This document shows, one piece after another, positions 1 through 64,000 of a stretch of DNA of 64,000 bases. Under the pieces are notes generated by a model. That model worked only from the letters and a program-made list of their open reading frames with translations, did not search any database and was not told where the DNA came from. The stretch covers positions 2,135 to 66,134 of the forward strand of contig CAYZXY010000010.1 of NCBI GenBank assembly GCA_964482555.1, given 5' to 3'. Source of the stretch: an uncultured Pirellulales bacterium (lineage in GTDB: Bacteria; Planctomycetota; Phycisphaerae; Sedimentisphaerales; SM23-30). Each line of letters opens with the position of its first letter. Positions within the stretch are counted from its first letter, which is position 1. Both the position numbers and the translations under genes were made by a program.

Positions 1-103
1 TTGATGGCTCGTTGCCTGCTCCGCCCTGCCACTGCTGCTCCCACACTACCGGCAAGTTCTTGCGGAGCTTTTCCAGACTCATGCGATCTGGCGGGTGCAT
101 TGG

Positions 104-502
104 TCAGAGCGGCCAGTCGTAGGGACACCTGCAGAGCCCGAGCAACCCGAGCAGGCGCATGTCCTGGATGTCGACTATTCCATCGGGGTGCAGGTTGCCG
201 GGCAGGTCGGGGCCGGATTTGAGCCAGTCGCCGGCAAGGCTGGCAAAGTCCTGCAGCGTGATGAAGCACGCCGAGCCCTGCGCCCAGTAGCCGCCGACAA
301 GCAGGTAGCCGCCGCCTGCGGACTGTGCGGCGATTTCTTCGACAAGACCGGGTAGCTCTTCCGCTTCGCTTTCGCCGGAGAACTTCTTCTGGATACCGAT
401 GTCGATCTGGACTTCACGACCGCTTTCACCTCGGCTGAGCCGAGTAAAGTTCTGGGCTTTGGGATCGCCTTTCGGGCCTCGCTCGCCGCAGTCAGTTTCG
501 CC
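104..502 (-). pseudogene. Start-less open frame encoding a dockerin-like C-terminal fragment (possible frameshifted or truncated gene remnant)
   Basis: My own minus-strand translation, ending at the stop at 104..106, reads ...GERGPKGDPK...ITLQDFASLAGDWLKSGPDLPGNLHPDGIVDIQDMRLL... There is no in-frame ATG/GTG after the upstream stop at 503..505. The listed ORF 175..576(-) is in another frame and is low-complexity. Confidence 0.3.
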
Positions 503-734
503 TCACGTTCATGGTTGATCGCCTCGGCAAGGCCTTTCCGTTTATCATTTGCGTGACCTTGATGCCGGTGCGGCATCGGGAATCAACGCGCCCTAATAAC
601 GTTACTACGTTACTTATTTTTTTCAACGATATTCGGGACAAGGTCATGGCAAGTGGTAGTACCACGTGGGCGGCAGCGTCGGTGGTGCAGGTCGGTGGGA
701 AAGGGTAAAGAAATTGAGTGAATTAGCGCGAATG

Positions 735-840
735 TATACCCAATGGGGTAGAAAGCTCCCAGTGGGGTCGGACGTAAGTGTTATATCGGCAGATAATTAC
801 GTTCAGACAAGACGGGTATTTGCCATCGGATCGAGTCTAT
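735..840 (+). repeat. R105 interspersed repeat, subtype A (diverged centre)
   Basis: Starts TATACCCAATGGGGTAGAAAGC, contains GATAATTACGTTCAGACAAGACGGGTATTTGCCATCGGATCGAGTCTA, and aligns end to end with the other copies. Confidence 0.8.
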
Positions 841-1000
841 TAAATCGCTGACCGCCAATAACCGATATGTATTATGGGGGATTTATGAGAGATATTTTTG
901 GTGATTGGAAAAATATTTGGTTTGCACTGGCAATTTATCCTGTGTTAGCTTATAGTAATGATCTTATATGTATCCAGCGGATACATAAGGTTTAATTGAA

Positions 1001-1109
1001 TAATACCCAGAGGGTATGACGATTCCCGCCATGGCCAGCCGTAAGTGATTTATCCGCAAAAGATTACGTTTGGTCGCAACGGGCGTTGACGCTCCGCGAG
1101 AGCGAATAT
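1001..1109 (+). repeat. R105 interspersed repeat, subtype B (3' module diverged)
   Basis: Reads TAATACCCAGAGGGTATGACGATTCCCGCCATGGCCAGCCGTAAG...AGATTACGTTTGG...GAGCGAATAT. The 5' two thirds match the B copies at 35139, 37147 and 58135. Confidence 0.7.
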
Positions 1110-1232
1110 GGAATTGTAATAAATATGATACTAGCCGTATTTTATGTGTTTTGCTTAAACAGGAACACGACTACATTAATCAGGATAACTCATGGCGAGT
1201 CTGTTTTAACCCCTAGTGGAGGACGATATTAA

Positions 1233-4820
<3,588 letters not shown>

Positions 4821-4844
4821 TCTCATCCGGCGGAGCCGGAAAAG

Positions 4845-4951
4845 TATACCCAATTGGGTAGAAAGCTTCCGGCAGAACCGGGCGTAAGCTTTTTATTTGC
4901 TAATGATTACGTTCCGACAAAACGGATATTTTCAATCGGAACGAGAAATAT
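4845..4951 (+). repeat. R105 interspersed repeat, subtype A
   Basis: TATACCCAATTGGGTAGAAAGCTTCCGGCAGAACCGGGCGTAAGCTTTTTA...GATTACGTTCCGACAAAACGGATATTTTCAATCGGAACGAGAAATAT. Confidence 0.9.
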
Positions 4952-5249
4952 GGAAAATTTAAGACTCGTTTTTTTGACGTCCAAGGCATGCCTGAGTATC
5001 AACCGGGCATGCCTTTTTTATGGACGGCGGGATATTCTGAGGAGGGTTAAATTGCATACTGGTTCCGAGTGAGTTTTCGTTTATGCGGCTCTTTATGTCC
5101 AGTGATTTCCAATCATAATTGACTGGCCGGCAGAAAATTATAAAAAAACGCTCAAATCTTGAGCTATGTCTTGGTTCCGGGTATTTTTTTTGTATAATAT
5201 AGGTCAATCCTGAACAGGAAGAGTGAATCCAATTATTTCTGGAGTATCT

Positions 5250-6134
5250 ATGAGTAAAAGACATAATATCCGGGATTATCCGGGAAGCCGGCGTCAAATG
5301 GTTTTAGCCGTAATGGCTTTGGTTTGCATGTTAGTTCTGTTCTGCGGGTGCGCCGACCCCGCCGGTCGTTTGCAGGAGAGGATCTCCTCGTTGAACAGTA
5401 CGCGTCTCAAGATAGCGGTTAAGGATAATCTGGCCGCAGTTGGGGGATTGGACACCTGGTCGCAAGTGGAGTCATTGGAGGCTCAGGTTGTCGCCACGAT
5501 TTTCGACTCAGACGTTGGTCGTTTGCTGATTGCACAGCGACATACCCTGGAAAACAGCAAAGAGTTTCTGTTTCGTGTCGAAAGTTTTGAAGCCAGGGGG
5601 ACGTTTACCGAATCGCTGGACGGAAAGGGGCGGGTTACTGTCGAAACGGGTTCAGATCGGGAATTGGAGCAGAGCTTCGCCGTCGGCGTGAAACTGCTGC
5701 TTGAGTCCCGGGCGTTAACCGGCATGTTATATTTTCTGAATGAAGGGACCCCTCTGCAATATTTGGAACTTGAGCGAAAGGGCGGGACAGTTCATCATAA
5801 GATCAGGGCGAGCGGCGATTTTTTGTATCGGCAAACGGAAGAAGACCCGGTGGATGATGTTCTGGTCATATGGATAGACGAGGAAAATTCACTGATCGAT
5901 CGGATCTGGTTCCGTTATCAGAAGCCGGACGATCCTGAGGCATATGGGTACATGGCGGTTAGAGTTACGGATTATCGTACGATTGAGCTGGGTAGGGGGC
6001 AGAGTCTGACGCTGCCGTACCGTCTGGAATTCGTTCCCGGCGACGAGCAGCAGCAGTTCAGCCGTCGTCGAATTCTGCAACTGGAAGTCCGAGACTATCA
6101 GGTCAGGGTGAAGCGTCAGGAGAAGCTCTCCTGA
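5250..6134 (+). CDS. Hypothetical lipoprotein
   Basis: The ORF has a signal peptide plus lipobox (MALVCMLVLFCGC). GGAG lies 7 nt upstream of the ATG at 5250 (the listed ORF starts at GTG 5223). I recognise no family. Confidence 0.6.
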   Translation: MSKRHNIRDYPGSRRQMVLAVMALVCMLVLFCGCADPAGRLQERISSLNSTRLKIAVKDNLAAVGGLDTWSQVESLEAQVVATIFDSDVGRLLIAQRHTLENSKEFLFRVESFEARGTFTESLDGKGRVTVETGSDRELEQSFAVGVKLLLESRALTGMLYFLNEGTPLQYLELERKGGTVHHKIRASGDFLYRQTEEDPVDDVLVIWIDEENSLIDRIWFRYQKPDDPEAYGYMAVRVTDYRTIELGRGQSLTLPYRLEFVPGDEQQQFSRRRILQLEVRDYQVRVKRQEKLS

Positions 6135-6220
6135 CGCGAGTGGCAGGATGAAAACTTCTGCCGGATGGATTTCTGGCGTTATCGCCAATTGAAAAAAGGT
6201 TTGCCTGAAAGAGGCATCTG

Positions 6221-6472
6221 ATGTTCAACGCGAATACCGATGAACCGAAACTGTACAAAATCGGCAAGGCGGCGGAAACCGCCGGGGTTTCGAAACAATC
6301 CCTGCAATATTATCTGTTGGTCGGCCTGGTGGAGCCCACGACTCGTTCGGAAGGAGGCCAGCAGCTCTTTGACGATAAGGTGATCGAACGTATCAAGCTG
6401 ATCAAGCAACTTAATGAAAGCGGCTACCCGTTACGGGAGATACGGGATATATTTCTGGAGCGACGGAAATAG
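6221..6472 (+). CDS. MerR-family HTH transcriptional regulator (small)
   Basis: YKIGKAAETAGVSKQSLQYYLLVGLVEP...LFDDKVIERIKLIKQLNESGYPLREIRDIF is a typical MerR N-terminal HTH plus the start of a coiled coil. Confidence 0.8.
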   Translation: MFNANTDEPKLYKIGKAAETAGVSKQSLQYYLLVGLVEPTTRSEGGQQLFDDKVIERIKLIKQLNESGYPLREIRDIFLERRK

Positions 6473-6473
6473 A

Positions 6474-6516
6474 CATCAAAAAAAGTGGCATGACATGGTC
6501 AGGCCACTTTTTGTTT
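6474..6516. terminator. Bidirectional intrinsic terminator between convergent genes
   Basis: AAAAGTGGC (6481-6489) pairs with GCCACTTTT (6503-6511), with an inner TGAC/GTCA pairing. An A-run precedes the hairpin and TTTTGTTTTG follows it. Confidence 0.6.
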
Positions 6517-6534
6517 TGTAATGCCAAGGGGGCA

Positions 6535-9500
6535 TCAGATATTTTCCAGGACGATAAAGTTATCGGAACTGTTAAGTCTGGAATTAATCGAATCCGCGGC
6601 GTAGAGGCCGAATTCCGGATATTCGCTGCCGGTGGCGGCTATGGATTTGCCGGCGAATAAGCCGATGGAGCCGCTGCCTGAGGAGTTCGTCTGACCGCTG
6701 GGCAGTGAGCTGTAAAGTTCCGCGAGTACATAATCGGTCACGGCACCGGCGGTTACATAGGAATTATTAAACTTGTTGCCGAATATGAACTTGCCTATGT
6801 TGCCTGTGCTGAGGCTGTCATCCTGCTGGTTCAGATCGTAACGGTTTGACAGATCGGTATTCGTGCCGATATCGTAGCCGGCCAGGAACAGCGAATCGAC
6901 AACCTCGGTCCGGGCCTTCACCAGGTTCAGGTTGTCGGCGATGCTCAAGATAGCGTTATCGAAGGTATCGGCGCTGATGGACAGCAGGTTATCGGCCCGC
7001 ACCACGCCGTCAAAGACGCCGGTTTTCGCGGCGATGCTCAGGATCTCGTCTTCGGCGATGATGGTTCCCGATATGTTTTTCAGAGCGGAGATGCTTCTGA
7101 TGCTGCCGGCGGCGGCGGTTTCTTCGTTGAGGGCATTGTCGCCGGCGATGATGAAGTTGTGGGCGATGCCGCCTCGCTGGCTGGCAACGACGCCGATATC
7201 GGCGGCAGCCCGGATGTTTCCCGTGATGTCTTCACGGGCCACGACTTGCAGGATCGAGCCATTGCCGTCGATGCCGGTGGCGGTGAGGTGAGCGCCCAGG
7301 TCTTCCCTGAGGTTCACTTTGTGGATTTCACCGGCGACGACCTGGCCGCTGGCGTAGGAACTGGCTTGGAGGAATCCGAGTTGACCGGCGATATTAATAC
7401 TGACGTTTTCGCCGATATGGTCTGCCTTGATCATGGCAGGTTTGGCGGAGGGGAACTGGACATTGACGGCGGCGTTATTGTCCAGGTCGTCCACAATCAA
7501 CGAGCTCAAAGAGCCGTTGACGTCAATCTGTCTGGTAATGGATACCTGAGGAGCGAAGATGGTGCCCAGCGAGGCTGATGCGAGGGAAGGGGCCTCCTGG
7601 GCGGGGACTATGGTTGGAGGGTATGCCAGATCGGATGTTTTAATCGTTGCGATTTCGGTAGTCCCGCCCCGTACGGCAATGCGCAGCTGAGAGCGATCGG
7701 TGGTGCCGGACAATACCAGCGTGTCAATATTCGCGGCATCTCTTTTTCCGCCTTCAAGGAAAAAGACAAAGCTGCCTTCCGTCAGCGAGATGGTCACCAG
7801 GTCGCCATTGGCATCGACAAAGGTGCTGCGGTTCGTAAACGGAATGCTGCTGCCGCGGCCGATCGCCTGCAGTTCGACCGTCGATTCATCGAGGTCGTTG
7901 GTGGTCAGGTTAAAGGTCGTCTGGGCCAGAGTGTTCAGGGCGATGCTGTCGTCGGGCTGAAACAGCACATTTACAATAACGTTTTCGCCGGGTTCGATGA
8001 CTAACGGCGTCGTCAGATCGATATCCAGAGCGAACACCTCATTGGAACTGGTCCAGTTGGAGATAACCAGGTTCGTTTCCAGGGAATCATTGGAAATCGT
8101 CAGCGGCAGGCTGGCAACCTGGTCTTTGATCACCGTGCCGAAATCGAAGGAGGTTTCGGAAAGATCAATCTCAGGGCTGACGACCTTGCCGGCCAGATTA
8201 ATTTTGTAGGCTTCGAACAGGCTGCCGGTAATTTGCAGCGGCGCTTCATAGTTGCCAGCGGGCACATTGTCGCCCACAAAGGCCACAAAGACGTCCATCG
8301 GCATGCCCGGCTCCAGCACGGTATCGAGGACCAGATTGCCCGCGGCGTCAGGAAGGACTTCAAAGCCGTCGGGCGATTGCAGTTTGCCGTCTCTGTCCAG
8401 TGAGTAAAGGTCTGCGCCCAAAAGCACGAAGCCATTGTCCGGAGCGAGGATTGTGTTCAGATAGGTTTCCACTTTGTCGGCCTGAATGCGGAACCAGTCC
8501 GAAGCGGTGGCCGAGGATGATTGAGCGTCAATACTGACGGTATCCAGCTGCAAAACATCGTTGTTGCCGATGGCGTTCAGATTCGAATTGATGACGTTAA
8601 TCTGCGGAGCGGTTCCGATGCCGCGGACCTGAACCGATTCCTGAACGACATTGCCGGGCTCATCATCATCGATCAAACGGATTTGAATGGCGTCCTGATA
8701 GGATATTGTCAGGGGCTGATCGGATACAGGATTGAAGCTGACGATCAGGTCCAGGGCTTCGCCGGCGGCAACAACGATGTTTTGCAGCGGTTCGTCAGAA
8801 CCGGCAAGGGCAAGATCAAATGCGGAGGCGTCGCCTTTCACCAGGTCGATCCAGTCGATGGAGGCCGGTCCGGTGCCGGTATTTTTCAGCGTGAGGATGC
8901 GTTCCGTCGTCGAATTGAAGGGCCGGTGGCCGTATTGCAGCTGGCCGTCATTGACGCCGTCGTAATAGACGTCGTTGTCGTTTTCGCTGATGGTCAGCTC
9001 AGGCAACAGGCCGGTCGCCATGACATCAATGGTCGTTGTGTATTGCTGTTTATTGCCGAACTTATCGGTGCTTTGGATAACCAGCGTATCGACCGCGGTG
9101 CCGGCCTGGCTCGGATTGAAGTAAATGTTAAGCGTCTGGGATGCCGTATCGGATGTGGCTGAACCCAGCAGGAAGGGGAACGTCGGGGCCATATCCGGAT
9201 CGTCCGGCGAGAGGGACATCTGGAAATCGGAATGGGGATTGACGAAAAAGATGTTATTGATCTGGAGGCTGATATCGCCGATGTTGTTGAGCGTGAAGCT
9301 GGTCTGGGAATAGGTATCTACCGGCGTAGCAGGCACGACAAGTTTCTTATCCACATCAATGTCGAATTGCAGGTCCGCGCCGGTGATGACACCTTCGATA
9401 TCGATGACATCCGTTTCTTCCACCAGGGTTTCATTGCCCTGGTCGTCGATCGTATAAATCTGGTCGATGGTCAGCGTGTCGGTCAGCGTGTAAGGATTGT

Positions 9501-12500
9501 CGTTGTCGGGATTGGTTTCAGTTGGCAGGAACTGCACCCAGATATTCCGCACCGTGCCCGGCTCGATGAACAGATCGCCGCCTTCGCGTCCATAAGGCAG
9601 CTCTTCGAAAATTATCTCTTCGCCCGTTTGCGGTTCATTGGTCGGGTCGTCAAAGACGCGAACAGCAAAATTATCGCTGATGTTCAGGGTCCAGTCTTCC
9701 ACCCGGACTAATTCGTCACTGCGGTTGAAGATGCTTACCCGTTCCAGCGGATAGCTCCGGTCAACGGCGGATTTGCCGAAGGCCAGTTTTTTGTTTAGCG
9801 TCTCTTCGACGGAAAAGCCGGTGGAATCATAAATGATAATCGGTGACGTGTCGATGGATATCGGTCCGCTTAAAATGGCATTATTCGTGGTTTCCGTGTC
9901 AGCTTCCGTTTCCGCGATCGTGTCAGCCTGGTCGATGACGGCAATGAGATAGTAATCGCCTGCAGGAAAGATTTCGCTGATTGACGGAATCTCCACGGTA
10001 GATTGGGTATCGAAATAGATGGCATTTGTCGGATCCGCGAAGAAGAATCCCGGAATAAAATCGTTCATGGCACCCGGCAGGTCAGCCAGCGTCTGAGCCG
10101 ATGCCGGATCGGTAATATTCAGCAGGGTATCGGGGACGTAGGATTCGGGGTCATCTTCCGGGACAATGTCCGGGTCGTCAAAGATGGTATCGGCGCTGAG
10201 ATAATATTTGATATCCGTGCTTTCCAGAATACGGCCTACACCCAGATTGGTATATGTCGTTGTCACATCCAGCTCTTTGCCGGCCTGTACGAACAACGGG
10301 GGGATATCCGTTAACGGGCCCAGATCGGGATTGGCCAGCGTCGGAAAAGATAAATCCATAACGGCCAGGTCGCCGAGCAGCCCCGTGCCGTCGAGGGTGA
10401 CCGGCTCGGTGGCGCCGTTGGTAATGTCGAAGCGGGCTTCTTCGGTATTTTCCGCCCTGTCAGGATGGAAAACGACGGGGATTTCGACTGCGGTATGATC
10501 CGGCAGATTATTCAGATTGCCCAGCGAGCGCAGGGACACATCGACATTGACCGGTAAAAGCTCGTCCGTCAGAATAAACGGCTCGAAGGTTTGGGGGTTA
10601 AACGCATATTCCGCCCGTTCCGTCGCCAGGGTCAACGTATAGGTCCCTTCTTCCATCAAGACCGTTTTGAAGGTTTCCGTTTCGCCGACCTGGGTATAAG
10701 GCTTATCCAGTATCTTGATGCCATCGGCATTGAAGACACTAATGAACAGGTTGTCCTCGGCCAGCACGTCGAATTCGATGATCTCGCCGGCCGTGCTGCC
10801 GCCTTCGGGAGCGACAATTTCGATCACGCCGATGTCCTGTTCCATCTGCTGGCGTATGAAATTCTTGCGCATCAGGGCATCCGAATAAACGGCGGTTTCG
10901 TCCTGGGCCGGAATCGTCATTTCGGTTACCGCGAAATCGCCGGTCTGTTCCGCCCTGTTCACCAGCATCTGATAGACGGGGGGTTCGGGTTCAGATGAAA
11001 GGAAAGAAAAATCAACCGATATATAATACCGGCCTGTATAAGTTGCTATGAAGGAATCGATATATTCCCGACCTTCGCTGCTTAATAAATCCGCTCCGCC
11101 GGCCACCGGTTGTCCATATTCATTGTATATTTCGAAGTCTTCGATATAGACATATTCCGTGTTGTAGGAGATCAGTTCGATGCGGTCACCCGCTGCGGCG
11201 TCGAAATAATACCAGAAAGAGGGCGTCGGGTCATAAGGCATCGGGATGTTATATTCGGTCGGGGCCATGACGCGGAAAGGTTTTTCTTTAGAGAAAGAAC
11301 CTACCGCGATTTCTTCAGCGTTTTCCATCGTGAAATCGACGACCGGCGCCGTCGTGATATCGTTCAGCAGCGAGAACTTACCGCCCATTTCCTCCGTGAA
11401 ACTGACGCCGTTGAGGTTGAGAGGGCCGCCGGTGTTATTGATGAAGTAAAGATACTCCGGAGATGAATTGACGCCCACCGGGCTTTCAAAAGCGATCTGG
11501 CGGTCGAATGAATCTTCCCAGGAATCCAGAACCAGGATCGTACTGCCGACATAAGCTATCTGGTTGGATGTCTGCACGTTATTGGATGCGTCGTCTTCGT
11601 TGACGCTTTTATGGGAATTGACTACGGCGGTCAGATGATAGTCGCCATCGGGGATGCCGGTCGGATTCAGGGTTTCGGTGAAGGAGAAAGTCTCATCGAT
11701 TTCGAAGGGACCTTCATAAAGGAATTCACCCAGCCACAAATCGCCCTCGTTCAGCGGCAGGCCGTCGTCGTCGATGCCGTTCCAGATCATGTCGGGATTC
11801 TGGGTCAGATAATACGAGACATACATATTGTCATACACTTTCAGCGGTCCGTTGTTGGTGAAACTGCCGCTGACTTCAATTTCATCGCCGCTGAAGAAGA
11901 GGCTGGGAGAATTTACTTCATGCCCCGGGTTCAGCGGATTGACATAATTCAGGATTTCCAGCGAGTCCAGCGACAGGTCCGTGGGGTCTCCCGGAGCGCT
12001 GGCTCCGAACAATTCCACACCGTCGGTGGTGGTGTTGCCGGCATCCTCGCCGCTGATATTAAAGACCAGTTCCGCCGTAAGCTCGTCGGCGTTGATTTTC
12101 GGTGTAAAGAAGACTTCGATATCGGCGGTTTCACCTGGATCGAGTACCAGAATGGAATCGGTTTTCACGACCTCAAGGTCAACCAGAGCAGCCCCGACAT
12201 AAACAGCGGCATCAGAGGTGATTTTGATGTAATAGTACCCATCATCCATTAGCATCATATCCAGCGCGGGGATATTGCCGTTTTCATCCAGGTTTTCAAT
12301 GTCTGCGAGCGAGCCGAACGATGTGCCGTACTGGTTATACACTTCAATATCGACCTGGGTATCGGGTACATCGCCCACCGAGAGGGGGTACGCGAACTGA
12401 TAGTCCCCGATGGTCTGGGGGTCGCCGTCATCGGGTACGTTCAGGTCGTCTATGACAAGAATGATATGATAATCGCCATTCTCAAAAGTTCCCGGAGCCG

Positions 12501-13410
12501 GCAGATCGACTTTCGTTTGCTCCACATGCGATTCTCCGGCTGGCAAGGCGGAGGCTGCGAATGAATTCAGCATGATATCGATTGGCGAGCCATCATCATT
12601 GGTTTGGAGAATCCCGTCTTCATCGACATCGAGCGAATCGTTTTCGCTGAAATAATATGTCACTGTGAAATCGGCGGGCGCTGGGCTGTTGTTAAAGATC
12701 GAAGACCCTAACAGTAAAGTATTCGCCCATTCGGGTTTCCCTGCTAATTGCAGCTCTTCCGGCAGTAAAAGGTCATCGTTATCGCTGGTATCCGGGGGTT
12801 CCAGCGGCGTCCTGGCTATTGCGGATAAATCCACGATATCGCCATAATGACCGTCAATTTTATACCATAGTTCCTTATTGGTTTCCGGTTCGGTCGTGAT
12901 GGTATTCAAGATGGAGTCCCCGACAATCGTGCCGTCGGCCAGTTCCGCCCGGTAGTCCAGTTCGACAATGTCTTGCGGGTTTAGTGGATCAAGAAAATCG
13001 TTCGGTCCTTCGTCCGGTAAAGGTCCGGGTAGAAAGAAAGTAAAACTATCCTTGTTATCGCCAATGATTTCGGGCGATGCGATGACCGTTCCTTCGCCGT
13101 TCCAGGTTATCGAAACCGTGTGGTGTGATAAAACCTCATTGAGATTCGGTTCATCCCCGGCATCAATCATTGCCAGGATATCTTCATAAGGAATAGTCGT
13201 GGCCGGGTAACCTGTTTTGACAGGATAAAGGGCAGGATCGTCCAATTCAAATGAGACATACTGGTCAGAAGGATCGTCCCAGGTGTCCAGTAAGTTGTAC
13301 CAGTCCGGATCGGTGGGCTGATTGAACACCAGGGGCATTGGACCGGCCAGCATCTCCTTGATATCCGCGGATAGTAATATACGATTCTCCAACGACTCTA
13401 AATGCAGCAT
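6535..13410 (-). CDS. Giant (2291 aa) highly acidic secreted/surface protein with repeated Ig-like/CARDB-like/ASH-like modules
   Basis: One uninterrupted ORF with N-terminus MLHLESLENRILLSADI (LExRxLLSA-type). It has recurrent CARDB-like strings (DGDYHLTAVVN...NEDDASNN, AGDYYLIAVIDQ...TTNN, NGDYHIILVIDD). ASH/choice-of-anchor-like modules are also present (FDFGTVIKDQVASLPLTISN...LVIEPGENVIVNVLFQPD). The composition is rich in D/E/T/N. Confidence 0.85.
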   Translation of the reverse strand: MLHLESLENRILLSADIKEMLAGPMPLVFNQPTDPDWYNLLDTWDDPSDQYVSFELDDPALYPVKTGYPATTIPYEDILAMIDAGDEPNLNEVLSHHTVSITWNGEGTVIASPEIIGDNKDSFTFFLPGPLPDEGPNDFLDPLNPQDIVELDYRAELADGTIVGDSILNTITTEPETNKELWYKIDGHYGDIVDLSAIARTPLEPPDTSDNDDLLLPEELQLAGKPEWANTLLLGSSIFNNSPAPADFTVTYYFSENDSLDVDEDGILQTNDDGSPIDIMLNSFAASALPAGESHVEQTKVDLPAPGTFENGDYHIILVIDDLNVPDDGDPQTIGDYQFAYPLSVGDVPDTQVDIEVYNQYGTSFGSLADIENLDENGNIPALDMMLMDDGYYYIKITSDAAVYVGAALVDLEVVKTDSILVLDPGETADIEVFFTPKINADELTAELVFNISGEDAGNTTTDGVELFGASAPGDPTDLSLDSLEILNYVNPLNPGHEVNSPSLFFSGDEIEVSGSFTNNGPLKVYDNMYVSYYLTQNPDMIWNGIDDDGLPLNEGDLWLGEFLYEGPFEIDETFSFTETLNPTGIPDGDYHLTAVVNSHKSVNEDDASNNVQTSNQIAYVGSTILVLDSWEDSFDRQIAFESPVGVNSSPEYLYFINNTGGPLNLNGVSFTEEMGGKFSLLNDITTAPVVDFTMENAEEIAVGSFSKEKPFRVMAPTEYNIPMPYDPTPSFWYYFDAAAGDRIELISYNTEYVYIEDFEIYNEYGQPVAGGADLLSSEGREYIDSFIATYTGRYYISVDFSFLSSEPEPPVYQMLVNRAEQTGDFAVTEMTIPAQDETAVYSDALMRKNFIRQQMEQDIGVIEIVAPEGGSTAGEIIEFDVLAEDNLFISVFNADGIKILDKPYTQVGETETFKTVLMEEGTYTLTLATERAEYAFNPQTFEPFILTDELLPVNVDVSLRSLGNLNNLPDHTAVEIPVVFHPDRAENTEEARFDITNGATEPVTLDGTGLLGDLAVMDLSFPTLANPDLGPLTDIPPLFVQAGKELDVTTTYTNLGVGRILESTDIKYYLSADTIFDDPDIVPEDDPESYVPDTLLNITDPASAQTLADLPGAMNDFIPGFFFADPTNAIYFDTQSTVEIPSISEIFPAGDYYLIAVIDQADTIAETEADTETTNNAILSGPISIDTSPIIIYDSTGFSVEETLNKKLAFGKSAVDRSYPLERVSIFNRSDELVRVEDWTLNISDNFAVRVFDDPTNEPQTGEEIIFEELPYGREGGDLFIEPGTVRNIWVQFLPTETNPDNDNPYTLTDTLTIDQIYTIDDQGNETLVEETDVIDIEGVITGADLQFDIDVDKKLVVPATPVDTYSQTSFTLNNIGDISLQINNIFFVNPHSDFQMSLSPDDPDMAPTFPFLLGSATSDTASQTLNIYFNPSQAGTAVDTLVIQSTDKFGNKQQYTTTIDVMATGLLPELTISENDNDVYYDGVNDGQLQYGHRPFNSTTERILTLKNTGTGPASIDWIDLVKGDASAFDLALAGSDEPLQNIVVAAGEALDLIVSFNPVSDQPLTISYQDAIQIRLIDDDEPGNVVQESVQVRGIGTAPQINVINSNLNAIGNNDVLQLDTVSIDAQSSSATASDWFRIQADKVETYLNTILAPDNGFVLLGADLYSLDRDGKLQSPDGFEVLPDAAGNLVLDTVLEPGMPMDVFVAFVGDNVPAGNYEAPLQITGSLFEAYKINLAGKVVSPEIDLSETSFDFGTVIKDQVASLPLTISNDSLETNLVISNWTSSNEVFALDIDLTTPLVIEPGENVIVNVLFQPDDSIALNTLAQTTFNLTTNDLDESTVELQAIGRGSSIPFTNRSTFVDANGDLVTISLTEGSFVFFLEGGKRDAANIDTLVLSGTTDRSQLRIAVRGGTTEIATIKTSDLAYPPTIVPAQEAPSLASASLGTIFAPQVSITRQIDVNGSLSSLIVDDLDNNAAVNVQFPSAKPAMIKADHIGENVSINIAGQLGFLQASSYASGQVVAGEIHKVNLREDLGAHLTATGIDGNGSILQVVAREDITGNIRAAADIGVVASQRGGIAHNFIIAGDNALNEETAAAGSIRSISALKNISGTIIAEDEILSIAAKTGVFDGVVRADNLLSISADTFDNAILSIADNLNLVKARTEVVDSLFLAGYDIGTNTDLSNRYDLNQQDDSLSTGNIGKFIFGNKFNNSYVTAGAVTDYVLAELYSSLPSGQTNSSGSGSIGLFAGKSIAATGSEYPEFGLYAADSINSRLNSSDNFIVLENI

Positions 13411-13846
13411 AACTCCACCTCGTATAATTAAGGTTCGGCGAGAAATTAATGTATAGAAGTAAACGGCGAGAATACCTCAGGTTGGTCATCATCCGCCAAA
13501 CTGACGGTTTTTTTGGCTATTTTGTTAAATTTCAGCCTGACTGTCATCAGTTTACCAGAATCCAGTGAAAGAAGTCAAGAGTTTTTTGTCTTTGTAAGTA
13601 TTTTGTATTTATGGGGTTATGTGTATTGTTCTTTCGAGGTGGCCAAAGATTGAACTTTATGTTCATATTTAACCGATAATAACAGGTTTGGCCGTCAGAG
13701 GCCGTTTTTTATCGGTCTGGGTGGGTGCCATTGGTTTGCGCGGTCGGCTTTATCGAAAATGTCTTTCCTCTATTATCGCTTCGGGTTGATCGTTATTGCT
13801 GGATTCATGAAAAAAGAGAAAAAATTTAATTTTTTTAATTTTTTCA

Positions 13847-13875
13847 TTGGCAATGTACCACAAATGAGCTAATTT
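13847..13875 (+). promoter_or_regulatory. Candidate sigma70-type promoter for tRNA-Thr/tuf
   Basis: TTGGCA, a 17-nt spacer, then TAATTT, preceded by a long A/T tract (13811-13846) that looks like an UP element. It lies about 100 nt upstream of the tRNA. Confidence 0.3.
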
Positions 13876-13976
13876 GTTGTATTCTGCTGGAGTGAGGCCA
13901 GAGCTTCGCCAATAAGTAACTTATTAATTGTAGCAGGATAGAATCATTGAATTGATGATTCAGTGATATAAAACCT

Positions 13977-14048
<72 letters not shown>

Positions 14049-14158
14049 GTTTTTTGTTTGTATGCGTAACTAGGACAATAAGGTATGTTTCTGCCGGACG
14101 GCAGGGATATAAGTAGAGTTGAGATAAGAATCTCCATGTAAACAGGAGGACATCTAAG

Positions 14159-15361
14159 ATGGCCAAGGAGGTATTTGAACGAACAAAACCTCACGTGAAC
14201 GTTGGGACGATTGGACACATTGACCATGGTAAAACCACGCTGACCGCGGCAATAACCGTCGTTCAGGCCGCCAAAGGTCTGGCGAAGCCGGTTGCCTATG
14301 ACGAAGTGGCAAAAGCTTCAGAGAGTCAGGGCCGTCGTGATGCTACCAAGATTCTGACCATTGCGACCAGTCACCAGGAATATGAATCGGATAATCGTCA
14401 TTATGCCCATATCGACTGCCCGGGTCACGCTGATTACATTAAAAACATGATTACCGGCGCTGCTCAGATGGATGGCGCCATTCTGGTGGTTTCCGCCGCG
14501 GATGGCCCCATGCCTCAGACCCGTGAGCACGTGTTGCTGGCGCGTCAGGTAAACGTGCCGGCGCTGGTCGTTTTTCTGAATAAAGTGGATTTGGTTGACG
14601 ATCCGGAACTTCTGGAGCTGGTCGAGATGGAAATTCGCGAACTGCTCGAGAAGTATGAATTCGACGGTGATAATGCCCCGGTGGTATATGGTTCGGCAAT
14701 TGGCGCACTGGAAAATCCCACGGATCCGGAAAAAACCAAGTGCATTCAGGAGCTGATGGAAGCGTTGGACACCTATCTGCCTGAACCGATGCGTGAGACC
14801 GATAAACCGTTCCTGATGCCGGTGGAAGATGTTTTCTCCATCAAGGGTCGCGGAACGGTCGGTACCGGCCGTATTGAGCGCGGCATCGTCAGGATCGGCG
14901 ATGAAATCGAAATCGTTGGTCTCAGGGAAACCAGAAAGACCATCGTTACCGGTGTTGAAATGTTCAACAAGACCCTCGAAGAAGGTCAGGCCGGCGAAAA
15001 TGTCGGTTGTCTGCTACGTGGCGTTGAAAAAGCGGATCTGCAGCGAGGTATGGTTATGGCGGCTAAAGGCTCGATCACGCCTCATACCAAATTTGAAGGC
15101 GAGATTTACGTATTAACTAAGGAGGAAGGCGGCCGTCATACGCCGTTTTTCACGGGCTATCGTCCTCAGTTCTATTTTAGAACGACTGACGTCACCGGCA
15201 GCTTGTCCCTCAAAGGGGCGGAAATGTGCATGCCCGGCGACAACATCGCCTGCGAAGTTGAAATTATCGCTCCGATCGCCATGGAAGAAGGATTGCGTTT
15301 TGCCGTTCGAGAAGGTGGTCGTACCGTAGGTGCGGGCGTAGTAACCAAGATTCTGGAATAG
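14159..15361 (+). CDS. tuf: Elongation factor Tu
   Basis: The 400-aa ORF contains [18 protein letters not shown] and NKVD motifs. Confidence 0.98.
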
Positions 15362-15493
15362 CATACGTTTTTAATTGTTTCGAAAAGAAAAGTATTTGGT
15401 AAAACTCTATGGTTTGGGATAAAAAGCTGTGAGAGCAGTCATGTCTTTTCGTCCTGAGCCATGTTTTCATAAATATATGGATGAAAGTAAGTT

Positions 15494-15661
15494 ATGGCCA
15501 AAAAGGCAAAAAGAGAATACTTCTGGATGGAATGCACCACCTGCGGCAGCCGCAACTATCGGACGCAGGTAAACACCATGGGGGGCATTCCAAAAATGGA
15601 GTTGAATAAATTCTGCAAATTTGATCGCGCTCATACGAAACATAAGCTGCGAAAGAAATAG
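15494..15661 (+). CDS. rpmG: 50S ribosomal protein L33
   Basis: Hand-translated 55-aa ORF (below the track cutoff): MAKKAKREYFWMECTTCGSRNYRTQVNTMGGIPKMELNKFCKFDRAHTKHKLRKK. It sits in the canonical position before tRNA-Trp/secE. Confidence 0.85.
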   Translation: MAKKAKREYFWMECTTCGSRNYRTQVNTMGGIPKMELNKFCKFDRAHTKHKLRKK

Positions 15662-15666
15662 GTTTT

Positions 15667-15740
15667 AGGTCAGTAGCTCAATTTGGCAGAGCAACGGTCT
15701 CCAAAACCGTAGGTTGGGGGTTCGATTCCCTCCTGACCTG
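15667..15740 (+). tRNA. tRNA-Trp (anticodon CCA)
   Basis: Cloverleaf: acceptor AGGTCAG/CTGACCT, anticodon stem ACGGT/ACCGT with loop CTCCAAA, T loop TTCGATT. Confidence 0.95.
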
Positions 15741-15755
15741 ATGGAGAAATATAAT

Positions 15756-16172
15756 ATGCAGTTAGAATTTTATAAAAAAGGACAAGGTTATTATACCCGT
15801 ATGTGTACGGCGCTGGCTGGTGCATTCATGGCTGCTCTGGGGTGTTATGCATTATATCAGGCGATGGACGGGATTCAGACCGGCGATGTCATAACCAGCA
15901 ACCTTAAGGAATGGATTCGTGTCGGTACGGTTGTGGTGCTTTTCGCCGCTATCAGTTTTGGGCTTTACCGTCTGGTGAATATGCCTCGCTTTGCCGATTT
16001 TCTCATAGCCACAGAGGGTGAGATGAAAAAAGTATCCTGGTCCAGTCGGAAAGAAATCATCGCCTCGACCAGGGTTGTCGTAATAACCGTTATTCTTCTT
16101 GCATGTCTGCTGGCGATCGTTGATACAGCATTTAGATGGATTTTCCAGTCTGTTGGGGTTTTGAAGATATGA
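15756..16172 (+). CDS. secE: Preprotein translocase subunit SecE
   Basis: Hydrophobic segments plus the conserved C-terminal core EMKKVSWSSRKEIIASTRVVVITVILLACLLAIVD. GGAGA lies 8 nt before the ATG at 15756. The listed ORF start at 15714 falls inside the tRNA. Confidence 0.85.
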   Translation: MQLEFYKKGQGYYTRMCTALAGAFMAALGCYALYQAMDGIQTGDVITSNLKEWIRVGTVVVLFAAISFGLYRLVNMPRFADFLIATEGEMKKVSWSSRKEIIASTRVVVITVILLACLLAIVDTAFRWIFQSVGVLKI

Positions 16173-16374
16173 AACGGGGATAATGCTGTCGCCGGTCAGA
16201 AACGCAGGATCGATCTTGTCACGGTTTTAAACGGAGGGGATCAGGATTTTTGTTTCGTGCTGGTCGTTGGCAACATAATTGAAATGATAGACTTACGTTA
16301 ATGATAGCTTTAAAGTCTTGGTCTTGACACTCGAAACAGCGGTGTTAACAGGAAGAAACGACTGATAACTGAGG

Positions 16375-16941
16375 ATGACGTTGGATCAGACAACTGAAAA
16401 ACAATGGTTTGTACTAAGGGTTGCCTCTAACCGGGAGGACCAGGTCCGCGATACATTATTGCGCAAGGTACAGATTGAAGGTCTTGATACTCTCATTGGC
16501 AGAGTGGTCGTACCCACCGAGAAGGTTAAGCGTGTCAGAGGCGGTCATCAAAAGATTACGGAACGGAAACTTTACCCCGGTTATGTTTTTGTGGAAATGG
16601 TACTTGGTGAAGATGGGAACGTTCAGGAAGAGTGCTGGTATATCATTAAGGAAACATCCGGAGTCGGCGATTTTATCGGTACCGAAGGCAAACCATCCCC
16701 GATGAGCGCAGTAGATGTCAATAAAATGCTTCATCAGGCGGAAGCGGCCGAAGAATCTCCCAGTGTCCAGATGGAATTCAGCAAGGGTGATCAGATTAAA
16801 GTCAAGGGCGGAGCGTTTGAAGGCTATGAAGGCACTGTGGAAGAAATCGATCCGGAAAAAGGAACGGTACGTGTTATTGTGACGATTTTCGGTCGTGATA
16901 CGCCGCTTGATATTGAATACTGGCAGGTTGAGAAGGTATGA
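16375..16941 (+). CDS. nusG: Transcription termination/antitermination factor NusG
   Basis: NGN domain (KQWFVLRVASNREDQV) and KOW domain (GDQIKVKGGAFEGYEGTVEEID), in the canonical position after secE. Confidence 0.95.
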   Translation: MTLDQTTEKQWFVLRVASNREDQVRDTLLRKVQIEGLDTLIGRVVVPTEKVKRVRGGHQKITERKLYPGYVFVEMVLGEDGNVQEECWYIIKETSGVGDFIGTEGKPSPMSAVDVNKMLHQAEAAEESPSVQMEFSKGDQIKVKGGAFEGYEGTVEEIDPEKGTVRVIVTIFGRDTPLDIEYWQVEKV

Positions 16942-16983
16942 TCTGTAAGGACCATCCAATATGACCCGTCTGTTTTTTTTGTG

Positions 16984-17090
16984 CTCACCCCAAACCGGGT
17001 AGAAAGCTCCGGGCAGTGCCGGGTGTAAGCTTAATATTTGCAGATAGTTACGTTCCGAGAAAACGAGTAATTTCAATCGGAACAATTATA
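16984..17090 (+). repeat. R105 interspersed repeat, subtype A (5' end diverged)
   Basis: ...CCGGGTAGAAAGCTCCGGGCAGTGCCGGGTGTAAGCTTAATATTTGCAGATAGTTACGTTCCGAGAAAACGAGTAATTTCAATCGGAACAATTATA. Confidence 0.85.
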
Positions 17091-17206
17091 ATATACTCAG
17101 ATTTGGAGAAATGACGGTAGAATTGGATTTCAGTGAAATGAGATAAACCGTGATTTTTCAGGACAAATGACTATTTTTTTCAGGCTTCAGGAAGTGAGTT
17201 TGTCGC

Positions 17207-17632
17207 ATGGCAAAAGAAGTTAAAGCAGTGATTAAGTTACAGGCACCAGGTGGCCAGGCAACACCGGCGCCGCCTATCGGCCCGGCGCTGGGTCAGCATG
17301 GCGTTAACATCGGACAGTTCGTCTCGCAGTTTAATGAGCGTACCAAGGATATGGGTGGTACGACCGTGCCGGTCGAGATTTCTGTTTATGCTGACCGGTC
17401 ATTTGATTTTATCATCAAGAGTCCGCCGGCATCGGAACTTCTGAAAAAGGCGGCCCAGGTCGCCAAGGGTTCAGGTGTGCCCAATCGGGAAAAGGTGGGA
17501 AAAGTCACCGATGCCCAAGTTGAAGAAATTGCCAAAACGAAACTGAATGACCTGAATGCATTTAGTATCGAGCAGGCTAAGCGTATAGTTGCCGGCACGG
17601 CCCGCAGTATGGGCATCGAGGTTGAAGGTTAA
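17207..17632 (+). CDS. rplK: 50S ribosomal protein L11
   Basis: [27 protein letters not shown]... is the canonical L11 sequence. Confidence 0.97.
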
Positions 17633-17811
17633 GGCCTAGTAGTAAATAGCAGAATGTTGAACCCCGAAAACGGGTTAAATTTTTCACAGTATGATGGCAT
17701 ACCACGGCCGGGAACAGTGGGAGCGAAAAGATATTCTGACATTGATTCGCTTTGATTTATAGCGATAAAGGCAGTCAAGTCAGGGTGTTACATACTCGCG
17801 AGGATTGCAGA

Positions 17812-18492
17812 ATGCATATAAGAAGTAAACGTTACAAAAAAGATTCGGAATCCTTCACCAAGGAGAAATTATCCCTTGAGGAAGCTGTTGCCAAACTGAA
17901 AGGGTGGGACACCACGAAGTTTAAGCAGACTGTCGAATGTGTCGTCAATCTTGGAATTGATCCTCGACAGGCGGATCAGGCTATACGAGGTGCGATTTCA
18001 TTCCCTCACGGTATCGGGAAAACCCTGAAAGTCATCGCGTTTTGCGAAGACAGCGATGTGGAAAAGGCCAAGGCCGCCGGAGCCGTTGAGGCTGGATCGG
18101 ACGATCTGGTCAAACGGGTACAGGACGGCTGGCTTGATTTCGATGTGGCCATCGCCCACCCGAAGATGATGAGCAAAGTGGGTAAACTGGGTCGGATTCT
18201 GGGTCCGCAGGGTAAAATGCCATCTCCCAAAGGCGGAACGGTGACGCCTGATATCGAACAGGCGATTAAGGACTATTCCGCCGGTAAGGTTGAATTTCGT
18301 AACGACAGCGGCGGGAATGTTCATGTGCCGGTGGGAAAGATCAATTTTGAAGTTCCGAAACTGATAGACAACATTAATTCCTTTCTGGAACAGATAAAAA
18401 GGATGAAACCCAGCGTAACCAAAGGCGTATTTATCAAGAAAATATTTATATCCGCAACAATGAGCCCGTCTGTTGAAGTTACTGTTTCATAA
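17812..18492 (+). CDS. rplA: 50S ribosomal protein L1
   Basis: L1 signatures are present (VNLGIDPRQADQAIRG, GKMPSPKGGTVT). I prefer the ATG at 17812, which has GAGGA upstream, over the listed 17752. Confidence 0.93.
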   Translation: MHIRSKRYKKDSESFTKEKLSLEEAVAKLKGWDTTKFKQTVECVVNLGIDPRQADQAIRGAISFPHGIGKTLKVIAFCEDSDVEKAKAAGAVEAGSDDLVKRVQDGWLDFDVAIAHPKMMSKVGKLGRILGPQGKMPSPKGGTVTPDIEQAIKDYSAGKVEFRNDSGGNVHVPVGKINFEVPKLIDNINSFLEQIKRMKPSVTKGVFIKKIFISATMSPSVEVTVS

Positions 18493-18532
18493 CTAGCGGG
18501 AAGAGAACCAACCTTTACTATAAGAGGCTGAC

Positions 18533-19063
18533 ATGAGTAAACGTTTAAATAGCTTAATGTATGATGAATACAAAACCCGCTACGATGGATTGGATGAATT
18601 CATGGTTGTGTCGGTTCGCGGCGTGAGCGGCAACGACAACAACTATATGCGGGGAGAATTGCAGAAAAAAGATATTAATCTCAACGTGGTGAAAAATTCC
18701 CTGGCTTGTCAGGTTTTGAAGGACATGGGCATTGAGGGGATGGAATCCGTTTTGGTCGGTCCGAGTGCCGTGATCTATGGTGGGCAGGACATTGTTGAAC
18801 TGGCCAAGACCATTGTTGATTGGGAAAAGAAACTGGAGAAATTTGAGATCAGAGGCGGCTATCTGGGCGGCCAGATACTTGATGAGGCGGGAGCCAAGGC
18901 CATGTCTAAAATGGCCTCGCGAGTCGAATTGCAGGCGACGGTGGTCATGCTGGCGCAGTCGCCGGGTCGCCGCATAGCCGGTCAGATCGCCGCACCGGCT
19001 GGAAATATCGCCGGGTGCATTAAGACGCTGATCGAGAATAAAGAAAAAGAAGAAGCGGCATAA
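18533..19063 (+). CDS. rplJ: 50S ribosomal protein L10
   Basis: Position between rplA and rplL, with an L10-like sequence (FMVVSVRGVSGNDNNYMRGELQKKDINLNVVKNSL). Confidence 0.93.
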   Translation: MSKRLNSLMYDEYKTRYDGLDEFMVVSVRGVSGNDNNYMRGELQKKDINLNVVKNSLACQVLKDMGIEGMESVLVGPSAVIYGGQDIVELAKTIVDWEKKLEKFEIRGGYLGGQILDEAGAKAMSKMASRVELQATVVMLAQSPGRRIAGQIAAPAGNIAGCIKTLIENKEKEEAA

Positions 19064-19181
19064 GTGCCCTGTACTATTGATAGATAGATTCCTGATTTGA
19101 CAGCCCCTTCGGGGTTAAAACGAAATGACGTCATTTCGGCTCTCGAATCAAAGGTATTTATAGTAAATGGAGTAAAAACAA

Positions 19182-19637
19182 ATGTCTGAAGAAGCTGTAG
19201 TAGAAGCTGCTGAAACCACAGAAACCTCTGCAGGAACCAGTGCAAAGAATTTCAGCGATGAAATCAAATCGCTGGGCGACCAGATTGTCGGTCTGTCGCT
19301 GCTGCAGGCAAAAGAACTGGGAGACTATTTGAAGGAAGTCTATGGCATTGAGCCGGCAGCCGGCGCGGTAGCCGTAGCGGCGGCGCCCGGTGGGGGCGGC
19401 GGCGAAGTTGAAGCCGTCGAAGAAAAGACATCTTTCGATGTTGTTCTGAAGGCCGCCGGCGACCAGAAGATCAAGGTTATTAAGGAAGTGCGAGCCGCAA
19501 CGGGCCTGGGTCTCAAGGAAGCCAAGGAAGTTGTTGACGGTGCTCCCAAGACCGTGAAAGAGGGCATGAGCAAGGAAGATGCCGAGAAACTTCAGAAGGC
19601 TCTGGAAGAAGTTGGCGCCACCGTCGAACTTGCATAA
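19182..19637 (+). CDS. rplL: 50S ribosomal protein L7/L12 (about 25-aa acidic N-terminal extension)
   Basis: C-terminal domain [55 protein letters not shown]. Confidence 0.95.
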
Positions 19638-19658
19638 CCTGCGAACAATCAAGGATGA

Positions 19659-19762
19659 TATACTCAATCGGGTAGAAAGCTGCGGGCAGGGCCGGGGGCA
19701 TGCTTTTTATCCGCAAATAATTACGTTCCGAGAAAAGGGTATTTTCAATCGGAACGAGTATG
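19659..19762 (+). repeat. R105 interspersed repeat, subtype A
   Basis: TATACTCAATCGGGTAGAAAGCTGCGGGCAGGGCCGGGGGCATGCTTTTTATCCGCAAATAATTACGTTCCGAGAAAAGGGTATTTTCAATCGGAACGAGTATG. Confidence 0.9.
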
Positions 19763-19912
19763 AAGCTGAAAGGTGCAAGGATAACCGTCGTGTCCAGATG
19801 GGCATGTCTATAATACAAATGATATGTATATTGGCAAGTCGGAAGACCTTAAGCCTGTTAAGTGAATATAACGCTGTTAATTGGTCTTTGACTTTCTTTG
19901 CAGGAGACAAAG

Positions 19913-22900
19913 ATGGCATTTAATGAGGTAAGACATTTCGGTAAGTTTTTACCGATTGTTGAGATTCCTGACCTGAGTCGTATCCAGTTGCTGGGGTATG
20001 AACGTTTTCTGCAGCTGGATTCTTCGAACGATGACCGAGATTCGTTCGGACTGGATGCGCTGCTGAAGGAAATTTTCCCGATCGTCAGTTACGATGGGAA
20101 TGTGCAATTGGAATATATCAACTTCGAGTTAGGCAAGCCCCGCTACAGTCCGGATGAATGCCGGCAGTTGCGGCTGACCTACGGTCTGCCTTTCCGGATA
20201 CGCTGCCGTCTGGTCCGCAAGGGCAAAGAAGAGATCATGGAAGACAGCGTTTATCTGGGCGAAATGCCGATCATGATCGGCGGCGGCGAGTTTATCATCA
20301 ACGGGGCGGAGCGTGTGATCGTGAATCAGTTGCACCGCAGTCCCGGCGTTGATTTTGTCGTGGAAAGCCAGGAGGGCGACCGTCCACTGCACGCCTGCCG
20401 GATTATTCCCGAGCGCGGCAGCTGGATCGAAATGAACGTTACCAAGAAGGATGTCGCGGTGGTGCGTATCGATCAGTCCAGTAAGATTCCCGCGACGACG
20501 TTTCTGCGGGCCATGGACGAAAAATACAGCACGACGGAATCGATCATCCGGGAGTTTTACCCCACGAAGAATATCTCCGTTGAAAAACTCAAGGATGATA
20601 TGTGGACTGTCGGGCCGATCATCGACCCGGAAAGCGGCGAGGAGATCGTCAAAGCCGGTTGTCAGATCGGCGAGAACCTGCAACGTTTGCAGCAGTCAAC
20701 GCTGAAGAAAGTTGAAGTTTGCGACAAGGTTCGCGATATGATCATCCTCAATACGCTGGCCGAAGACAGCAGCGAAGATCACGAACAGGCATTGATGCGT
20801 ATTTATGCCCGTTTGCGTCCGGGCAATCCCGTCAAGCTGGACAAAGCTCAAACTTTTTTCAGCGAGAAGTTTTATGATGACAATCGTTATCGTCTGGGAC
20901 GTGTGGGTCGTTTCCGCTTGAACCGCAAGTTCGAGCAGGACATCAGCGAAGAGGAGATGACCCTGCGTCCGGACGATTTTCTCAATTCGATGAAATATAT
21001 TCTGAAGCTCCGCAGCAACGAAGGTTATGTGGATGATATTGACCATTTGGGTAACCGGCGTCTGCGGACGATTGAAGAGTTGGCGTCGGACGAGTTGCGT
21101 AAAGGCTTCCTGAAGTTGCGGCGCAGCGTTCAGGAGCGGATGAGCATCAAGGACATCGATCTGGTCACGCGTATCGCGGAACTGATCAATTCCAAGAGCA
21201 TCACCAGCAGCATCGAGTTTTTCTTCGGCCGCGGCGAATTGAGTCAGGTGGTGGACCAGACGAACCCGCTGAGCCAGTTGACGCACGAGCGGCGGCTGTC
21301 GGCACTGGGGCCGGGCGGTCTGAACCGCAAGCGTGCCGGCTTTGAAGTGCGTGACGTGCATATCAGTCACTACGGGCGTATTTGTCCGATCGAGACGCCG
21401 GAAGGGACAAACATCGGTCTGATCTCGTCGCTGAGTATTCATTCCAGCGTCGATGATTATGGTTTTCTGGTGACGCCGTATTTCCGGGTGGAGGACGGCA
21501 AGATCGGGGAAGTGGTCTATCTTCGTGCGGACGAGGAGATCAACGCGATTCTGGCGCCGGTGGATATCTTGAAGAAAGACAGCAGAACGCTAATGGAAGG
21601 CCCTGTTCTGGCGCGGGTATCCGGTGATCTGACGCAGGTGGACAGCAGCGAAGTGGAATTTGTCGATATCGCTCCTTATCAAACGATCGGTGTGTCGGCA
21701 GCGTTGATTCCGTTCCTGGAGCATGACGATGCGAACCGGGCGTTGATGGGGTCCAACATGCAGCGTCAGGCTGTGCCGCTGGTCTCGACCGAAGCGCCGA
21801 TGGTGGCAACAGGCATGGAAAAGCATGTCGCTGCCAACAGCAGCATGGTTATCAAAGCCCGTCGCAATGGCGTGGTGACTTACGTCGATGCCGAACGGAT
21901 TATTCTGGACGAGGCGGATGAATATCCCCTGCGGAAATTCATCGGACTCAATGAACGAACCAGCCAGAATCAGAAGCCGACCGTCAAGATCGGCGATAAG
22001 GTGACCAAAGGCCAGATCATCGCCGATGGGGCATCAACCTGCAAAGGCGAATTGGCCCTGGGCCGTAATATTCTGGTCGGCTTTATGATGTTTGACGGTT
22101 ACAATTTCGAGGACGCCATCCTGATCAGCGAGCGCATCGTCAAGGATGATGTTTTTACCAGTATTCATATTGAGGAGTTCGATATCGAGTGCCGCGAGAC
22201 CAAGCTGGGGCGGGAGGAGTTTACCCGCGATATCCCCAACGTTTCGGAAAAGGCCCTGGCGAATCTGGATGAAGGCGGCGTGGTGCGGCTCGGCACCCGT
22301 GTCAAGCCCGGCGACATTCTGGTCGGGAAGGTATCGCCCAAGAGCAAGAGCGAACTGTCTCCGGAAGAAAAACTGCTGTATGCCATTTTTGGCCGGGCAG
22401 GGGAAGACGTCAAGAACGATTCGCTGGAAGTGCCCAGCGGGCAGGAAGGCATCGTCATTGACGCCAAACGGTTCTCGCGCCGCATGCACATGAGCGACGC
22501 GCAGAAAGAGGCGCACAACAAGGCGATGAAGGATTATGATATCAAGATGGACCATCGCGTCATCGAGATATTCCGTCAGATGTCCCGTGCCCTTGAGACC
22601 CGGACGGGCATTGTGCCGGTCGATCCGTCCACCCGGCAGAAAATGGGCGTCAGCGAAAATGAGGAGATTATTAAAGAACAGATCGACAGTTTCGATTTTT
22701 CCTGGATCAAGGAAAAAGATCGTGTCGAAGAAGCGCGTGAGGTCATCGAACCTTACTGGAACCATATACAGGAGCTGATCGAAGAGAAGAAACGTAAGCT
22801 CCAGCAACTGAAGCGCGGCGACGAACTGCCTTCCGGCGTGCTGGAAATGGTGAAGGTCTATATCGCCACCAAGCGGCAGATGTCCGTGGGCGACAAGATG

Positions 22901-23650
22901 GCCGGCCGCCACGGGAACAAAGGTGTCGTGGCTCGTATCCTGCCGGAAGAGGATATGCCGTTTCTGGAGGACGGGACGCCGCTGCAGATTCTGCTGAATC
23001 CGCTGGGCGTTCCCGGTCGTATGAACGTGGGGCAGATTCTGGAGACGCACCTGGGGTGGGCGGCGCGGATTCTGGGCTTCCAGGGCGTTAATCCCGCGTT
23101 TGACGGGGCGGACGAAGAGCAGGTGCACGAAGTCCTGCAAGAAGCCAACGAGCACGTTCGTCATCGAGTGAAAGAAATTGAGGATAATAATCTGGAACCC
23201 CCGGTCAACGAGTTGTTTGTCGAGATGCCGCCGATGTGCAAGATGCAGCTGATTGACGGGCGGACGGGCGAGCCGTTCGAGCAGCGGGTGACGGTGGGGT
23301 ATATGTATCTGCTGAAGCTGCATCATCTGGTGGACGAGAAGATTCATGCACGTGCCACCGGCCCTTACAGCCTGATTACGCAGCAGCCGCTGGGCGGTAA
23401 GGCGCGGACGGGCGGTCAGCGATTCGGAGAAATGGAAGTGTGGGGCCTGGAGGCTTACGGAAGCGCCTATATCCTGCAGGAGCTGCTGACGGTGAAAAGT
23501 GATGATGTCGAAGGCCGGACGAAGATTTACGAATCAATGGTCAAGGGCAACAATTCGCTGGAGGCGGGTACGCCGGTGTCCTTCGACGTGTTGTGCAACG
23601 AGATACGCGGACTGGGTTTGAATATCCAGCTGGAAAAGAAAAAACTGTAA
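19913..23650 (+). CDS. rpoB: DNA-directed RNA polymerase subunit beta
   Basis: Conserved beta-subunit blocks are present ([36 protein letters not shown]). AGGAGA lies 5 nt upstream of the ATG at 19913; the listed start at 19898 is a TTG. Confidence 0.98.
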
Positions 23651-23689
23651 CGGTTTGAACATAGCTGCCTATAAAGGAGTGAACCAGTA

Positions 23690-26600
23690 ATGGTTGAGTC
23701 GATTTACGACCGGATAAACGATTATGGTTCTGTGCGGATAAGCCTGGCCAGTCCCAATGACATTCGCAGTTGGTCGTTTGGCGAGGTGCGCAAGCCCGAG
23801 ACGATCAATTACCGTACCTATCGCCCGGAAAAAGACGGGTTGTTCTGCGAGCGCATATTCGGTCCCGAGCGCGACTGGGAATGTGCGTGCGGCAAATACA
23901 AGGGGACCAAATTCAAAGGGATCATCTGTGACCGCTGCGGTGTGAAAGTGACACACAGTCGCGTTCGCCGTAAACGGATGGGGCATATCAATCTGGCGGC
24001 TCCGGTGGTTCATATCTGGTTTTTCAAGGCGATGCCCTCGCGTCTGGCCAATATTCTGGATATGAAGACTGCCGATCTGGAAAAACTGGTCTATTTCCAG
24101 GATTATATCGTGACCGATCCGGGCCCCACGCAGTTGAAGCCCAAGCAGCTCTTGTCTGAGGATGAATACCGTCGGGCCCTGGAGACCTATGGGGAAACTT
24201 TCACTGCGGAAATGGGTGCGGAGGCGGTACGTTCTATGTTGAACAGCCTCGACATGAACGAGGAAGTCCGCAAGCTGCGGGAAGATCTCGATAAGACGAA
24301 CAGCCAGCAGAAATCCAAAGAGATCAGTAAGCGTCTCAAGATTATTGAGTCGCTGCGGCAAAGCGATAACGATCCCAACTGGATGGTGATGGATGTCATA
24401 CCCGTCATACCGCCGGATCTGCGGCCGCTGGTTCTGCTGGAGAGCGGCAATTTCGCCACCAGCGATCTGAACGATCTCTATCGTCGCATCATCAACCGGA
24501 ACAATCGTCTGAAAAAGCTGGTCGATTTGAATGCTCCGGAAGTGATTATTCGTAATGAAAAACGCATGCTGCAGCAAGCGGTGGATGCGTTGTTCGATAA
24601 CGGGCGTTGCCGGCGTCCGGTTCTGGGTTCCAGTAACCGGCCGCTCAAGAGTTTGACCGACATGATCAAAGGTAAGCAGGGACGCTTCCGCGAAAACCTG
24701 CTCGGTAAACGTGTCGATTATTCGGCCCGTTCCGTGATTGTCGTCGGTCCTGAATTGAAGCTGTACCAGTGCGGTCTGCCCAAGAAAATTGCTCTTGAGC
24801 TTTATCAGCCTTTCATCATCCGGCAACTTAAGGAACGCGGCATGGCCGATACCATCAAGAGCGCCAAGAAGATGCTTGAACGGCGTGAAGAAGGCGTGTT
24901 TGATGTTCTGGAAGATGTTATCCGGCATCATCCCGTGATGCTCAACCGTGCACCGACGCTGCACCGTATGGGTATCCAGGCCTTTGAGCCGGTGCTGATA
25001 GAAGGCAATGCCATCCAGCTGCATCCGCTGGTTTGCAAAGGCTTTAATGCCGACTTTGACGGCGATCAGATGGCGGTGCATCTGCCCTTGAGCGTGGAAG
25101 CCCAGGTTGAGGCTCATACGCTGATGCTGGCCGCGACGAATATTTTCTCGCCGGCCAACGGTTCGCCGATTATGTCGCCTTCGCAGGACGTGGTTCTGGG
25201 CAATTTTTATATTACCCTGAGCTGCGAAAAGGAAAAAGGTGAAGGGATGATTTTCAGCAGTCCGCAGGAAGCCATGATGGCGTATGATTTCGGCAAGGTC
25301 ACGCTTCAGTCGAAAGTAAAAGTGCGGCTTCCCAGGCATAAACGCGCGATTGACAAAGACAGTAATCTCAGCGAACCCGGCGTTCTGATCGAAACGACTC
25401 CCGGCCGCTGTTTCTTTAACGATTCGCTGCCGGAGGCGATGCATTTTTATAATTTTCCGCAGGGATCGAAAGGTCTCAGCCGGGTTATTAGCGATGTGTT
25501 CCGCGTGGCGGGCAAGGACAAAACCATCGATCTGCTCGATACCATTAAAGAGCAGGGTTTTAAATACGCGACCCGGGCCGGGCTCTCCATGTCGATTACC
25601 GACCTGCGTATTCCGGCGAAAAAGCAGGAAATCATCGATACCACGCAGAAACGCGTCGATATGATCGAAGATCACTATGCCGCCGGCGCCCTGACCGATG
25701 GGGAACGGAAAAACCAGGTCATTGACGCGTGGACGCATGCCCGTGTGCAGGTGACGAATGAAATGATGCGGGAGCTCGAGGAGGATGAACGTGACGGCAA
25801 GCCTTATCTGAATCCGGTTTATCTGATGACCGAATCGGGTGCTCGCGGCCGTATCGACCAGATCCAGCAGCTCGCCGGTATGCGGGCCCTGATGGCCAAG
25901 CCGTCCGGCGAGATCATCGAAACGCCGATCAAGTCAAATTTCCGCGAAGGGCTGAAAGTGCTGGAATACTTCAGTTCGACTCATGGTGCCCGTAAAGGGC
26001 TGGCCGATACGGCGCTCAAGACCGCGGACAGCGGTTATCTGACGCGTAAGCTGGCGGATGTGTGCCAGAATGTTATTGTCAATGAGCACGATTGCGGGAC
26101 TCTCCAAGGCATCACCAAGAGCGCCATTTATCAGGGTGAACAGATTTCGATTCCCTTACGTAACCTGACTATCGGCCGTATTGCCCGCGATACGATTCGC
26201 AATCCGATTACCGATGAATGCATTGTTAATGAGAACGAAATCATCACCAATGAAATTGCTAAGAAGATTGAAGAACTCGGTCTTGATTCGATACGTGTGC
26301 GCAGTCCGATGACCTGTGAAAGCCCGCTGGGAACCTGTGCTTTGTGCTACGGGGTGGATATGAGCAGCGGTCGTCTGGTAGAAGAAGGCCTGGCGGTGGG
26401 AATCATTGCCGCCCAGTCGATTGGCGAACCGGGCACCCAGCTTACCATGCGGACCTTCCATACCGGCGGAATTGCGGAACGAACCGTTATGGAACACCAA
26501 ACTCGAGCCACCGCGGCCGGGACGGTCAGACATTCGGGTCTCAATGTTGTGGCAGTTCCTGCCGAAGACGGCACGACCAAACTGGTCGCTCTGAAACGTA

Positions 26601-27976
26601 ATGGTGAAGTCATCCTATACGATGACAAAAATCGCGAGCTAGAGCGATACAAAGTGCCGTATGGTTCGACGCTTTTTGTGGAAGAAGGCAGCCAGGTTAA
26701 TCTTGGCGATCCGATGTTCGAATGGGACCCGCACAGCGTACCGATTCTTTCCGAAGCATCCGGTATTGTCCGGTTCCAGGATATCGAAGAAGGTGAAACC
26801 ATCCGGACCGAAATCGAAGCCGGCGGCAAGATCAGACGGCCGGTGGTTATCGAGCATAAAGGCGAGAAACATCCCCGTATTGTCATCGAGGATGAGGAAG
26901 GCCGTATTCTGGACTTCCACTATCTGCCGGCCAAGGCCCGTATTCAGGTGGAAGAAGGCAAGAAAATTCATGCCGGTGTGCTGCTGGCTCAGCAGCCCCG
27001 GGCGATTGGCGGTACCCAGGATATCACCGGCGGTCTGCCTCGTGTTACGGAAGTATTCGAAGCCCGCAAACCGAAAGAACCGGCCGCCATGGCCGAAATC
27101 TCCGGTCAGGTCGAGCTCCGCAGCGATAAGCGCCGCGGCAAGATGACCATCAGCGTCAAATCAGAATCCGGCATGGAAGTGGAACACCACGTGCCGCATG
27201 ATAAACACCTGCTGGTGCATTCCGGTGATTATGTTGAAGCGGGCGATCCGCTGACCGACGGTCCGCTGATCCCGCACGATATCCTGCGTATTCGCGGTGA
27301 GGAAACCCTGCAGCATTATCTGCTGATGGAAATCCAGAACGTTTACCGGGCACAGAAGCAGACCATTAACGATAAACATATAGAAATCGTTGTGTCTCAG
27401 ATGCTTCGAAAAGTCAAAATCGATAACGCCGGCGACACCGAACTGCTGCCGGGCGATATCGTCGATAAATTCGTGTTCCGCCATGCTAATGATAAAATTG
27501 CCCACAGTATCAAGATCAGCAATCCCGGCGACTCCGATCTCAAGGAAGGTCAGGTCATGACCCGCGAAGAACTTGAGAAAGTCAATGATCCGATACACGC
27601 TATCGGCGGGGATCTGGCGGAAGGCAAAAAATGCCGGCCCGCAACGGGTACGACCATGTTGCTGGGAATTACCAAGGCTTCGCTGCAATCGGAAAGTTTC
27701 GTTTCGGCGGCCAGTTTCCAGGAAACCACACGGGTGCTTACCGAAGCGGGCATTTCCGGTAAAGTGGATCAGTTGATGGGCCTGAAGGAAAATGTTATTC
27801 TGGGCCATCTGATACCGGCCGGAACCGCCTTCAAGCCTTATCTGGACATTGTTATCAAGCATACTGCCAAGCCACCGACACCGGCGGAACTGGAAACCAA
27901 GGAGTTGACCGAGCAGGAAACCGAAGAAGCACGTGCCGAAGCGGCAGTAAAAGAAGCTTTAGGCTTGAAAGATTAA
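23690..27976 (+). CDS. rpoC: DNA-directed RNA polymerase subunit beta'
   Basis: The 1428-aa ORF has a Zn-binding N-terminus (CACGKYKG...CDRCGV) and the catalytic motif NADFDGDQM. Confidence 0.98.
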
Positions 27977-28026
27977 AAGAAAACAGTTATAAATATGCTT
28001 TACTTGATATATGGAGTTTAATTTTT

Positions 28027-28398
28027 ATGCCAACTGTCAATCAGCTTATTAGAAAAGGCCGTAAAAAGGTAATCAAAAAGTCGCGTACGACTGACTTGCA
28101 GAATTGTCCGCAAAAACGGGGCGTGTGTCTTCAGGTCAAAACCCAGACGCCCAAGAAACCGAATTCCGCTCTGCGAAAAGTAGCCCGTGTCCGTCTTAGT
28201 AACGGCCGGGAGGTAACGGCTTACATCCCTGGAATTGACCATAACCTCCAGGAACACAGCATAGTCGTAATCCGCGGCGGCAGGGTACGTGACCTTCCGG
28301 GTGTACGTTATCATATCGTCCGCGGTGTACTCGATACGATGGGCGTGGCAAATCGTAAACAAGGCCGCAGTAAATACGGCGCTAAACGGGGCAAGTAA
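28027..28398 (+). CDS. rpsL: 30S ribosomal protein S12
   Basis: [12 protein letters not shown]...[19 protein letters not shown] matches S12. Confidence 0.98.
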
Positions 28399-28468
28399 AG
28401 CGAAATTTGAATGATAGTTAATTGTTTATAAAATAAGTATTTATAATTATATCGGAGATACAGAAACC

Positions 28469-28942
28469 ATGCCAAGACGTTTTACAGCTTCTGCCAAACA
28501 ACTCAGGCCCGACCCTGTTCACGGCAGTGTTTTAATGTCGAAGTTCGTGAATTCCATGATGTGGGACGGAAAGAAAAGCACCTCTCATCGCATCATGTAC
28601 AATACGTTGAACATTCTCAGCAAACGCATTAAAGACACCCCGCCAGCTGAAATCTTTGAAACGGCTGTAAATAATGTCAAGCCGCTCATCGAGGTTCGCA
28701 GTAAACGTGTCGGTGGTTCGACCTACCAGGTTCCCATGCAGGTAAAGTCAAAGCGTCAACAGACGTTAGCTATTCGCTGGATTCTGGCCGCGGCACGCGC
28801 TAAAAAAGGTAAGCCCATGTCCGTGCGGCTTGCTGATGAGCTGACAAACGCCTTCAACAAAGAAGGTACTGCCATGACTACTCGAGAAAACGTTCATAGA
28901 ATGGCGGAAGCGAATAAGGCTTTTGCGCATTTTGCATGGTAA
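28469..28942 (+). CDS. rpsG: 30S ribosomal protein S7
   Basis: MPRR...[23 protein letters not shown]...[19 protein letters not shown] matches S7. Confidence 0.97.
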
Positions 28943-28955
28943 TTTATCGTTTTTT

Positions 28956-29000
28956 AAGCCACAATCGGGCAGTTTTATGGCCTTGTTGTGGCTTTTTTTG
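28956..29000 (+). terminator. Intrinsic terminator/attenuator between rpsG and fusA
   Basis: AAGCCACAA (28956-28964) pairs perfectly with TTGTGGCTT (28986-28994). The 3' arm runs into a 7-T run at 28993-28999. Confidence 0.65.
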
Positions 29001-29089
29001 TTGTTTTGTTATTTCTTATTTTGTTAACAATACATTAAGTTGTGTTTACTGCTAAGTTTTAACCATGAAACCAGACAAAACGTTATAAA

Positions 29090-31165
29090 ATGGACCTGAA
29101 AAAGCTAAGAAATATCGGAATAATGGCCCATATTGACGCCGGGAAAACCACGGTTACCGAGCGAATACTGTTTTTTACCGGGCGTACCCACAAAATTGGC
29201 GAAGTGCATGACGGCACGGCGGTTATGGATTATCTGGAAGAGGAGCAGCAGCGTGGTATTACCATTACTTCCGCCGCGACAACGTGTCCCTGGAAGGACT
29301 ATACGATTAATCTGATTGATACGCCGGGGCATGTGGATTTTACGGTGGAGGTTGAGCGGTCGCTTTGCGTGCTGGATGGTGCGGTGGCGGTTTTTGACGC
29401 CAGCGAGGGAGTACAGGCCCAATCGGAAACCGTCTGGCGTCAGGCCGAGAAATACAACGTTCCCCGCATATGTTTTATTAATAAAATGGACAAAATCGGG
29501 GCGGATTTTGAGATGTCGCTGGAGAGTTTGCGGGAGAAATTGCTGGCGTCGCCGGTACCGGTTCAGATTCCGACGGGTTCACAGGATGATTTCGACGGTT
29601 TTATCGATTTTCTGGAGATGAAACAATACCTTTTCAAGGCCGATAAGGTCGGTGCGAGTTATGAGGTTCTTGAAATACCGGCGGCATTTCAGGAAGCCGC
29701 GGAAAAGGGTCGTCAGCGGATGATCGAAATCGCGGCGGACTTCGATGAAAAAGTCATGGAGAAATATCTGCTGGAAGAGCCATTATCGCGCGATGAGATT
29801 GTGGCGGCGTTGCGGAAGGGTACGCTGGAGAATAAATGTCATCCGACATTGTGCGGGGCGGCCTTGAAGAGTATTGGTTCGAGGAAGCTGCTGGACGCGG
29901 TGCTGGATTTTCTTCCCAGTCCGCTGGATCGCGGCATTGTCAAAGGGCATGTTCCGAAACATTCCGATAAGCCGATTGACCTGACATGTGATCCTGAGGG
30001 GCCGCTGGCAGCGATGGCATTCAAGATCGTTTCCGATCAGCACGGCGACATGACATACGCCCGCATATATTCGGGCAGTCTGGGAGCGGGTACCCGGGTG
30101 CTCAACAGCACCCGCGACCGGAAGGAAAACGTCACCAAGATTTTCCGCATGCATGCCAATTCGCGTCAGAGTCTGGACAAGGCCGTCGCGGGCGATATAG
30201 TGGCGTTGATCGGATTGAAGCAGAGTCTGACCGGGGATACGATCTGTTCGCCCAAAAATCCGGTCGAACTGGAGCGGATCAAGTTTCCCGAGCCGGTTAT
30301 ATCGCTGTCGATCGAGCCGCGAACCGCCGGCGAGAGAAATAAGCTGGCCGAAGCTTTAGAGATACTTAAGCGGGAGGATCCGACGTTCAAGGCGGAATTC
30401 CGCGAGGAAACCGGGCAAACTATCATCAGCGGTATGGGGGAGCTGCATCTGGAGATTCTGCAGCATAAGCTGGTACGTGATATGAAGCTGGATATTCTGG
30501 TCGGCCGTCCGCGCGTGTCGTACAAGGAAACGGTGTCCCAGGTTGGCCGGGGCGAAGGGAAATTCGAAAAACAGACCGGCGGTCGCGGCCAATACGGTCA
30601 TGTCATTCTGGAAGTCGAGCCGTATCAGCCCGGCAAGGATGATGAAACAACGGTTGTCATTGAAGATCACATTTCCGGCGGCGATATTCCGAAGGAGTTC
30701 CTCCCGCCGATCATGGAAGCCATAGAGGGTTCGGCTGGTTCGGGCATTCTGGCGGGGTATCAGATCATTAATATCAAAGTGCGGTTAATCGGCGGTTCCT
30801 TTCACGAAACGGATTCTTCGGATATCGCGTTTCAGCAGGCCGGGGTTATCGCTTTCGAAGATGCACTCAGGAACGCAAAGTCAATTATGCTGGAACCGAT
30901 CATGAAGCTGCAGGTGGTGACGCCGGAGAAATTTTACGGCGCCGTGCAGGGCGATCTGACGCGCAAGCGGGCGATTATCAACAAGACCGAGCAGCGGGGC
31001 GAAGTGCGGATCATCAGTGCCCGGGTGCCGCTGGCGGAGATGTTCGGCTATGCCTCGGACCTGCGGAGCAGCACGCAGGGTCGGGCGAGTTATACGATGG
31101 AGCCGGCCGAATACAGTCCGATGCCGGAGCAGTTGGCGCAGAAGGTGATTGAGACGAGCTATTAG
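29090..31165 (+). CDS. fusA: Elongation factor G
   Basis: The 691-aa ORF has AHIDAGKTT and DTPGHVDF motifs and EF-G domain IV/V sequence. Confidence 0.97.
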
Positions 31166-31460
31166 ATAGAAGTGAAACCACGAATTTCACAGGGGGCAAG
31201 GCGAGCGTTAAGTGGAATCGGGGTATAGGGTTCTGGTTTTCGGGTATAGTCCCAGATGAACCACCAAGACACGAGGGCTCTAAGATAATCAAGGTAATCA
31301 CGAAGATGTATGATTGATCGAGATTTAGCGGCAAAGGGCAGGAGGCACAAGAAATGTTTTTTTGGGGGGATAGAGATCCCTTTAAGTCTTGAGGGCCTAA
31401 AAAGACGAGAAAGGTTGAGGGGTATTTTGGGGAAAATCAGGAGATTTTTTTGGCAAAGGG

Positions 31461-31489
31461 TTGACAAGGGGAAATGAAATGGCTATATT
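31461..31489 (+). promoter_or_regulatory. Candidate sigma70 promoter (distal) in the fusA-rpsJ spacer
   Basis: TTGACA (31461-31466), a 17-nt spacer, then TATATT (31484-31489). Confidence 0.4.
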
Positions 31490-31706
31490 GGTCGAATCAA
31501 CTGGAAGCGAGCGGTTGTCACGGAAGCGGCCGCGTTAGTGTAAGTTGAATTCTTACCTAGACTTAGCTCATGGATGGGAGATGAGTTATCACTAATCATC
31601 GCTGATGCGAAGCCATTATTTGTTTTGGCTTTTCCGGTTGTTTATATTCATAAATTCCAGAAATAATTTTTCTGACAAAAAATTAATAAATAATTAAGAA
31701 AAATTG

Positions 31707-31735
31707 TTGACGCGGCTGGTGAAACAGGTATCATT
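31707..31735 (+). promoter_or_regulatory. Candidate sigma70 promoter (proximal) for the S10 operon
   Basis: TTGACG, a 17-nt spacer, then ATCATT, preceded by an A/T-rich UP-like tract (31660-31705). It lies about 110 nt upstream of rpsJ. Confidence 0.3.
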
Positions 31736-31848
31736 GCTGGTCTGTTTAATTTACGGCCCAAAAGCCGGTGGCAGATGGAACTTTCTGGGAGACAAGCTGT
31801 TACAGGTATTGTTGACCGGCCGGGAGCCCGGCCAAGAGGAGTCTTTTT

Positions 31849-32157
31849 GTGGAAGCCGAAAGAATAAGAATACGAATGGAAGCCTATGATCACGGGGCGC
31901 TGGATGCATCAGCCCGTGAGATAGTGGATCAGGCCAGCCGGACCAATGCTCGCGTGAGCGGTCCGATCCCGCTGCCGACGCGTATTGAGCGTTATACGGT
32001 GCTGCGATCGCCGCACATTGACAAAAAATCGCGTGAACAGTTTGAAATCCGTACGCACAAGCGTCTGATTGACATTTACGAAGCGAACCCTCGTACGGTC
32101 GAGGCATTAAATCGTCTGGTAGTACCTGCGGGTGTGTTTGTGAAAATCAGAGTTTGA
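31849..32157 (+). CDS. rpsJ: 30S ribosomal protein S10
   Basis: GTG start with AGGAG about 9 nt upstream. [14 protein letters not shown]...GPIPLPT...[24 protein letters not shown] matches S10. Confidence 0.95.
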
Positions 32158-32243
32158 CCGAGATACCGGCGAAACGTGCATATATCCTGATATTGCACGT
32201 TTTTTCTTTGTTTGAAGAACTGATAATTAAGGTAAAGAAGACC

Positions 32244-32885
32244 ATGATGTTATTAGGTAAAAAAATTGGTATGACGCGGCTTTATAATGATGACGGCCGC
32301 ATCGAGCCGGTTACGATCATTCAGGCGGGTCCCTGTACGGTGATGCAGGTGAAGAATGAGGAAACAGATGGTTATCATGCCTTGCAGATTGGTTTTGAGG
32401 ATGTCAAGCCTCAGTTGCGAAAGAAGCCTCAGATTGGTCATGCCAAAAAGGTTGATGCCACGGTGAAGCGTCATGTGAAGGAATTACGGCTGAGCGAACC
32501 GTCAGTCACGGAAGCCGGGGCGGAGCTGACAGTCAAGGTATTTGAAGAATCGCGATATGTGGATATTACGGGGGTGACCAAAGGCAAGGGGTTTGCCGGC
32601 GTCATGAAGCGTCATGGGTTTAAGGGTATGTCGGCTTCGCACGGTACTGAGCGGAAACACCGTCACCCGGGTGGTATTGGTTCCAACTCTGGAAGCGCCG
32701 GTATGAGCCGGGGTATTCGTAAAGGCAAGAAGATGGGCGGTCACATGGGTCATGAGCGCTGCACCTCTCGTAATCATAAGGTTATCAGGCTGGACGAAGA
32801 AAACAATCTGATCATTGTGAAAGGTCCGGTGCCGGGTCCGCGAAACGGTCTGGTCATGGTACGAACATCTAAAACGAAACAATAA
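32244..32885 (+). CDS. rplC: 50S ribosomal protein L3
   Basis: MMLLGKKIGMTRLY... is a canonical L3 N-terminus. The listed ORF start at 32154 adds 30 non-L3 residues and overlaps the rpsJ stop. Confidence 0.93.
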   Translation: MMLLGKKIGMTRLYNDDGRIEPVTIIQAGPCTVMQVKNEETDGYHALQIGFEDVKPQLRKKPQIGHAKKVDATVKRHVKELRLSEPSVTEAGAELTVKVFEESRYVDITGVTKGKGFAGVMKRHGFKGMSASHGTERKHRHPGGIGSNSGSAGMSRGIRKGKKMGGHMGHERCTSRNHKVIRLDEENNLIIVKGPVPGPRNGLVMVRTSKTKQ

Positions 32886-32906
32886 TAACGCTAACGGTAA
32901 TGAATT

Positions 32907-33560
32907 ATGATAGAGTTGCCCGTTTATAATCGAGAAGGACAGGAAGTCGATCGCATGCAGATCGACGAGGCCCTGCTGGGTGAGAAGGTCCGGCATAGCC
33001 TGTTAAAGCAGGCGTTGGTGATGTACCATGCGAATCGTCGCGTGGGAACGGCCAGCACGAAGAGCCGGAGTCTGGTAGCCGGTTCGACCCGGAAGCTGTA
33101 TCGTCAGAAGGGTACGGGGCGGGCCCGGATGGGAGCCAACCGTACAGTGGTGCGTAAAGGCGGCGGCGTGGCATTTGCCAAGAAGGCCCGAGATTTTTCC
33201 CTGCGGATGCCGAAGAAGCAGCGTCGCATGGCGCGTAATTCGGCGATTCTGGCCAAGCTGCAAAGCAACGACGCCATCGTGATTGACAAGTTGGAGTTTG
33301 ACGCCCCCCGGACGAAGGATTTTGTCGGTATTCTGGACAACCTCAAGGTGGACAAGGGCCGCAGTTGCCTGGTGGCCATGGATGATTACAATGTCAATGC
33401 GATCAAATCGCTGCGGAATATACCGCGGGTAGATGCGATGGAAGTGGATCAGTTGAATGCCGGCGACATTTGCAACCGCCGGAAGATTCTGTTTACCTTG
33501 AATGCCTTGAACATATTCCTGGATTCCTGCAGGCAGAACAATGGCGAGACGCCGGAATGA
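32907..33560 (+). CDS. rplD: 50S ribosomal protein L4
   Basis: The L4 motif KGTGRARMGANRTVVRKGGGVAFA is present and gene order fits. Confidence 0.95.
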   Translation: MIELPVYNREGQEVDRMQIDEALLGEKVRHSLLKQALVMYHANRRVGTASTKSRSLVAGSTRKLYRQKGTGRARMGANRTVVRKGGGVAFAKKARDFSLRMPKKQRRMARNSAILAKLQSNDAIVIDKLEFDAPRTKDFVGILDNLKVDKGRSCLVAMDDYNVNAIKSLRNIPRVDAMEVDQLNAGDICNRRKILFTLNALNIFLDSCRQNNGETPE

Positions 33561-33647
33561 GAATTTCCGCCAGGGCCAAACGCGAGTGTTTTATCCGCAC
33601 TTAATTACGTTGGGGCCCAACGAAATAATTCAATCGTAACGAGTATA
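33557..33647 (+). repeat. R105 repeat, B-like, 5'-truncated; overlaps the rplD stop codon
   Basis: ATGAGAATTTCCGCCAGGGCCAAACGCGAG...TTATCCGCACTTAATTACGTTGGGGCCCAACGAAATAATTCAATCGTAACGAGTATA. The TATACCC...GGGTA head is missing. Confidence 0.75.
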
Positions 33648-33667
33648 GAAGACGAGAGGACCGAGCC

Positions 33668-33946
33668 GTGGATAAATATCAAGTGATCATCAAACCGCTG
33701 GTTACAGAGCAGGGCACGCATCAGGCGCGAACTCTGAACGCGTATCCGTTCCAGGTGCACACCAAAGCCAATAAAACGGAAATCAAGCTGGCGATTGAGA
33801 AGATTTATAATGTCAAGGTTGAGGAAGTACGTACCGCCAACCGGAAGGGCAAGCCTCGTCGTCGCGGATATATCCGCAGTACCACATCGAATTGGAAGAA
33901 GGCAGTCGTTAAGCTGCAAGAAGACCATCATATTGATTTGTTCTAA
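33668..33946 (+). CDS. rplW: 50S ribosomal protein L23
   Basis: GTG start. KPLVTEQGT...FQVHTKANKTEIKLAIEKIYNVKVEEVRT matches L23. Confidence 0.93.
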   Translation: MDKYQVIIKPLVTEQGTHQARTLNAYPFQVHTKANKTEIKLAIEKIYNVKVEEVRTANRKGKPRRRGYIRSTTSNWKKAVVKLQEDHHIDLF

Positions 33947-33999
33947 TGAAGATATTAATATAGACGCACAGGCGTAACTGCAAAAACAGTGAGACTCTT

Positions 34000-34851
34000 A
34001 TGCCAATTAAAGTATATAAACCAACGAGTAACGGCCGCAGAAATTCTTCGGTAAACGCCTATACCGAATTGACGAAGGATCATCCGGAAAAGTCGCTGAC
34101 CAAGCGTATCAAGAAGACCGGCGGGCGGAATCACAGCGGTAAGACGACGGTCCGTTTCCGTGGAGGCGGTGCGAGGAAGAAATATCGCATTATCGATTTC
34201 AAACGGAACAAGGACGGCATGACGGCGACGGTCGCGGCGATCGAATACGATCCCAATCGCACCTGTTTTATCGCGTTGCTGGAATATCAGGACGGTGAAA
34301 AGCGTTATATGCTGGCACCGCAGGGCTTGCGGGTTGGCGAGATTGTGGAAAGCGGCCGGAAGGTCGAACCGAAAACCGGTAACTGTATGCCTCTGGCTTC
34401 GATACCCGTGGGGCTGGAAGTTCACAATATTGAAATGAATCCCGGGCAGGGCGGCAAGATGGTTCGTTCCGCCGGGGCGGTGGCCCGCCTGGGAGCCAAA
34501 GATAACGGAATGGCCCATATTATCTTGCCCAGCGGTGAAATGCGTATGGTGTCGTTAAAGTGCCGGGCGACTATCGGTCAGATCGGCAATACGGATCATC
34601 AGAATGTTTCGATAGGTAAAGCCGGTCGCAAGCGTCATATGGGCCGACGTCCACATGTCCGCGGCAAGGCGATGAACCCTGTCGCGCATCCGATGGGCGG
34701 TGGTGAAGGCCGCTCGAACGGCGGTCGTCATCCCTGTTCGCCGACGGGAGTGCTGGCCAAGGGCGGCAAAACGCGTAGTGCGCGAAAAACGAGCGGCAAA
34801 TGGATTATTCGTCGTAGAAAGAGTAAACGTTACGGGCAGCTGGTACTGTAA
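34000..34851 (+). CDS. rplB: 50S ribosomal protein L2
   Basis: [14 protein letters not shown]...[13 protein letters not shown] matches L2. Confidence 0.97.
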
Positions 34852-34867
34852 AGCAGGATAATAAACG

Positions 34868-35137
34868 ATGGGACGATCATTAAAAAAAGGCCCTTTTGTA
34901 GATGAGAAACTCTTCCAGAAGGTCATGAAGCTGGATGAAGAAGGTAAACACGACGCGTTGAAGACCTGGGCTCGGCGCTGCACGATAGTGCCGGAATTTG
35001 TGGGCCATACATTTATGGTCTATAACGGCAAGGTGTTTAACAAAGTTTATGTCACCGAAGATATGGTGGGGCATAAACTGGGTGAGTTTTCGCCGACACG
35101 GATCTTCCGGGGTCATGCCGGCAGCAAGAAGAAGTAG
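34868..35137 (+). CDS. rpsS: 30S ribosomal protein S19
   Basis: [15 protein letters not shown]...[10 protein letters not shown]...[11 protein letters not shown] matches S19. Confidence 0.97.
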
Positions 35138-35138
35138 T

Positions 35139-35243
35139 TATACCCAAAGGGTATGAGAATTCCCGCCAGGGCCAGTCGTAAAGGCATTGCCCGCACATAG
35201 TCATGTTTTGACAAAACGGGAATTTTCAATTGGAACGAATATA
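35139..35243 (+). repeat. R105 interspersed repeat, subtype B
   Basis: TATACCCAAAGGGTATGAGAATTCCCGCCAGGGCCAGTCGTAAAGGCATTGCCCGCACATAGTCATGTTTTGACAAAACGGGAATTTTCAATTGGAACGAATATA. It starts 1 nt after the rpsS stop. Confidence 0.92.
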
Positions 35244-35283
35244 ATAAATGACAGTAAGCCTGGTGATAGATAGGTGAAAGCTT

Positions 35284-35853
35284 ATGTTAAGCGGTGAAAA
35301 ATTAAAGAAGTATCGCACGGACAGCGGGAAGACCGTAGAAGAGCTGGCAGAACATTTGTTGCCAGCGGGTTTGGAAGACGGGGAGCGTGACGTTCAGCTT
35401 AAGACGGCCGTTTCCAGCGTTAAAAACTGGGAACGCGGTCTTTACAAACCCCGGCCGACATCAAGAGAGTTGTCGCAGCTCGCACAAACACTGGGTGTCG
35501 AGCAATTGGATTTGCATGTATGGAAAGCCTCGCATAATCATTGTCCCATGGCGCCGCGGAAGGTGCGGCTGGTGGCAGATCTGATTCGCGGCCGGCATGT
35601 GCAGGATGCTCTGGATGTGTTGAAGTTTACGAATAAGCGGGCGGCCGTAATGGTGGACAAAGTGCTTCGCAGCGCGATTGCGAATGCGGATGAGAACGAA
35701 GCGAATATTGAACGGCTGTTTGTGTCGGAGTCGCGTGTGGATGAGGGCGGCGTTCGTCAGGGGACGCGTCGCTGGCGTCCGAAAGATCGCGGTCGGGCGG
35801 TGCCTTTCACCCGGTTGTCGAGTCATATACATGTCAGTGTGGATATGGAATAA
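35284..35853 (+). CDS. rplV: 50S ribosomal protein L22 with an in-frame ~75-aa N-terminal XRE-type HTH extension
   Basis: The C-terminal ~113 aa are canonical L22 ([41 protein letters not shown]...[22 protein letters not shown]). The N-terminal part reads [22 protein letters not shown]...[37 protein letters not shown] lies 7 nt upstream of the ATG at 35284. Confidence 0.85.
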   Translation: [189 protein letters not shown]

Positions 35854-35881
35854 TCCTGATTTAAGAGATTGAGGTTTATAT

Positions 35882-36571
35882 ATGGGTCAGAAGGTATCGC
35901 CAATAGGATTCAGAACCGGAATTACCCGCGGCTGGAAAAGTCGCTGGTTTGCTCCGAAGGCGGCTTACGGAACGTTTCTAATAGAAGATCAGATGATTCG
36001 TAAGTTTGTGGATAACCGTCTTAATAAGCAACCTCCGTATGCCGCAGTTGCTAATATCGATATAGAACGGACGCGTGATGATGTCCGTGTGACGCTGCAT
36101 ACCTCGCGGCCGGGCCTGGTAATCGGACCTAAAGGCGCCGAGATCGAAAAGCTGCGAGAAGCGATAGAAGACCTGATCAACCGCAAGGTAACCGTTAACG
36201 TGATGGAAGTGAAGACGCCGGAGCTTGATGCCCAACTGGTTGCGGAGGCGATTTCGGAGCAGCTTAAGCGTCGGGCGGCATTTCGCCGGGTGATGAAGCA
36301 GCATTGCGAGGCAGCCATGGCCAACGGCGCCAGCGGTGTGAAGATTATCTGTTCGGGTCGTCTGGGCGGGGCGGAACTGGCTCGCTCGGAGAAGCAGATT
36401 CTGGGCAGCATTCCGCTGCAGACGTTGCAGGCGGATGTTGATTACGGATTAACTGTGGCAGTAACGACTTATGGCGCAATTGGAATCAAAGTCTGGATTT
36501 TTAAAGGCATGTTTTACGATGCCAGGCAGGAACAAGAGCAGGAGAAGGGCGGCCAGAAGTATAAAAAGTAG
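35882..36571 (+). CDS. rpsC: 30S ribosomal protein S3
   Basis: MGQKVSPIGFR.G....W.S.WFA with KH and S3-C domain sequence. Confidence 0.97.
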   Translation: MGQKVSPIGFRTGITRGWKSRWFAPKAAYGTFLIEDQMIRKFVDNRLNKQPPYAAVANIDIERTRDDVRVTLHTSRPGLVIGPKGAEIEKLREAIEDLINRKVTVNVMEVKTPELDAQLVAEAISEQLKRRAAFRRVMKQHCEAAMANGASGVKIICSGRLGGAELARSEKQILGSIPLQTLQADVDYGLTVAVTTYGAIGIKVWIFKGMFYDARQEQEQEKGGQKYKK

Positions 36572-36690
36572 GGCTGTATGAGTCTGTTGATGATCATGTG
36601 AACAATGATTTCTGAATCGCTGGATGCGGCAGGGATCGCTATAAGATAAAGCTGAATATAAGCTTAGTCATTTATAATTGAGGTGTCGTT

Positions 36691-37110
36691 ATGGCGTTAA
36701 TGCCCAAACGAGTTAAATGGAGAAAATATCAGCGCGGCCGCATTAAAGGCAAGGCGTGCAAAGGGAATTATGTGGCCTTTGGCGATTTCGGTTTGCAGGC
36801 TCTGGGAGAAGCGAAGATAACCGGCCGTCAGATCGAAGCAGGCCGTGTGGCCGCGACGCACTTTTTGAGACGTGAAGGAAAGATTTACATTCGTATTTTC
36901 CCGCATCGCTCCGTGAGTGGCAAGCCGCTGGAAACGCGTATGGGTAAAGGTAAGGGCGAACCGGATTTCTGGGTGGCTCATATTAAACCCGGAACGGTGT
37001 TGTATGAAGTTGGCGGAGTGCCGGAGAACATAGCCCGGCAGGCCATGACCCGTATCGCTCATAAGATGCCGGTTCGCTGCCGGTTCGTTCGTCGTCGTCA
37101 TGCGGTGTAG
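36691..37110 (+). CDS. rplP: 50S ribosomal protein L16
   Basis: MPKRVKWRKYQRGRIKG...RMGKGKGEPDFWVAHIKPG matches L16. Confidence 0.97.
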   Translation: MALMPKRVKWRKYQRGRIKGKACKGNYVAFGDFGLQALGEAKITGRQIEAGRVAATHFLRREGKIYIRIFPHRSVSGKPLETRMGKGKGEPDFWVAHIKPGTVLYEVGGVPENIARQAMTRIAHKMPVRCRFVRRRHAV

Positions 37111-37146
37111 CAGAGATCAGGACATAGTATAATACAAGAAGTAAGA

Positions 37147-37250
37147 TATACCAAAGGGTATGAGAATCCCCGCCAGGGCCAGTCGTAAAGGCTTTGCCCG
37201 CACATAATTGTGTTTGGATAAAGCGGGAATTTTCAATCGGAACGAGTATA
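37147..37250 (+). repeat. R105 interspersed repeat, subtype B
   Basis: TATACCAAAGGGTATGAGAATCCCCGCCAGGGCCAGTCGTAAAGGCTTTGCCCGCACATAATTGTGTTTGGATAAAGCGGGAATTTTCAATCGGAACGAGTATA. It ends 7 nt before the rpmC ATG. Confidence 0.92.
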
Positions 37251-37257
37251 AGGCGCC

Positions 37258-37479
37258 ATGAATATCAAAGAAATCAGAGAAATGAATCCAGATGAACTGC
37301 CTGAAGAGTTGGAACATCAACATCAAAAGCTGTTTGATTTAAGATCACAGGCTGTAACAGAGAAGCTGGAAGATCCGACGCAGCTTATCAAGATAAAGCG
37401 AACGATTGCCCGGATCAAAACGGTATTAAGGGAACGTGAACTGGCGGCGGAAGCCCAGACAGCAGCGGCAGAAAAGTAA
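37258..37479 (+). CDS. rpmC: 50S ribosomal protein L29
   Basis: IKEIREMNPDELPEELEHQHQKLFDLRSQ... is L29-like, and the position after rplP fits. Confidence 0.92.
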   Translation: MNIKEIREMNPDELPEELEHQHQKLFDLRSQAVTEKLEDPTQLIKIKRTIARIKTVLRERELAAEAQTAAAEK

Positions 37480-37498
37480 GCGTACTAAGGAATAATCT

Positions 37499-37756
37499 AT
37501 GGCTGAGAAGGAACGTAAAGAACCTACGTTATATCGAGGAATAGTATCCTCAAAATCCGGAGATAAGACGGTTAAGGTGTTGTTGAATTATATGATGCGG
37601 CATCCTAAATACGGTAAGTCGCTCCGGCGTCGTACGATCGCTCACGCACACGATGAGAAGAATGAGGCCGTCGTGGGCGATACCGTTGATATTTGCAAAT
37701 GTCGTCGTTTGAGCGCCACGAAAAGCTGGCGGCTGGTGAATATTGTTAAGAATTAA
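37499..37756 (+). CDS. rpsQ: 30S ribosomal protein S17
   Basis: GIVSSKSGDKTVKVLLNYMMRHPKYGK...AHDEKNEAVVGDTVDICKCRRLSATKSWRL matches S17. Confidence 0.95.
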   Translation: MAEKERKEPTLYRGIVSSKSGDKTVKVLLNYMMRHPKYGKSLRRRTIAHAHDEKNEAVVGDTVDICKCRRLSATKSWRLVNIVKN

Positions 37757-37788
37757 AGTAAACCATTTTATTCAGGCGTGAAGCTGTC

Positions 37789-38175
37789 ATGATTCAAGCA
37801 GAAACTATAATAGATGTAGCCGACAACACGGGGGCGAAGACGGCCCAGTTCATTCGTGTTCTGGGCGGCAGTACGGCCCGGGGGCAATATACGCGACGAA
37901 CAGCCACGGTAGGCGATATCGTGCTGGTGTCGATCAAGAAATCGTTGCCGACGATGAACCTGGACAACAAGAAGGTGTATAAGTGTGTTGTGATTCGTAC
38001 AAAGTATCCGGTGATGCGTCCGGACGGCAGTTATGTCCGTTTCGACAGCAATGCCGGGGTATTGATCGATGATAACGGCAATCCGATCGGAACGCGTATT
38101 TTTGGTGCCGTCGCCCGCGAGCTCCGGGAAAAGAACTTTATGAAAATCATATCTCTGGCTTCGGAGGTGGTGTAA
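37789..38175 (+). CDS. rplN: 50S ribosomal protein L14
   Basis: [17 protein letters not shown]...[19 protein letters not shown] matches L14. Confidence 0.97.
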
Positions 38176-38486
38176 TGGCGAAACATGTAAAAAAAGGGGA
38201 TACGGTGGTCGTGATTACAGGTGACGACAAGGACAAGCACGGCAAGGTGCTCAGTGTCAATCCCGAAAAGCATCAGGTCGTAGTCGAAGGCGTTAACATG
38301 GTGTACCGTCATGTCCGGCCATCGCGTCAGAATCCGCAAGGCGGCCGGCTGCATGTAGAACGTCCGATTCATATCAGCAATGTTTTGCCGCTGGATTCGA
38401 CAACCGGCAAGGGCAGCCGTGTCCGGTATGTCGTGGAAGATGGGATTAAAAAGCGTGTTTCCACAGCAGGAAATCACATAGATTAA
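38175..38486 (+). CDS. rplX: 50S ribosomal protein L24
   Basis: KOW motif VKKGDTVVVITGDDKDKHGKVLSV; the start overlaps the rplN stop. Confidence 0.95.
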   Translation: MAKHVKKGDTVVVITGDDKDKHGKVLSVNPEKHQVVVEGVNMVYRHVRPSRQNPQGGRLHVERPIHISNVLPLDSTTGKGSRVRYVVEDGIKKRVSTAGNHID

Positions 38487-38511
38487 TAAAAAGCTCAGAT
38501 AAGAGGTTGTT

Positions 38512-39057
38512 ATGGCCAGGTTGCAAGCTTTATACAAATCAGAAATCATCAGCCAGATGTTTGATGAGTTTAAATACAAAAATCGCATGGAAGTGCCGCG
38601 GCTGGAAAAGATCGTGGTGTCGATGGGTATCGGCCGTGCGATACAGGACAAAAAGCTGCTGGAAAATGCCGCCGTGGAATTGACGCAGATTACCGGTCAG
38701 AAACCGCTGTATTGTGCGGCACGGGTGAGCGTTTCCAATTTTAAGCTGCGTCAGGGTTCGGATATCGGCTTGAAGGTGACGTTACGTAAGCAGCGAATGT
38801 ATGAATTTCTGGATCGTCTGATCAGTCTGGCGATTCCGCGAATTCGCGATTTTCGCGGTTTGAATCCCAAGTGTTTCGACGGTCGCGGCAATTACAGCCT
38901 GGGCATTACGGAACAGGCGATTTTTCCCGAGATCGATCCTGACAGGATTGCCAATGTGCAGGGAATGAATATTGCGATGGTTACTACAGCAAAAACCGAT
39001 GAAGAAGGCCGCAAGCTGCTGCAATTATTCGGCATGCCTTTCAAGAATTTAAATTAA
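38512..39057 (+). CDS. rplE: 50S ribosomal protein L5
   Basis: PRLEKIVVSMGIG...RDFRGLNPKCFDGRGNYSLGITEQAIFPEI matches L5. Confidence 0.97.
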   Translation: MARLQALYKSEIISQMFDEFKYKNRMEVPRLEKIVVSMGIGRAIQDKKLLENAAVELTQITGQKPLYCAARVSVSNFKLRQGSDIGLKVTLRKQRMYEFLDRLISLAIPRIRDFRGLNPKCFDGRGNYSLGITEQAIFPEIDPDRIANVQGMNIAMVTTAKTDEEGRKLLQLFGMPFKNLN

Positions 39058-39080
39058 TCCATGACGGATGAGGATAGTTT

Positions 39081-39266
39081 ATGGCGACGAAAGCAATAGT
39101 ATATAAATCAGCCCAGATCCCAAAATTTAAAGTCAGAGGATATACCCGCTGTCAGTTGTGTGGTCGTCCTCGTGCGGTTTATCGTAAGTTCAAGATATGC
39201 CGTATCTGTTTCCGGACCCTCGCTAACGAAGGGAAGATACCCGGTGTTCGCAAGAGCAGTTGGTGA
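39081..39266 (+). CDS. rpsN: 30S ribosomal protein S14, zinc-binding type Z (61 aa)
   Basis: The motif [22 protein letters not shown] fits the short type-Z form. Confidence 0.95.
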
Positions 39267-39331
39267 TGGACCGTCCGGCTCGACACCGTCGGTCAGCCTT
39301 GAACGGTAAGACTGGATAAGAGACAACATTT

Positions 39332-39366
39332 AAAAACGAAATAAACTCGATTGTAACGAGCATTTA
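39332..39366 (+). repeat. Degenerate 3'-module fragment of R105
   Basis: AAAAACGAAATAAACTCGATTGTAACGAGCATTTA resembles the 3' end of the 33557 copy (AACGAAATAATTCAATCGTAACGAGTATA). Confidence 0.4.
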
Positions 39367-39389
39367 TTAAGTGGGAGCACGAATAAATT

Positions 39390-39785
39390 ATGCATTGTGA
39401 CCCGATTTCAGACATGTTAACCCGCATACGCAACGCCGTGAGTGTGAACCATACCAGTGTGCTTATCCGGGCGAGCAAGGGGTGCGAAGGTATTGCCAGA
39501 GTGTTGCAGGAGCAGGGATATATAAAAGGTTATGACCGTATCAACAACGGCAAATTTGACGAATTGCGTATTGATTTGAAATATGGTCCCCTGGGAGAAA
39601 AGGTTATCAATCACATATCCCGTTACAGCAAGACCTCGTGCCGGCAGTACAGCAAGGTGAGTGAGCTGCCGCAGGTTCGCGGCGGGCTGGGCATTGCGGT
39701 GATCAGTACGAATAAAGGCGTGATGACGGACCGTCAGTGCCGGGAAATAAACGTTGGCGGCGAAGTACTCTGCCTGGTGTATTAA
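39390..39785 (+). CDS. rpsH: 30S ribosomal protein S8
   Basis: DPISDMLTRIRNA...GGLGIAVISTNKGVMTD matches S8. Confidence 0.97.
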   Translation: MHCDPISDMLTRIRNAVSVNHTSVLIRASKGCEGIARVLQEQGYIKGYDRINNGKFDELRIDLKYGPLGEKVINHISRYSKTSCRQYSKVSELPQVRGGLGIAVISTNKGVMTDRQCREINVGGEVLCLVY

Positions 39786-39818
39786 ATCAGTTCACACATA
39801 TATATTGAATAGCGAATT

Positions 39819-40391
39819 ATGAGCCGTATAGGAAACAAACCAGTAAAAATCGAATCAGGCGTAAAGATTGATCTGAAGGATAAGACCTTGAACCTCAGTG
39901 GTCCCAAGGGGAATTTGACGCTGAAAGTTCATCCCGAAATCAACGTCGAACTGGATCAGGATATCGGCGAGATTCGGGTCGTGCGTCCGAGCGATTCCCG
40001 TGAGCATCGTTCGCTGCATGGTACGATGCGATCCTTGATCGCCAATATGGTAGAAGGTGTCAGCCGGGGCTATCAGAGAAAGATGGAAATCTATGGTACG
40101 GGCTATGGTGTAAAGGTTCAGGGGCCGGATATTTCTCTGACAGTTGGAACGGCCAAGCCGCATAACCTGAAGATTCCCGGCGGGGTCAACGTGGATATTG
40201 AAACTCCGAATGCCAGGGGAAATGATGTGCCGGCCGTGTTTACGATTACCGGGCCGGATAAACAGGTTGTCGGTCAGTTTGCCTCGGATATCCGCCGGGT
40301 GCGTCCGCCGGAGCCTTATCTGGGTAAAGGCATCCGTTATGCCGATGAAGTTATCGTTCGCAAGGAAGGCAAGGCTTTCGGCAGTGCGTAA
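39819..40391 (+). CDS. rplF: 50S ribosomal protein L6
   Basis: MSRIGNKPVKIESGVKIDL...; the position and two-domain L6 sequence fit. Confidence 0.96.
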   Translation: MSRIGNKPVKIESGVKIDLKDKTLNLSGPKGNLTLKVHPEINVELDQDIGEIRVVRPSDSREHRSLHGTMRSLIANMVEGVSRGYQRKMEIYGTGYGVKVQGPDISLTVGTAKPHNLKIPGGVNVDIETPNARGNDVPAVFTITGPDKQVVGQFASDIRRVRPPEPYLGKGIRYADEVIVRKEGKAFGSA

Positions 40392-40444
40392 TGCGAGCGG
40401 TCGCTTGAAAAGAGCTTGAGATATTTTCTGATACGAGATGAGTT

Positions 40445-40813
40445 ATGGATAAAAATAAAGTAAAAGTTTACAAACGAATAAAACGCAAAAAGAGGGTTCG
40501 TAAAAAGGTATACGGCGATTCGCAGTATCCTCGTTTGATGGTTTATCGTTCTTCACGGCAGATATATGCCCAGATTATCGACGACGAGGGCGGACTGACG
40601 CTGGCTTCGGCCAGTTCGGTTCCGGAAAACCGTATCGGACAGATTAAAAACGGCAGCAACAAGGAAGCGGCCAAACTGGTCGGCCAGAGAATAGCCAAGG
40701 AAGCGCAGTCGGTTGGTATACATCAGGTGCGTTTCGATCGTAACGGTTATCTGTTTCACGGTCGCGTCAAGGAGTTGGCGGATGCCGCTCGGGAAGCGGG
40801 CTTGAAATTTTAA
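40445..40813 (+). CDS. rplR: 50S ribosomal protein L18
   Basis: [19 protein letters not shown]...[26 protein letters not shown] matches L18. Confidence 0.96.
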
Positions 40814-40913
40814 AACAGGAGAACGTATGAGGCAGCCTGCGTGGACTTTCTAAGCAGGAATCTCATCAGTGAATAGCAACGCAATCCCGAACTAAATAAT
40901 ATATTGGGAGACA

Positions 40914-41426
40914 ATGGTGGCTCAATTTAAACCACAACAAAGAGGTTTCGAAGAAAGCAGTCCTTATGTAGAAACAGTCGTAAAGGTTTACCGCTGTTCC
41001 ACAGTAGTCAAAGGCGGTCGCAGATTCAGTTTTGCCGCACTGGTAGTGGTTGGCAACCGTAATGGTGAAGTAGGATTCGGTTACGGCAAGGCCAACGAAG
41101 TGCCGCCTGCGGTGGAGAAATCCATCAAAGATGCCCGGCGGAACCTGGTTAAGGTTAATCTTCGCGGCAATACCATCCCGCATAAAGTCATCGGTCGTTT
41201 TGGCGCGACCCGTGTGATGCTGATGCCGGCCAGTGAAGGAACCGGCGTTATTGCCGGGGCTTCGGCACGGGCGATGCTTGAATTGGCGGGTGTGCGTGAC
41301 GTACTAACTAAAGTGTACGGCAGTACCGGCCCGAAGAATGTGGTCAAGGCGACGATGAACGCTCTGAAATCTCTGATTTCCAAAGAGGAAGTAGAGCGGC
41401 TTCGCGGCGTGACCATAGAGGTGTGA
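40914..41426 (+). CDS. rpsE: 30S ribosomal protein S5
   Basis: [40 protein letters not shown] matches S5. Confidence 0.96.
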
Positions 41427-41469
41427 ATTTAAAGCATTATTTTGTTATACATGATAGGGAATTACCATC

Positions 41470-42021
41470 ATGATGATTCATGAGATTACAGCGTTAGTTG
41501 GTCGTCATTCTATTCGGCGACGTAAGGGAAGAGGGCAAGGCAGTGGTTTGGGTAAAACAGCCGGTCGCGGTCATAAAGGACAGATGTCCCGTGCCGGCAA
41601 GCGTCCGCCCATTACCAAAGAAGGCGGTCAGATGCCGCTGTTTCGCCGTTTGCCCAAGCGTGGATTCAATAACGTCAATTTTACATTGCGTTATGAGATA
41701 GTGAACGTAGCACAGCTCGATTGTTTTTCCGAAGGGACGACGGTGAACGCGGAATGTCTGAGTCAGGCCGGCCTGATTCGCGGGGGCGGTATGCCGGTGA
41801 AAATTCTGGGTGATGGCGAGCTGAACCGCAAGCTTGTCGTGGTCGCCGACAAATTCAGCCGCAGTGCCGAGCAAAAGATTACCAGTGCCGGGGGGTCGGC
41901 GGAATTGACAGATAAAGCGAGGAAACTGGTCGAAGCCGCCGGCAAAGGCAAGCGGGCGAAGAAGGCCAAACCCCGAGCAGAGGTGGAGAAGGTTCAAGAA
42001 GCTGAAGAGGGAAATGATTAA
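41470..42021 (+). CDS. rplO: 50S ribosomal protein L15 (Lys/Glu-rich C-terminal tail)
   Basis: RRKGRGQGSGLGKTAGRGHKGQMSRAG matches L15. It follows rpsE directly, with no L30 gene in the 43-nt gap. Confidence 0.95.
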   Translation: MMIHEITALVGRHSIRRRKGRGQGSGLGKTAGRGHKGQMSRAGKRPPITKEGGQMPLFRRLPKRGFNNVNFTLRYEIVNVAQLDCFSEGTTVNAECLSQAGLIRGGGMPVKILGDGELNRKLVVVADKFSRSAEQKITSAGGSAELTDKARKLVEAAGKGKRAKKAKPRAEVEKVQEAEEGND

Positions 42022-42043
42022 CCGTTTATAGAAGAAGGTTATT

Positions 42044-43414
42044 ATGTTTAATGCAGTAGCAAACATATTTAAAATTCCGGAGCTCCGGACAAAGATTTTC
42101 TTTACGTTGGGATTGCTGTGTATCTACCGTATCGGATTTCATGTGCCGGTGCCGGGAATCGATCAGGAAGCCCTGAGGGCGTTGATGGGCGAAGCGTCTG
42201 ATGATCCGCTGGGCCAGATCGCCAATTATATGCAGATTTTCACCGGCGGCAGTCTTAGTCAAAGTTCGTTGTTCAGCCTGGGGATTATGCCGTATATTTC
42301 GGCGTCGATTATTTTTCAGCTACTGGTTACCGTTATCCCTTCCCTGGAAAAGCTGCAAAAGGAAGGGGAGGTCGGTCGAAAGAAAATACAGGAATACACC
42401 CGTTATCTCACGGTGGGATTGTGTATTATACAGTCTTTTGCGATCTTGATCTGGCTGGCGAATCCCGGCAATAACATTGTGTATCAGGAGATTCTGCGTG
42501 AGCATCGATTTCTGTTTTTCCTGATGGGGGTGCTGTCGATGACGGCCGGCACGGTTTTCCTGATGTGGCTGGGAGAGCAGATAGATGAATATGGCATCGG
42601 CAACGGGATCAGTTTGATCATTATGGCGGGCATTGTGGCAAATATGCCCTGGGCCGTCATGCAAGTATGGGGTATGACCAATTTCAGCATCGATGCCGGT
42701 GCGAATGAAATTAATCCGGCCAAGCTGATTTTTCTGGTTGCGGCGTTTCTGGCGGTGGTAGCCGGCGCAATATTGATCACACAGGGTCAGCGCCGTATTC
42801 CGATCCAGATGGCCAAGATAACCCGCGGCCGCCGGACCTATGGCGGGCAACGGCAATATCTGCCGTTACGGGTAAATCATGGCGGGGTAATGCCCATTAT
42901 TTTTGCGGTGACGCTGATGCAGTTTCCCACAATTGTTCTGGGGCAACTGCAGCGTGTGTGGCAAAACAGTCTCGTGCTGAATATTATCAACGATGCGTTT
43001 TCGCCCACGTCGTTCATCTACAACTTTATATACATTCTGATGATTTATTTCTTTGCCTACTTTTGGACGACCGTTCAGTTTCAGCCGAAGGAAATGGCCA
43101 ATAATCTGCGAGACTATGGTCACTTTATTCCCGGCCTGCGTCCCGGACGTCGAACCGCAGAGTATCTGGAAAAAGTCATGGCGCGTATTACGTATGTAGG
43201 GGCGGCGTTTTTATCTTTAATCGCCGTGGTGCCGACCTTGATTATTGTCTGGTTGGACATACCTTTTAATGTGGCCCAGTTTCTGGGTGGAACCGGCTTA
43301 CTGATTGTGGTTTCGGTGTCGCTGGATCTGGTGCAGCGAATTGAAACGAATCTGATAATGCGAAATTACTCCGGCTTTATGGAAGGCGGGCGCATCAAAG
43401 GAGCGTATGCATGA
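42044..43414 (+). CDS. secY: Preprotein translocase subunit SecY
   Basis: 456-aa polytopic membrane ORF with PELRTKIFFTLGLLCIYRIG and GIMPYISASII motifs. Confidence 0.97.
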   Translation: MFNAVANIFKIPELRTKIFFTLGLLCIYRIGFHVPVPGIDQEALRALMGEASDDPLGQIANYMQIFTGGSLSQSSLFSLGIMPYISASIIFQLLVTVIPSLEKLQKEGEVGRKKIQEYTRYLTVGLCIIQSFAILIWLANPGNNIVYQEILREHRFLFFLMGVLSMTAGTVFLMWLGEQIDEYGIGNGISLIIMAGIVANMPWAVMQVWGMTNFSIDAGANEINPAKLIFLVAAFLAVVAGAILITQGQRRIPIQMAKITRGRRTYGGQRQYLPLRVNHGGVMPIIFAVTLMQFPTIVLGQLQRVWQNSLVLNIINDAFSPTSFIYNFIYILMIYFFAYFWTTVQFQPKEMANNLRDYGHFIPGLRPGRRTAEYLEKVMARITYVGAAFLSLIAVVPTLIIVWLDIPFNVAQFLGGTGLLIVVSVSLDLVQRIETNLIMRNYSGFMEGGRIKGAYA

Positions 43415-44061
43415 TAGTGGTTTTTCTTGGCCCTCCCGGTGCCGGCAAAGGTACGCAGTGTAAATACATAGTAGACCGTTATGGGTTGCAACACATGTCC
43501 AGCGGCGATATCCTGCGGCGTGAGCGCAAGGAAGGTACGGAGCTGGGACAGAAGGCTCAGGAGTACATGGACCGGGGCGACCTGGTGCCGGACGATCTGA
43601 TCGTGGCGATGATGATGAAGGAAATTGCCGCCAGCAATGCAAAAGGTTTTATCTTTGATGGTTTTCCGAGAACCATCGGTCAGGCTAAAGAGCTTGACAA
43701 GGCATTGAGCGACGACGGCAAGAAGATAGATGCCGTTTTGAATCTGGAAGTGGATGACGCAAAACTGGAAGAGCGGATTACGGGTCGTCGCAGTTGCACC
43801 AAATGCGGCGCGGCGTATCATGTTAAATTCAATCCGCCTAAAGATGACAATCAATGTGATAACGGCGGCGGTGAATTGACGCAACGGCCAGACGATACGC
43901 CCGAGGTGGTTCGTAATCGAATCAAGACTTATCACGATCAGACCGCTCCGTTGATAGATTACTATAAGAACAGCGATAATTTAATAGATATAGACGGTAA
44001 TGTTGATATCGACCAGGTAACCGGACAGATCTACACCTCGTTAGATCAGGTTCGAGCCTGA
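43411..44061 (+). CDS. adk: Adenylate kinase
   Basis: P-loop GPPGAGKGTQ and a lid region CTKCGAAYHVKFNPP. Confidence 0.96.
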   Translation: MIVVFLGPPGAGKGTQCKYIVDRYGLQHMSSGDILRRERKEGTELGQKAQEYMDRGDLVPDDLIVAMMMKEIAASNAKGFIFDGFPRTIGQAKELDKALSDDGKKIDAVLNLEVDDAKLEERITGRRSCTKCGAAYHVKFNPPKDDNQCDNGGGELTQRPDDTPEVVRNRIKTYHDQTAPLIDYYKNSDNLIDIDGNVDIDQVTGQIYTSLDQVRA

Positions 44062-44068
44062 AAAATAC

Positions 44069-44848
44069 ATGGCAATTGCAATACGCAGTAAAAAAGAGAT
44101 TGAGTTGATTCGTAAAGCTGGCAGGGTGGTCGGCAATACGCTGCAGCGATTGCAGCAGGAAGTCAGGCCCGGCATAAGCACGGCAGAGCTGGCAGCCATC
44201 AGTGATGACATGATCGCACAGGCCGGCGGCCTTGCCCTTTTTAAAGGGGTGCCGAATCCGCAGGCTCGATTTGATTTTCCTGCCAGTATCTGTGCCAGCA
44301 TAAATGAAGAAGTGGTACATGGCATACCGGACTCGCGGTCGTTAGAGGCTGGCGATATTATCAGCGTCGATTGCGGCGTAAAACTGAATGGATATTGCGG
44401 CGATGCCGCGGTGACTATCAGGGTAGGTCCAGTCAGTGCTGAAGTTGAAAAGTTAATAACCATTACTCGTGAGGTTTTAGAGATTGCGGTCAGGGAGGCG
44501 CGTCCGGGCCGATTCTGGAGCGAAATCGCTCGCGAGATGCAGGATCATGCGGAAAATGCCGGATTTGGCGTTGTCAGGGAGTATGTGGGGCATGGCATTG
44601 GCCGCAAGATGCATGAAGATCCCAAGATACCCAATTTCGTCAGCGAAGATTTACTGCGGAACGATTTGCAGCTTCGCAAGGGTATGATTCTGGCGGTGGA
44701 GCCTATGGTGAATATGGGCACCTATAAAACGAAGGTATTGAGTGATGGATGGACGGTGGTGACCCGTGACGGCAAACCATCGGCCCATTTCGAACATACG
44801 CTGGCGATATTAGATCATGGCACGGAGATTCTGACGTTGCCGGATTGA
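44069..44848 (+). CDS. map: Type I methionine aminopeptidase
   Basis: The sequence EVVHGIP...DIISVDCGVKLNGYCGDAAVT...GHGIGRKMHEDP...EPMVN contains the metal-ligand pattern. Confidence 0.95.
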   Translation: MAIAIRSKKEIELIRKAGRVVGNTLQRLQQEVRPGISTAELAAISDDMIAQAGGLALFKGVPNPQARFDFPASICASINEEVVHGIPDSRSLEAGDIISVDCGVKLNGYCGDAAVTIRVGPVSAEVEKLITITREVLEIAVREARPGRFWSEIAREMQDHAENAGFGVVREYVGHGIGRKMHEDPKIPNFVSEDLLRNDLQLRKGMILAVEPMVNMGTYKTKVLSDGWTVVTRDGKPSAHFEHTLAILDHGTEILTLPD

Positions 44849-44858
44849 ATTGCCTTTT

Positions 44859-44963
44859 TATAGCCAATCGGGTAGAAAGCTCCTGGCAGGGCCGGGTGTA
44901 AGCTATTTATCCGTATATAACTATTATCCGACACAATGGATAATTTCAACCGGAGCGAGTATA
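44859..44963 (+). repeat. R105 interspersed repeat, subtype A
   Basis: TATAGCCAATCGGGTAGAAAGCTCCTGGCAGGGCCGGGTGTAAGCTATTTATCCGTATATAACTATTATCCGACACAATGGATAATTTCAACCGGAGCGAGTATA. Confidence 0.88.
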
Positions 44964-45009
44964 TATATGCAAACTAAAATTATTGAAAAAAAATATAAGA
45001 TATAATGTT

Positions 45010-45225
45010 ATGGGTAAAAGTGAAGCTATAAAAGTCGATGCGACCGTCATAGAGGCGATGCCTAACGCGGTGTTCAAGGTCGCCCTCGAAGGTGGGCATG
45101 AGATAACGGCCCATGTTTCGGGTAAGATGCGTATGAATTTCATACGTATACTGCCGGGCGATACGGTAACCGTAGAGGTAAGTCCGTATGATTTGACAAA
45201 AGGGCGCATTATTCTTCGAAAATAG
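45010..45225 (+). CDS. infA: Translation initiation factor IF-1
   Basis: [71 protein letters not shown] prefer the internal ATG at 45010 over the listed 44983. Confidence 0.93.
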
Positions 45226-45285
45226 ATTAGGTATGAGGCATTCCATCGACCGAAGATGCGGATGTCATCTCGAGGTGAGAAGGTT

Positions 45286-45405
45286 ATGAAAGTTAGAGCT
45301 TCTGTAAAAAGAATTTGTGAAAATTGTAAAATCATCAAACGGAAAGGAATTGTCCGGGTGATATGCTCGGCGAATCCCCGTCACAAACAACGTCAAGGTA
45401 AGTAA
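45286..45405 (+). CDS. rpmJ: 50S ribosomal protein L36
   Basis: Hand-translated 39-aa ORF: [39 protein letters not shown], with GGTGAGAAGG upstream. Confidence 0.92.
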
Positions 45406-45416
45406 TGAGGTGAAAC

Positions 45417-45800
45417 ATGCCACGTATAGCTGGTAATGACATTCCTAATGATAAGCAGATATGGATTTCATTGACATATTTGCACGGTATCGGCCCTTAT
45501 ATGTCGAAGCAGATACTTAAAGAGGCGCAGATTCCGGAAAATACCAAGGCCAAGGATTTGACGGATGATGAGTTAAGTCGCATCAATACGATACTGGAGC
45601 GCAGTTATGTGATTGAAGGTCAGTTGCGTCGTCAGACGGGCCAGAATATTTCACGTTTGAAAGAGATCGCCTGCTACCGGGGTTTGCGACATCGTCGCGG
45701 CTTGCCGGTTCGCGGCCAGAACACGCAAAAGAACGCCCGCACCCGCAAAGGTCCGCGTAAGACCGTTGCCGGCAAGAAGGGTGTCAAGGCCATGCGTTAA
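45417..45800 (+). CDS. rpsM: 30S ribosomal protein S13
   Basis: [26 protein letters not shown]...[18 protein letters not shown] matches S13. Confidence 0.97.
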
Positions 45801-45865
45801 CGATAATTAGCCGCCGGATAGCGTTAAGGCTATACCAGAGATAGATGGAATCACAATATGAGATT

Positions 45866-45969
45866 TATACCCAAAGGGTTAAAAAGTTTCCGGCAGGGCC
45901 GGATGTAAGCATTATATTTGCAGATAATTACGTTCCTAAAAACGGGTAATTTGAATCGGAGCGAGACAA
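45866..45969 (+). repeat. R105 interspersed repeat, subtype A variant
   Basis: TATACCCAAAGGGTTAAAAAGTTTCCGGCAGGGCCGGATGTAAGCATTATATTTGCAGATAATTACGTTCCTAAAAACGGGTAATTTGAATCGGAGCGAGACAA. Confidence 0.88.
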
Positions 45970-46008
45970 TGAACCTGTAAACGGGATCAAAGAAACCAGG
46001 AAAATTAC

Positions 46009-46392
46009 ATGGCAAAAAAAGGAACCAAAAAACGAGTAAGACGGCACGTTGGCAAAGGCATCGTTCACATTAAAGCGTCATTTAATAATACGCTTGTCAC
46101 GATTACGGATGTGAATGGTGATACCCTGTGCTGGGATTCGGCAGGGACCATCGGCTTCAAAGGCTCTCGAAAAAGCACCCCTTTCGCCGCCCAGCAGGCA
46201 GCGGAAAAATGCGCTAATCTCGCCAAGAAATATGGCGTTACGGAGTTGGAAGTGAGAGTGAAAGGTGCCGGTTCGGGTCGCGAATCCGCAATTACCGCCT
46301 TGCAGTCTGCCGGGATCCGGATATCCTCCATTGAGGATGTGACGCCGCTGCCCCATAACGGGTGCCGTCCGTGTAAGAAACGCCGTGTTTAA
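46009..46392 (+). CDS. rpsK: 30S ribosomal protein S11
   Basis: [44 protein letters not shown] matches S11. Confidence 0.97.
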
Positions 46393-46448
46393 TATAAGAA
46401 GTTTGATTAGATAATTGACGTTTTATGATATAAGGAATCGTACAGCTT

Positions 46449-47081
46449 ATGGCTAGAGATATAGGTGCAGTATGCCGGATGTGTCGGCGTGAAGGCATGA
46501 AATTGTTTTTGAAAGGGATGCGCTGTGAGACCGCCAAGTGTCCTATTGAAAAACAAAACCGGAACAAACCACCGGGAATGCATTCCTGGCGTCGAGGTCG
46601 TCTGAGCGATTATGGCGTTCACTTGCGGGAAAAGCAAAAGGTCAAGCGTTATTACGGCGTTTTAGAAAAGCATTTTCAGATCTGTTTTGAAGAAGCGGAA
46701 CGTATCCGCGGCAATACCGGAGAAGCCTTACTGGTGCTGCTGGAACGTCGTCTGGATAATGTCGTCTTCAAGATGAACTGGGCCGGGTCGCGTCGGCTGG
46801 CTCGTCAGTTGGTAGCTCACGGACATATATATGTGAACGGTCACAAACTGGATGTACCCAGTTATATGGTCAAACAGGGCGACAAGATTGCTTTGAAGCC
46901 ATCGGAAAAGACCCTGAAGATGGTCAAGCACGAGATCGAAACTGATGGCGGTTCGCCGGTGCAGTCGTGGCTTCAGGTCAATCCATCGGTGCCGGAGGGA
47001 GTGGTGGTGGCCATGCCCTCTCGTGATGAAGTGCAGATCCCGGTTGAAGAACAATTAATTGTTGAGTTCTGTTCCCGCTAA
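46449..47081 (+). CDS. rpsD: 30S ribosomal protein S4 (Cys-rich N-terminus)
   Basis: CRMCRREGMKLFLKGMRCETAKCP plus an S4 RNA-binding domain (RLDNVVFKMNWAGSRRLARQLVAHGHIYVNG). Confidence 0.96.
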   Translation: MARDIGAVCRMCRREGMKLFLKGMRCETAKCPIEKQNRNKPPGMHSWRRGRLSDYGVHLREKQKVKRYYGVLEKHFQICFEEAERIRGNTGEALLVLLERRLDNVVFKMNWAGSRRLARQLVAHGHIYVNGHKLDVPSYMVKQGDKIALKPSEKTLKMVKHEIETDGGSPVQSWLQVNPSVPEGVVVAMPSRDEVQIPVEEQLIVEFCSR

Positions 47082-47288
47082 TCGATCCGGACAGGTTTGA
47101 CGCTCGAACAGGATCGTACGATTATTAACAAGAAATGAAAATGCCGGATTTCATAGCATGCCGGCATGAAGCTTGGACGGCTTCGCCCAACAGTAAGTTA
47201 CATTATCTTTACAGGCCTCATGTGGGAAGTTACCACAAGAGATGATAGTGGCTGATAGTGGCAAGCGAAGCTTGATGGAGGCCGAAAT

Positions 47289-48317
47289 ATGCGAATAAGG
47301 TGGCGTGGACTCGAGTTACCAACGACGATTGAACTGGATAAGAATGTTTCGACCCCGACATATGGACGACTGTATATTGAGCCATTTGAGCGTGGTTTCG
47401 GGACGACAGTAGGTAACAGCCTGCGGCGAATTCTGCTTTCTTCACTGGAAGGCAGCGCGGTTAATTACATTAAGATCAAAGGCGCGGATCATGAATTTGC
47501 GTCAATTCCGGGCATAGTGGAAGATGTCACGGAACTGGTCTTGAATGTGAAATCTCTGATTATCAGAATGGAGACGAGTGGTCCCAAGACATTACGAGTC
47601 GAGCGGCATGAAGCCGGGGTCGTTACCGCGGCGGATATTGCAACCGATGCGAATGTCAAGATTATCAATCCTGAGCAGGTCATCGCGACGCTGACGCAGG
47701 ATATTGATTTTGAGATGGAAATGAACGTGACGAAGGGTCGCGGCTATGTTTCCGTCCGCGACGCCCGGGTTCAGAGTCTTGAACACGGCGTCATCCCGAT
47801 CGACGCGATTTATTCTCCGGTCATGCGTGTCCGATATAAGACGGAAGAGACCCGGGTAGGACAGTATATCGATTACGATCGTCTGATTATGGATATCTGG
47901 ACGAACGGGACGATCGATCCGGAAATGGCTCTGGTGGAATCGGCGAAGATTTTGCGAAAGCACCTGACGCCGTTCATTACTTACTTTGAAATCGGTCAGG
48001 AGCAAACCGGTACCGTGCCGGAAATCGTGGAAGAAGAGGAATCGTACGTCGATGAAGAATTGCAGCGGAAGCTGGATATGCCGATTTCGGATCTGGAATT
48101 GTCCGTTCGGGCCAGCAACTGCCTGGAAATGGCGAAAATTGAAACCGTCGGACAACTGGCCTCAATGGATGAAAATGAGCTGCTGGCTTTGCGAAGTTTC
48201 GGTAAGACCAGTTTGCGCGAAGTAAAGCGAAAACTGGCGGACCTGGGAGTACCGATGGGTGGCGGCGGTTCGATCGATGATGATGACGAGGATGTTGAAG
48301 AAGGTGATGAAGAATAA
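47289..48317 (+). CDS. rpoA: DNA-directed RNA polymerase subunit alpha (acidic C-terminal tail)
   Basis: NTD (GTTVGNSLRRILLSSLEGSAV) and CTD (LELSVRASNCLEMAKIETVGQL), ending GGGGSIDDDDEDVEEGDEE. Confidence 0.97.
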   Translation: MRIRWRGLELPTTIELDKNVSTPTYGRLYIEPFERGFGTTVGNSLRRILLSSLEGSAVNYIKIKGADHEFASIPGIVEDVTELVLNVKSLIIRMETSGPKTLRVERHEAGVVTAADIATDANVKIINPEQVIATLTQDIDFEMEMNVTKGRGYVSVRDARVQSLEHGVIPIDAIYSPVMRVRYKTEETRVGQYIDYDRLIMDIWTNGTIDPEMALVESAKILRKHLTPFITYFEIGQEQTGTVPEIVEEEESYVDEELQRKLDMPISDLELSVRASNCLEMAKIETVGQLASMDENELLALRSFGKTSLREVKRKLADLGVPMGGGGSIDDDDEDVEEGDEE

Positions 48318-48344
48318 GAGTTTGTTGCGGGAACAAAAATGGCC

Positions 48345-48395
48345 GTTTCCGGCAGGACCGGTTTTGAGATATAGTTTTTATCAGGCGCATACAAC
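48345..48395 (+). repeat. Possible degenerate remnant of the R105-A central hairpin region
   Basis: GTTTCCGGCAGGACCGGTTTTGAG...TTTTTATCAGGCGCATA resembles GCTTCCGGCAGAACCGGG...CTTTTTATCCGCATATA. The hairpin CCGG-CAGGA-CCGG followed by TTTT could also serve as the rpoA terminator. Confidence 0.3.
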
Positions 48396-48456
48396 CCTGA
48401 AAATGATGAACCAGGATAAATAGAGCAGATATTGCCGATAGCTAAGGATTCGTGTT

Positions 48457-49104
48457 ATGAGACATCAAGTTGCAGGAAAACATCTGGGGCGTACCGCTTC
48501 GCATCGACTGACGCTGCGTCGTAATCTGGCGGCGTCTTTGTTTGAACATGGTACCATATCGACCACATTAGAAAAGGCCAAGTTTGTCCGGCCCTTTGCC
48601 GAGAAGTTGATTACTCTGGCCCGTGATGGCTCGCTGCATGCCCGTCGCCGGGCAATTTCTCTCTTGCAGGATCGAAATATCTGTACGGAAGAGAGCGGCG
48701 AAACGGTGAAAGTGACAACGGTCATAACGAAACTGTTTGAAGAAATTGGACCTCAGTTTGTGGACCGTAACGGCGGTTATACGCGTATTATTCGTCTGCC
48801 GCTGCGGCGGATCGGCGACAACGGCCAACTGGCGATGCTGCAGCTTGTTGGTGAGCTGGGTGGCGGCATCGAAGCAGAAATCCAGAAACCCGCGAAAAAG
48901 ACCGACGTGACGTCGTTTGCTGTAGATGCGGTTACTGACACGACGGAAGAAGACCATCAGGAAGCCGGAGCCGAACAGGCCCAAGCCGCGTCGCCGGAAA
49001 CCGGGGTTGAAGAAACCCCGGCGGAAGCCGAAGCTGAGATTGATGAAACCGCGGCTGAAGAAGAAAAGACCGATACCGAAGCTGAGGAAGAAAAGAAAGA
49101 ATAA
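48457..49104 (+). CDS. rplQ: 50S ribosomal protein L17 with ~95-aa acidic C-terminal extension
   Basis: MRHQVAGKHLGRTASHRLTLRRNLAASLFEHG.I.TT..KAK..RPFAEKLITLA, followed by an E/A/T-rich tail. Confidence 0.95.
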   Translation: MRHQVAGKHLGRTASHRLTLRRNLAASLFEHGTISTTLEKAKFVRPFAEKLITLARDGSLHARRRAISLLQDRNICTEESGETVKVTTVITKLFEEIGPQFVDRNGGYTRIIRLPLRRIGDNGQLAMLQLVGELGGGIEAEIQKPAKKTDVTSFAVDAVTDTTEEDHQEAGAEQAQAASPETGVEETPAEAEAEIDETAAEEEKTDTEAEEEKKE

Positions 49105-49121
49105 CTGTCCTGGAGGCTATC

Positions 49122-49541
49122 ATGACGGCATCCGATTGCATATTCTGCAAGATCATCAAAGGCGACATTCCCTGTGCCCGGATATATGAAGATGATGCCG
49201 TTCTGGCCTTTCTGGACATCAATCCCTGGAGTGAAGGGCATACCCTCATCATTCCCAAGGCCCATTACGCACTGCTGCACGAATGCCCGGCGGATGTTAT
49301 AGCCGGTGTGGCCGGGAAGTTCGGCCGCATAGCGGAAGCGGTCGTTAGTGCCATGGGAGCCGTGGGATACAACATCCTGAACAACAACGGCTCAGCCGCT
49401 GGTCAGGAAATAGAACATGTTCATTTCCATATTATTCCCCGCAAGCCCGGCGACCAGATTATCCGTCATGCCCCGCAGTTGCAATACCCCGAAGGCCGTA
49501 TAGAAGAACTGGCCGCCGAGATTCTGAACCACCTGACTTGA
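49122..49541 (+). CDS. HIT-family (histidine triad) nucleotide-binding protein
   Basis: CIFCKII.G.IP...YEDD and the triad HVHFHIIPR are present. Confidence 0.9.
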   Translation: MTASDCIFCKIIKGDIPCARIYEDDAVLAFLDINPWSEGHTLIIPKAHYALLHECPADVIAGVAGKFGRIAEAVVSAMGAVGYNILNNNGSAAGQEIEHVHFHIIPRKPGDQIIRHAPQLQYPEGRIEELAAEILNHLT

Positions 49542-49560
49542 CTCCATTAATGAAGTTTTA

Positions 49561-50460
49561 TTGCTTCGTATCCTTATGCGAACAGTGAAGAGAAGAATGC
49601 TGACGGTTTTAATCGTAATTGCATCGACTTATACGGTTCTGCTGGTGGCCGTGTTCTTCCTGCAGCGTCAGTTGCTTTTTTTTCCCGATGGTCGCCGCTT
49701 AACCGAGGCGGAGTTGGGGGCTGCGGGGCTGCGGTTCTGGCCGTCGGAAAATGATTTTCGGGGTTATACATCAGCGGTTTTGTCGCAGAATCTTAAAGGC
49801 GTCGTCATCGTCTTTCACGGCAATGCCGGCACGGCTTTCGATCGCTATCATTATATCGAATCACTGAAGCCTCTGGGCTATCAGGTTATTCTGGCGGAAT
49901 ATCCCGGGTATGGCGGTCGTGATGGAGAGCTTTCGGAGGGCAGTTTTACTGCTGATGCCCGGGAGAGCGTCAGGCTGGTGCGGGAACAGTTTTCGGGGCC
50001 GTTATATTTATGCGGGGAATCGCTGGGCTGCGGTGTAGCTGCCGCCACAGCGGCGACGGATGTTGAGGTGGACGGTATCATCCTGATTACGCCCTGGGAT
50101 ACTCTGTCGGCCCTGGCGCAAAAAAAGTTCTGGTATGTGCCTGCCCGGTATATTGTGCGTGATAAATTTAACAGCGTCAGTAATCTGATCTGCTTCGAGA
50201 AACCGGTTGCTCTTGCGATTGCGAGGCAGGATCAGACCATTCCACCGGCTCATGGGTTGCGATTGTATGAATCTTTGAACGGTCGTAAACATCTCTGGGA
50301 ATTTATCGATGCCGGTCATAACACCTGGCCGCAGAAAACAAATCCCCACTGGTGGCGTGAGATAATGAATTTCATTGCCGGCACTGAAGATCAGGGCGCG
50401 GATTACCATTTTCAGGGAGAGAGCGAATACTTGTCCGCAGAAAACGTGGCGGATGATTGA
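49561..50460 (+). CDS. Alpha/beta-fold hydrolase, membrane-anchored
   Basis: N-terminal TM segment (LTVLIVIASTYTVLLVAVFF), HGNAG oxyanion-like motif and nucleophile elbow GESLGCG. The start is uncertain (TTG 49561 or ATG 49576). Confidence 0.75.
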   Translation: MLRILMRTVKRRMLTVLIVIASTYTVLLVAVFFLQRQLLFFPDGRRLTEAELGAAGLRFWPSENDFRGYTSAVLSQNLKGVVIVFHGNAGTAFDRYHYIESLKPLGYQVILAEYPGYGGRDGELSEGSFTADARESVRLVREQFSGPLYLCGESLGCGVAAATAATDVEVDGIILITPWDTLSALAQKKFWYVPARYIVRDKFNSVSNLICFEKPVALAIARQDQTIPPAHGLRLYESLNGRKHLWEFIDAGHNTWPQKTNPHWWREIMNFIAGTEDQGADYHFQGESEYLSAENVADD

Positions 50461-51170
50461 TCGGTCAGATAGATATTGGAGGCGTATTCATTCAACCGGC
50501 GTTTCAAATCCCATAAGGACAGATGACGTCCGGGACAGGTGGTTGAATCCGCATCGCGATGGCCAACGATTTTGTCATTGGGAATTCCGTAGCGTTTCTG
50601 GAGAAAATAAACCAGCTTAATCAGAGACTGCCATTGGGCTTCAGAAGGGGGATAGCGTTCAAAATTACCCACCAGGCAGATGCCGATAGTGTGTTCATTC
50701 CAGTAGTTGTTGTCGTTGGGATTCACCCGGCAATGAGCCCCTTCCCGCTGATTGCGCCAGCGCCAGCCGACCTCAATTTCCCCATTACGTTTACTATGGC
50801 CGTTATTGCCGTTGTTGATCACGAAATGATAACCCAGTCCGTCCCAGCCTCTTTGTTTATGGGCGATATCGTAGGAGATGGCATCGCCGGAGTCGAGTGC
50901 GGAATGATGGATCATGATGCCTTCCCATTGGCGCTGTCGGCTCGCGGGAATCCATGAGGCGGGGTAGAAACTGAAATCCGTACGTTTGACCTGCCGGGCC
51001 GGCGGCGCGGTATTTATCTGGTGTGACCGCGACCACTGAACTTCCCGGACTGAAGGTGCCGGCAAGTTGTCTCCGGTATAAGTCTGGCACCCGTTGAGAA
51101 TAATGATAAAGAACAGAAAGCACGCTGTCAGGCCCTGCATCCATGCACGGCGAAAAGCAAGTTTACACAT
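50412..51170 (-). CDS. N-acetylmuramoyl-L-alanine amidase (amidase_2/PGRP fold) lipoprotein
   Basis: IMIHHSA...GWDGLGYHFVINNG...REGAHC...NEHTIGICLVGNF...IVGHRDADSTTCPG. A lipobox LNGC follows the M at 51170. The 3' end overlaps the convergent hydrolase gene. Confidence 0.85.
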   Translation of the reverse strand: MCKLAFRRAWMQGLTACFLFFIIILNGCQTYTGDNLPAPSVREVQWSRSHQINTAPPARQVKRTDFSFYPASWIPASRQRQWEGIMIHHSALDSGDAISYDIAHKQRGWDGLGYHFVINNGNNGHSKRNGEIEVGWRWRNQREGAHCRVNPNDNNYWNEHTIGICLVGNFERYPPSEAQWQSLIKLVYFLQKRYGIPNDKIVGHRDADSTTCPGRHLSLWDLKRRLNEYASNIYLTDQSSATFSADKYSLSP

Positions 51171-51183
51171 AATATTCTCTCGA

Positions 51184-51534
51184 CTAGTTGGATTTCCTCT
51201 TTTCCAAAGCGGAAGTGATATCGGGATATATATCAAAAATCTGGTCCAGTTGAGTTGTTTTCAGTACGCTGACGACTTCTTCCTGCGGATTCACCAGGGC
51301 CAGAAACCCGGCGTTTTCCTGGCAATGCCGCTGGGCGTGGATCAACGTTCCCAGTCCGATGCTGGAAATAAAGCTCAACTCGCTCAGATCAAGCACCCAT
51401 TTGCTCTTGCTGTCCTCCAGCAGCTTATCCATGGTCTGCCGCAGTTGAGCAATTTCGGCCATATCGGCGGCGCCGGAAAGGGTAATAATGACGGCATCGC
51501 CTTGCGTCGCAGTTGATATTTTTAAGTTATTCAT
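51184..51534 (-). CDS. STAS-domain anti-sigma-factor antagonist (SpoIIAA/RsbV-like)
   Basis: VIITLSGAADMAEIAQLRQTM...WVLDLSELSFISSIGLGTLI, with a conserved phosphorylatable Ser context. Confidence 0.88.
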   Translation of the reverse strand: MNNLKISTATQGDAVIITLSGAADMAEIAQLRQTMDKLLEDSKSKWVLDLSELSFISSIGLGTLIHAQRHCQENAGFLALVNPQEEVVSVLKTTQLDQIFDIYPDITSALEKRKSN

Positions 51535-52027
51535 GAGGATCCTCTTCGTTTTTGTGCTGTTTTAACTTGACCAGATGGACCACATTCCCGGTATCGTTGT
51601 ATTCAACCAGGTTCATATAAGCCCGCATCAGCATGATGCCTCGTCCGTTGGGATTTTCCAGATTTTCTTCGGATGTCGGATCGGGAACCCTAGTCGGATT
51701 AAATCCATGTCCCTCATCGGCAATATAAATATTTATCTCCTCGGGATTAACATAATATCGCACATTGATTTTTTTATCCGTATCTTTTTGATTGCCATGC
51801 TGAATCGCGTTGGTTAAGGCTTCTTCCAGACTCAAACGCAGGGCAAATAAATCTTCTTCGTGGTAGCCGCATTTTTTCGCCGCGACCAGAATTTTTTCTT
51901 CTATTTCCCGAGCCTGGGGAAATTCACTGGGAATTTCAACTTCGTAGTAGGTTTGTGCCGGCATGATATATCCAGGATAATAGGCAGAATTAAATGTATA
52001 TGAGATTCTCTGGGCGGACGCTTTCAT
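51527..52027 (-). CDS. Anti-sigma regulatory Ser/Thr kinase (RsbW/SpoIIAB-like HATPase)
   Basis: N box EEALTNAIQHGN and G boxes DEGHGFNP and NPNGRGIMLM. It overlaps the downstream STAS gene by 8 nt. Confidence 0.88.
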   Translation of the reverse strand: MKASAQRISYTFNSAYYPGYIMPAQTYYEVEIPSEFPQAREIEEKILVAAKKCGYHEEDLFALRLSLEEALTNAIQHGNQKDTDKKINVRYYVNPEEINIYIADEGHGFNPTRVPDPTSEENLENPNGRGIMLMRAYMNLVEYNDTGNVVHLVKLKQHKNEEDPHE

Positions 52028-52059
52028 GGATTCAGTTCAATTCCTTTCAGGCATCTTCA

Positions 52060-52161
52060 TATACTCGTTCCGATTGAAATTACCCGTTTTGTCCATACAT
52101 AATTCATTATACAAAAATACATATGTATGGCCCTGCCGGGCGGTTTTTTCCAGACAGGGTG
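52060..52161 (-). repeat. R105 interspersed repeat, subtype A (5' half diverged)
   Basis: The minus-strand reading is ...GAAAAAACCGCCCGGCAGGGCC...AATGAATTATGTATGGACAAAACGGGTAATTTCAATCGGAACGAGTATA. It ends 32 nt upstream of the kinase ATG. Confidence 0.8.
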
Positions 52162-52215
52162 CAGTCATTGCGAGGTTGGGAAGTCCTCATAGATTCCTAT
52201 CGCAACAAGCATAAC

Positions 52216-52572
52216 TTAAAAGCTGGCAATAGCTTCTTCTTTATCGTCATATATGTCAAACAGGCGATTGAGTTTGGTAATAACAAAAATGTCATAGAGT
52301 CCTTTACGCAATCCGCACAGTTTTAATGTGCCCTTGTTTTCTTCCACGCGTTTATTCAGGCGAATAAGGGTGCCCAAAGCGCTGGAACTCAAATGTTTTA
52401 CTTTTTTAAAACTCAGTAAAAGTTTTATAGATGCGTTTTCCTCAACCAGAGAAAAAAGCGATTCCGCGATATTATTAATCGTCATTTCTTCGAGTACTTC
52501 TTCATTTAATAGTTCGACGACGGTAATATTCCCTTCCCGGGTCACTTCGATGGAGGGACCATTATTGATCAT
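52216..52572 (-). CDS. Second STAS-domain anti-sigma-factor antagonist
   Basis: ITVVELLNEEVLEEMTINNIAESL...LLLSFKKVKHLSSSALGTLIRLNK matches the STAS fold. Confidence 0.85.
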   Translation of the reverse strand: MINNGPSIEVTREGNITVVELLNEEVLEEMTINNIAESLFSLVEENASIKLLLSFKKVKHLSSSALGTLIRLNKRVEENKGTLKLCGLRKGLYDIFVITKLNRLFDIYDDKEEAIASF

Positions 52573-52593
52573 AATTTTTGTCCTTTACGAAAC

Positions 52594-52700
52594 TATATAG
52601 ATAATCGGTTAAAAAGCTCCGGGCAGTGCCACGCCTAATCTATTTCAATTCATGTAATTATGGTTGGAGAAAACGGGCAAACTCAATCGGAAGCAGTATA
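52594..52700 (+). repeat. R105 interspersed repeat, subtype A variant (antisense to flanking genes)
   Basis: ...AATCGGTTAAAAAGCTCCGGGCAGTGCCACGCCTAATC...GTAATTATGGTTGGAGAAAACGGGCAAACTCAATCGGAAGCAGTATA. Confidence 0.82.
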
Positions 52701-52893
52701 ACAACAACTTGTGAACGTGCTGGCCGCTTTCGTGGGGAAATAAAAACACCCAACTTGCAAACACTGAATCAGAGAAAGTTTACCATCAGTCATGCTTTAT
52801 GCCCTTTGAGTTTAAAAGCTTATCCAGTTTATTCTATCGACATTTTTTCTGATAAACAAAACCTTTATTGCTGGCCTTTTAAAAACTTTTTGC

Positions 52894-52998
52894 TATGCGC
52901 AATTGGTTAGAAAGCTCCGGGCAGTGCCAGGCGTAAGCTTTTTAGACATAAATAATTACATTCCGGCAAAACGGGACATTTCCATCGGGACGCATATA
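52894..52998 (+). repeat. R105 interspersed repeat, subtype A (antisense to flanking genes)
   Basis: TATGCGCAATTGGTTAGAAAGCTCCGGGCAGTGCCAGGCGTAAGCTTTTTAGACATAAATAATTACATTCCGGCAAAACGGGACATTTCCATCGGGACGCATATA. Confidence 0.88.
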
Positions 52999-53141
52999 AC
53001 AAAAAATGCTGAAAACGCCTGGGCGCTGTATGCACAATCGTAAGCATTATAATCGGCAGTAGTGGAAAATATAATATATTTTTCGATTATGCGGGTTAGT
53101 TTTCATTTATATCAACAGAATGGTCGGCCCAGATATATGTG

Positions 53142-54134
53142 TCAGTTGTCAAAGGCTTCATCAAAAACGATATTTGAGGGGGCAAAATCAATGTCTTTGA
53201 CAAAATCGCACGCCTCCTGGGCGCCGTGCTCCCGCTCCATGCCGCAATCTTCCCATTCCACTGAGAGCGGGCCGGTATAGCCAATGTGATTCAACTGGCG
53301 GATAATCTCTTCGAAATCGACGCCGCCGTGGCCCAGGGAGCGGAAATCCCAGCCTCGCACTGGGTTACCGAAATTCAGATGGGAGGCAAGGATGCCATTG
53401 TAGCCGTCCAGCTGCAAGGCCGCGTCTTTCATGTGAACATGGTAAATTTTGTCGGCAAACTCTTTCAGGAAGCGGACCGGATCGATCATTTGCCAGTGGA
53501 GATGGCTGGGGTCGAAGTTGAAACCAAAGGCGTCGCGGTTATTGACCGCCATCAGGGCTCGATGGGCGGTGACGATATCGAAAGCGATTTCTGTGGGATG
53601 AACTTCCAGTGCGAAACGAACGCCGCATTCATCGAAGACGTCGAGAATCGGATTCCACATGTCAGCGAAGAAGGCAAAGCCATCTTCGATCATCTGGTCT
53701 GATACCGGCGGAAAGCTATACAGCAGATGCCAGATGGGCGAACCGGTAAAGCCGTTTACAACTTTCAGGCCGAGGTTTTTGGCCGCCCTGGCGGTGTGTA
53801 TCATGGCGTTGACGGCCCATTGCCGCTTTTTTTCCGGGTCGCCGTGAGTTTCCGGCGGGGCGAACCCGTCCGAACGGCAGTCATTGTTGGGATCGCAAAC
53901 AAGCTGGCCGGCCAGATGATTGCTGATGGCGAATAACTCCAGGCCGTTTTTATCGAGGATGGCCTTTTGTTTCTGGCAATACCCGGTATCTTCTGCCGCC
54001 TGAAAGACGTCCAGATGATCGCCCCAGCAGGCCAGTTCCAATCCATCATAACCCCACTCCGCGGCCTTCATGGCCAGCGTCTCAAGGGGTAAATCGGCCC
54101 ATTGTCCGGAGAAAAGCGTTACGGGTCTTGCCAT
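53142..54134 (-). CDS. Sugar phosphate isomerase/epimerase (xylose-isomerase-like TIM barrel)
   Basis: The 330-aa ORF has [17 protein letters not shown] and [10 protein letters not shown], typical of this fold, and pairs with the adjacent Gfo/Idh/MocA gene. Confidence 0.8.
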
Positions 54135-54236
54135 GGGATTATCTCCTTCTTCCAGATTTTTATGATATATTTCTTTACTGTTTGGTATAAGTTTTTATGT
54201 CATAAGAGACGAACTTCTGATTCCTGGCTCCTGAAT

Positions 54237-55406
54237 TCATTTTTTAATCGGCATCCATTTACGGTCCATTCGGGAGCTTTCGACGACACTTTCGATGAAG
54301 AGCATACCGCGGACGCCGTCGGCAACCCCCGGAAAATCGAGCATGAGCGGATCGGGAGCGCGTGAGGCCCTCCGGCAGTTAATAACGTCGATAAAATTAC
54401 AATAGTGATTAGCGAAGGCTTCCAGAAATGCTTCCGGGTGGCCGAAGGGCAGCCGGGTGGCCCGGCCGGCTGCAGGACTGCGACCACTGACATAATCATT
54501 GCCCCGTTTCCAGACCTGTTCGGCGCCATTGATACTCTTTACATAGAGATAGTTGGGGTGTTCCTGATGCCATTCTATGCCGCCTTTTTCCCCGTAGATC
54601 CAGATGGCCAGATTGTTTTCTTCGCCAACGGAAATCTGACTGGCATGTAAGACGCCTTTCGCCCCGTTGTCGAATTTTACGAGGCAGTTGCAGTCATCAT
54701 CGAGCAGTCGTCCTTCGACGAAGGACGTCAGTTCCGCACAAATTTCTGAGATCTTCAGGCCCGTAATGTATTCCGCCAGATTTTCGGCATGTGATCCAAT
54801 ATCACCGACGCAACCGCCAGCGCCGCTTTGTCGGGGGTCGGAACGCCACGAGGCCTGCTGATGGCCTTCGCGTTCCAGCGGTGTAGCCAGCCAGCCCTGC
54901 GGATACTGCACGACGATTTTGCGCACGTTGCCGATATCACCGTCGCGCACAATATCACGGGCCAGCTTGACCATTGGATAGCCTGTGTAGTTATGCATCA
55001 GGCCGAATACCATTCCGCTTTTATCAACGAGCGTTTTGAGGTCTTTGGCTTCTTCGGACGTCAGGGTCATCGGTTTTTCGCACATGACATGGAAGCCCGC
55101 TTCCAGAAAGGCTTTGGCCATGGGATAATGCGTGTTATTCGGGGTTGTAATCGCCACGAAATCAATGCGTTGGCCTTCGGGCAGGGCCTTTTCCCGTTCG
55201 ATCATCTGTTCCCAGCTTTCATAAACCCGGTCGTTATCGAGACATAACTCCTGCGTCATCTGCCGGGACTTTTCCGGATCGGAGCTGAAAGCGCCCGCTG
55301 TCAGTTCGGCGCCGCCGTCCATGCGGGCCGCCTTGCGATGGACTTCCCCAATGAACGCACCTGGACCACCGCCCAGCATTCCCATATTGAGTTTTCTCTC
55401 TGGCAT
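54237..55406 (-). CDS. Gfo/Idh/MocA-family NAD(P)-dependent oxidoreductase
   Basis: Rossmann N-terminus LNMGMLGGGPGAFIGEVHRKAA and the EKP motif (CEKPMTLT). I prefer the start at 55406 (AAGGGA 5 nt upstream); an upstream in-frame ATG lies at 55421. Confidence 0.88.
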   Translation of the reverse strand: MPERKLNMGMLGGGPGAFIGEVHRKAARMDGGAELTAGAFSSDPEKSRQMTQELCLDNDRVYESWEQMIEREKALPEGQRIDFVAITTPNNTHYPMAKAFLEAGFHVMCEKPMTLTSEEAKDLKTLVDKSGMVFGLMHNYTGYPMVKLARDIVRDGDIGNVRKIVVQYPQGWLATPLEREGHQQASWRSDPRQSGAGGCVGDIGSHAENLAEYITGLKISEICAELTSFVEGRLLDDDCNCLVKFDNGAKGVLHASQISVGEENNLAIWIYGEKGGIEWHQEHPNYLYVKSINGAEQVWKRGNDYVSGRSPAAGRATRLPFGHPEAFLEAFANHYCNFIDVINCRRASRAPDPLMLDFPGVADGVRGMLFIESVVESSRMDRKWMPIKK

Positions 55407-55428
55407 AATTGTCCCTTTCATAAAAGGC

Positions 55429-55532
55429 TATACTCGTTGGGATTAAAATGTCCGTTTTGTCGGAACGTAATTATTTGCGGATAAAAAGCTTACCCCCGGT
55501 CCTGACCGGAGCTTTCAACCCGCTTGGGCATA
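55429..55532 (-). repeat. R105 interspersed repeat, subtype A
   Basis: Minus-strand reading: TATGCCCAAGCGGGTTGAAAGCTCCGGTCAGGACCGGGGGTAAGCTTTTTATCCGCAAATAATTACGTTCCGACAAAACGGACATTTTAATCCCAACGAGTATA. Confidence 0.92.
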
Positions 55533-56181
55533 AAATAATCGCTTGCATGTATGTCACGTTATCGTCGCCAGGGGTGTTTTTCGCTATGTACTAACGTAAT
55601 TGTGTGTGAATAAAACAATTACGATTGGCATTGGCGGTAATGTTCAAACCCTTTGCGAATGTATGACGTGTTTGTTGTAATACAATTTTCCGATGATAGC
55701 AAGAAAAAAGCGGCATCTGTCTGGTCCAGGATTATTTTAGCGGGGCAAACGGCAACCCACATAAAAACCCTGGCACAAAGCTTAAGGGCACTCTAAACAT
55801 TCATTTTGGGCTGCAAGCGATTTTTTTTGCTTCTGTCCTTCGTCATGAAAAACCGTGAATATTTATCACTATGCCCGGTTTTCCATTTTTTGTCAGTCGA
55901 AAAAAAACTTCGCTTTCGCCGCAAAAGCAATTATTAGAGGCACCCTTAAAAGTTAATCGTAAAGAAATAAATTCGAATGCCCCAAAGTGCGATTTCGCAC
56001 TTTTAATTGTGATAACATTTCAGGAAAAGGCTTAACAGGGGCTTTTGACCCGCAACTCAAGATTTTTTGGTGTATGCGAGCAGTTATTCGAAAGGTATAA
56101 ATAATATCATCGGGCTTAAAAGGCCCTGCGGAACGCCAAAACGCTCACAAAAAATGCGAAACTTAAGCCAAAGTTGCTGTC

Positions 56182-56283
56182 AAAAAATTGCCAGGTGCGT
56201 TTCGGTGAGAAACAGACTGCTCGCTCGGCACTGAGATTGTACCGTGCACTGTCTCTTAGCCGCTACCTTCCGTGCACACCTGG
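56182..56283 (-). terminator. Long irregular hairpin plus U-tract, likely the terminator of the nrdR/ATP-cone operon
   Basis: On the minus strand CCAGGTGTG (56283-56275) pairs with CGCACCTGG (56199-56191). It encloses inner stems GAGACAG/CTGTTTCTC and CGGTAC/GTGCCG and is followed by CAATTTTTT (56190-56182). It begins about 110 nt after the stop at 56395. Confidence 0.5.
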
Positions 56284-56394
56284 CCGGCGGGCCTCCCTGC
56301 CCTATATACTTAAAACAAACCGGCATTTTTTGCGTAAGCTGCCGCCGAAATCATACCTCCATAAAGATAAGAAATAACAGCCGTGGCGAGGTTG

Positions 56395-57078
56395 TTATTG
56401 TATGACATTTTCCTTTCCGGCAGCAACTACGCATTTGTCATGTCCATGCAACTCCTCAGCCTGTTGAAATGACGGCGGCTCGGAGGGCATTTTGTTATAG
56501 GATTGCGTAATGGCCTTTTCAACTTTGAGTATGTGAAACAGTTCGTTTTCGATCATTTCCCTCACCAGTCCGCTGGTAATCTGATGGCAGTTTAATCGCA
56601 GGACTTTTTCTTCCACTTGACCGGCAATCATACGAGAGAGACCCCGGGAAAGGCCGCGTTCGTTTTCCAGATGCCAGACAATGGTGCTTTTGTTCCACGG
56701 TTCGGCGAAGTAGCTGTTCATCAGGACGTCTGCGGCGTTGTTTTTGTTATCATATGTTTCGTCATGGTAAAAGTGAACGATTTCCATGCGGTTACGCTGA
56801 GATTGTCTGATGATGCGATGTTCATGCAGAATCAGCGCGGCATTGAAAAAACCTGTTTCGCTCATGACCGCCTGAATGATCGAGTGAATCTGGTCGCTTT
56901 CAATGATAGAGCAGCCATAATTTTTTGAAATGTAGGATGATACAGCTTCCGCCAGGCTGTCAACGACACCGTCGGCATAAGAGCCGCTTTCGCTGAGAGA
57001 CTGTCCGATTGTGCCCATCACTTTAGTGTGGTAATACACTTCCGTAGTGCCGTCATTTTTTAATACTCGTAACTGCAT
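56395..57078 (-). CDS. ATP-cone domain protein (one clear N-terminal ATP-cone, possibly a second)
   Basis: MQLRVLKNDGTTEVYYHTKVMGTIGQSL...IESDQIHSIIQAVMSETGFFNAALILHEHR fits the ATP-cone pattern. A second similar segment (..IAGQVEEKVLRLNCHQITSGLVREMIENELF) follows. The gene starts 68 nt downstream of nrdR. Confidence 0.65.
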   Translation of the reverse strand: MQLRVLKNDGTTEVYYHTKVMGTIGQSLSESGSYADGVVDSLAEAVSSYISKNYGCSIIESDQIHSIIQAVMSETGFFNAALILHEHRIIRQSQRNRMEIVHFYHDETYDNKNNAADVLMNSYFAEPWNKSTIVWHLENERGLSRGLSRMIAGQVEEKVLRLNCHQITSGLVREMIENELFHILKVEKAITQSYNKMPSEPPSFQQAEELHGHDKCVVAAGKENVIQ

Positions 57079-57146
57079 GATTTAACTCTCCCACTCAAGA
57101 CTACGGTTGAGTTATAAGTGATTGTTTGATATGAAATCGTCCGGCA

Positions 57147-57653
57147 TCAATCCTTTTGATTTTCCTCAAACAGAATTCGCTGTCCTTTGGCGTCTTCCAC
57201 TCGCTGCAGGATTTCCTGAATCTCTTCAATAAACTGGCCCACTTCCTGAAATTCATGATAAACGCTGGCAAAGCGAATATAAGCGACTTTGTCCAAGCTT
57301 CGCAGGTGGTTTACTGTCAGGGCGCCGATGGTTCGCGATTCGACTTCCTGGCCTGGTAACTGTAAGACCTCTTCTTCGATTTGCTCGGCCAGCCGGTTAA
57401 TCTGCTGCATGGATACAGGCCTCTTGTAGCAGGCTTTCTGAATCCCGGCGATGATTTTATCCCGCTCGTATGGGACCCGTGTGCCGTCTTTCTTGACAAC
57501 GGTAAGCTTGACCAACTGCTCAACCCGCTCGTAGGTTGTAAATCGACGGTCGCATTGCAGGCACAGCCGCCGTCGCCTGATGACTCTGCCGGCATCGCTG
57601 GAGCGGGAATCAATTACTTTGTCATTATCAGTTTTGCAGAAGGGACATCTCAC
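57147..57653 (-). CDS. nrdR: Transcriptional repressor NrdR
   Basis: MRCPFCKTDNDKVIDSRSSDAGRVIRRRRLCLQCDRRFTTYE zinc ribbon plus an ATP-cone (VVKKDGTRVPYERDKI...AYIRFASVY). Confidence 0.95.
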   Translation of the reverse strand: MRCPFCKTDNDKVIDSRSSDAGRVIRRRRLCLQCDRRFTTYERVEQLVKLTVVKKDGTRVPYERDKIIAGIQKACYKRPVSMQQINRLAEQIEEEVLQLPGQEVESRTIGALTVNHLRSLDKVAYIRFASVYHEFQEVGQFIEEIQEILQRVEDAKGQRILFEENQKD

Positions 57654-57740
57654 CAGTCATAAACTCGCTCTCAATCACGTTCGATTCTGCTGAAGCCAGC
57701 TATCTGGACATTGAGCATAATCACTTTTGTTTCTCAATCT

Positions 57741-57756
57741 ACACTCTATATATTGG
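57741..57756. promoter_or_regulatory. NrdR-box-like AT-rich near-palindrome upstream of nrdR
   Basis: ACACTCTATATATTGG compared with the published NrdR-box consensus acaCwAtATaTwGtgt; the match is partial. Confidence 0.25.
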
Positions 57757-57962
57757 ATAATCAAACGATATAATGCAATATACGGTATGTCAATACGAAA
57801 ATCATTGTCGCAGAAGAGTTTATGGAAAACTTGCCTGTGAGTTTTATGGACGATTGAACGTATCGTATTTGTAAATAAGTATTTATGTCGAATATTGTTT
57901 ATTGCTAACATTTTGTATATTTATGATATTTTTCAAATAATTATTCTGGAAACAGGTGTTTA

Positions 57963-57976
57963 CCACAATATATTGG
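57963..57976. promoter_or_regulatory. Second NrdR-box-like near-palindrome
   Basis: CCACAATATATTGG, with the core CAATATATTG a perfect palindrome. Confidence 0.25.
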
Positions 57977-58134
57977 AAAAGATATGGTTCGAAAGGTAGA
58001 TATTGTAACCGGTTGTTATATATGAGTGTTTGTGTTCATATGCCCTGGTGATCTCGGCTTTTGAAAAATATTAGAGAACAGGGATGGCAAATCATGATTA
58101 TGGGGCTATAATTGTAAAGGTTTTTATGTAAATA

Positions 58135-58239
58135 TATACCCAAAGGGTATAAGAATTCCCGCCAGGGCCAGTCGTAAAGGCTTTTCCCGCACATATTTAC
58201 GTTTAGGAAAAATGGGAATTTTCTATCGGAACGAGTATA
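58135..58239 (+). repeat. R105 interspersed repeat, subtype B
   Basis: TATACCCAAAGGGTATAAGAATTCCCGCCAGGGCCAGTCGTAAAGGCTTTTCCCGCACATATTTACGTTTAGGAAAAATGGGAATTTTCTATCGGAACGAGTATA. Confidence 0.92.
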
Positions 58240-58322
58240 AAACGATGCAGCGTACACGAGTCTCTTATGAGTGAAATCTTGCGCGAAGTGGCAATTCCGG
58301 TTTATCCGGGTCAGGAGTTTTT

Positions 58323-59402
58323 ATGCGTCAGTTAAAACTGTTTCTTATCGTTATTGCGATCGTATTATTAATTGTTGTTGGCGTTGGTGTGGGGGGGTTC
58401 ATTTATGCCAATCAGCTTATCGTCATTGGTGTGGAGAAAGCCGGCACGCAATCACTGGGGTATAAAACAACGCTGGAAGAAGCCGATTTGTCGATTCTGG
58501 ATGGATCATTAACCTTGAAGGGATTGCATATTGCGAATCCGGAAGGTTTTACCATCGAGAATTTGATGAGACTGGAGGATGTTTCGACCGCCGTCGATCT
58601 GGGTTCGCTGCGGAGCGATACGATCAAGGTCAAGACGATCAGGGTGTATCGGCCGGTTATCACACTGGAACAAAAGGGGATGATAAGTAATATTCAGGTA
58701 GTTCTGGATACGCTGAAAGAAATGCAGCAGCAGAAAGAGAAGCCGGCACCGACAGAAGAGGAACAGGTTTCTCAAAAGCATGTGCTGGTGGAAAGAATTG
58801 AAATCATTGAGCCGATCGCCAAGTTAAAGCTGCTGCCGGGCCCCAATGTCATAACTGAGAGAAATGTTGAATTGGGAGACATCGTTTTAACAAATATTGG
58901 TAATCAAACTGACAAAGGTGCGATGATGTCAACGGTGTTTCAGAAAGTGCTGTTGTCGATGGCCGGGGCGATTGTTAAATCCGGTGTAGATCTTCCCGGC
59001 AATCTGCTCAAGGGGCTGGAAGGCTCGATAGTCGGCGTTGCCGAGGCCGTTGGCGTGACGCTGGAAGGGGTCATCGTGGGCGGTGAAAGCATATTAAAGG
59101 GCGCCGGCAAAACGCTGGAAGGCACTTTGAAAATCGGCCAGGATATTCTGGGTGCTCCCGGTAATTTAATCAATCCCGACAAGCGTAAAAAGGACCCCTG
59201 CGAACCATCTGGAGCACAGACTCTGATCGAAGGGCTGGGCGGCATCCTGGAAGGTGGCAGCAAGGCGGTCGAAGGAGCCGGCAAGGGCATCTCGGAACTG
59301 GGAAAAGTGCCCGGCAAGTCGATCGATGCAACCCGGGAAGAAGATGAGAGAAAATTGAAAAAGAAGGATGCGGCCAAAGATAACGACAAAAATGACAAAT
59401 AA
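58323..59402 (+). CDS. Hypothetical membrane-anchored protein with Gly/Lys-rich repetitive C-terminus
   Basis: N-terminal TM segment (LFLIVIAIVLLIVVGVGVGGFIY) and C-terminal LEG..K..EGAGKG-type repeats. I do not recognise the family. Confidence 0.55.
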   Translation: MRQLKLFLIVIAIVLLIVVGVGVGGFIYANQLIVIGVEKAGTQSLGYKTTLEEADLSILDGSLTLKGLHIANPEGFTIENLMRLEDVSTAVDLGSLRSDTIKVKTIRVYRPVITLEQKGMISNIQVVLDTLKEMQQQKEKPAPTEEEQVSQKHVLVERIEIIEPIAKLKLLPGPNVITERNVELGDIVLTNIGNQTDKGAMMSTVFQKVLLSMAGAIVKSGVDLPGNLLKGLEGSIVGVAEAVGVTLEGVIVGGESILKGAGKTLEGTLKIGQDILGAPGNLINPDKRKKDPCEPSGAQTLIEGLGGILEGGSKAVEGAGKGISELGKVPGKSIDATREEDERKLKKKDAAKDNDKNDK

Positions 59403-59436
59403 TGTTACATGACTTGTGATGTGTGGCAATAATCGG

Positions 59437-59465
59437 TTGACTTCGCTGCTGGCCGGTGCTAATAT
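59437..59465 (+). promoter_or_regulatory. Candidate sigma70 promoter upstream of tRNA-Thr(UGU)
   Basis: TTGACT, a 17-nt spacer, then TAATAT. Confidence 0.4.
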
Positions 59466-59546
59466 GGCCGGCGTTATTTAACGAGAAGCGGAGGACCGGA
59501 TCCATTCGAGTCTGGTTTTTTATAAGTTATTTAATTCCATATATTT

Positions 59547-59618
59547 GCCAGCGTAGCTCAACGGTAGAGCTTCCGCCTTGTAAGCGGAGGGTTGTGGGTT
59601 CGAATCTCACCGCTGGCT
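59547..59618 (+). tRNA. tRNA-Thr (anticodon UGU)
   Basis: Cloverleaf: acceptor GCCAGCG/CGCTGGC, anticodon stem TCCGC/GCGGA with loop CTTGTAA, T arm GTGGG-TTCGAAT-CTCAC, followed by TTTTTG. Confidence 0.95.
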
Positions 59619-59728
59619 TTTTGTCGGTGTGGGGGCAGAATGCCCTGGCGCAGCTGGAAGAGCCGTAATCAGAGAGTAAACGTGGCCGGGAGCCGATTGC
59701 GTCGTACTGGCATCCCATATCTGAAAAA

Positions 59729-59770
59729 CGATTGGAGAAAACGGGATAACTCAATCGGAAGCAGTGTATA
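59729..59770 (+). repeat. R105 3'-half fragment abutting the queD-like start codon
   Basis: CGATTGGAGAAAACGGGATAACTCAATCGGAAGCAGTGTATA closely matches the 3' half of the copy at 52594. The next three bases are the ATG at 59771. Confidence 0.7.
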
Positions 59771-60139
59771 ATGTATAGTATTATTGTTGAAATTGTGTTT
59801 CATGCCGACCATTATATTCGCATTCCGGGCGGCAAAGAGGAAAAAAGGCATGCTCATGACTGGACCTTTCGGTCCAAAGTCAGCGCCGAAGAACTTGATG
59901 AATATGGTCTGGTGATGGATTTTCATCTGCTCCGACGTCTGATGCAGGAGGTTTCCCGGCCGCTGGAAGCGGTGGAAACGATCAATGAATTAGCGGCGTT
60001 TGCGGGTTCGTATCCCACGGCGGAAACAATAGGACGGTATCTTTACCAGCAAATGAAAGCGGTTTTGCCCGGCCGGGTCAGGCTGCTGGAGGTCATGCTG
60101 GAGGAAGAGGCGGGATGTTACGCGGTTTACAGCGAATAA
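59771..60139 (+). CDS. 6-pyruvoyl-tetrahydropterin synthase / QueD-like protein
   Basis: FHADHYI...RHAHDWTFRSKVSAEELDEYGLVMDFHLLRRLMQEV...YPTAETIGRYLYQQM follows the PTPS-family pattern (His ligands, G.v.DF, PTaE). Confidence 0.65.
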   Translation: MYSIIVEIVFHADHYIRIPGGKEEKRHAHDWTFRSKVSAEELDEYGLVMDFHLLRRLMQEVSRPLEAVETINELAAFAGSYPTAETIGRYLYQQMKAVLPGRVRLLEVMLEEEAGCYAVYSE

Positions 60140-60368
60140 GTCGGGATTTGTGATGCGGGGACGACCTCGAGACATTTTTTGACGGTCTGGATATCGGTAA
60201 ATATTGTTATCAGCTTAATTTACCTGCGAATGCAGGCTTTTCTCCATATTGACGAAAGTTTTTTACCTTTATATAATGTAGTAAGCGGCATTTGTTTTGC
60301 CGTGCCAAGAGGCGCGCCATGTCATACAAAGGTTTTTGTCGGGCGTGCAAAACGTATAATAATTGAGA

Positions 60369-60473
60369 TATACTCGTTCCGATTGAAAATACCCGTTTTG
60401 CAGGAACGTAACTATTTTCGGACAAAGCCTTTACGGCTGGCCCTGGCGGGAATTCTCATACCCTTTGGGTATA
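60369..60473 (-). repeat. R105 interspersed repeat, chimeric (B-type 5' and centre, A-type loop segment)
   Basis: Minus-strand reading: TATACCCAAAGGGTATGAGAATTCCCGCCAGGGCCAGCCGTAAAGGCTTTGTCCGAAAATAGTTACGTTCCTGCAAAACGGGTATTTTCAATCGGAACGAGTATA. Confidence 0.92.
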
Positions 60474-60474
60474 A

Positions 60475-60579
60475 TATGCCCAACTGGGTTGAAAGCTCCG
60501 GTCAGGACCGGGGGTAAGCTTTTTATCCGCAAATAATTACGTTCCGACACAACGGAACATTTCAATTGGAACGAGTATA
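60475..60579 (+). repeat. R105 interspersed repeat, subtype A
   Basis: TATGCCCAACTGGGTTGAAAGCTCCGGTCAGGACCGGGGGTAAGCTTTTTATCCGCAAATAATTACGTTCCGACACAACGGAACATTTCAATTGGAACGAGTATA. Confidence 0.92.
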
Positions 60580-60595
60580 AAACAAGGTTATCGCC

Positions 60596-61078
60596 ATGCA
60601 ATGTCAACGATGTACCAAGCATGCAACGGTTCATTTAACCGAGATAGTTGAAGGTAAAAAGATTGAGCGGCATCTATGCGATGAGTGTGCTCAGAAAGAA
60701 GGCATTACCATAAAGACGCAAGTGCCCTTGAGCGAGTTGATTGACAATCTGGTATCGGCTCAACAGGAAACCAAAGAGCTGTCCGAGATGGTATGCCCGG
60801 AATGCGAAATGAGCTGGCAGGATTTCCGGAAGGGTGGATTGCTGGGATGTGCCCGGGATTATGAGGTGTTTGGGGAAGCGCTGGCAAAACTGATCGCTCG
60901 TACTCAGGATGGAGCTACGGAGCACGTCGGGCGTACGCCTCGCAAGAGGCCGGAACGAGTGGGCATGCAGCATAAACTGCTTCGCTTGCGTCAGGATCTG
61001 CATCGGGCGCTGGACGAAGAGGATTATGAAGCGGCCGCCCGCCTGCGGGATGAAATTCATAAGCACGAAACAAACTGA
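60596..61078 (+). CDS. mcsA: McsA-like protein (zinc fingers plus UVR motif), putative activator of protein arginine kinase
   Basis: CQRCTKHATVHLTE...HLCDECA, CPECEMSWQDFRKGGLLGC and a C-terminal UVR motif LRQDLHRALDEEDYEAAARLRDEI. It lies directly upstream of mcsB. Confidence 0.8.
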   Translation: MQCQRCTKHATVHLTEIVEGKKIERHLCDECAQKEGITIKTQVPLSELIDNLVSAQQETKELSEMVCPECEMSWQDFRKGGLLGCARDYEVFGEALAKLIARTQDGATEHVGRTPRKRPERVGMQHKLLRLRQDLHRALDEEDYEAAARLRDEIHKHETN

Positions 61079-61131
61079 CAGGCCGGCAAAGCAACTGAAA
61101 CGTGTGCTGCCTGTGTAGAATTTATTATATA

Positions 61132-61236
61132 TATTCTTAATTGGGTAGAAAGCTTCGGGCAGGACCGGGCGTAAGCTTTTTATCCGCATATAATTACGTT
61201 CTGACAGAATGGGACATTGCAATCGGAACGAATAAA
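61132..61236 (+). repeat. R105 interspersed repeat, subtype A (5' head diverged)
   Basis: TATTCTTAATTGGGTAGAAAGCTTCGGGCAGGACCGGGCGTAAGCTTTTTATCCGCATATAATTACGTTCTGACAGAATGGGACATTGCAATCGGAACGAATAAA. Confidence 0.88.
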
Positions 61237-61248
61237 CGTCTGGTGACA

Positions 61249-62301
61249 ATGAAAGATATTTCAAATATATATCAAAAATCATCCGACTGGATGGACGGCA
61301 GCGGACCGCTGAGTGATATCGTCATTTCATCGCGGATTCGCCTGGCGCGTAATGTCGCCGGTTTTGTCTTTCGCACCAATGCTGAAGATGTGCAGCAGCA
61401 GGAGGTGCTTAATTTCCTGCACAAAAATATTATGCAGACGGAACTGGGCGATTACCTGCATTTTTTGAATATGGGTCAGGTTCGGCAGTTGGAACGGCAG
61501 ATGCTTTCGGAGCGGCAATTGATCTCCAAACGACTGCTGGAAGGCGACGGCTGGAGCGGGGTCGCGCTTTCGCTGGATGAATCGCTGGCGATCATGATCA
61601 ACGAAGAGGATCATATTCGTATGCAGGTTCTGGCCAGCGGTTTGCAACTGGATGAAGTGTACCAGACGATCAACCGGATTGATGACCTTCTGGAAGACAA
61701 AATCGACTATGCGTTTTCCGAAAAGTATGGTTATCTGACGGCATGCCCGACGAATGTGGGGACAGGTATTCGTGTGTCGGTGATGCTGCATCTGCCGGCG
61801 TTAAAGATGACGGGACAGATTGAAAAGGTTTTTCGGGCGGCCAGGGAATTGAAGCTAGCGGTGCGGGGTTTGTACGGCGAAGGAACGGAACCGCTGGGCG
61901 ATTTTTTCCAATTGTCTAACCAGACCACGCTGGGGAAATCGGAATCGCAGATTATAGAAGAACTGATCGCTCTGGCCGTGGAGCCGATTGTGGAATATGA
62001 ACGGCGGGCCCGCGACAAGCTGCTTAGCGACCGTATGGCAGTGCTGGATGACAAGATATACCGCGCTCTCGGCGTGCTGCAGAATGCCCGGCTGATCAGT
62101 TCGGATGAAGTGGCGTATTTGCTCAGTGTCATACGACTGGGGATTCATCTGAACCGCATTGATGATATCGATCTGCGTACGGTCAATACCGTTTTCCAGT
62201 TGACCCAGCCGGCTCATTTGCAGAACCATTTCGCCAAGGAACTGACGGCCGGAGAGCGTGACGAAGCGCGAGCCCGTTTCATCCGCGAGCAATTAGGCTA
62301 A
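61249..62301 (+). CDS. mcsB: Protein arginine kinase (ATP:guanido phosphotransferase family)
   Basis: SSRIRLARNVAGFVF, NEEDHIRMQV and CPTNVGTGIRVSVMLHLPAL are present. The listed ORF start at 61141 (TTG) lies inside the repeat, so I prefer the ATG at 61249. Confidence 0.9.
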   Translation: MKDISNIYQKSSDWMDGSGPLSDIVISSRIRLARNVAGFVFRTNAEDVQQQEVLNFLHKNIMQTELGDYLHFLNMGQVRQLERQMLSERQLISKRLLEGDGWSGVALSLDESLAIMINEEDHIRMQVLASGLQLDEVYQTINRIDDLLEDKIDYAFSEKYGYLTACPTNVGTGIRVSVMLHLPALKMTGQIEKVFRAARELKLAVRGLYGEGTEPLGDFFQLSNQTTLGKSESQIIEELIALAVEPIVEYERRARDKLLSDRMAVLDDKIYRALGVLQNARLISSDEVAYLLSVIRLGIHLNRIDDIDLRTVNTVFQLTQPAHLQNHFAKELTAGERDEARARFIREQLG

Positions 62302-62546
62302 TACGATATTTCACAATAAGCGCGACGATGGTTTTTAACCTGCCTGTCAGAACTGACCCGCCTTCGGCGTATGCGTGCAGGCATGGCACCCGATATAGTC
62401 AACCTGTTTATGAAAGGGCGTATCAGGCTCTGTCTTATACCTGATTGGGAAAAGGGCCGCTTGAAGCCACCCAGAGTTTTCGGACAGTGCCTGACGTTAT
62501 TCATCAGATATTTCCTCATGGAGTTTACAGGTCAGGAGAAAAGATT

Positions 62547-63023
62547 ATGGCTGTAATATCAGGCGATAAAGCGCCGGCTTTCACGTTGGCTAATCAGGAC
62601 GATCAGAAGATTTCGTTGCAGGATCTGGCAGGGCAGTGGGTGACGCTTTACTTTTATCCCAAAGATGACACGCCCGGCTGCACGACCGAAGCATGTGAAT
62701 TTACCGATCATCTCAAGAACTTCGAAGAGATTAACGCCAGAGTCATTGGCGTCAGTCCGGATTCGCCGGAGTCGCATCGGAAATTCATCGAGAAGCATAA
62801 TCTGAATATCGAGCTGCTCTCAGATCCGGACCACAAAGTTCTGGAAAAATACGACGCCTGGGGCGAGAAGAATAACTATGGTAAAATCACCATGGGCGTC
62901 CTGCGCAGTACGGTCATTATCGATCCTGAAGGGCGGGTGGCTCATCACTGGAAAAAGGTCAAGGCTCCCGGACATGCCGCGGTGGTTCATGAAAAATTGC
63001 GCGAGCTGCAGGCGAAAAGTTGA
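62547..63023 (+). CDS. bcp: Thioredoxin-dependent peroxiredoxin Bcp
   Basis: GDKAPAFTLANQDDQKISLQDLAGQWVTLYFYPKDDTPGCTTEACEF. AGGAGA lies 8 nt upstream of the ATG at 62547. Confidence 0.92.
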   Translation: MAVISGDKAPAFTLANQDDQKISLQDLAGQWVTLYFYPKDDTPGCTTEACEFTDHLKNFEEINARVIGVSPDSPESHRKFIEKHNLNIELLSDPDHKVLEKYDAWGEKNNYGKITMGVLRSTVIIDPEGRVAHHWKKVKAPGHAAVVHEKLRELQAKS

Positions 63024-63031
63024 CCGCCTGA

Positions 63032-63547
63032 CTATTCCAGGAAACCTTCCGGTTCGACTTCGGCCAGCCGTTTTTTCAAACGGTCGTAAATATTGGAGGG
63101 GATCAGTCGGGAGATATCGCCGCCATAGCGGCCGACTTCACGAATCAAAGTCGATGTGGTAAAGCCGTATTGTTCACTGGTCATGATAAAAACGGTTTCC
63201 AGTCCTCCCACGGCACGGTTGGTTAACGCCAACTGAAATTCATACTGAACATCGGTCAGGTTGCGCAGGCCCCGCAAAATAACCTGACACTGCTGCTTGC
63301 GGGCATAGTCTACCATCAGGCCGGTAAAGCGTTCGACTTTAACTTCCGGTATGTCTTTAAGAAGGTCCCGGATCATTTCTGTTCGATCTTTACCGGAGAA
63401 AAGATACTCTTTTTGCGGATTATCCCCTACGGCCACGACTAGTTCGTCCACAATTTTTACCCCGCGCTGAATAACGTCAAGATGTCCGTTGGTTATCGGG
63501 TCAAACGATCCGGGAAATATCGCTCGGACAAATTTGTTAGGCGTCAT
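63032..63547 (-). CDS. coaD: Phosphopantetheine adenylyltransferase
   Basis: AIFPGSFDPITNGHLDVIQRG...ILRGLRNLTDVQYEFQLALTNR. I prefer the start at 63547; the listed ORF extends to 63571. Confidence 0.93.
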   Translation of the reverse strand: MTPNKFVRAIFPGSFDPITNGHLDVIQRGVKIVDELVVAVGDNPQKEYLFSGKDRTEMIRDLLKDIPEVKVERFTGLMVDYARKQQCQVILRGLRNLTDVQYEFQLALTNRAVGGLETVFIMTSEQYGFTTSTLIREVGRYGGDISRLIPSNIYDRLKKRLAEVEPEGFLE

Positions 63548-63580
63548 GGCAACCTCGCATAATCGAACCAAAATCAGTTA

Positions 63581-63632
63581 TATACCCAACAGGTAACGGC
63601 ATAACGAAACCGACATTGCTGGCATGAGTATA
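63581..63632 (+). repeat. Possible internally deleted mini-copy of R105
   Basis: TATACCCAACAGGTAACGG...GCTGGCATGAGTATA has the R105 head (TATACCCAA..GGTA) and tail (GAGTATA) joined with about 50 nt of the centre missing. Confidence 0.4.
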
Positions 63633-63971
63633 TAATGAATTCGAGAGGTTGACAAATAGATTTCTGGAAGGGCCGACCTTAATGAAAGAAAAAATGCGGG
63701 CGGTCGCTGTGGCTGTGCAATGCTGTATATCTAAGCCCGCAATCATTATCCTTAAACAAAAAGGGGAAAAGGGGCCTCAGGGTGGGTAACATGATGTCGA
63801 AGCGAGTTTTGAAACAGCCCATTTTCCCCCACAAGAGAGAAAACTCATTACAATATATATTACGGTATCTGGGCAGTTTATGTATATCAGATGTTATCTG
63901 AAAAGGCCTCGGCAAAAAGCGGATTTATTTTGACCTGCGATTAATGAGGCCGATAATATAGCGAGATTATG

Positions 63972-64000
63972 TATACCCAAACGGGTTGAAAGCTCCCGGC
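63972..64000 (+). repeat. R105 subtype A, truncated by the window edge
   Basis: TATACCCAAACGGGTTGAAAGCTCCCGGC is identical in pattern to the first 29 nt of the other A copies. Confidence 0.85.

Follow-up and report, generated by a model that had tools for sequence, protein, structure and literature searches.

Why should a repeat of 105 bases (R105) recur between the genes of ribosomal-protein (r-protein) and RNA polymerase (RNAP) operons, every time in the direction of transcription? This question is raised by a 64 kb stretch of DNA (the window) from an uncultured Sedimentisphaerales planctomycete, for which an earlier note had listed such copies. R105 is a MITE, a short mobile element that encodes nothing. 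In the full reading, which we regard as probable, it is a non-autonomous, TA-duplicating DNA transposon that amplified within one lineage, the operon copies being passengers and the excess of sense copies the outcome of a filter acting after insertion.

A search of the window with R1, a sequence-only covariance model derived from 18 R105 copies, yielded 21 matches, all intergenic, 17 of them on the plus strand; the minus-strand matches lie at 52059-52161, 55429-55532, 55577-55660 (partial) and 60368-60473. The flanking genes named in that note were confirmed by NCBIfam. Full copies occupy the seven operon junctions named in the earlier note, and its spacer lengths are exact (rpsS-rplV, 146 nt; rplP-rpmC, 147 nt; rplD-rplW, 107 nt). 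Aligned locally to single R105 copies, the fragments reported at rpsN-rpsH and rpoA-rplQ each outscore all of 200 shuffles, with non-significant model E-values; none of seven control spacers does so. All nine operon copies and remnants are sense, as had been claimed:

16989..17091, plus strand: subfamily A, nusG-rplK, sense, R1 85.4 bits; 5′ terminus degraded; nusG stop 47 nt before, rplK start 115 nt after
19659..19761, plus strand: subfamily A, rplL-rpoB, sense, R1 91.6 bits; begins 21 nt past the rplL stop
33552..33647, plus strand: subfamily B, rplD-rplW, sense, R1 72.2 bits; 5′-truncated (model positions 10-105); rplW start 20 nt downstream
35139..35244, plus strand: subfamily B, rpsS-rplV, sense, R1 86.9 bits; rpsS stop 1 nt before, rplV start 39 nt after; junction compared with relatives
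37150..37251, plus strand: subfamily B, rplP-rpmC, sense, R1 84.1 bits; rpmC ATG 6 nt past the 3′ end
39334..39362, plus strand: decayed 3′ remnant, rpsN-rpsH, sense, 29 nt (model positions about 75-104); local alignment 31 vs. null maximum 27 (200 shuffles), R1 E=8.2
44859..44964, plus strand: subfamily A, map-infA, sense, R1 87.1 bits; begins 10 nt past the map stop
45866..45969, plus strand: subfamily A, rpsM-rpsK, sense, R1 83.8 bits
48344..48372, plus strand: short internal remnant (GTTTCCGGCAGGACCGG…), rpoA-rplQ, sense, with 17 nt at about 48344-48360; local alignment 29 vs. null maximum 28 (200 shuffles), R1 E=0.19

Judging by the sequence and a comparison of L4 C-termini, the repeat-derived sequence of the rplD-rplW copy contains the rplD stop TGA (33558-33560); rplW has its own Shine-Dalgarno (SD)-like GAGAGGA, and the 3′ part of this copy is the closest likeness of the rpsN-rpsH remnant. 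Outside the operons, where flanking genes were annotated by Pfam, the matches are:

735..840, plus strand: R105 copy upstream of a pyruvate:ferredoxin oxidoreductase gene (1233-4820, plus strand), R1 84.4 bits
1003..1105, plus strand: B-like, diverged, upstream of the same gene, R1 67.8 bits
4845..4947, plus strand: subfamily A, 24 nt past the stop of that gene, sense, R1 92.7 bits
52059..52161, minus strand: between minus-strand STAS (52216-52572) and anti-sigma kinase (51527-52027) genes, sense, R1 70.7 bits
52597..52701, plus strand: in the 569-nt spacer of two minus-strand genes, antisense, R1 69.8 bits
52894..52999, plus strand: same 569-nt spacer, antisense, R1 86.1 bits
55429..55532, minus strand: 3′ end 7 nt upstream of a minus-strand GFO/IDH/MocA oxidoreductase gene start, sense, R1 88.1 bits
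55577..55660, minus strand: partial (model positions 2-85), tandem neighbour of the preceding copy, R1 42.7 bits
58135..58240, plus strand: subfamily B, spacer between divergent genes, 82 nt upstream of an AsmA-like gene, R1 89.4 bits
59728..59769, plus strand: 3′ part (model positions 65-106), PTPS start codon 1 nt beyond, sense, R1 21 bits, E=1.6e-5
60368..60473, minus strand: B/A hybrid, antisense, R1 93.7 bits
60475..60580, plus strand: subfamily A, 15 nt upstream of an McsA-like gene, sense, R1 97.1 bits
61133..61236, plus strand: between the McsA-like and McsB genes, likely McsB start 6-12 nt past its 3′ end, sense, R1 91.7 bits
63972..64000, plus strand: 5′ end, cut at the window end, R1 14.6 bits, E=0.0015

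The copies at 60368-60473 and 60475-60580 stand head-to-head, with one A between their TA-flanked 5′ ends. The r-protein/RNAP segment is not enriched in R105 (7 of 38 junctions occupied vs. 8 of 23 elsewhere), and its copies are no better conserved than the others, some being truncated or decayed; decay forms among R105 copies include 5′-truncated copies, 3′ parts and internal remnants. Short-read contigs of the same organism break within R105 copies at all four ends examined.

The R105 core measures 101 nt (TACCC…(C/G)AGTA), has zero coding capacity and ends in imperfect terminal inverted repeats of ~24 nt, in which 14-15 of 24 positions pair (p about 6e-4) and identity is weak, about 60%. 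Hairpins lie near both ends, the 5′ one beginning right at the terminus. Most copies have TA at both flanks, the only sequence that the flanks share, and the TATACCC…AGTATA look of the copies results from insertion at TA, which duplicates the dinucleotide. Two or more subfamilies, among them A and B, are present in the lineage; their sister subfamily C comes from a population in another metagenome.

Movement of the element is recorded on contig L023 of that other metagenome, where a subfamily C copy (825-930) splits an IS3-like transposase gene. Removal of 103 nt (core plus one TA) gives …GPQFIAKDFKEFIKVSG…, restoring the frame and the full integrase-core domain (Pfam rve scores 56.2 bits over profile positions 3-84 before removal and 67.2 bits over 3-102 after it), and this reconstructed empty site shows transposition with TA duplication. 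Duplication of TATA was considered and rejected, as the frame is not restored; a 106-nt excision leaves rve at 56.9 bits. Evidence for TA duplication consists of this one empty site and of the TA…TA flanks that most copies have. The same L023 copy largely refutes the idea that R105 is immobile and represents structured cis-regulatory RNAs, or genes for small RNAs, that were copied along with many operons or recruited to them. Sense orientation and the folding z-scores of single copies, down to -4 to -6, would suit that idea, but the mean z-score is only -1.8, R105 has no match in Rfam, its flanking genes are functionally unrelated and relatives do not have it; we consider it exceedingly improbable.

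Among known elements, TA duplication is the hallmark of IS630/Tc1-mariner elements, among them the 107-bp pneumococcal RUP, and because of it a transposase of this type most likely mobilised R105 in trans. IS630-family elements insert almost exclusively at TA, which they duplicate (PMC2170065). Neither an autonomous partner element nor an IS630-like transposase with matching ends was found. RUP (repeat unit of pneumococcus), an IS630-Spn1-associated MITE of Streptococcus pneumoniae, carries terminal repeats like those of IS630-Spn1, uses TA as its target and enters IS transposase genes (PMC2229807, PMC3049150). R105 resembles it in its almost equal size (101 nt with a TA on either side vs. 107 bp), in being non-coding, high-copy and intergenic with terminal inverted repeats and TA insertion, and in its insertion into an IS transposase gene (subfamily C, IS3-like). 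It differs in belonging to another phylum, in showing no visible sequence similarity, in that no cognate IS630-like element was found, and in its far higher local density (21 copies in 64 kb). Neither PMC2229807 nor PMC3049150 describes for RUP what holds for R105, a position inside the S10/spc/alpha and rplKAJL-rpoBC operons and a strong bias towards sense.

Other small repeats share some of these properties. The Correia/NEMIS elements of Neisseria resemble R105 as MITEs of roughly 100-150 bp whose ends begin TATA…, found near gene starts and co-transcribed. Correia elements duplicate TA. Their long, near-perfect terminal repeats form an RNase III substrate, whereas those of R105 are ~60% matched. 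Correia elements further possess an IHF site and defined promoters; no consistent promoter was found in R105. Correia elements can act on mRNA via RNase III or promoters (PMC10969869, PMC2229807). The enterobacterial ERIC/IRU are likewise intergenic repeats (about 127 bp) co-transcribed in operons, with an orientation-dependent effect on upstream mRNA stability (PMC2229807, PMC3049150), and are the best precedent for orientation-related selection; they differ in sequence and host, and only ERIC has a demonstrated RNase E mechanism. REP/BIME and the IS200/IS605-derived palindromic elements are also small, intergenic, hairpin-bearing and transcribed, with a possible strand bias, but R105 lacks both a palindrome unit of 20-40 nt headed by GTAG or CGTC and a conserved 4-5-nt target at one flank, and has a 2-bp duplication and inverted ends.

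Does R105 do anything for the operons in which it sits? In three relatives (83-85% S3 identity) the same operons have no R105; in L014-L016, L019-L022 and L024/L025 it is absent from these operons. Operon function does not need the copies. The earlier note had set the spacers against the 0-30 nt that separate the S10/spc/alpha cistrons of well-studied bacteria; the same junctions already measure 38-100 nt in the three R105-free relatives, so that this expectation does not apply to the clade. The decaying remnants, too, argue against a required function.

There is no evidence of a job for the operon copies. Almost no consensus fold is conserved across R105 copies (hand-picked helices pair in 71% of cells vs. 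69% in shuffles), subfamilies A and B fold differently, and searches revealed no consistent terminator or promoter in either orientation, no harmful signal peculiar to the antisense orientation and no consistent SD-like motif supplied by the repeat. In subfamily A, terminator-like hairpins with a trailing U-run tend, if anything, to be on the sense strand. One helix (columns 67-73/94-100) has some compensatory changes, with G-U pairs outnumbering A-C mismatches 21 to 6, and leaves room for a constraint on the sense strand at the RNA level.

A rival reading is co-option, in which sense R105 copies would serve as intercistronic RNA modules tuning or decoupling the cistrons of the polycistronic r-protein and RNAP mRNAs. 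Conceivable roles are processing, stabilisation on the 3′ or 5′ side, leading into translation initiation and partial attenuation. Besides the G-U excess and the uniform orientation of the nine operon copies and remnants, 3′ ends often lie 1-20 nt from the next start (rpmC 6, PTPS 1, GFO 7, McsB 6-12, McsA 15, rplW 20), the decayed copies at 39334-39362 and 59728-59769 keep only the part proximal to the start codon, and sense strands fold slightly better than antisense ones (mean -26.8 vs. -23.5 kcal/mol). Subfamily A copies (hairpin plus UUUUU) occupy nusG-rplK and rplL-rpoB, where E. coli has regulatory sites. As precedents, ERIC effects depend on orientation and Correia elements are cut by RNase III (PMC2229807, PMC10969869). 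Against this stand the R105-free operons of relatives, the lack of a conserved structure or SD-like motif, the unexceptional conservation of the operon copies, and the occurrence of R105 beside unrelated genes and within an IS gene, and we judge co-option quite unlikely.

The orientation bias remains to be explained. Our tally for the window is 17 sense to 3 antisense, the exceptions being the three named in the earlier note. Only copies between co-directional genes are informative (n=17), and these divide 14:3 (binomial p=0.013); counting the two remnants makes the division 16:3 (p=0.004). A bias towards sense does exist, but few cases carry it. The earlier reasoning that a cut-and-paste element should insert either way holds. 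Its further step, from orientation to selection or an mRNA function, stands in part: the positions and co-orientation are as described, but it is weakened by confounding with replication, the small sample and the lack of any sign of RNA function. Target asymmetry was rejected as a cause (TAA 161 vs. TTA 140 in spacers).

GC skew is positive throughout the window, where the plus strand, G-rich and leading, carries 17 of 21 matches, or 19 of 23 with the two remnants. Minus-strand gene contexts, the only discriminating ones, comprise 3 sense and 2 antisense copies (Fisher's test, copy strand vs. gene strand, p=0.053). Within the sequences examined the sense bias is fully confounded with replication direction and inseparable from a leading-strand bias. 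Neither bias is predicted by a cut-and-paste DDE mechanism.

Insertion may instead have been strand-specific, for example by a single-strand IS200/IS605-type derivative or another replication-coupled route, the copies seeming sense only via the co-orientation of operons with the replication fork. The GC skew, the near-even minus-strand contexts and the hairpins near both ends fit this, as does L017, whose G-rich minus strand carries all of its copies. The flanks, however, share only TA, whereas IS200/IS605 needs a 4-5-nt left-flank target; no guide sequence would fit before the 5′ hairpin, which begins at the very terminus; inverted repeats form the ends, and the empty site fits a 2-bp duplication; and three minus-strand copies follow minus-strand genes. 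We regard this route as unlikely. The most economical reading is that purifying selection would have cleared transcribed spacers of antisense copies.

The preferred history is that of a passenger element. R105 would have amplified within one lineage of the Sedimentisphaerales (Phycisphaerae, Planctomycetota), its copies persisting only in intergenic DNA. The r-protein operon spacers of the clade, being fairly long and containing TA sites, would have received and kept several copies, presumably co-transcribed as passengers. Antisense copies in transcribed spacers would have been more harmful and so lost after insertion; as a candidate mechanism, an antisense copy would place a stable terminal hairpin (TACCC-N3/4-GGGTA) right before the next start codon, where a sense copy would offer an A/U- and purine-rich 3′ end.

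An uncultured Sedimentisphaerales bacterium carries R105, an intergenic repeat some 105 nt long that constitutes a new family of TA-duplicating MITEs. Repeat finding, nhmmer and R1 (a sequence-only covariance model built from 18 copies) agree on 21 matches in 64 kb, a density of about one copy per 3 kb, with every match outside coding sequence and beside functionally unrelated genes. The element ends in TATACCC…(G/C)AGTATA, most copies being flanked by TA on both sides, and its termini form imperfect inverted repeats, in which the first 24 nt of the core agree with the reverse complement of the last 24 at 14, 15 and 13 of 24 positions in subfamilies A, B and C, respectively (p 0.0006–0.004 against shuffles). 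Subfamilies A and B diverge through the middle third, and one copy is an A/B hybrid. The core, at 101 nt, is below 300 bp and yields only peptides of ≤35 aa in six-frame translation, leaving no coding capacity for a transposase; no transposase was found within the 64-kb window.

Direct evidence of mobility came from a protein database search with the translated open frames of R105, which returned two matches only, P0121 and P0122. In P0121, an IS3-like transposase with an integrase core, the final 36 residues come from reading a subfamily C copy in antisense; on the metagenome contig L023, the transposase frame restarts directly after this copy, shifted by one base. Excision of 103 nt, comprising the 101-nt core and a single TA, produces …DNGPQFIAKDFKEFIKVSGTTHVKTSPYYPQSNGK… and restores the frame, and the Pfam rve match rises from 56.2 bits (profile positions 3–84) in the interrupted gene to 67.2 bits (3–102). 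An alternative excision of 106 nt reaches only 56.9 bits, and a 4-bp TATA duplication was rejected, as it leaves the frame broken; among the three excisions compared, removal of the core and one TA is alone in recovering the frame together with the full rve domain. From this reconstructed empty site, a single site, it follows that R105 transposes and duplicates TA.

Insertion specifically at TA, with that dinucleotide duplicated, marks elements of the IS630/Tc1-mariner superfamily (PMC2170065). The textbook TA-duplicating bacterial MITE, the 107-bp RUP of pneumococcus, is also found in IS transposase genes (PMC2229807, PMC3049150), a placement it shares with the subfamily C copy in the IS3-like gene of L023. 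Identity with an IS200/IS605-derived palindromic element (PATE) or a REP was rejected, given that the left flanks share TA only, with no 4–5-nt target, that the ends are inverted repeats, and that a 2-bp duplication gives the best fit. Literature searches brought up no MITE family from Phycisphaerae or Planctomycetota, so that R105 is, as far as can be told, new for the phylum. The case is ordinary in kind and somewhat unusual in degree, in its copy density and in its nine sense insertions or remnants in core translation and transcription operons.

Beyond the window, R105 copies were found on L017, L018 and L023. The first two, contigs of one sample recovered from JGI metagenomes with a degenerate pattern, carry the third subfamily, C, and on both a partial 5' module (model positions 1–42) is directly followed by a near-full copy (4–105; L017 7161–7304, L018 1377–1521); this composite arrangement at two loci suggests a longer variant that is itself propagating. 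A pattern scan of genome contigs with the R105 3' end gave at least nine matches, chance occurrences in unrelated phyla, and a scan of viral contigs gave none. The 359-aa genes lying beside R105 in the window and on L017 were considered as orthologues and proved unrelated.

The window (G+C 50.4%) carries on its plus strand tuf-secE-nusG-rplKAJL-rpoBC-rpsLG-fusA and a complete S10/spc/alpha cluster, all co-directional, with genes called by codon-usage score and then checked against Pfam and NCBIfam. In the cluster, adk is present between secY and map, and rpmD (L30) is missing between rpsE and rplO (41426–41470). By ribosomal protein S3, the nearest named relatives are Sedimentisphaerales/Phycisphaerae MAGs, the closest only 83–85% identical. 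Several further features of the gene content were recorded. L22 (35284–35853) is 189 aa long, extended at its N-terminus by about 80 aa before the L22 domain (residues 82–186); the extension and its start, ATGTTAAGC, are common to relatives (L014 9384–9953; L025 173–742). L17 (215 aa) matches the NCBIfam ‘sunset domain variant’ model below threshold (127 bits, cut-off 280). The fusA-rpsJ spacer (31166–31848) is unusually long, at 683 nt vs. 378 nt in L014, and by eye contains promoter-like TTGACA…TATATT near 31462 and TTGACG…TATCAT near 31709; in the same spacer, 3' of the fusA stop, a pair of GGGTATAG motifs spaced by about 25 nt (31205–31245) resemble the halves of the R105 5' hairpin and may be remnants of additional copies. 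On the minus strand, a 2291-aa ORF (6535–13410) with only weak Ig-like matches (Cep192, ASH, HYDIN, DUF1573) probably encodes a giant surface protein.

Seven full R105 copies lie at exactly the ribosomal-protein and RNA polymerase operon junctions where the earlier note had placed them (nusG-rplK, rplL-rpoB, rplD-rplW, rpsS-rplV, rplP-rpmC, map-infA and rpsM-rpsK), every one on the plus strand, in sense orientation, and the spacer lengths it gave for occupied junctions are correct. The two fragments it proposed, at rpsN-rpsH and rpoA-rplQ, are not significant with model R1, but in alignments to individual copies each outscores all 200 shuffles, which none of seven other spacers, used as controls, does; we accept both, on the strength of these alignments, as putative decayed remnants. 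Its comparison with a usual spacing of 0–30 nt does not hold for this clade, because the same junctions measure 38–100 nt in three relatives that lack R105. The element nonetheless makes up the greater part of each occupied spacer. The suggested examination of the same junctions in related genomes found R105 absent from all three, whose gene order is conserved:

R105-free relatives compared at the operon junctions
Relative 1: contigs L014–L016; JGI population; S3 85% identical
Relative 2: contigs L019–L022; second population; S3 85% identical; rplP-rpmC junction only
Relative 3: contig L024; NCBI MAG GCA_016930295.1; S3 83% identical

As R105 is missing from every available relative, the insertions post-date the split from them, and the same operons evidently work without the element. 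No other repeat families were found in L024, the sole relative locus checked for them. Within the window, the ribosomal-protein/RNA polymerase segment is not enriched for R105: copies occupy 7 of its 38 junctions vs. 8 of 23 elsewhere.

The orientation of the copies was counted only between co-directional genes, since those in divergent or convergent spacers are bound to be sense to one of their neighbours. The result, 14 sense vs. 3 antisense (p = 0.013), becomes 13:3 if one tandem partial is omitted and 16:3 (p = 0.004) if the two remnants are added. The three antisense exceptions, correctly named in the earlier note, fall outside tight operon junctions: two share one 569-nt spacer, and the third belongs to a head-to-head pair within a leader of 456 nt. 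From such a bias the note had concluded that selection or a function in the mRNA must be at work; this is reasonable but tentative, as sense orientation is confounded with replication direction in the sequence examined. GC skew is positive throughout the window, the 6.9-kb minus-strand gene included, so the plus strand is the leading strand, and of the 21 model matches 17 are on it (19 of 23 when the remnants are counted). On L017, where the G-rich strand is the minus strand, every copy lies on that strand. Beside minus-strand genes, copies are 3 sense vs. 2 antisense, and the association of copy strand with gene strand has p = 0.053 by Fisher's test.

A neutral cause might also lie in the target, for an A frequently follows the 3' TA of R105, a slight asymmetry; TAA and TTA are nearly equal in the spacers (161 vs. 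140), a difference too small to account for the bias. An antisense-specific terminator or promoter is likewise unsupported: hairpin-plus-U arrangements are somewhat commoner in sense-oriented subfamily A, and promoter-like matches are sporadic. Sense copies frequently end 1–20 nt upstream of the next start codon, and we favor a post-insertion filter, in which an antisense copy would place a stable terminal hairpin just before that codon. A near-consensus sigma-70-like promoter, TTGACG-17-TATAAT (11 of 12 matches), lies upstream of the head-to-head pair in the McsA-like/McsB leader (60249–60580); a transcript of the pair, if made, could fold into a hairpin of about 105 bp.

No support was found for a dedicated RNA role. 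Rfam gave no match to R105 at the gathering threshold across the whole window, its sole matches being three tRNAs, nor up to E = 10 within 33000–38000, which holds three copies. RNAalifold, run on 15 and on 24 copies, returned 3 pairs at about −1 kcal/mol, virtually no consensus structure; three hand-picked helices had 71% of cells paired vs. 69% in shuffles, and the helix joining columns 67–73 with 94–100 showed a few compensatory changes, with G-U mismatches outnumbering A-C. The folding of individual copies exceeds that of shuffled sequences by a modest margin only (mean z of −1.8 for sense and −1.2 for antisense), and the folds of subfamilies A and B differ. Terminator-like and promoter-like features are inconsistent and do not single out the antisense orientation as harmful, and the 3' end was rejected as a source of Shine-Dalgarno sequences because results were inconsistent. 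We consider it improbable that this selfish, TA-inserting MITE became domesticated in a single planctomycete lineage to serve as a modular RNA element between cistrons, its sense copies in S10/spc/alpha and rplKAJL-rpoBC acting as sites of processing or stabilization or as leaders for translation (perhaps as attenuators in the case of subfamily A); were this so, ribosomal-protein stoichiometry would be partly set by transposon-derived RNA.

R105 copies also decay and alter their surroundings. The first 9 nt of the rplD-rplW copy are gone, and the TGA stop of rplD (L4), with the last few codons, now lies inside this 5'-truncated copy (33552–33560); the C-terminal tail of L4, which is variable across relatives, has been rewritten by the insertion or by a subsequent deletion. 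Some further copies lack one terminus, and two have shrunk to remnants of 17–29 nt. Adjacent, tandem and head-to-head copies (55429/55577 and 60368/60475) are expected of an element whose own flanks recreate TA-rich targets, and all four ends of the two short-read Logan contigs examined from the source organism (L001, L012) fall inside R105 copies; both observations fit a high-copy mobile repeat. R105 breaks up the short-read assemblies of this lineage and gives rise to spurious ORFs and false ORF extensions, as seen in the rplD tail and stop codon, in upstream-extended McsB starts and in the N-terminus of P0122.

Repeated intercistronic insertions of a 100-nt transposon can be absorbed even by bacterial operons of the highest conservation and expression. 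With about 20% of the junctions in its ribosomal-protein and RNA polymerase operons occupied, and in a single direction, this lineage offers a natural system for studying orientation-dependent selection on transcribed mobile DNA.

Follow-up and report, generated by a model that had tools for sequence, protein, structure and literature searches.

R105, a high-copy intergenic repeat of an uncultured planctomycete, and a possible weak single-strand constraint on its hairpins

The spacer between rpsS and rplV, bounded by the rpsS stop codon at 35137 and the rplV start codon at 35284 of the window (the whole 64-kb stretch of DNA analyzed here), is occupied by a copy of the repeat R105 (35139-35246, + strand, B type, nhmmer E = 1.5e-27), which begins 1 nt past the stop codon and leaves 38 nt free up to the start of rplV. 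The first-pass annotation had singled out this copy for a helix, here called H3, whose pairing it described as preserved through G-U pairs. The strings and coordinates it quoted are all exact: the 5′ arm TGTTTTGA (35204-35211, + strand) pairs with the 3′ arm TTGGAACG (35230-35237, + strand) through four Watson-Crick and four G-U pairs, with no mismatch. Its description of other copies was equally accurate, namely one G-U pair in copy 60475, two G-U pairs and one mismatch in the copy near 37147, and GGTTG and GATTG located 5′ of CAATC in the 52596 and 59728 variants.

As drawn, H3 of the flagged copy has a predicted energy of +0.2 kcal/mol. Taken in isolation, the 34-nt segment reaches -1.1 kcal/mol (z = +1.35), a value equaled or bettered by 189 of 200 shuffled sequences. 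The whole copy is predicted to be stable (-33.8 kcal/mol, z = -3.9) by way of two other elements of its minimum-energy fold, the 5′ hairpin H1 (ATACCC-AAA-GGGTAT, 35140-35154, + strand) and an 11-bp long-range helix formed by GAGAATTCCCG (35155-35165, + strand) and CGGGAATTTTC (35217-35227, + strand). The 3′ strand of the long-range helix lies inside the H3 loop, so the two helices either compete or would form a pseudoknot. By these folding calculations H3 of the flagged copy is energetically negligible, and the best predicted fold uses another helix.

The proposal that R105 is a real repeat family is borne out by an nhmmer profile made from 15 copies, which finds 17 copies or fragments on the + strand and 4 on the - strand of the window with E values from 1e-31 to 1e-3. 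The element is small (about 105 nt, against an upper bound of about 300 bp for its class), non-coding and multi-copy; about 21 copies are present at a density of about one per 3 kb, every one of them in the window is intergenic, and the other copies share 60-88% pairwise identity with the flagged one. Two main subfamilies, A (GGGTAGAAAGCTCCGGGCAGGGCCGGGCGTAAGCTTTTTATCCGCA) and B (GGGTATGAGAATTCCCGCCAGGGCCAGTCGTAAAGGCTTTGCCCGCA), share one 3′ module (ATAATTACGTTCCGACAAAACGGGnAATTTCAATCGGAACGAGTATAA), and a small variant group (52596 and 59728) has a 5′ arm reading GGTTGG or GATTGG that pairs in a shifted register with TCAATC. The tetranucleotide GTAG occurs in A-type copies only (GGGTAGAAAGC), where the B type reads GTAT. 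The ends of the element are TATAC(Y)C at the 5′ side and GTATA at the 3′ side, giving a terminal inverted repeat of just 5-7 nt, below the typical 10 bp or more. TATA or TA is found at both termini of most copies as a constant feature, which could equally be element sequence or a strict TA target, and a target-site duplication of variable sequence was not seen around the copies.

The copies, all located with nhmmer, are distributed as follows. Upstream of a pyruvate:ferredoxin oxidoreductase gene lies a tandem pair made of an A-type copy (735-842, + strand) and a divergent B-type copy (1002-1110, + strand), the latter with a broken H3 that yet shows one compensated pair (C-G to G-C). An A-type copy with a perfect H3 (4845-4952, + strand) is located in that gene's 3′ untranslated region. 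A-type copies on the + strand occupy the nusG-rplK spacer (16986-17093), the rplL-rpoB spacer (19659-19765, perfect H3), the map-infA spacer (44859-44966) and the rpsM-rpsK spacer (45866-45972). Two further + strand copies of the B type are found upstream of rplW (33544-33650, with the 5′ end overlapping the end of rplD; this copy is also present in Logan contigs L038-L040) and in the rplP-rpmC spacer (37147-37253, with the 3′ end 6 nt from the rpmC start codon).

Toward the other end of the window, a copy without H1 (52057-52162, - strand) lies between STAS-domain and anti-sigma kinase genes, both on the - strand, and is sense to both. The shifted-register variant (GGTTGG/TCAATC; 52596-52703, + strand) and an A-type copy (52894-53001, + strand) are antisense to their flanking - strand genes. 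An A-type copy (55427-55532, - strand) stops 6 nt short of the start codon of a - strand GFO/IDH/MocA oxidoreductase gene, in tandem with a fragment covering model columns 2-84 and devoid of the 3′ module (55559-55661, - strand, E = 3.9e-12). The leader of an AsmA-like gene contains a B-type copy (58135-58242, + strand), and a fragment consisting of the 3′ module only (59728-59771, + strand, E = 4.7e-5) sits between tRNA-Thr and queD and abuts the queD start codon. Next come a B-type copy antisense to flanking + strand genes (60366-60473, - strand), its head-to-head A-type partner with one G-U pair in H3 (60475-60582, + strand), whose end is separated by 15 nt from the start codon of a McsA-like gene, and an A-type copy in the spacer between the McsA-like and McsB-like genes (61132-61239, + strand). 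The first 29 nt of a last copy are cut by the window end (63972-64000, + strand, E = 7.6e-4).

Rfam 15 covariance models run over the window at gathering score returned three tRNAs only and left R105 unmatched, and a search of three copies at E up to 10 gave nothing meaningful. An 18-base pattern searched across genome contigs produced chance single matches in unrelated taxa, with ATCGGAACGAG in none of them. R105 was not found in JGI metagenomes or IMG/VR using 50-55-bit degenerate patterns, which match 14 and 10 of the window copies, nor by BLAST in plasmids and phages, and our literature search found no such repeat described for Sedimentisphaerales or Planctomycetes. One further B-type copy was located on another 44-kb contig of the same assembly via a spurious ORF translation (P0121). 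R105 is an interspersed repeat of an ordinary kind, lineage-specific, non-autonomous and high in copy number, and does not belong to an Rfam family.

The named L22 homologues of the window come from Sedimentisphaerales (Phycisphaerae, Planctomycetota), in agreement with gene content, and the nearest relatives share at most 68% L22 identity. R105 was not found in the S10/spc operon of three relatives, whose orthologous spacers are about 60-140 nt shorter than the five R105-bearing ribosomal-operon spacers of the window. The rplD-rplW spacer measures 26-31 nt in the three relatives and 107 nt here; the corresponding values are 34-70 and 146 nt for rpsS-rplV, 32-54 and 147 nt for rplP-rpmC, 19-55 and about 134 nt or more for map-infA, and 56-149 and 208 nt for rpsM-rpsK. 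Since the three relatives have shorter spacers and no R105, the copies are, as judged from spacer lengths in relatives too distant for aligning an exact empty site, insertions of about 100 nt that are particular to this lineage and interrupt operons that are compact elsewhere, five of them in ribosomal-protein operons.

Where both flanking genes are on the same strand, R105 is sense in 14 cases and antisense in three (52596, 52894 and 60366-60473), and three more copies lie in divergent spacers, each pointing at a gene. GC skew is positive over the whole window, so the + strand is the leading strand and gene and replication directions are confounded; 17 copies are on the uniformly leading + strand and four on the - strand. 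Within the block of - strand genes, three copies follow the genes and two follow the leading strand. Between R105 and the start codon there are anywhere from 1 to more than 130 nt; 11 of the 16 complete copies end within 45 nt upstream of a start codon, still 5′ of the host ribosome-binding sequence, which follows the element where the next gene is close. Copy 4845 follows a stop codon at 4820 and precedes a strong terminator-like hairpin at about 4978-5026 (-29.5 kcal/mol, z = -5.8), which places it in the 3′ untranslated region. Three copies are just downstream of promoter-like sites, at 58084-58112 (upstream of copy 58135), 63930-63957 (upstream of copy 63972) and 60249-60277 (TTGACG-17-TATAAT, upstream of the head-to-head pair 60366-60582). 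The genes downstream of R105 are functionally unrelated, and the 64-kb window contains no transposase gene. What the copies have in common is transcribed intergenic space, mostly in the sense orientation, and no fixed position.

The sense strand of R105 is predicted to form H1, a central domain that depends on the subfamily, and H3. The A and B subfamilies differ in predicted fold. H1 is perfect in four B-type copies, and the copy at 37146 lacks one pair; the A-type H1 is TACCC/GGGTA, with eight G-U cells against one A-C cell. The H3 consensus, CGTTCCGA/TCGGAACG, is unrelated in sequence to the H1 arms ATACCC/GGGTAT. Copy 4845 has a predicted H3 energy of -9.7 kcal/mol, and no more than 5 of 18 copies have an H3 of -6.8 kcal/mol or better. 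Conservation among copies is far higher in the 3′ arm of H3 than in its 5′ arm, and the changes on one arm do not mirror those on the other. The loop AACGG(G/A) is invariant or nearly so, with A77, A78 and G80 more conserved than the stem, and the same near-invariance applies to GCAG in the loop of the central hairpin. Whole-copy folding gives z values of -2.08 on the sense and -1.45 on the antisense strand, where control windows give -0.45 and -0.37. Raw sense-antisense folding energy was rejected as evidence: the gap is 3.0 kcal/mol for R105 and 4.8 kcal/mol for random + strand windows, a reflection of generic G>C skew.

The claim that pairing is kept solely on the sense strand is overstated, although the G-U excess behind it is real. 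Over 19 copies and eight pairs, H3 contains 102 Watson-Crick, 23 G-U, 3 A-C and 24 other mismatched cells, so that wobble exceeds anti-wobble 23:3 in the helix against 78:66 for the same classes of transition in non-helix columns (Fisher p = 0.0009). However, 27 of the 152 cells (18%) pair on neither strand. Relative to column consensus in the same copies, the rates in helix and non-helix columns are, respectively, 0.167 and 0.128 for C>T, 0.148 and 0.071 for A>G, 0.022 and 0.133 for G>A, and 0.019 and 0.053 for T>C. Wobble-incompatible transitions are therefore depleted 3- to 6-fold in H3, while wobble-compatible ones are at about background or above. Events counted by parsimony on a neighbor-joining tree, as a correction for shared ancestry, comprise 12 changes from Watson-Crick to G-U, 3 to A-C and 14 to a mismatch (p = 0.035). 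This asymmetry rests on about five variable columns, and the flagged helix itself is unstable. H1 adds 6 G-U events against 1 A-C event, and the two hairpins together give 18:4 (binomial p = 0.004), a ratio that is borderline when set against the 53:39 of non-helix events (Fisher p = 0.049). All R105 statistics derive from 18-20 copies in one 64-kb window of one genome, and we regard the wobble bias as a weak, suggestive signal.

Covariation, whose absence had been named beforehand as counting against selection on pairing, is not supported among the available copies. H3 has 84.0% paired cells; when 3′ letters are permuted among copies the share is still 83.1%, with 139 of 500 permutations reaching the observed value, and double changes occur at only one or two pairs. 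The full A-type structure behaves in the same way (107 of 500 as high). RNAalifold, one of the suggested checks, gives essentially no structure and does not recover H3 when run on all window copies; on A-type copies it prefers TCCG/CGGA. The 11-bp long-range helix is specific to the B type, where it dominates the predicted folds, and shows some subfamily-level covariation; combined with H3 it yields 21 of 500 shuffles as high, which is inside the stated false-positive range of the tool.

Taken together, these observations lead us to favor, tentatively and with somewhat less than even confidence, a repeat derived from a mobile element that resides in intergenic stretches of mRNAs, mostly in sense, with H1 and H3 under weak single-strand constraint that is likely exerted at the RNA level. 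R105 has inserted into short spacers of transcription units, five of them within ribosomal-protein operons, and would then ride on the mRNAs, mostly in one orientation. Weak purifying selection would act on pairing of the sense single strand, most likely the transcript, tolerating C>U and A>G and leaving G>A and U>C rare. By analogy with ERIC, Correia and REP elements, the hairpins might alter processing or stability of the mRNA. The family and its copies, their status as insertions, the bias in orientation and the asymmetry among transitions are directly shown by the data; we infer transcription of R105, selection at the RNA level and any such effect on mRNA from orientation, context and substitution pattern, and consider RNA-level constraint plausible.

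The first explanation to be weighed against weak constraint, which we consider rather unlikely, is that R105 is a selfish or neutral MITE-like repeat whose pairing is unconstrained once it has inserted, the G-U excess being a small-sample effect. It would then be coincidence that the few variable columns carry C or A on the + strand, with some changes inherited within subfamilies, and the conserved G and T would be held by a constraint other than pairing, for instance on the ATAATTACGTT block or on the invariant AACGG loop. Much of the substitution record agrees with this: besides the lack of covariation, the near-zero stability of the flagged helix and the borderline event test, substitutions are about as frequent in helix columns as in the remainder of R105, pair-breaking transversions are not depleted in the helix, the loop residues A77, A78 and G80 outconserve the stem, and 17 of the 23 G-U-type changes fall in four columns of the 5′ arm, the 3′ arm being simply conserved. 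Against it, however, H1 shows an independent bias in the same direction (6:1 events), as do the - strand copies, and helix columns show an about 6-fold deficit of G>A with C>T at or slightly above background. The 14:3 orientation bias, too, needs a strand-specific selection or mechanism.

Weak constraint on one strand still leaves the identity of that strand to be considered. The earlier conclusion, that a transcript rather than a DNA cruciform is under selection, is supported as far as the cruciform is concerned: a cruciform, or a double-stranded DNA site bound symmetrically, would predict mirrored changes in the arms, which are not seen, and the copies are sense by 14:3. G-T wobble pairs also form in single-stranded DNA, and it therefore does not follow that the selected strand is RNA and not DNA. 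R105 hairpins could be needed in single-stranded DNA during HUH/Y1-type mobilization, as for elements derived from IS200/IS605 or REPs mobilized by RAYT, with orientation set by the replication fork. G-T pairing makes the asymmetry fit this mechanism equally well, 17 of the 21 copies are on the + strand, which is leading by GC skew, and the element has hairpins near both ends, a terminal inverted repeat of only 5-7 nt and no variable target-site duplication. However, H1 and H3 are unrelated in sequence, unlike the two ends of IS200/IS605; no conserved tetra- or pentanucleotide precedes R105, the 5′ flanks having no common motif; and the window lacks a transposase gene. Of the four - strand copies, three belong to transcription units on that strand, an arrangement more in keeping with transcription than with replication. 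The - strand copies (three or four) also show G-U and zero A-C on their own sense strand, which disfavors a simple leading-strand mutation bias. Because orientation tracks the genes, RNA is the likelier strand, and mobilization as single-stranded DNA appears improbable.

R105 might, alternatively, be a dedicated cis-acting RNA, a "portable leader". A global RNA-binding protein or ribonuclease would recognize its conserved loops, AACGG(G/A) in H3 and GCAG in the central hairpin, and so coordinate translation or decay of the many downstream genes. A CsrA-type GGA motif in the loop would be speculative. The closeness of 11 of 16 complete copies to a start codon, 5′ of the ribosome-binding sequence, would suit such a leader, as would the invariant or nearly invariant loop residues, the mostly sense orientation and the retention of the 3′ module alone at 59728. 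The downstream genes, however, are functionally unrelated, copy 4845 belongs to a 3′ untranslated region, start codons follow the element after anything from 1 to more than 130 nt, three copies are antisense, and close relatives do without R105. Moreover, the 60-88% similarity over the whole length has the look of recent amplification and not of an ancient regulon. A dedicated regulatory role is possible but unsupported, and the leader itself we hold to be very unlikely.

Action as double-stranded DNA, either as a promoter cassette or as a palindromic site or cruciform for a DNA-binding protein, is suggested by the position of copies upstream of genes and pointing at them, by the divergent head-to-head pair 60366-60582 and by the TATAA-like 3′ end, but is highly improbable given the lack of a consistent internal sigma-70-like -35/-10 pair, the arm changes that are not mirror-symmetric and the presence of copies inside operons that are tightly packed in relatives. 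Promoter-like matches are near chance expectation (21 against 18.5 and 39 against 26.6 expected) under the sigma-70 consensus, from which planctomycete promoters may differ.

A bolder form of the favored reading, to which we give little credence, is that R105 is a mobile, sense-oriented, structured RNA module of Planctomycetota, kept by selection as a platform on which a global post-transcriptional factor binds or processes RNA, by way of the invariant loop motifs and of H1 and H3, or spread by an undescribed transcription-coupled or single-strand route. If this were true, such a module would have colonized a large share of the transcription units, core ribosomal-protein operons included, in a phylum in which, to our knowledge, post-transcriptional control is almost unstudied. 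Should the wobble bias extend to the whole genome, R105 would offer a clear example of a bacterial interspersed repeat with stems policed on a single strand, and one seated within the cell's most conserved operons.

Several classes of known element serve for comparison. ERIC sequences, found in Enterobacteriaceae, each form a single long imperfect palindrome bounded by terminal inverted repeats. [quoted passage not shown] REPs are GC-rich imperfect palindromes of 20-40 bp with a GTAG or CGTC head, the two ends of IS200/IS605 share one hairpin recognized by one transposase, and integron attC core sites read RYYYAAC/GTTRRRY. By analogy, R105 would be a co-transcribed repeat of the ERIC, Correia or RUP kind. 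ERIC/IRU sequences (about 127 bp) are intergenic, lie within transcription units and are co-transcribed, and their hairpins can alter mRNA fate via RNase E (PMC3184786). R105 resembles them in size class (about 100-130 nt), intergenic location and a TA-type motif at both termini (TATA in R105); unlike ERIC, it folds into three separate local hairpins with no dyad spanning the element, shows a marked orientation bias, is unrelated in sequence, belongs to another phylum and has two subfamilies with distinct central domains. Correia/NEMIS (about 104-157 bp, Neisseria) and RUP (107 bp, Streptococcus pneumoniae) are dense, non-autonomous, often near gene starts and co-transcribed, and Correia elements affect transcript processing (PMC3184786). 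They match R105 in size, high density, intergenic location and non-autonomy, but R105 has neither the long terminal inverted repeat nor a recognizable sigma-70 promoter of Correia. Neisseria REP2 and Borrelia IR-type repeats are oriented and lie directly 5′ of ORFs (PMC3184786), and R105 is likewise oriented and gene-proximal; in contrast to these, its ribosome-binding sequence is downstream of the element and an internal promoter was not detected. REP/REPIN sequences are thought to act as RNA too (PMC3733652). Together with IS200/IS605-derived palindromes, the REP/REPIN-RAYT group is like R105 in its single-strand hairpins, intergenic location and very high numbers, whereas R105 is 105 nt long, AT-rich between its stems and carries GTAG in the A subfamily only; the window contains no RAYT or TnpA gene.

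Assignment of R105 to a described class was rejected in each of the following cases. It is not a REP (PMC3733652) on grounds of length, restriction of GTAG to the A type and palindrome architecture, and not derived from IS200/IS605, as the defining end features are absent (unrelated H1 and H3, 5′ flanks without a common motif). ERIC/IRU was dismissed for want of an end-to-end dyad and with a host that is a Sedimentisphaerales planctomycete by its L22 homologues, and an integron attC site for want of RYYYAAC/GTTRRRY core sites. A tRNA-like or SINE-like origin was set aside, ARAGORN giving only three tRNAs in the window; so were a LexA or other palindromic operator, as arm changes are unmirrored, and a promoter, as no consistent internal -35/-10 pair is present. 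Nor is R105 classed as a supported structured cis-regulatory RNA, covariation being absent in H3 and in the A-type structure.

Two practical consequences of the repeat were also noticed. R105 gives rise to spurious ORFs in annotation, P0121 being an example, and short-read assemblies of the host break at it. Among the short Logan contigs of the host retrieved by exact-protein look-up, the three that carry S19 all terminate within the first 27 nt of copy 35139, and the contig that carries L22 begins inside the same copy.

Contigs assembled by Logan from short reads of the organism to which the window belongs (L001 and L038-L040, from SRR7048221/22/24) were compared at R105, the ~105-nt intergenic repeat. 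All three contigs that bear S19 stop 27 nt or less into the R105 copy at 35139, located in the spacer between rpsS and rplV, and the contig that bears L22 (L001) starts inside the same copy. The Logan assembly runs without a break through the divergent R105 copy at 33544. Because the short-read contigs break at R105, the element fragments the assemblies of this genome. Annotation is affected as well: many R105 copies have one antisense frame without stop codons, reading ...YSFRLKIPVLSERNYLRIKSL.P.LP.AFYPIGY, with examples on the minus strand at 37117-37326, 60431-60634, and 60674-61282. This stop-free frame leads to spurious ORFs, one of which (P0121, 67 aa) is annotated as a protein elsewhere in the assembly, on a different contig.

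Two R105 copies form a head-to-head inverted pair within positions 60249-60582, where they are preceded by a near-consensus promoter-like site on the plus strand (TTGACG-17-TATAAT, 60249-60277) and followed by an operon encoding McsA-like and McsB-like proteins. A transcript starting at the promoter-like site would include the two copies, which together would make up an inverted repeat of ~100 nt with partial complementarity. At the 5′ end of copy 33544, which overlaps the end of rplD, the sequence of the usual 5′ hairpin gives way to an unrelated small hairpin, GGCG-AGA-CGCC (33540-33552), which could be a structural replacement or a coincidence.

The product of rplV (35284-35853, plus strand), ribosomal protein L22, has an N-terminal extension of ~75 residues matching an XRE-type helix-turn-helix (HTH_3, 23.8 bits vs a cutoff of 23), with similar scores for HTH_19 and HTH_31. 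L22 homologues of 180 to 190 aa that share this extension occur widely across Sedimentisphaerales and Phycisphaerae. Fusion of L22 to a predicted DNA/RNA-binding domain is unusual.

The spacer between fusA and rpsJ (31166-31848) is unusually long at ~680 nt and contains no R105 copy, no ORF with a protein-family match, and no Rfam match at the gathering score; the stretch upstream of rpsJ in relatives is likewise long (400-680 nt). The fusA-rpsJ spacer may harbor a non-coding RNA, such as an S10 leader. Between the tandem R105 copies and the gene for an ATP-cone protein is a gap of ~730 nt (55662-56394), in which the only ORFs are two short ones (54 and 67 aa). This ATP-cone protein (56395-57078, minus strand) gives only a weak match to the domain, and its neighbor on the same strand (57147-57653) is a full NrdR with zinc ribbon and ATP cone. 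Elsewhere in the window, a 2291-aa protein encoded on the lagging (minus) strand at 6535-13410 has only weak matches, to Ig-like domains of the ASH/HYDIN/Cep192 type and to DUF1573, and is probably a giant surface protein.

Follow-up and report, generated by a model that had tools for sequence, protein, structure and literature searches.

In the window (the whole stretch of 64,000 nucleotides that was analysed), the junction between rpsS (34868-35137) and rplV (35284-35853) is occupied by a plus-strand, type B copy of the MITE R105, which extends from 35139 to 35243 when both copies of the TA target site (35139-35140 and 35242-35243) are included. The mobile unit of this copy, TACCC...GAATA, corresponds to positions 35141-35241 of the plus strand; the duplication of TA is deduced from three cases at other sites of the genome in which one copy is nested in another. 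On the same strand, the left terminal inverted repeat (TIR), TACCCAAAGGGTATGAGAATTCCCG (35141-35165), holds a small terminal hairpin, TACCC/GGGTA, followed by an inner block, GAGAATTCCCG (35155-35165), and the right TIR, CGGGAATTTTCAATTGGAACGAATA (35217-35241), begins with the inner block CGGGAATTTTC (35217-35227). These two inner blocks are the 5′ and 3′ arms of the long helix that is the subject of this analysis. The arms of a competing 8-bp helix lie at 35204-35211 (TGTTTTGA, plus strand) and, within the right TIR, at 35230-35237 (TTGGAACG, plus strand); the 5′ arm has degenerated in type B copies, and folding does not predict this helix in copy 35139. Two further type B copies are found on the plus strand of the window, one at the rplP/rpmC junction (37146-37250, arms at approximately 37162-37172 and 37224-37234) and one at 58135-58239 (arms at approximately 58151-58161 and 58213-58223).

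Copies of R105 at 16986, 19659, 33543, 35139, 37146, 44859, and 45866 (all on the plus strand) sit at junctions inside ribosomal-protein and RNA-polymerase operons, and all of them are co-oriented with transcription within the window. The tight spacing between R105 and the neighbouring genes in the window reflects the compactness of the ribosomal operons. We also observed that the rplV reading frame (35284-35853, plus strand) encodes 189 amino acids with the L22 domain on residues 82-186 only, so that the protein has either an N-terminal extension of approximately 80 amino acids or a true start further downstream; the longest-ORF start lies 40 nt past the MITE. Elsewhere in the window, the minus strand carries a 2291-amino acid ORF (6535-13410) with a choice-of-anchor D domain and an N-terminal LEPR-XLL-type signal.

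Two nhmmer passes over the 3.6-Mb assembly detected 843 to 896 copies of R105, amounting to 85.7 kb or 2.4% of the genome, of which 626 to 646 were full-length. The unit is 101 nt long and non-coding, and the conserved stretch runs from TATACCC to GAGTATA over 105 columns. Clustering divided the full-length copies into subfamilies A1 (166 copies), A2 (191 copies), B (216 copies), C (53 copies), and D (about 12 copies). A2, the larger of the two type A subfamilies, diverges least from its consensus (approximately 0.085, compared to 0.12 for B and 0.15 for A1) and is the youngest of the three large subfamilies. Members of the minor subfamily D (about 12 copies; for example C22:15808(+), C117:4666(-), and C4:82344(+)) differ in the right half, which reads GTCTTGTCCAGGCGGACAGATTCATGTGTGACGAGTATA, and their ends are the nearest to those of the IS found in genome G014 that is described below.

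Mobility of the repeat was evident from three insertions of R105 into R105 (C19:50560-50795, C58:9800-10030, and C85:5940-6170). Deleting the 101 nt (TAC...GTA) together with one TA restored the host consensus in all three cases, and since the host site on C58 has a single TA, the duplication is fixed at 2 nt and a duplication of 4 nt is excluded. R105 is a mobile element that duplicates TA. With respect to genes, 221 copies in tandem contexts lie in the sense and 116 in the antisense orientation, while 124 copies are located between divergent and 70 between convergent genes. The distances from R105 to the next start codon are broad (median 86 nt), and these broad distances, together with the one third of copies in antisense, ruled out a fixed leader, 5′-UTR, or Shine-Dalgarno or ribosome-binding module.

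A preliminary description of this DNA, made from the sequence alone, had proposed a long-range helix in the type B copies that crosses the 8-bp helix and could give rise to a pseudoknot or to a two-state fold. Direct read-out of copy 35139 confirmed the complementarity of 35155-35165 (GAGAATTCCCG) and 35217-35227 (CGGGAATTTTC), which gives 11 contiguous pairs including one G-T (G-U in RNA), or 12 pairs when T35154-A35228 is added. The same pairing, as had been claimed, is present in copy 37146 (GAGAATCCCCGC/GCGGGAATTTTC, with one C.A mismatch) and in copy 58135 (AGAATTCCCG/TGGGAATTTT). The competing helix, CGTTCCGA/TCGGAACG, corresponds in copy 35139 to 35204-35211 and 35230-35237, and the coordinates agree with the description in that the 3′ arm of the long helix lies inside the loop of the 8-bp helix, 2 nt (35228-35229) away from its 3′ arm, so that the two helices cross. 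Taken by itself, an 11-bp stem in one 105-mer is only moderately unusual, since a stem of at least 11 bp occurred in 4% of dinucleotide shuffles of a single 105-mer and one of at least 12 bp in 1.5%. Across the genome, however, the consensus built from 216 full-length type B copies contains the pairing.

Thermodynamic folding was used to compare the two helices across subfamilies. In subfamily B, the mean pair probability of the long helix was 0.51, with this helix dominant in 55% of the copies, compared to 0.04 for the 8-bp helix. The corresponding values were 0.03 and 0.35 in A1 and 0.11 and 0.56 in A2, and in no copy did both helices have a pair probability above 0.3. Forcing either helix in the B consensus gave -31.4 kcal/mol for the long helix and -24.3 kcal/mol for the 8-bp helix, and the gap widened to 15.8 kcal/mol in copy 35139 (-33.8 versus -18.0 kcal/mol), while in the A2 consensus the order was reversed (-27.4 versus -37.4 kcal/mol). 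The minimum-free-energy structure of 35139-35243 is the long-helix fold (-33.8 kcal/mol), and its z score was -3.9 when folded as RNA and -2.1 when folded as DNA; a folding energy below that of shuffles is expected for any inverted repeat. The 8-bp helix of type B is damaged by a G.G mismatch and a G-T pair in the consensus. The dominant predicted fold is thus the long helix in B and D and the 8-bp helix or local hairpins in A, and no structure was conserved across subfamilies A, B, C, and D. A search of Rfam found only tRNAs at the gathering score in the window and nothing at E ≤ 1 in 35100-35290.

From the geometry of H-type pseudoknots, we infer that a 2-nt linker cannot span an 11-bp stem, and the simultaneous pseudoknot was therefore judged sterically impossible. 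Of the two options left in the preliminary description, mutually exclusive conformers are the better one, as the crossing helices cannot both form. Gaps of 7 to 16 kcal/mol, with one helix dominant in each subfamily, mean that there is no balanced switch, which speaks against a functional two-state fold. The folding models indicate that the helices are alternatives and that each subfamily is committed to one of them.

The long helix pairs position i of the element with position 106-i and hence coincides with an end-to-end inverted symmetry of R105. We compared the first 45 nt with the reverse complement of the last 45 nt, ungapped, against 5000 shuffles. Identity reached 27/45 in subfamily B (highest shuffle 22), 26/45 in D (highest shuffle 25), 25/45 in A2 (highest shuffle 23), and 23/45 in C (highest shuffle 25), where the shuffle mean was 12 ± 3 (12.0 ± 2.9 for type B). 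The symmetric blocks were TATAC (positions 1-5), (T)GARAATTCCCG (16-27), and CGTAA (39-43), the strongest being positions 17-27 paired to 89-79, and the left and right ends of R105 were identical at 14 to 18 of 26 positions. These results demonstrate that the long helix is the best block of the end-to-end inverted symmetry of R105.

In the 626 copies, raw and APC-corrected mutual information was dominated by the subfamily signal and was useless as evidence for a helix. Within subfamilies (K = 4 and K = 8), mutual information displayed no helix ladder, and the only pair to stand out, 28-88, was traced to minor subfamily D. In 29 copies of a related family from genome G165 the helix was 84.5% paired, and across the seven subfamily consensus sequences it was 81.8% paired, compared to 22% to 54% when slid; in both sets the covariation was equal to that of shuffles (the score of the helix was reached by 111 of 500 and 210 of 500 shuffles). 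Only 1 of 11 pairs was compensatory across the subfamily consensus sequences. This change, T-A to G-C at 23/83 in subfamily D (about 13 copies, two pairs added), would fit selection on pairing, but it fits co-variation of the TIRs equally well, since the two ends of the G014 IS both have G there. In type B, 27 compensated doubles were counted versus 13.3 expected, which would likewise fit selection on pairing. Covariation statistics, which the preliminary description had named as a check on the helix, gave no excess over shuffles in either set.

The resident type B copies were also examined for constraint on the arms. Divergence was 0.119 in arm columns versus 0.125 elsewhere, and the load of rare variants was 0.0242 versus 0.0254 (p = 0.91). 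Rare transitions that make a wobble (G-U) and those that break a pair (A.C) stood at 12:10 in arm columns, compared to 65:68 outside them. Across the order, the sequence of both arms is conserved. At the centre of the helix, A2 has a C.A mismatch next to a T.T mismatch, and as A2 is the youngest large subfamily, pairing is not needed for spread.

It had further been proposed that in type A copies the loop segment pairs instead with the 5′ end of the element itself, and that A or G at position 4 tracks T or C in the loop. The pairing stood for A2, whose loop consensus, GGGTAT, is complementary to the TATACCC of the 5′ end, with 87% of cells paired, but copy 52894 reads TATGCGC and not TATGCCC as had been claimed. 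The correlation was seen in the 626 copies when subfamily was not controlled for (odds ratio 3.1, p = 0.015). Within A1 it was lost (8/12 versus 59/142, p = 0.13), the outcome that the preliminary description had itself said would disfavour the correlation, and 3 of the 11 copies with an exact TATGCCC carry the 'wrong' GGGTATT loop.

The ends of R105 led to the IS630 family. At C27:3501-3659(-), this genome (G000) encodes the C-terminal 53 residues of a transposase of the IS630 family with 57% identity to a G014 protein (E = 2e-15), and the stop codon is followed by 3 nt and then by CGGGAAAACTCAATCGTGAACAGTA|TA. Counted over the 26 nt inward from the terminus, as were all end identities, the right end of this remnant matches the right end of R105 at 23/26 positions in subfamily C (P = 2e-11) and at 19/26 in subfamily B. 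Intact relatives of this transposase occur in other genera, with 51% to 55% protein identity. An intact IS in G034 encodes a 345-amino acid transposase (55% identity) with CGGGAAAATTCAATTGAAAAGGGTA|TA directly after the stop codon, and its right end matches that of R105-B at 20/26. In G014, two identical IS copies encode a 354-amino acid DDE_3 transposase and are delimited by TA|TACTGTTCCTGAATGAATCTGTCC ... GGACATTCTCATGTTGGAAGAGTA|TA; their ends, TA|TAC...GTA|TA with the inner blocks ATGAGAATGTCC and ATGAATCTGTCC, match the right end of subfamily D at 18 to 19 of 26. In this presumed parental type of IS, the inner block of the right TIR begins 0 to 4 nt past the transposase stop codon. The left end of R105 is more weakly related to the IS ends (13 to 16 of 26).

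On C27, the extended interval 3440-3660 (L084:1440-1660, minus strand) encodes a 62-amino acid C-terminal transposase remnant with an R105-type right end after it, and a second R105 3′ fragment, TCAATCGGAACGGGTCTAT, lies approximately 40 nt beyond the right end of the remnant. No intact autonomous element with exactly matching ends and no intact cognate transposase gene were found in this fragmented assembly (154 contigs). Several candidates for the parent were rejected. Paired partial hits (5′-only and 3′-only) located 0.9 to 1.7 kb apart enclose ordinary genes and no transposases. The IS630 (PF13358) fragments of contigs C13 and C113 are from another IS630 lineage; downstream of the C13 fragment the sequence is not R105-like, and the gene itself is split by an R105 copy. 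The IS630 fragment of G165 (L045) and the transposase of G597 (L067) were without matching TIRs, and the G736 locus is a truncated MITE without a transposase. The R105 copy that splits the C13 gene, a type B copy at approximately 68130-68240 (minus strand) at the contig end, is inserted at TA in the IS630-type transposase remnant (...AFIDSQKRLHVF|YLPSYSPSWNPDEYVW...). A second IS630-family IS of approximately 1.2 kb was seen in G014 (G014:C18, L074:1370-2594), with at least 9 copies and inserted in CTAG, and its first 7 to 9 terminal nt (GTGCTCT..) are identical to the right terminus of the MITE type that is common in family f7 (..GAGAGCAC).

To follow the ends through the order, we searched 401 genomes with the 16-nt inner block CGATTGAAAATTCCCG, allowing at most 1 mismatch. 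The block was present in 109 of them and multi-copy in many genera, whereas the reversed-pattern control gave approximately 10 single hits. Among 20 sampled places, 14 were elements of approximately 100 nt that differed in their interiors but shared both ends, TATACCC-loop-GGGTAGTAAATTCCCG ... AAACGGGAATTTTCAATCGnGAGCACTATA. In G165, a genome from a different family within the order, a 25-nt right-end pattern retrieved a related 103-nt family of at least 40 copies with 77% to 90% identity. MITE relatives in other genera, at L053 (G482) and L054 (G627), have one or two extra interior tandem units, TACCTGTGGCACAAG. Relatives outside this genome surfaced through the short TIR pattern only: the 105-mer had no BLAST match in 40 relatives outside this genome, the left-end motif of R105 did not occur outside R105 copies, and the last 19 nt of R105 gave, among the matches listed against genome contigs, two chance ones (an uncultured MAG and Bacteroides). 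Elements bounded by two right-type ends formed no recurrent size class.

R105 is small, non-coding, and multi-copy, has TIRs, duplicates TA, and has ends homologous to those of elements with DDE_3 transposases, which together are the hallmarks of a MITE; it is a previously undescribed but ordinary MITE of the IS630 family. The long helix is very probably a by-product of the TIRs of this MITE, and no RNA function is needed to account for it. R105 is probably a 101-nt non-autonomous transposon derived from an IS of the IS630/Tc1-mariner family, which inserts at TA and duplicates it. The inner blocks are putative transposase-binding sites, and their conservation may come from a single DNA-binding domain of the transposase that recognises each of the ends in double-stranded form. 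When one binding site is present in two inverted copies, the copies must be complementary, so that a single strand, be it a read-through transcript or unwound DNA, can fold into a stem. This TIR stem would compete with local hairpins, winning in B and D, which may have kept the more IS-like left end, and losing in subfamily A, where the left end would have drifted into a local hairpin. Mobilisation of R105 in trans by an IS630-type transposase is likewise putative, and the apparent link to the transposase rests on the 62-amino acid remnant and on the intact relatives in other genera. In the related element ISY100, the footprint of the transposase covers the whole 24-bp inverted repeat, bound by the N-terminal domain of the protein, 30 bp per end suffice for transposition, and TA is duplicated (PMC2170065).

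Alternatively, the helix could belong to a true structured RNA, either an H-type pseudoknot or a two-state element akin to a riboswitch, with the two helices as functional alternatives. The helices do cross and have a 3′ region in common, the favoured helix differs by subfamily, and subfamily D offers one compensatory pair, all of which speak for such an RNA. Yet the geometry of a pseudoknot would leave a linker of 2 nt to bridge the 11-bp stem, the energy gaps of 7.5 to 15.8 kcal/mol leave no balanced switch, and the 8-bp helix of type B, with its G.G mismatch, has a pair probability of 0.04. Covariation equal to that of shuffles, the lack of a structure kept across A, B, C, and D, the presence of copies on both strands relative to genes, and the lack of an Rfam match also count against it, and we regard this reading as very improbable. 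It is more improbable still that R105 is a single-strand DNA hairpin moved by an HUH/Y1 transposase, of the REP/REPIN-RAYT or IS200/IS605 type, with the helix as the recognition hairpin. The genome has two Y1_Tnp (PF01797) genes (C1:14861-15088 and C1:29829-30113), and R105 shows terminal hairpins as well as a bias in its orientation. These genes are, however, not flanked by R105, the nearest copy being more than 1 kb away and beyond another gene, and the two ends of R105 are inverted copies, unlike the same-strand hairpins of IS200/IS605. R105 has a TA target duplication, a signature of cut-and-paste transposition by IS630/Tc1-type DDE enzymes and not of HUH elements, and its ends match those of IS630-family elements with DDE_3 transposases.

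The remaining alternative concerns a secondary use of the transposon ends and not their origin. The TIR stem (in B) or the local hairpins (in A), when present in operon transcripts, could have been exapted to affect the processing, stability, or translation of the mRNA of the downstream cistron, on the model of Correia/NEMIS elements, which act via RNase III. Copies are found inside co-transcribed ribosomal-protein operons (rpsS/rplV and rplP/rpmC), there is an excess of sense copies in tandem contexts (221:116), and copy 35139 is predicted to fold stably as RNA (-33.8 kcal/mol, z = -3.9). Long stem-loops are known from the transcripts of bacterial MITEs and can regulate mRNAs nearby (PMC2229807). 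Against it, the arms of resident copies are without constraint, with divergence and rare-variant load as elsewhere and no bias of G-U over A-C; the fold differs between subfamilies; and antisense copies make up one third of those in tandem contexts, with no fixed spacing to the start codon. We consider this exaptation unlikely, and the narrower proposal that the host may use subfamily-specific folds (an end-to-end stem of the TIRs in B and D, a pair of local hairpins in A) as signals for mRNA processing or stability appears slightly less likely again.

Among known elements, R105 resembles the pneumococcal RUP, whose proposed partner is IS630-Spn1: RUP is approximately 105 nt long, non-coding, and of high copy number, with TA termini and a TA target (PMC2229807), and its TIRs resemble those of IS630-family IS, as do those of R105 (PMC2229807). 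RUP also inserts into IS transposase genes (PMC2229807), and a copy of R105 likewise splits the IS630-type remnant on C13. The two have no sequence relationship, and they differ in number (approximately 900 copies of R105 versus approximately 108 of RUP). Unlike RUP, R105 belongs to the Phycisphaerae (Planctomycetota), has relatives across the whole order, and has subfamilies that have diverged in their internal folds. With ISY100 and other IS630/Tc1-mariner elements it shares the TA target duplication and imperfect TIRs of approximately 24 to 27 bp, and intact IS630-type relatives with DDE_3 transposases carry R105-like ends. Unlike these autonomous elements, R105 lacks a transposase gene, and only a C-terminal remnant of a matching transposase is present in the assembly. 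The Correia/NEMIS elements of Neisseria are also MITEs with a TA duplication that lie between co-transcribed genes, and their end-to-end stem forms in transcripts (PMC2229807). Processing by RNase III and binding of IHF are documented for Correia elements, whereas resident R105 copies are without constraint on the stem. The interleaved strands of the two helices recall H-type pseudoknots and two-state riboswitch platforms, but R105 differs from these in a loop that is too short and in lacking covariation, balanced energetics, and a structure common to its subfamilies.

A crossing long-range helix in an abundant intergenic repeat resembles a pseudoknotted regulatory RNA, and here it is read as the signature of TIRs, which calls for caution in the discovery of RNA motifs in repeat-rich genomes. 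R105 can now be tied to a concrete family of mobile elements, IS630/Tc1-mariner, and this genome also holds a remnant of the matching transposase. Both the abundance of the family and its distribution through the order deserve mention in genome annotation. About one quarter of the sampled genomes of the order contain MITEs that share these ends, and their recognition is useful for the annotation of Phycisphaerae genomes.

What the first reader, a model, noticed from the sequence alone, without database searches (positions are those of the whole stretch)
35284..35853. Ribosomal protein L22 with an in-frame N-terminal XRE-type helix-turn-helix domain
The rplV ORF is 189 aa rather than the usual ~110-120. 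Residues from about 77 onward align with canonical L22: [23 protein letters not shown] corresponds to E. coli [22 protein letters not shown]. The first ~75 aa read like a Cro/C1 (XRE) HTH with an insertion: [22 protein letters not shown] ... [31 protein letters not shown], including the hallmark W-E-R-G-x3-P. The ATG at 35284 has a good AGGTGA Shine-Dalgarno sequence, and no stop separates the two parts. An in-frame TTG at 35509 could in principle give a normal-length L22. I do not know of a DNA-binding-type domain fused to a core ribosomal protein. It sits immediately downstream of an R105 copy.
Basis: partly seen in the sequence, partly recalled or inferred. Interest (0 to 1): 0.6.

Follow-up and report, generated by a model that had tools for sequence, protein, structure and literature searches.

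The report
Ribosomal protein uL22 with fused HTH domain
In this uncultured planctomycete, and in two separate branches of its class, the only gene for ribosomal protein uL22 also encodes a conserved 77-residue N-terminal domain with the fold of a phage-repressor (XRE/Cro) DNA-binding module, which is most likely a lineage-specific surface part of the ribosome and which no paper or solved structure I could find describes.

Summary
ORF 35284-35853 (+) is 189 aa and lies between rpsS and rpsC. It is the genome's only L22 gene. Residues 82-186 are a full uL22 core (Pfam 1e-28; Foldseek rmsd about 1.1 A to bacterial L22s). Residues 1-77 pass Pfam HTH_3 (27.4 bits, cut-off 23). They fold with high confidence (pLDDT 93-95) into a five-helix XRE-type domain whose best structural matches are CapH, BldD, C.AhdI, SinR and DdrO.

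The fusion is real and under selection. The start is ATG in 81 of 81 relatives, and no internal start is conserved. Indels are in frame. dN/dS is 0.13-0.23 in close pairs, against 0.04 for the core.

The domain occurs once per genome, always on rplV. It is present in 63 of 64 Sedimentisphaerales and in a second clade, families f19 and f116. It is absent from about 310 other Phycisphaerae and about 240 other Planctomycetota. The two clades are not sisters (AU p = 2e-55).

The helix 2-helix 3 turn is lengthened and variable, and the recognition positions are poorly conserved. I therefore read it as a ribosome-surface module, not an operator-specific repressor. The function is untested. No matching 23S rRNA or deformylase change was found. 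I class it as a new variant of a known kind.

The parts
35139..35243 (+). Context only: a copy of the dispersed 105-nt intergenic repeat. It inflates the rpsS-rplV spacer to 146 nt.
   Evidence: blastn of this segment finds copies at 37151, 58135 and 60369. In 80 relatives the rpsS-rplV spacer has a median of 49 nt (range 6-168).
35272..35277 (+). Shine-Dalgarno-like AGGTGA, 6 nt upstream of the start codon.
   Evidence: Read from the sequence. An SD-like purine motif at -16..-5 occurs in 52 of 81 relatives.
35284..35286 (+). ATG start codon of the extended rplV.
   Evidence: ATG at the homologous position in 20 of 20 family genomes and 81 of 81 loci. The N-terminus ML[SN]..KL is conserved. 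In-frame stops lie 0-14 codons upstream.
35284..35514 (+). N-terminal XRE/Cro-type helix-turn-helix-like domain (aa 1-77). Predicted helices are at aa 4-14, 18-25, 32-50, 60-70 and 74-77.
   Evidence: HTH_3 27.4 bits against a cut-off of 23. AlphaFold pLDDT 92.9 for the domain alone and 95.3 for the full-length protein. Foldseek finds CapH-NTD, BldD, C.AhdI, SinR and DdrO with target-normalised TM 0.68-0.82. dN/dS is 0.13-0.23.
35359..35409 (+). Lengthened and variable helix 2-helix 3 connection (aa 26-42). It includes the 7-aa indel aa 36-42 (35389-35409) found in only part of the family.
   Evidence: Alignments. Per-column conservation is low here. Secondary structure.
35515..35850 (+). uL22 core (aa 78-189). 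It comprises beta1 at aa 80-87, the globular alpha+beta domain and the tunnel beta-hairpin.
   Evidence: Pfam PF00237 covers aa 82-186 and profile positions 1-103 of 104. TIGR01044 scores 98.1 bits. Foldseek gives rmsd 1.0-1.2 A and TM 0.93-0.96 to bacterial L22 chains.
35752..35760 (+). 3-residue insertion (VRQ, aa 157-159) in the first strand of the uL22 beta-hairpin. It is specific to Sedimentisphaerales.
   Evidence: Alignment with f19, f116 and non-HTH Phycisphaerae L22 cores.
35851..35853 (+). TAA stop codon. rpsC starts at 35882.

Best explanation
The ORF is the organism's only rplV. It is translated from the ATG at 35284 as one two-domain protein. A degenerate XRE/Cro-type five-helix domain (aa 1-77) is joined, with almost no linker, to a complete uL22 core. 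These points are shown: the fold assignment; the conservation of frame, start codon and domain boundary; purifying selection; a single copy per genome; and restriction to Sedimentisphaerales plus a second Phycisphaerae clade (families f19 and f116). The following points are inferred. Because uL22 is a stoichiometric, early-assembling 50S protein whose globular domain lies on the solvent face beside the exit-tunnel rim, the extra domain is carried on every ribosome as a fixed surface module. It most likely works by contacting rRNA or a protein partner there, either as structural bracing or as a docking site for a factor. It probably does not act as a sequence-specific operator-binding repressor. 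The reasons are that its helix 2-helix 3 turn is lengthened and variable in length, and that the positions which read DNA bases in XRE repressors are poorly conserved. Across the family the domain is moderately basic, which fits a nucleic-acid (rRNA) contact.
For: Sole L22 gene: one match in the own genome and one in each of 40 relatives. It lies between rpsS and rpsC.

Fold: HTH_3 above threshold. AlphaFold gives pLDDT 95.3 and pTM 0.84 for the full-length protein. A beta-bridge pairs residue 2 with residue 78, which indicates a fixed inter-domain arrangement. Foldseek hits to XRE repressor domains.

Real translation product: ATG in 81 of 81. No position in aa 66-88 holds a start-capable codon in more than 26 of 81. 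M89 has an SD-like motif in only 1 of 81, and a start there would delete beta1. pN < pS in 190 of 190 pairs. dN/dS is 0.13-0.23 for the domain against 0.04 for the core in the closest pairs. Indels are multiples of three.

Distribution: 40 of 41 order-level relatives. All 16 Sedimentisphaerales and 6 of 6 f19 genomes have it, and 98 other Phycisphaerae lack it. 87 of 401 class genomes have it, always as a single hit. Only 9 of 251 phylum genomes have it, all from these two groups.

Against a role as a specific repressor: low conservation at aa 43, 44 and 47 and in the helix 2-3 link, and a variable-length insertion.

Basic character: median net charge +3 and pI 9.5; f19-type copies +4 to +9.

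Precedents: the cro/C1 HTH of EDF1/Mbf1 binds between rRNA helices h16 and h33 (PMC7486125). Plastid uL22c carries large terminal extensions that contact neighbouring proteins (PMC5071890 and PMC5694952).
Against: No experiment shows that the long form is in ribosomes. I could not place the model on a 50S structure because the coordinates are not exposed, so the position next to the exit tunnel is inferred from what is known of uL22. No 23S rRNA insertion or deletion is shared only by the lineages that carry the domain. The C-terminal ribosome-binding helix of peptide deformylase is the same with and without the domain. So no partner has been identified. The copy in this window has net charge -1, which is atypical for an RNA binder. 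The patchy distribution shows that the domain is dispensable for a Phycisphaerae ribosome.
Confidence: 0.6

Rival explanations
1. Moonlighting nucleic-acid binder. The HTH keeps DNA (or mRNA) binding, and free or ribosome-bound uL22-HTH regulates genes, for example its own S10 operon, or tethers ribosomes to the nucleoid.
For: The domain passes the HTH_3 threshold and superposes on DNA-binding repressors. The family is basic. Ribosomal proteins that regulate their own operons outside the ribosome are well established, for example L4 for the S10 operon in E. coli.
Against: The helix 2-turn-helix 3 geometry is altered by a 6-residue loop and a variable 0-7-residue (or longer) insertion. The recognition-helix surface positions vary. 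The rpsS-rplV spacer is not conserved in length (6-168 nt), so no fixed operator lies there. The domain is welded to beta1 of uL22. No conserved operator was searched for upstream of rpsJ.
Confidence: 0.13
2. Two isoforms. A normal-length uL22 made from an internal start is the ribosomal form, and the long form is a minor or regulatory product.
For: In-frame TTG codons exist at 35506 and 35512. Some gene callers have annotated shorter products in relatives (148, 155, 160 and 122 aa).
Against: No start-capable codon is conserved at aa 66-88 (at most 26 of 81), and few of these have an SD-like motif upstream. If the N-terminal region were untranslated or rarely translated, it would not show pN < pS in 190 of 190 pairs or the conserved fold determinants.
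Confidence: 0.07
3. Assembly-only or cleaved pro-domain. The HTH helps uL22 fold, or delivers it to pre-50S particles, and is then removed or left disordered.
For: None directly. The domain is dispensable in sister lineages.
Against: It has a compact, confidently predicted fold with a beta-bridge to the linker. No conserved cleavage-like motif is seen at the boundary, and the junction residues (..DL.VW.A.H) belong to the uL22 N-terminus that non-HTH relatives also keep.
Confidence: 0.05
4. Annotation or assembly artefact, or a recent neutral read-through of an upstream HTH gene.
For: The window comes from a metagenome-assembled genome.
Against: The same architecture is found in closed genomes of cultured species (Limihaloglobus sulfuriphilus AQQ72051.1, Sedimentisphaera salicampi ARN57654.1). 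It is also found in more than 100 independent assemblies under purifying selection.
Confidence: 0.01

Closest known systems
Bacterial uL22 (Ribosomal_L22 PF00237; TIGR01044 rplV_bact)
   Same: Residues 78-189 are a complete uL22 core in sequence and in predicted fold. The gene sits in the canonical rpsS-rplV-rpsC position and is the only copy.
   Different: It carries 77 extra N-terminal residues that form an independent folded domain. No solved L22 chain in the PDB covers this domain; the longest alignments to extended L22s reach about 134 columns. Sedimentisphaerales also have a 3-residue insertion in the tunnel hairpin.
XRE/Cro-C1 family HTH domains (HTH_3 PF01381), e.g. SinR, C.AhdI, BldD, DdrO, CapH N-terminal domain, 434 and P22 repressors
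   Same: Five-helix fold. The fold-determining motifs are kept: L..LR, G....LA, NWE.G...P and L..LA.AL.V. The Pfam score is above threshold and target-normalised TM is 0.68-0.82.
   Different: It is fused to a ribosomal protein rather than to an oligomerisation or sensor domain. The helix 2-3 turn is replaced by a longer loop of variable length, with helix 3 extended at its N-terminal end. The base-contacting positions are not conserved. DNA binding has not been tested.
EDF1 / Mbf1 (archaeal and eukaryotic MBF1): a cro/C1-type HTH that binds the ribosome
   Same: It is an XRE-class HTH used on the ribosome, where it contacts rRNA: it is sandwiched between h16 and h33 of 18S rRNA (PMC7486125).
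   Different: MBF1 is a trans-acting factor of the small subunit and, according to that paper, is absent from bacteria. It has an MBF1 or zinc-ribbon N-terminal part. Here the HTH is covalently part of a large-subunit protein. No specific sequence relationship was found: no MBF1 or EDF1 chain appears among the PDB profile hits.
Plastid uL22c and other organellar or lineage-specific ribosomal-protein extensions
   Same: uL22 is enlarged by terminal extensions; in spinach it carries 89 extra residues. A plastid-specific uL22c domain contacts neighbouring proteins on the 50S surface (PMC5071890, PMC5694952).
   Different: Those extensions are not reported to be HTH domains. They accompany rRNA remodelling (loss of H98), whereas no rRNA change was found here that tracks the domain. 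Homology to the plastid extension was not tested.
NCBIfam NF008917 (PRK12279) '50S ribosomal protein L22/unknown domain fusion protein'
   Same: It is a curated precedent for uL22 fused to another domain.
   Different: Only the L22 part matches (49.2 bits against a cut-off of 526; profile positions 11-106 of 311). That family's extra part is C-terminal and unrelated.

Membership tests
uL22 (PF00237 / TIGR01044 rplV_bact) | Profile score above the curated cut-off over the whole model | tested here: met
   PF00237 scores 100.2 bits (cut-off 28) over profile positions 1-103 of 104. TIGR01044 scores 98.1 bits (cut-off 73.65).
uL22 (PF00237 / TIGR01044 rplV_bact) | Alpha+beta globular domain with a long protruding beta-hairpin | tested here: met
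   AlphaFold model with pLDDT 95. Foldseek gives rmsd 1.0-1.2 A and TM 0.93-0.96 to L22 chains of many 70S structures.
uL22 (PF00237 / TIGR01044 rplV_bact) | Gene lies between rpsS and rpsC in the S10 operon and is the only copy in the genome | tested here: met
   Gene order S10-L3-L4-L23-L2-S19-L22-S3-L16-L29-S17. One match in the own genome.
uL22 (PF00237 / TIGR01044 rplV_bact) | Incorporated into the 50S subunit | not testable with these tools
   Needs proteomics or cryo-EM of purified ribosomes.
XRE/Cro-C1 HTH (HTH_3 PF01381) | Profile score above Pfam's gathering score | tested here: met
   27.4 bits for aa 1-79 alone and 23.8 bits for the whole protein, against a cut-off of 23. HTH_19 and HTH_31 fall just below their cut-offs.
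XRE/Cro-C1 HTH (HTH_3 PF01381) | Five-helix lambda-repressor-like fold | tested here: met
   Predicted helices at 4-14, 18-25, 32-50, 60-70 and 74-77. All top Foldseek PDB hits are XRE-type domains.
XRE/Cro-C1 HTH (HTH_3 PF01381) | Canonical tight turn between helix 2 and the recognition helix | tested here: not met
   A 6-residue loop (aa 26-31) is followed by helix 3 extended at its N-terminal end. The segment carries a 7-aa indel within the family and a larger one in one genome.
XRE/Cro-C1 HTH (HTH_3 PF01381) | Sequence-specific DNA binding through conserved recognition-helix residues | tested here: inconclusive
   The surface positions of helix 3 (aa 43, 44, 47) and the start of helix 2 are poorly conserved. 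Binding itself cannot be tested here.
MBF1/EDF1 ribosome-binding HTH factors | MBF1 or zinc-ribbon N-terminal part plus a C-terminal cro/C1 HTH, acting in trans on the small subunit | tested here: not met
   Pfam finds only HTH and L22 domains. The HTH is N-terminal and covalently joined to a large-subunit protein. No MBF1 or EDF1 chain appears among the PDB profile hits.
NF008917 L22/unknown-domain fusion | Score above the curated cut-off across the 311-position model | tested here: not met
   49.2 bits against a cut-off of 526, and only the L22 part aligns.

The most novel reading that the evidence does not exclude
Every ribosome of these bacteria carries a still-functional nucleic-acid-binding or dimerising HTH on the 50S surface next to the exit tunnel. 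It would be used to tether ribosomes to DNA or mRNA, to each other, or to a lineage-specific partner. This module was either acquired twice, or moved by lateral transfer of only the 5' part of a core ribosomal-protein gene between two Phycisphaerae clades that are not sisters.
Probability: 0.12. Interest if true: 0.85.

Novelty: new variant of a known kind. Interest (0 to 1): 0.55.

Why it matters
Lineage-specific extensions of ribosomal proteins are known. A complete, folded transcription-factor-type domain welded to a universal 50S protein in free-living bacteria is not described in any paper or solved structure I could find. It would be a bacterial, cis-linked counterpart of the MBF1/EDF1 principle, in which a Cro-type HTH is reused to bind the ribosome.

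It sits on the protein that forms part of the exit-tunnel wall and rim, where, from general knowledge, deformylase, methionine aminopeptidase and other nascent-chain factors dock. It could therefore change co-translational processing in a whole order of anaerobic planctomycetes.

Its distribution is also unusual for a core ribosomal gene. It occurs in two clades that are clearly not sisters. That implies either about six independent losses, or a second acquisition or a partial-gene transfer.

Cultured carriers exist (Limihaloglobus sulfuriphilus, Sedimentisphaera salicampi), so the question can be tested directly by proteomics and cryo-EM.

Tried and rejected
1. Internal initiation giving a normal-length L22. 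No conserved start codon or SD-like motif at aa 66-88 in 81 loci.
2. Compensation for an rRNA change. I aligned 23S rRNA from 4 Sedimentisphaerales (plus the partial copy of this genome), 3 f19, 1 f116, 3 non-HTH Phycisphaerae and E. coli. No insertion or deletion is shared only by the carriers. The variable helices, including the H98 region, vary independently of the domain.
3. Co-variation with peptide deformylase. From general knowledge, its C-terminal helix docks between uL22 and bL32. The helix is present and alike in 9 Sedimentisphaerales, 5 f19, 2 f116 and 16 non-HTH genomes.
4. A free-standing donor or paralogue of the domain. There is only one hit per genome. In the 1.84-billion-protein library, the strong single-domain hits are L22 fusions or their fragments. 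The long hits I scanned are tandem generic HTH_3 proteins that score by summation.
5. The weak profile hits to the TniQ HTH of type V-K CRISPR-associated transposons (E about 1e-3). I treat these as generic HTH similarity.
6. Monophyly of the carriers. Rejected by the AU test.
7. Recent transfer between the two clades. Cross-clade identity of the N-domain (0.29-0.37) is only slightly below the saturated value within the order (about 0.41), so this neither supports nor excludes an old transfer.
8. Tools that failed. The search for related loci with the N-domain alignment alone failed because no stretch was conserved enough.
9. Model coordinates are not exposed, so I could not superpose the model on a 50S structure.

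Full report
**What is there.**
The window carries a standard S10-spc ribosomal-protein cluster: S10, L3, L4, L23, L2, S19, then the ORF in question, then S3, L16, L29, S17, L14, L24, L5. The ORF runs from ATG 35284 to TAA 35853 and encodes 189 aa. AGGTGA lies 6 nt upstream of the ATG. Pfam and NCBIfam place a complete uL22 at aa 82-186 (PF00237, 100 bits; TIGR01044, 98 bits against a cut-off of 73.65). The first 79 aa, scanned alone, hit HTH_3 at 27.4 bits (gathering score 23), with HTH_19 and HTH_31 just below their thresholds. The genome has only this one L22 gene.

The 146-nt rpsS-rplV spacer is long only because it holds a copy of a dispersed 105-nt repeat (35139-35243), which has other copies in the window. 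In 80 relatives this spacer has a median of 49 nt.

**Structure.**
AlphaFold2 was run with an alignment of 111 full-length homologues. It gives pLDDT 95.3 and pTM 0.84 for the whole protein. The N-terminal part alone gives pLDDT 92.9. The N-domain has five helices (aa 4-14, 18-25, 32-50, 60-70, 74-77). Strand beta1 of uL22 (aa 80-87) follows after two residues. DSSP also reports a beta-bridge between residue 2 and residue 78. Together with the high pTM, this suggests a fixed arrangement of the two domains and fits the invariance of Met1-Leu2.

Foldseek of the N-domain against the PDB returns only XRE-type domains at the top: CapH N-terminal domain, BldD, C.AhdI, SinR, DdrO and the 434 and P22 repressors. 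Target-normalised TM is 0.68-0.82, although E-values are modest because the domain is small. Foldseek of the whole model matches bacterial L22 chains at rmsd about 1.1 A, but over the core only. No solved L22 has this domain.

**Is it a real, translated fusion?**
Twenty genomes of the same family all have ATG and the N-terminus ML[SN]..KL at the homologous position, and in-frame stops lie 0-14 codons upstream. In 81 loci the start is ATG in 81 of 81. No position between aa 66 and 88 carries a start-capable codon in more than 26 of 81. Met89 has an SD-like motif upstream in only 1 of 81, and a start there would delete beta1.

Length differences (182, 189 and other lengths) are in-frame indels inside the helix 2-helix 3 connection. 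Nonsynonymous differences are below synonymous ones in all 190 genome pairs for both parts. In the two closest pairs, dN/dS is 0.23 and 0.13 for the N-domain, against 0.04 for the core. So the N-domain is under purifying selection but evolves about three times faster than the core.

Invariant or nearly invariant residues are M1, L2, K6, L7, L21, N48, W49, P56, P58, L66, A67 and L70. These are the fold determinants of XRE domains. W80 is also nearly invariant, but it belongs to the uL22 N-terminus, which non-HTH relatives keep as well.

**Distribution.**
A search of 5.8 billion clustered proteins found more than a hundred full-length (about 182-190 aa) homologues. Where they are named, the names are Sedimentisphaerales, Phycisphaerae or Planctomycetes MAGs. 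In whole genomes:
- 40 of 41 relatives of the same family and order have the full architecture without stops.
- A profile of the full protein finds the N-domain in all 16 Sedimentisphaerales (counting the window's own genome) and 6 of 6 genomes of a family coded f19. It finds none in 98 other Phycisphaerae.
- A profile of the N-domain alone finds it in 87 of 401 Phycisphaerae genomes, always as one hit per genome in an open frame of about 180-200 aa. These are 63 of 64 Sedimentisphaerales, f19, a further family f116, and one f9 genome on a short contig, which is possibly a binning contaminant.
- In 251 genomes spread over the phylum, only those groups have it.

Cultured carriers are Limihaloglobus sulfuriphilus (AQQ72051.1, 182 aa) and Sedimentisphaera salicampi (ARN57654.1, 183 aa). 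Both are deposited simply as '50S ribosomal protein L22'. The f19 proteins are labelled Phycisphaerales MAGs.

Earlier notes of this scan on other genomes reached the same reading. One also found 'about a fifth of the class', which I reproduce (87 of 401, or 22%). Two others said 'the whole class', which my sampling contradicts.

**Evolution.**
I concatenated 11 ribosomal proteins of the same operon (1,469 columns) for 13 Sedimentisphaerales, 4 f19, 22 other Phycisphaerae and 8 outgroup Planctomycetota. Sedimentisphaerales are monophyletic (100% bootstrap) and sister to a group of families without the domain. f19 is nested in a different clade, next to families without it. Forcing all carriers into one clade costs 430 log-likelihood units (AU p = 2e-55).

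Adding f116 shows that {f116, f19, and f26, which lacks the domain} form a clade (SH-aLRT 99). On this tree a single gain needs about six losses, while independent gains or a transfer need three events. This count is my reading of the tree.

The N-domains of the three groups are homologous. They have the same boundaries, share the R.G[LMI]....A..A..NW segment, and reach profile E-values of 1e-11 to 1e-17. The L22 core of f19 and f116 is of the local Phycisphaerales type (..GP.IKRF.PKDRGRAHPI), not the Sedimentisphaerales type. A whole-gene transfer is therefore excluded. Cross-clade N-domain identity (0.29-0.37) is only slightly below the saturated within-order level (0.41), so the data do not decide between an ancient origin with losses and an old partial transfer.

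**What it probably does.**
What is shown is the anatomy, the conservation and the distribution. The rest is inferred. uL22 is a stoichiometric 50S protein. By established knowledge its globular domain sits on the solvent face at the rim of the exit tunnel, so the extra domain should be displayed on every ribosome.

Three observations argue against a classical operator-binding role. The helix 2-helix 3 turn is replaced by a longer connection of variable length. The surface positions of helix 3 that read bases in XRE repressors are poorly conserved. The rpsS-rplV spacer, the nearest place where an operator for this gene could lie, is not conserved in length.

The domain is moderately basic across the family: median charge +3 and pI 9.5, with f19-type copies at +4 to +9, though this window's copy is -1. 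That is compatible with an rRNA contact, as seen for the cro/C1 HTH of EDF1/Mbf1 between h16 and h33 of 18S rRNA (PMC7486125). Plastid uL22c shows that uL22 tolerates large terminal domains that contact neighbouring proteins (PMC5071890, PMC5694952).

I looked for a co-varying partner and found none. No 23S rRNA indel tracks the domain. The C-terminal ribosome-docking helix of peptide deformylase is the same in carriers and non-carriers. The partner and the function therefore remain open. I put 0.6 on 'constitutive ribosome-surface module acting through rRNA or protein contacts'. Of that claim, the part 'real, translated, conserved fusion' is close to certain.

**Novelty.**
Full-text searches found no description of this architecture. 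The terms combined L22 or uL22 with helix-turn-helix, Planctomycetes, Phycisphaerae, N-terminal extension and tunnel exit. No PDB entry contains it. The sequences and their Pfam domain pairs are already in public databases, so the architecture is visible but appears not to have been described. Because ribosomal-protein extensions are a known phenomenon, I class it as a new variant of a known kind.

**Limits.**
- The library of papers is incomplete.
- Genome family labels are coded, so the names come from record titles.
- AlphaFold inter-domain confidence was judged from pTM and DSSP only.
- One server call failed.

Noticed in passing
window 35752-35760 (aa 157-159, VRQ): Sedimentisphaerales uL22 has a 3-residue insertion in the first strand of the tunnel-lining beta-hairpin. 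Other Phycisphaerae lack it, including the f19 and f116 carriers of the HTH. It may alter the exit-tunnel constriction.
   Followed up: partly
L156 (G031 = Limihaloglobus sulfuriphilus 23S rRNA), near E. coli position 1871/1872: This 23S rRNA copy carries an insertion of about 290 nt that the other 11 aligned 23S rRNAs lack. It could be an intervening sequence or an intron.
   Followed up: no
L163, L164, L165 (f19 23S rRNAs): The 23S rRNAs of f19 genomes are short (2733-2768 nt). Variable regions near E. coli positions 272-295, 350-360, 1414-1449, 1494-1533 and 1716-1741 are trimmed or absent. The trimming is complete in G102 and G065 and only partial in G109. This does not track the HTH domain.
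   Followed up: partly
own genome G000 (whole assembly): No peptide deformylase (PF01327) was detected in the window's own 97%-complete assembly, whereas all 32 other genomes searched have exactly one. This is probably an assembly gap.
   Followed up: no
public protein records of relatives (P0064, P0095, P0115, P0276, P0306): Some deposited annotations of the same gene start at internal codons (148, 155, 160 or 122 aa). Public records are therefore inconsistent about the N-domain.
   Followed up: partly
G576:C360:275-496 (family f9): One genome of a family that otherwise lacks the domain has a Sedimentisphaerales-like N-domain (E = 1.9e-25) at the end of a contig. The genome is 88% complete with 3% contamination, so this is probably a mis-binned contig.
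   Followed up: no
window 35139-35243, with copies at 37151-37250, 58135-58239 and 60369-60473: Copies of the 105-nt intergenic repeat lie inside the ribosomal-protein operon, upstream of rplV and of rpmC. The repeat explains the unusually long rpsS-rplV spacer (earlier scan note).
   Followed up: partly
N-domain profile A2 against PDB sequences: The best PDB sequence hits of the N-domain profile are the HTH of TniQ from type V-K CRISPR-associated transposons (7oxd, 7n6i; E about 1e-3). They share a W-E-R...P.P...E/D..LA pattern. This is probably generic HTH similarity.
   Followed up: no
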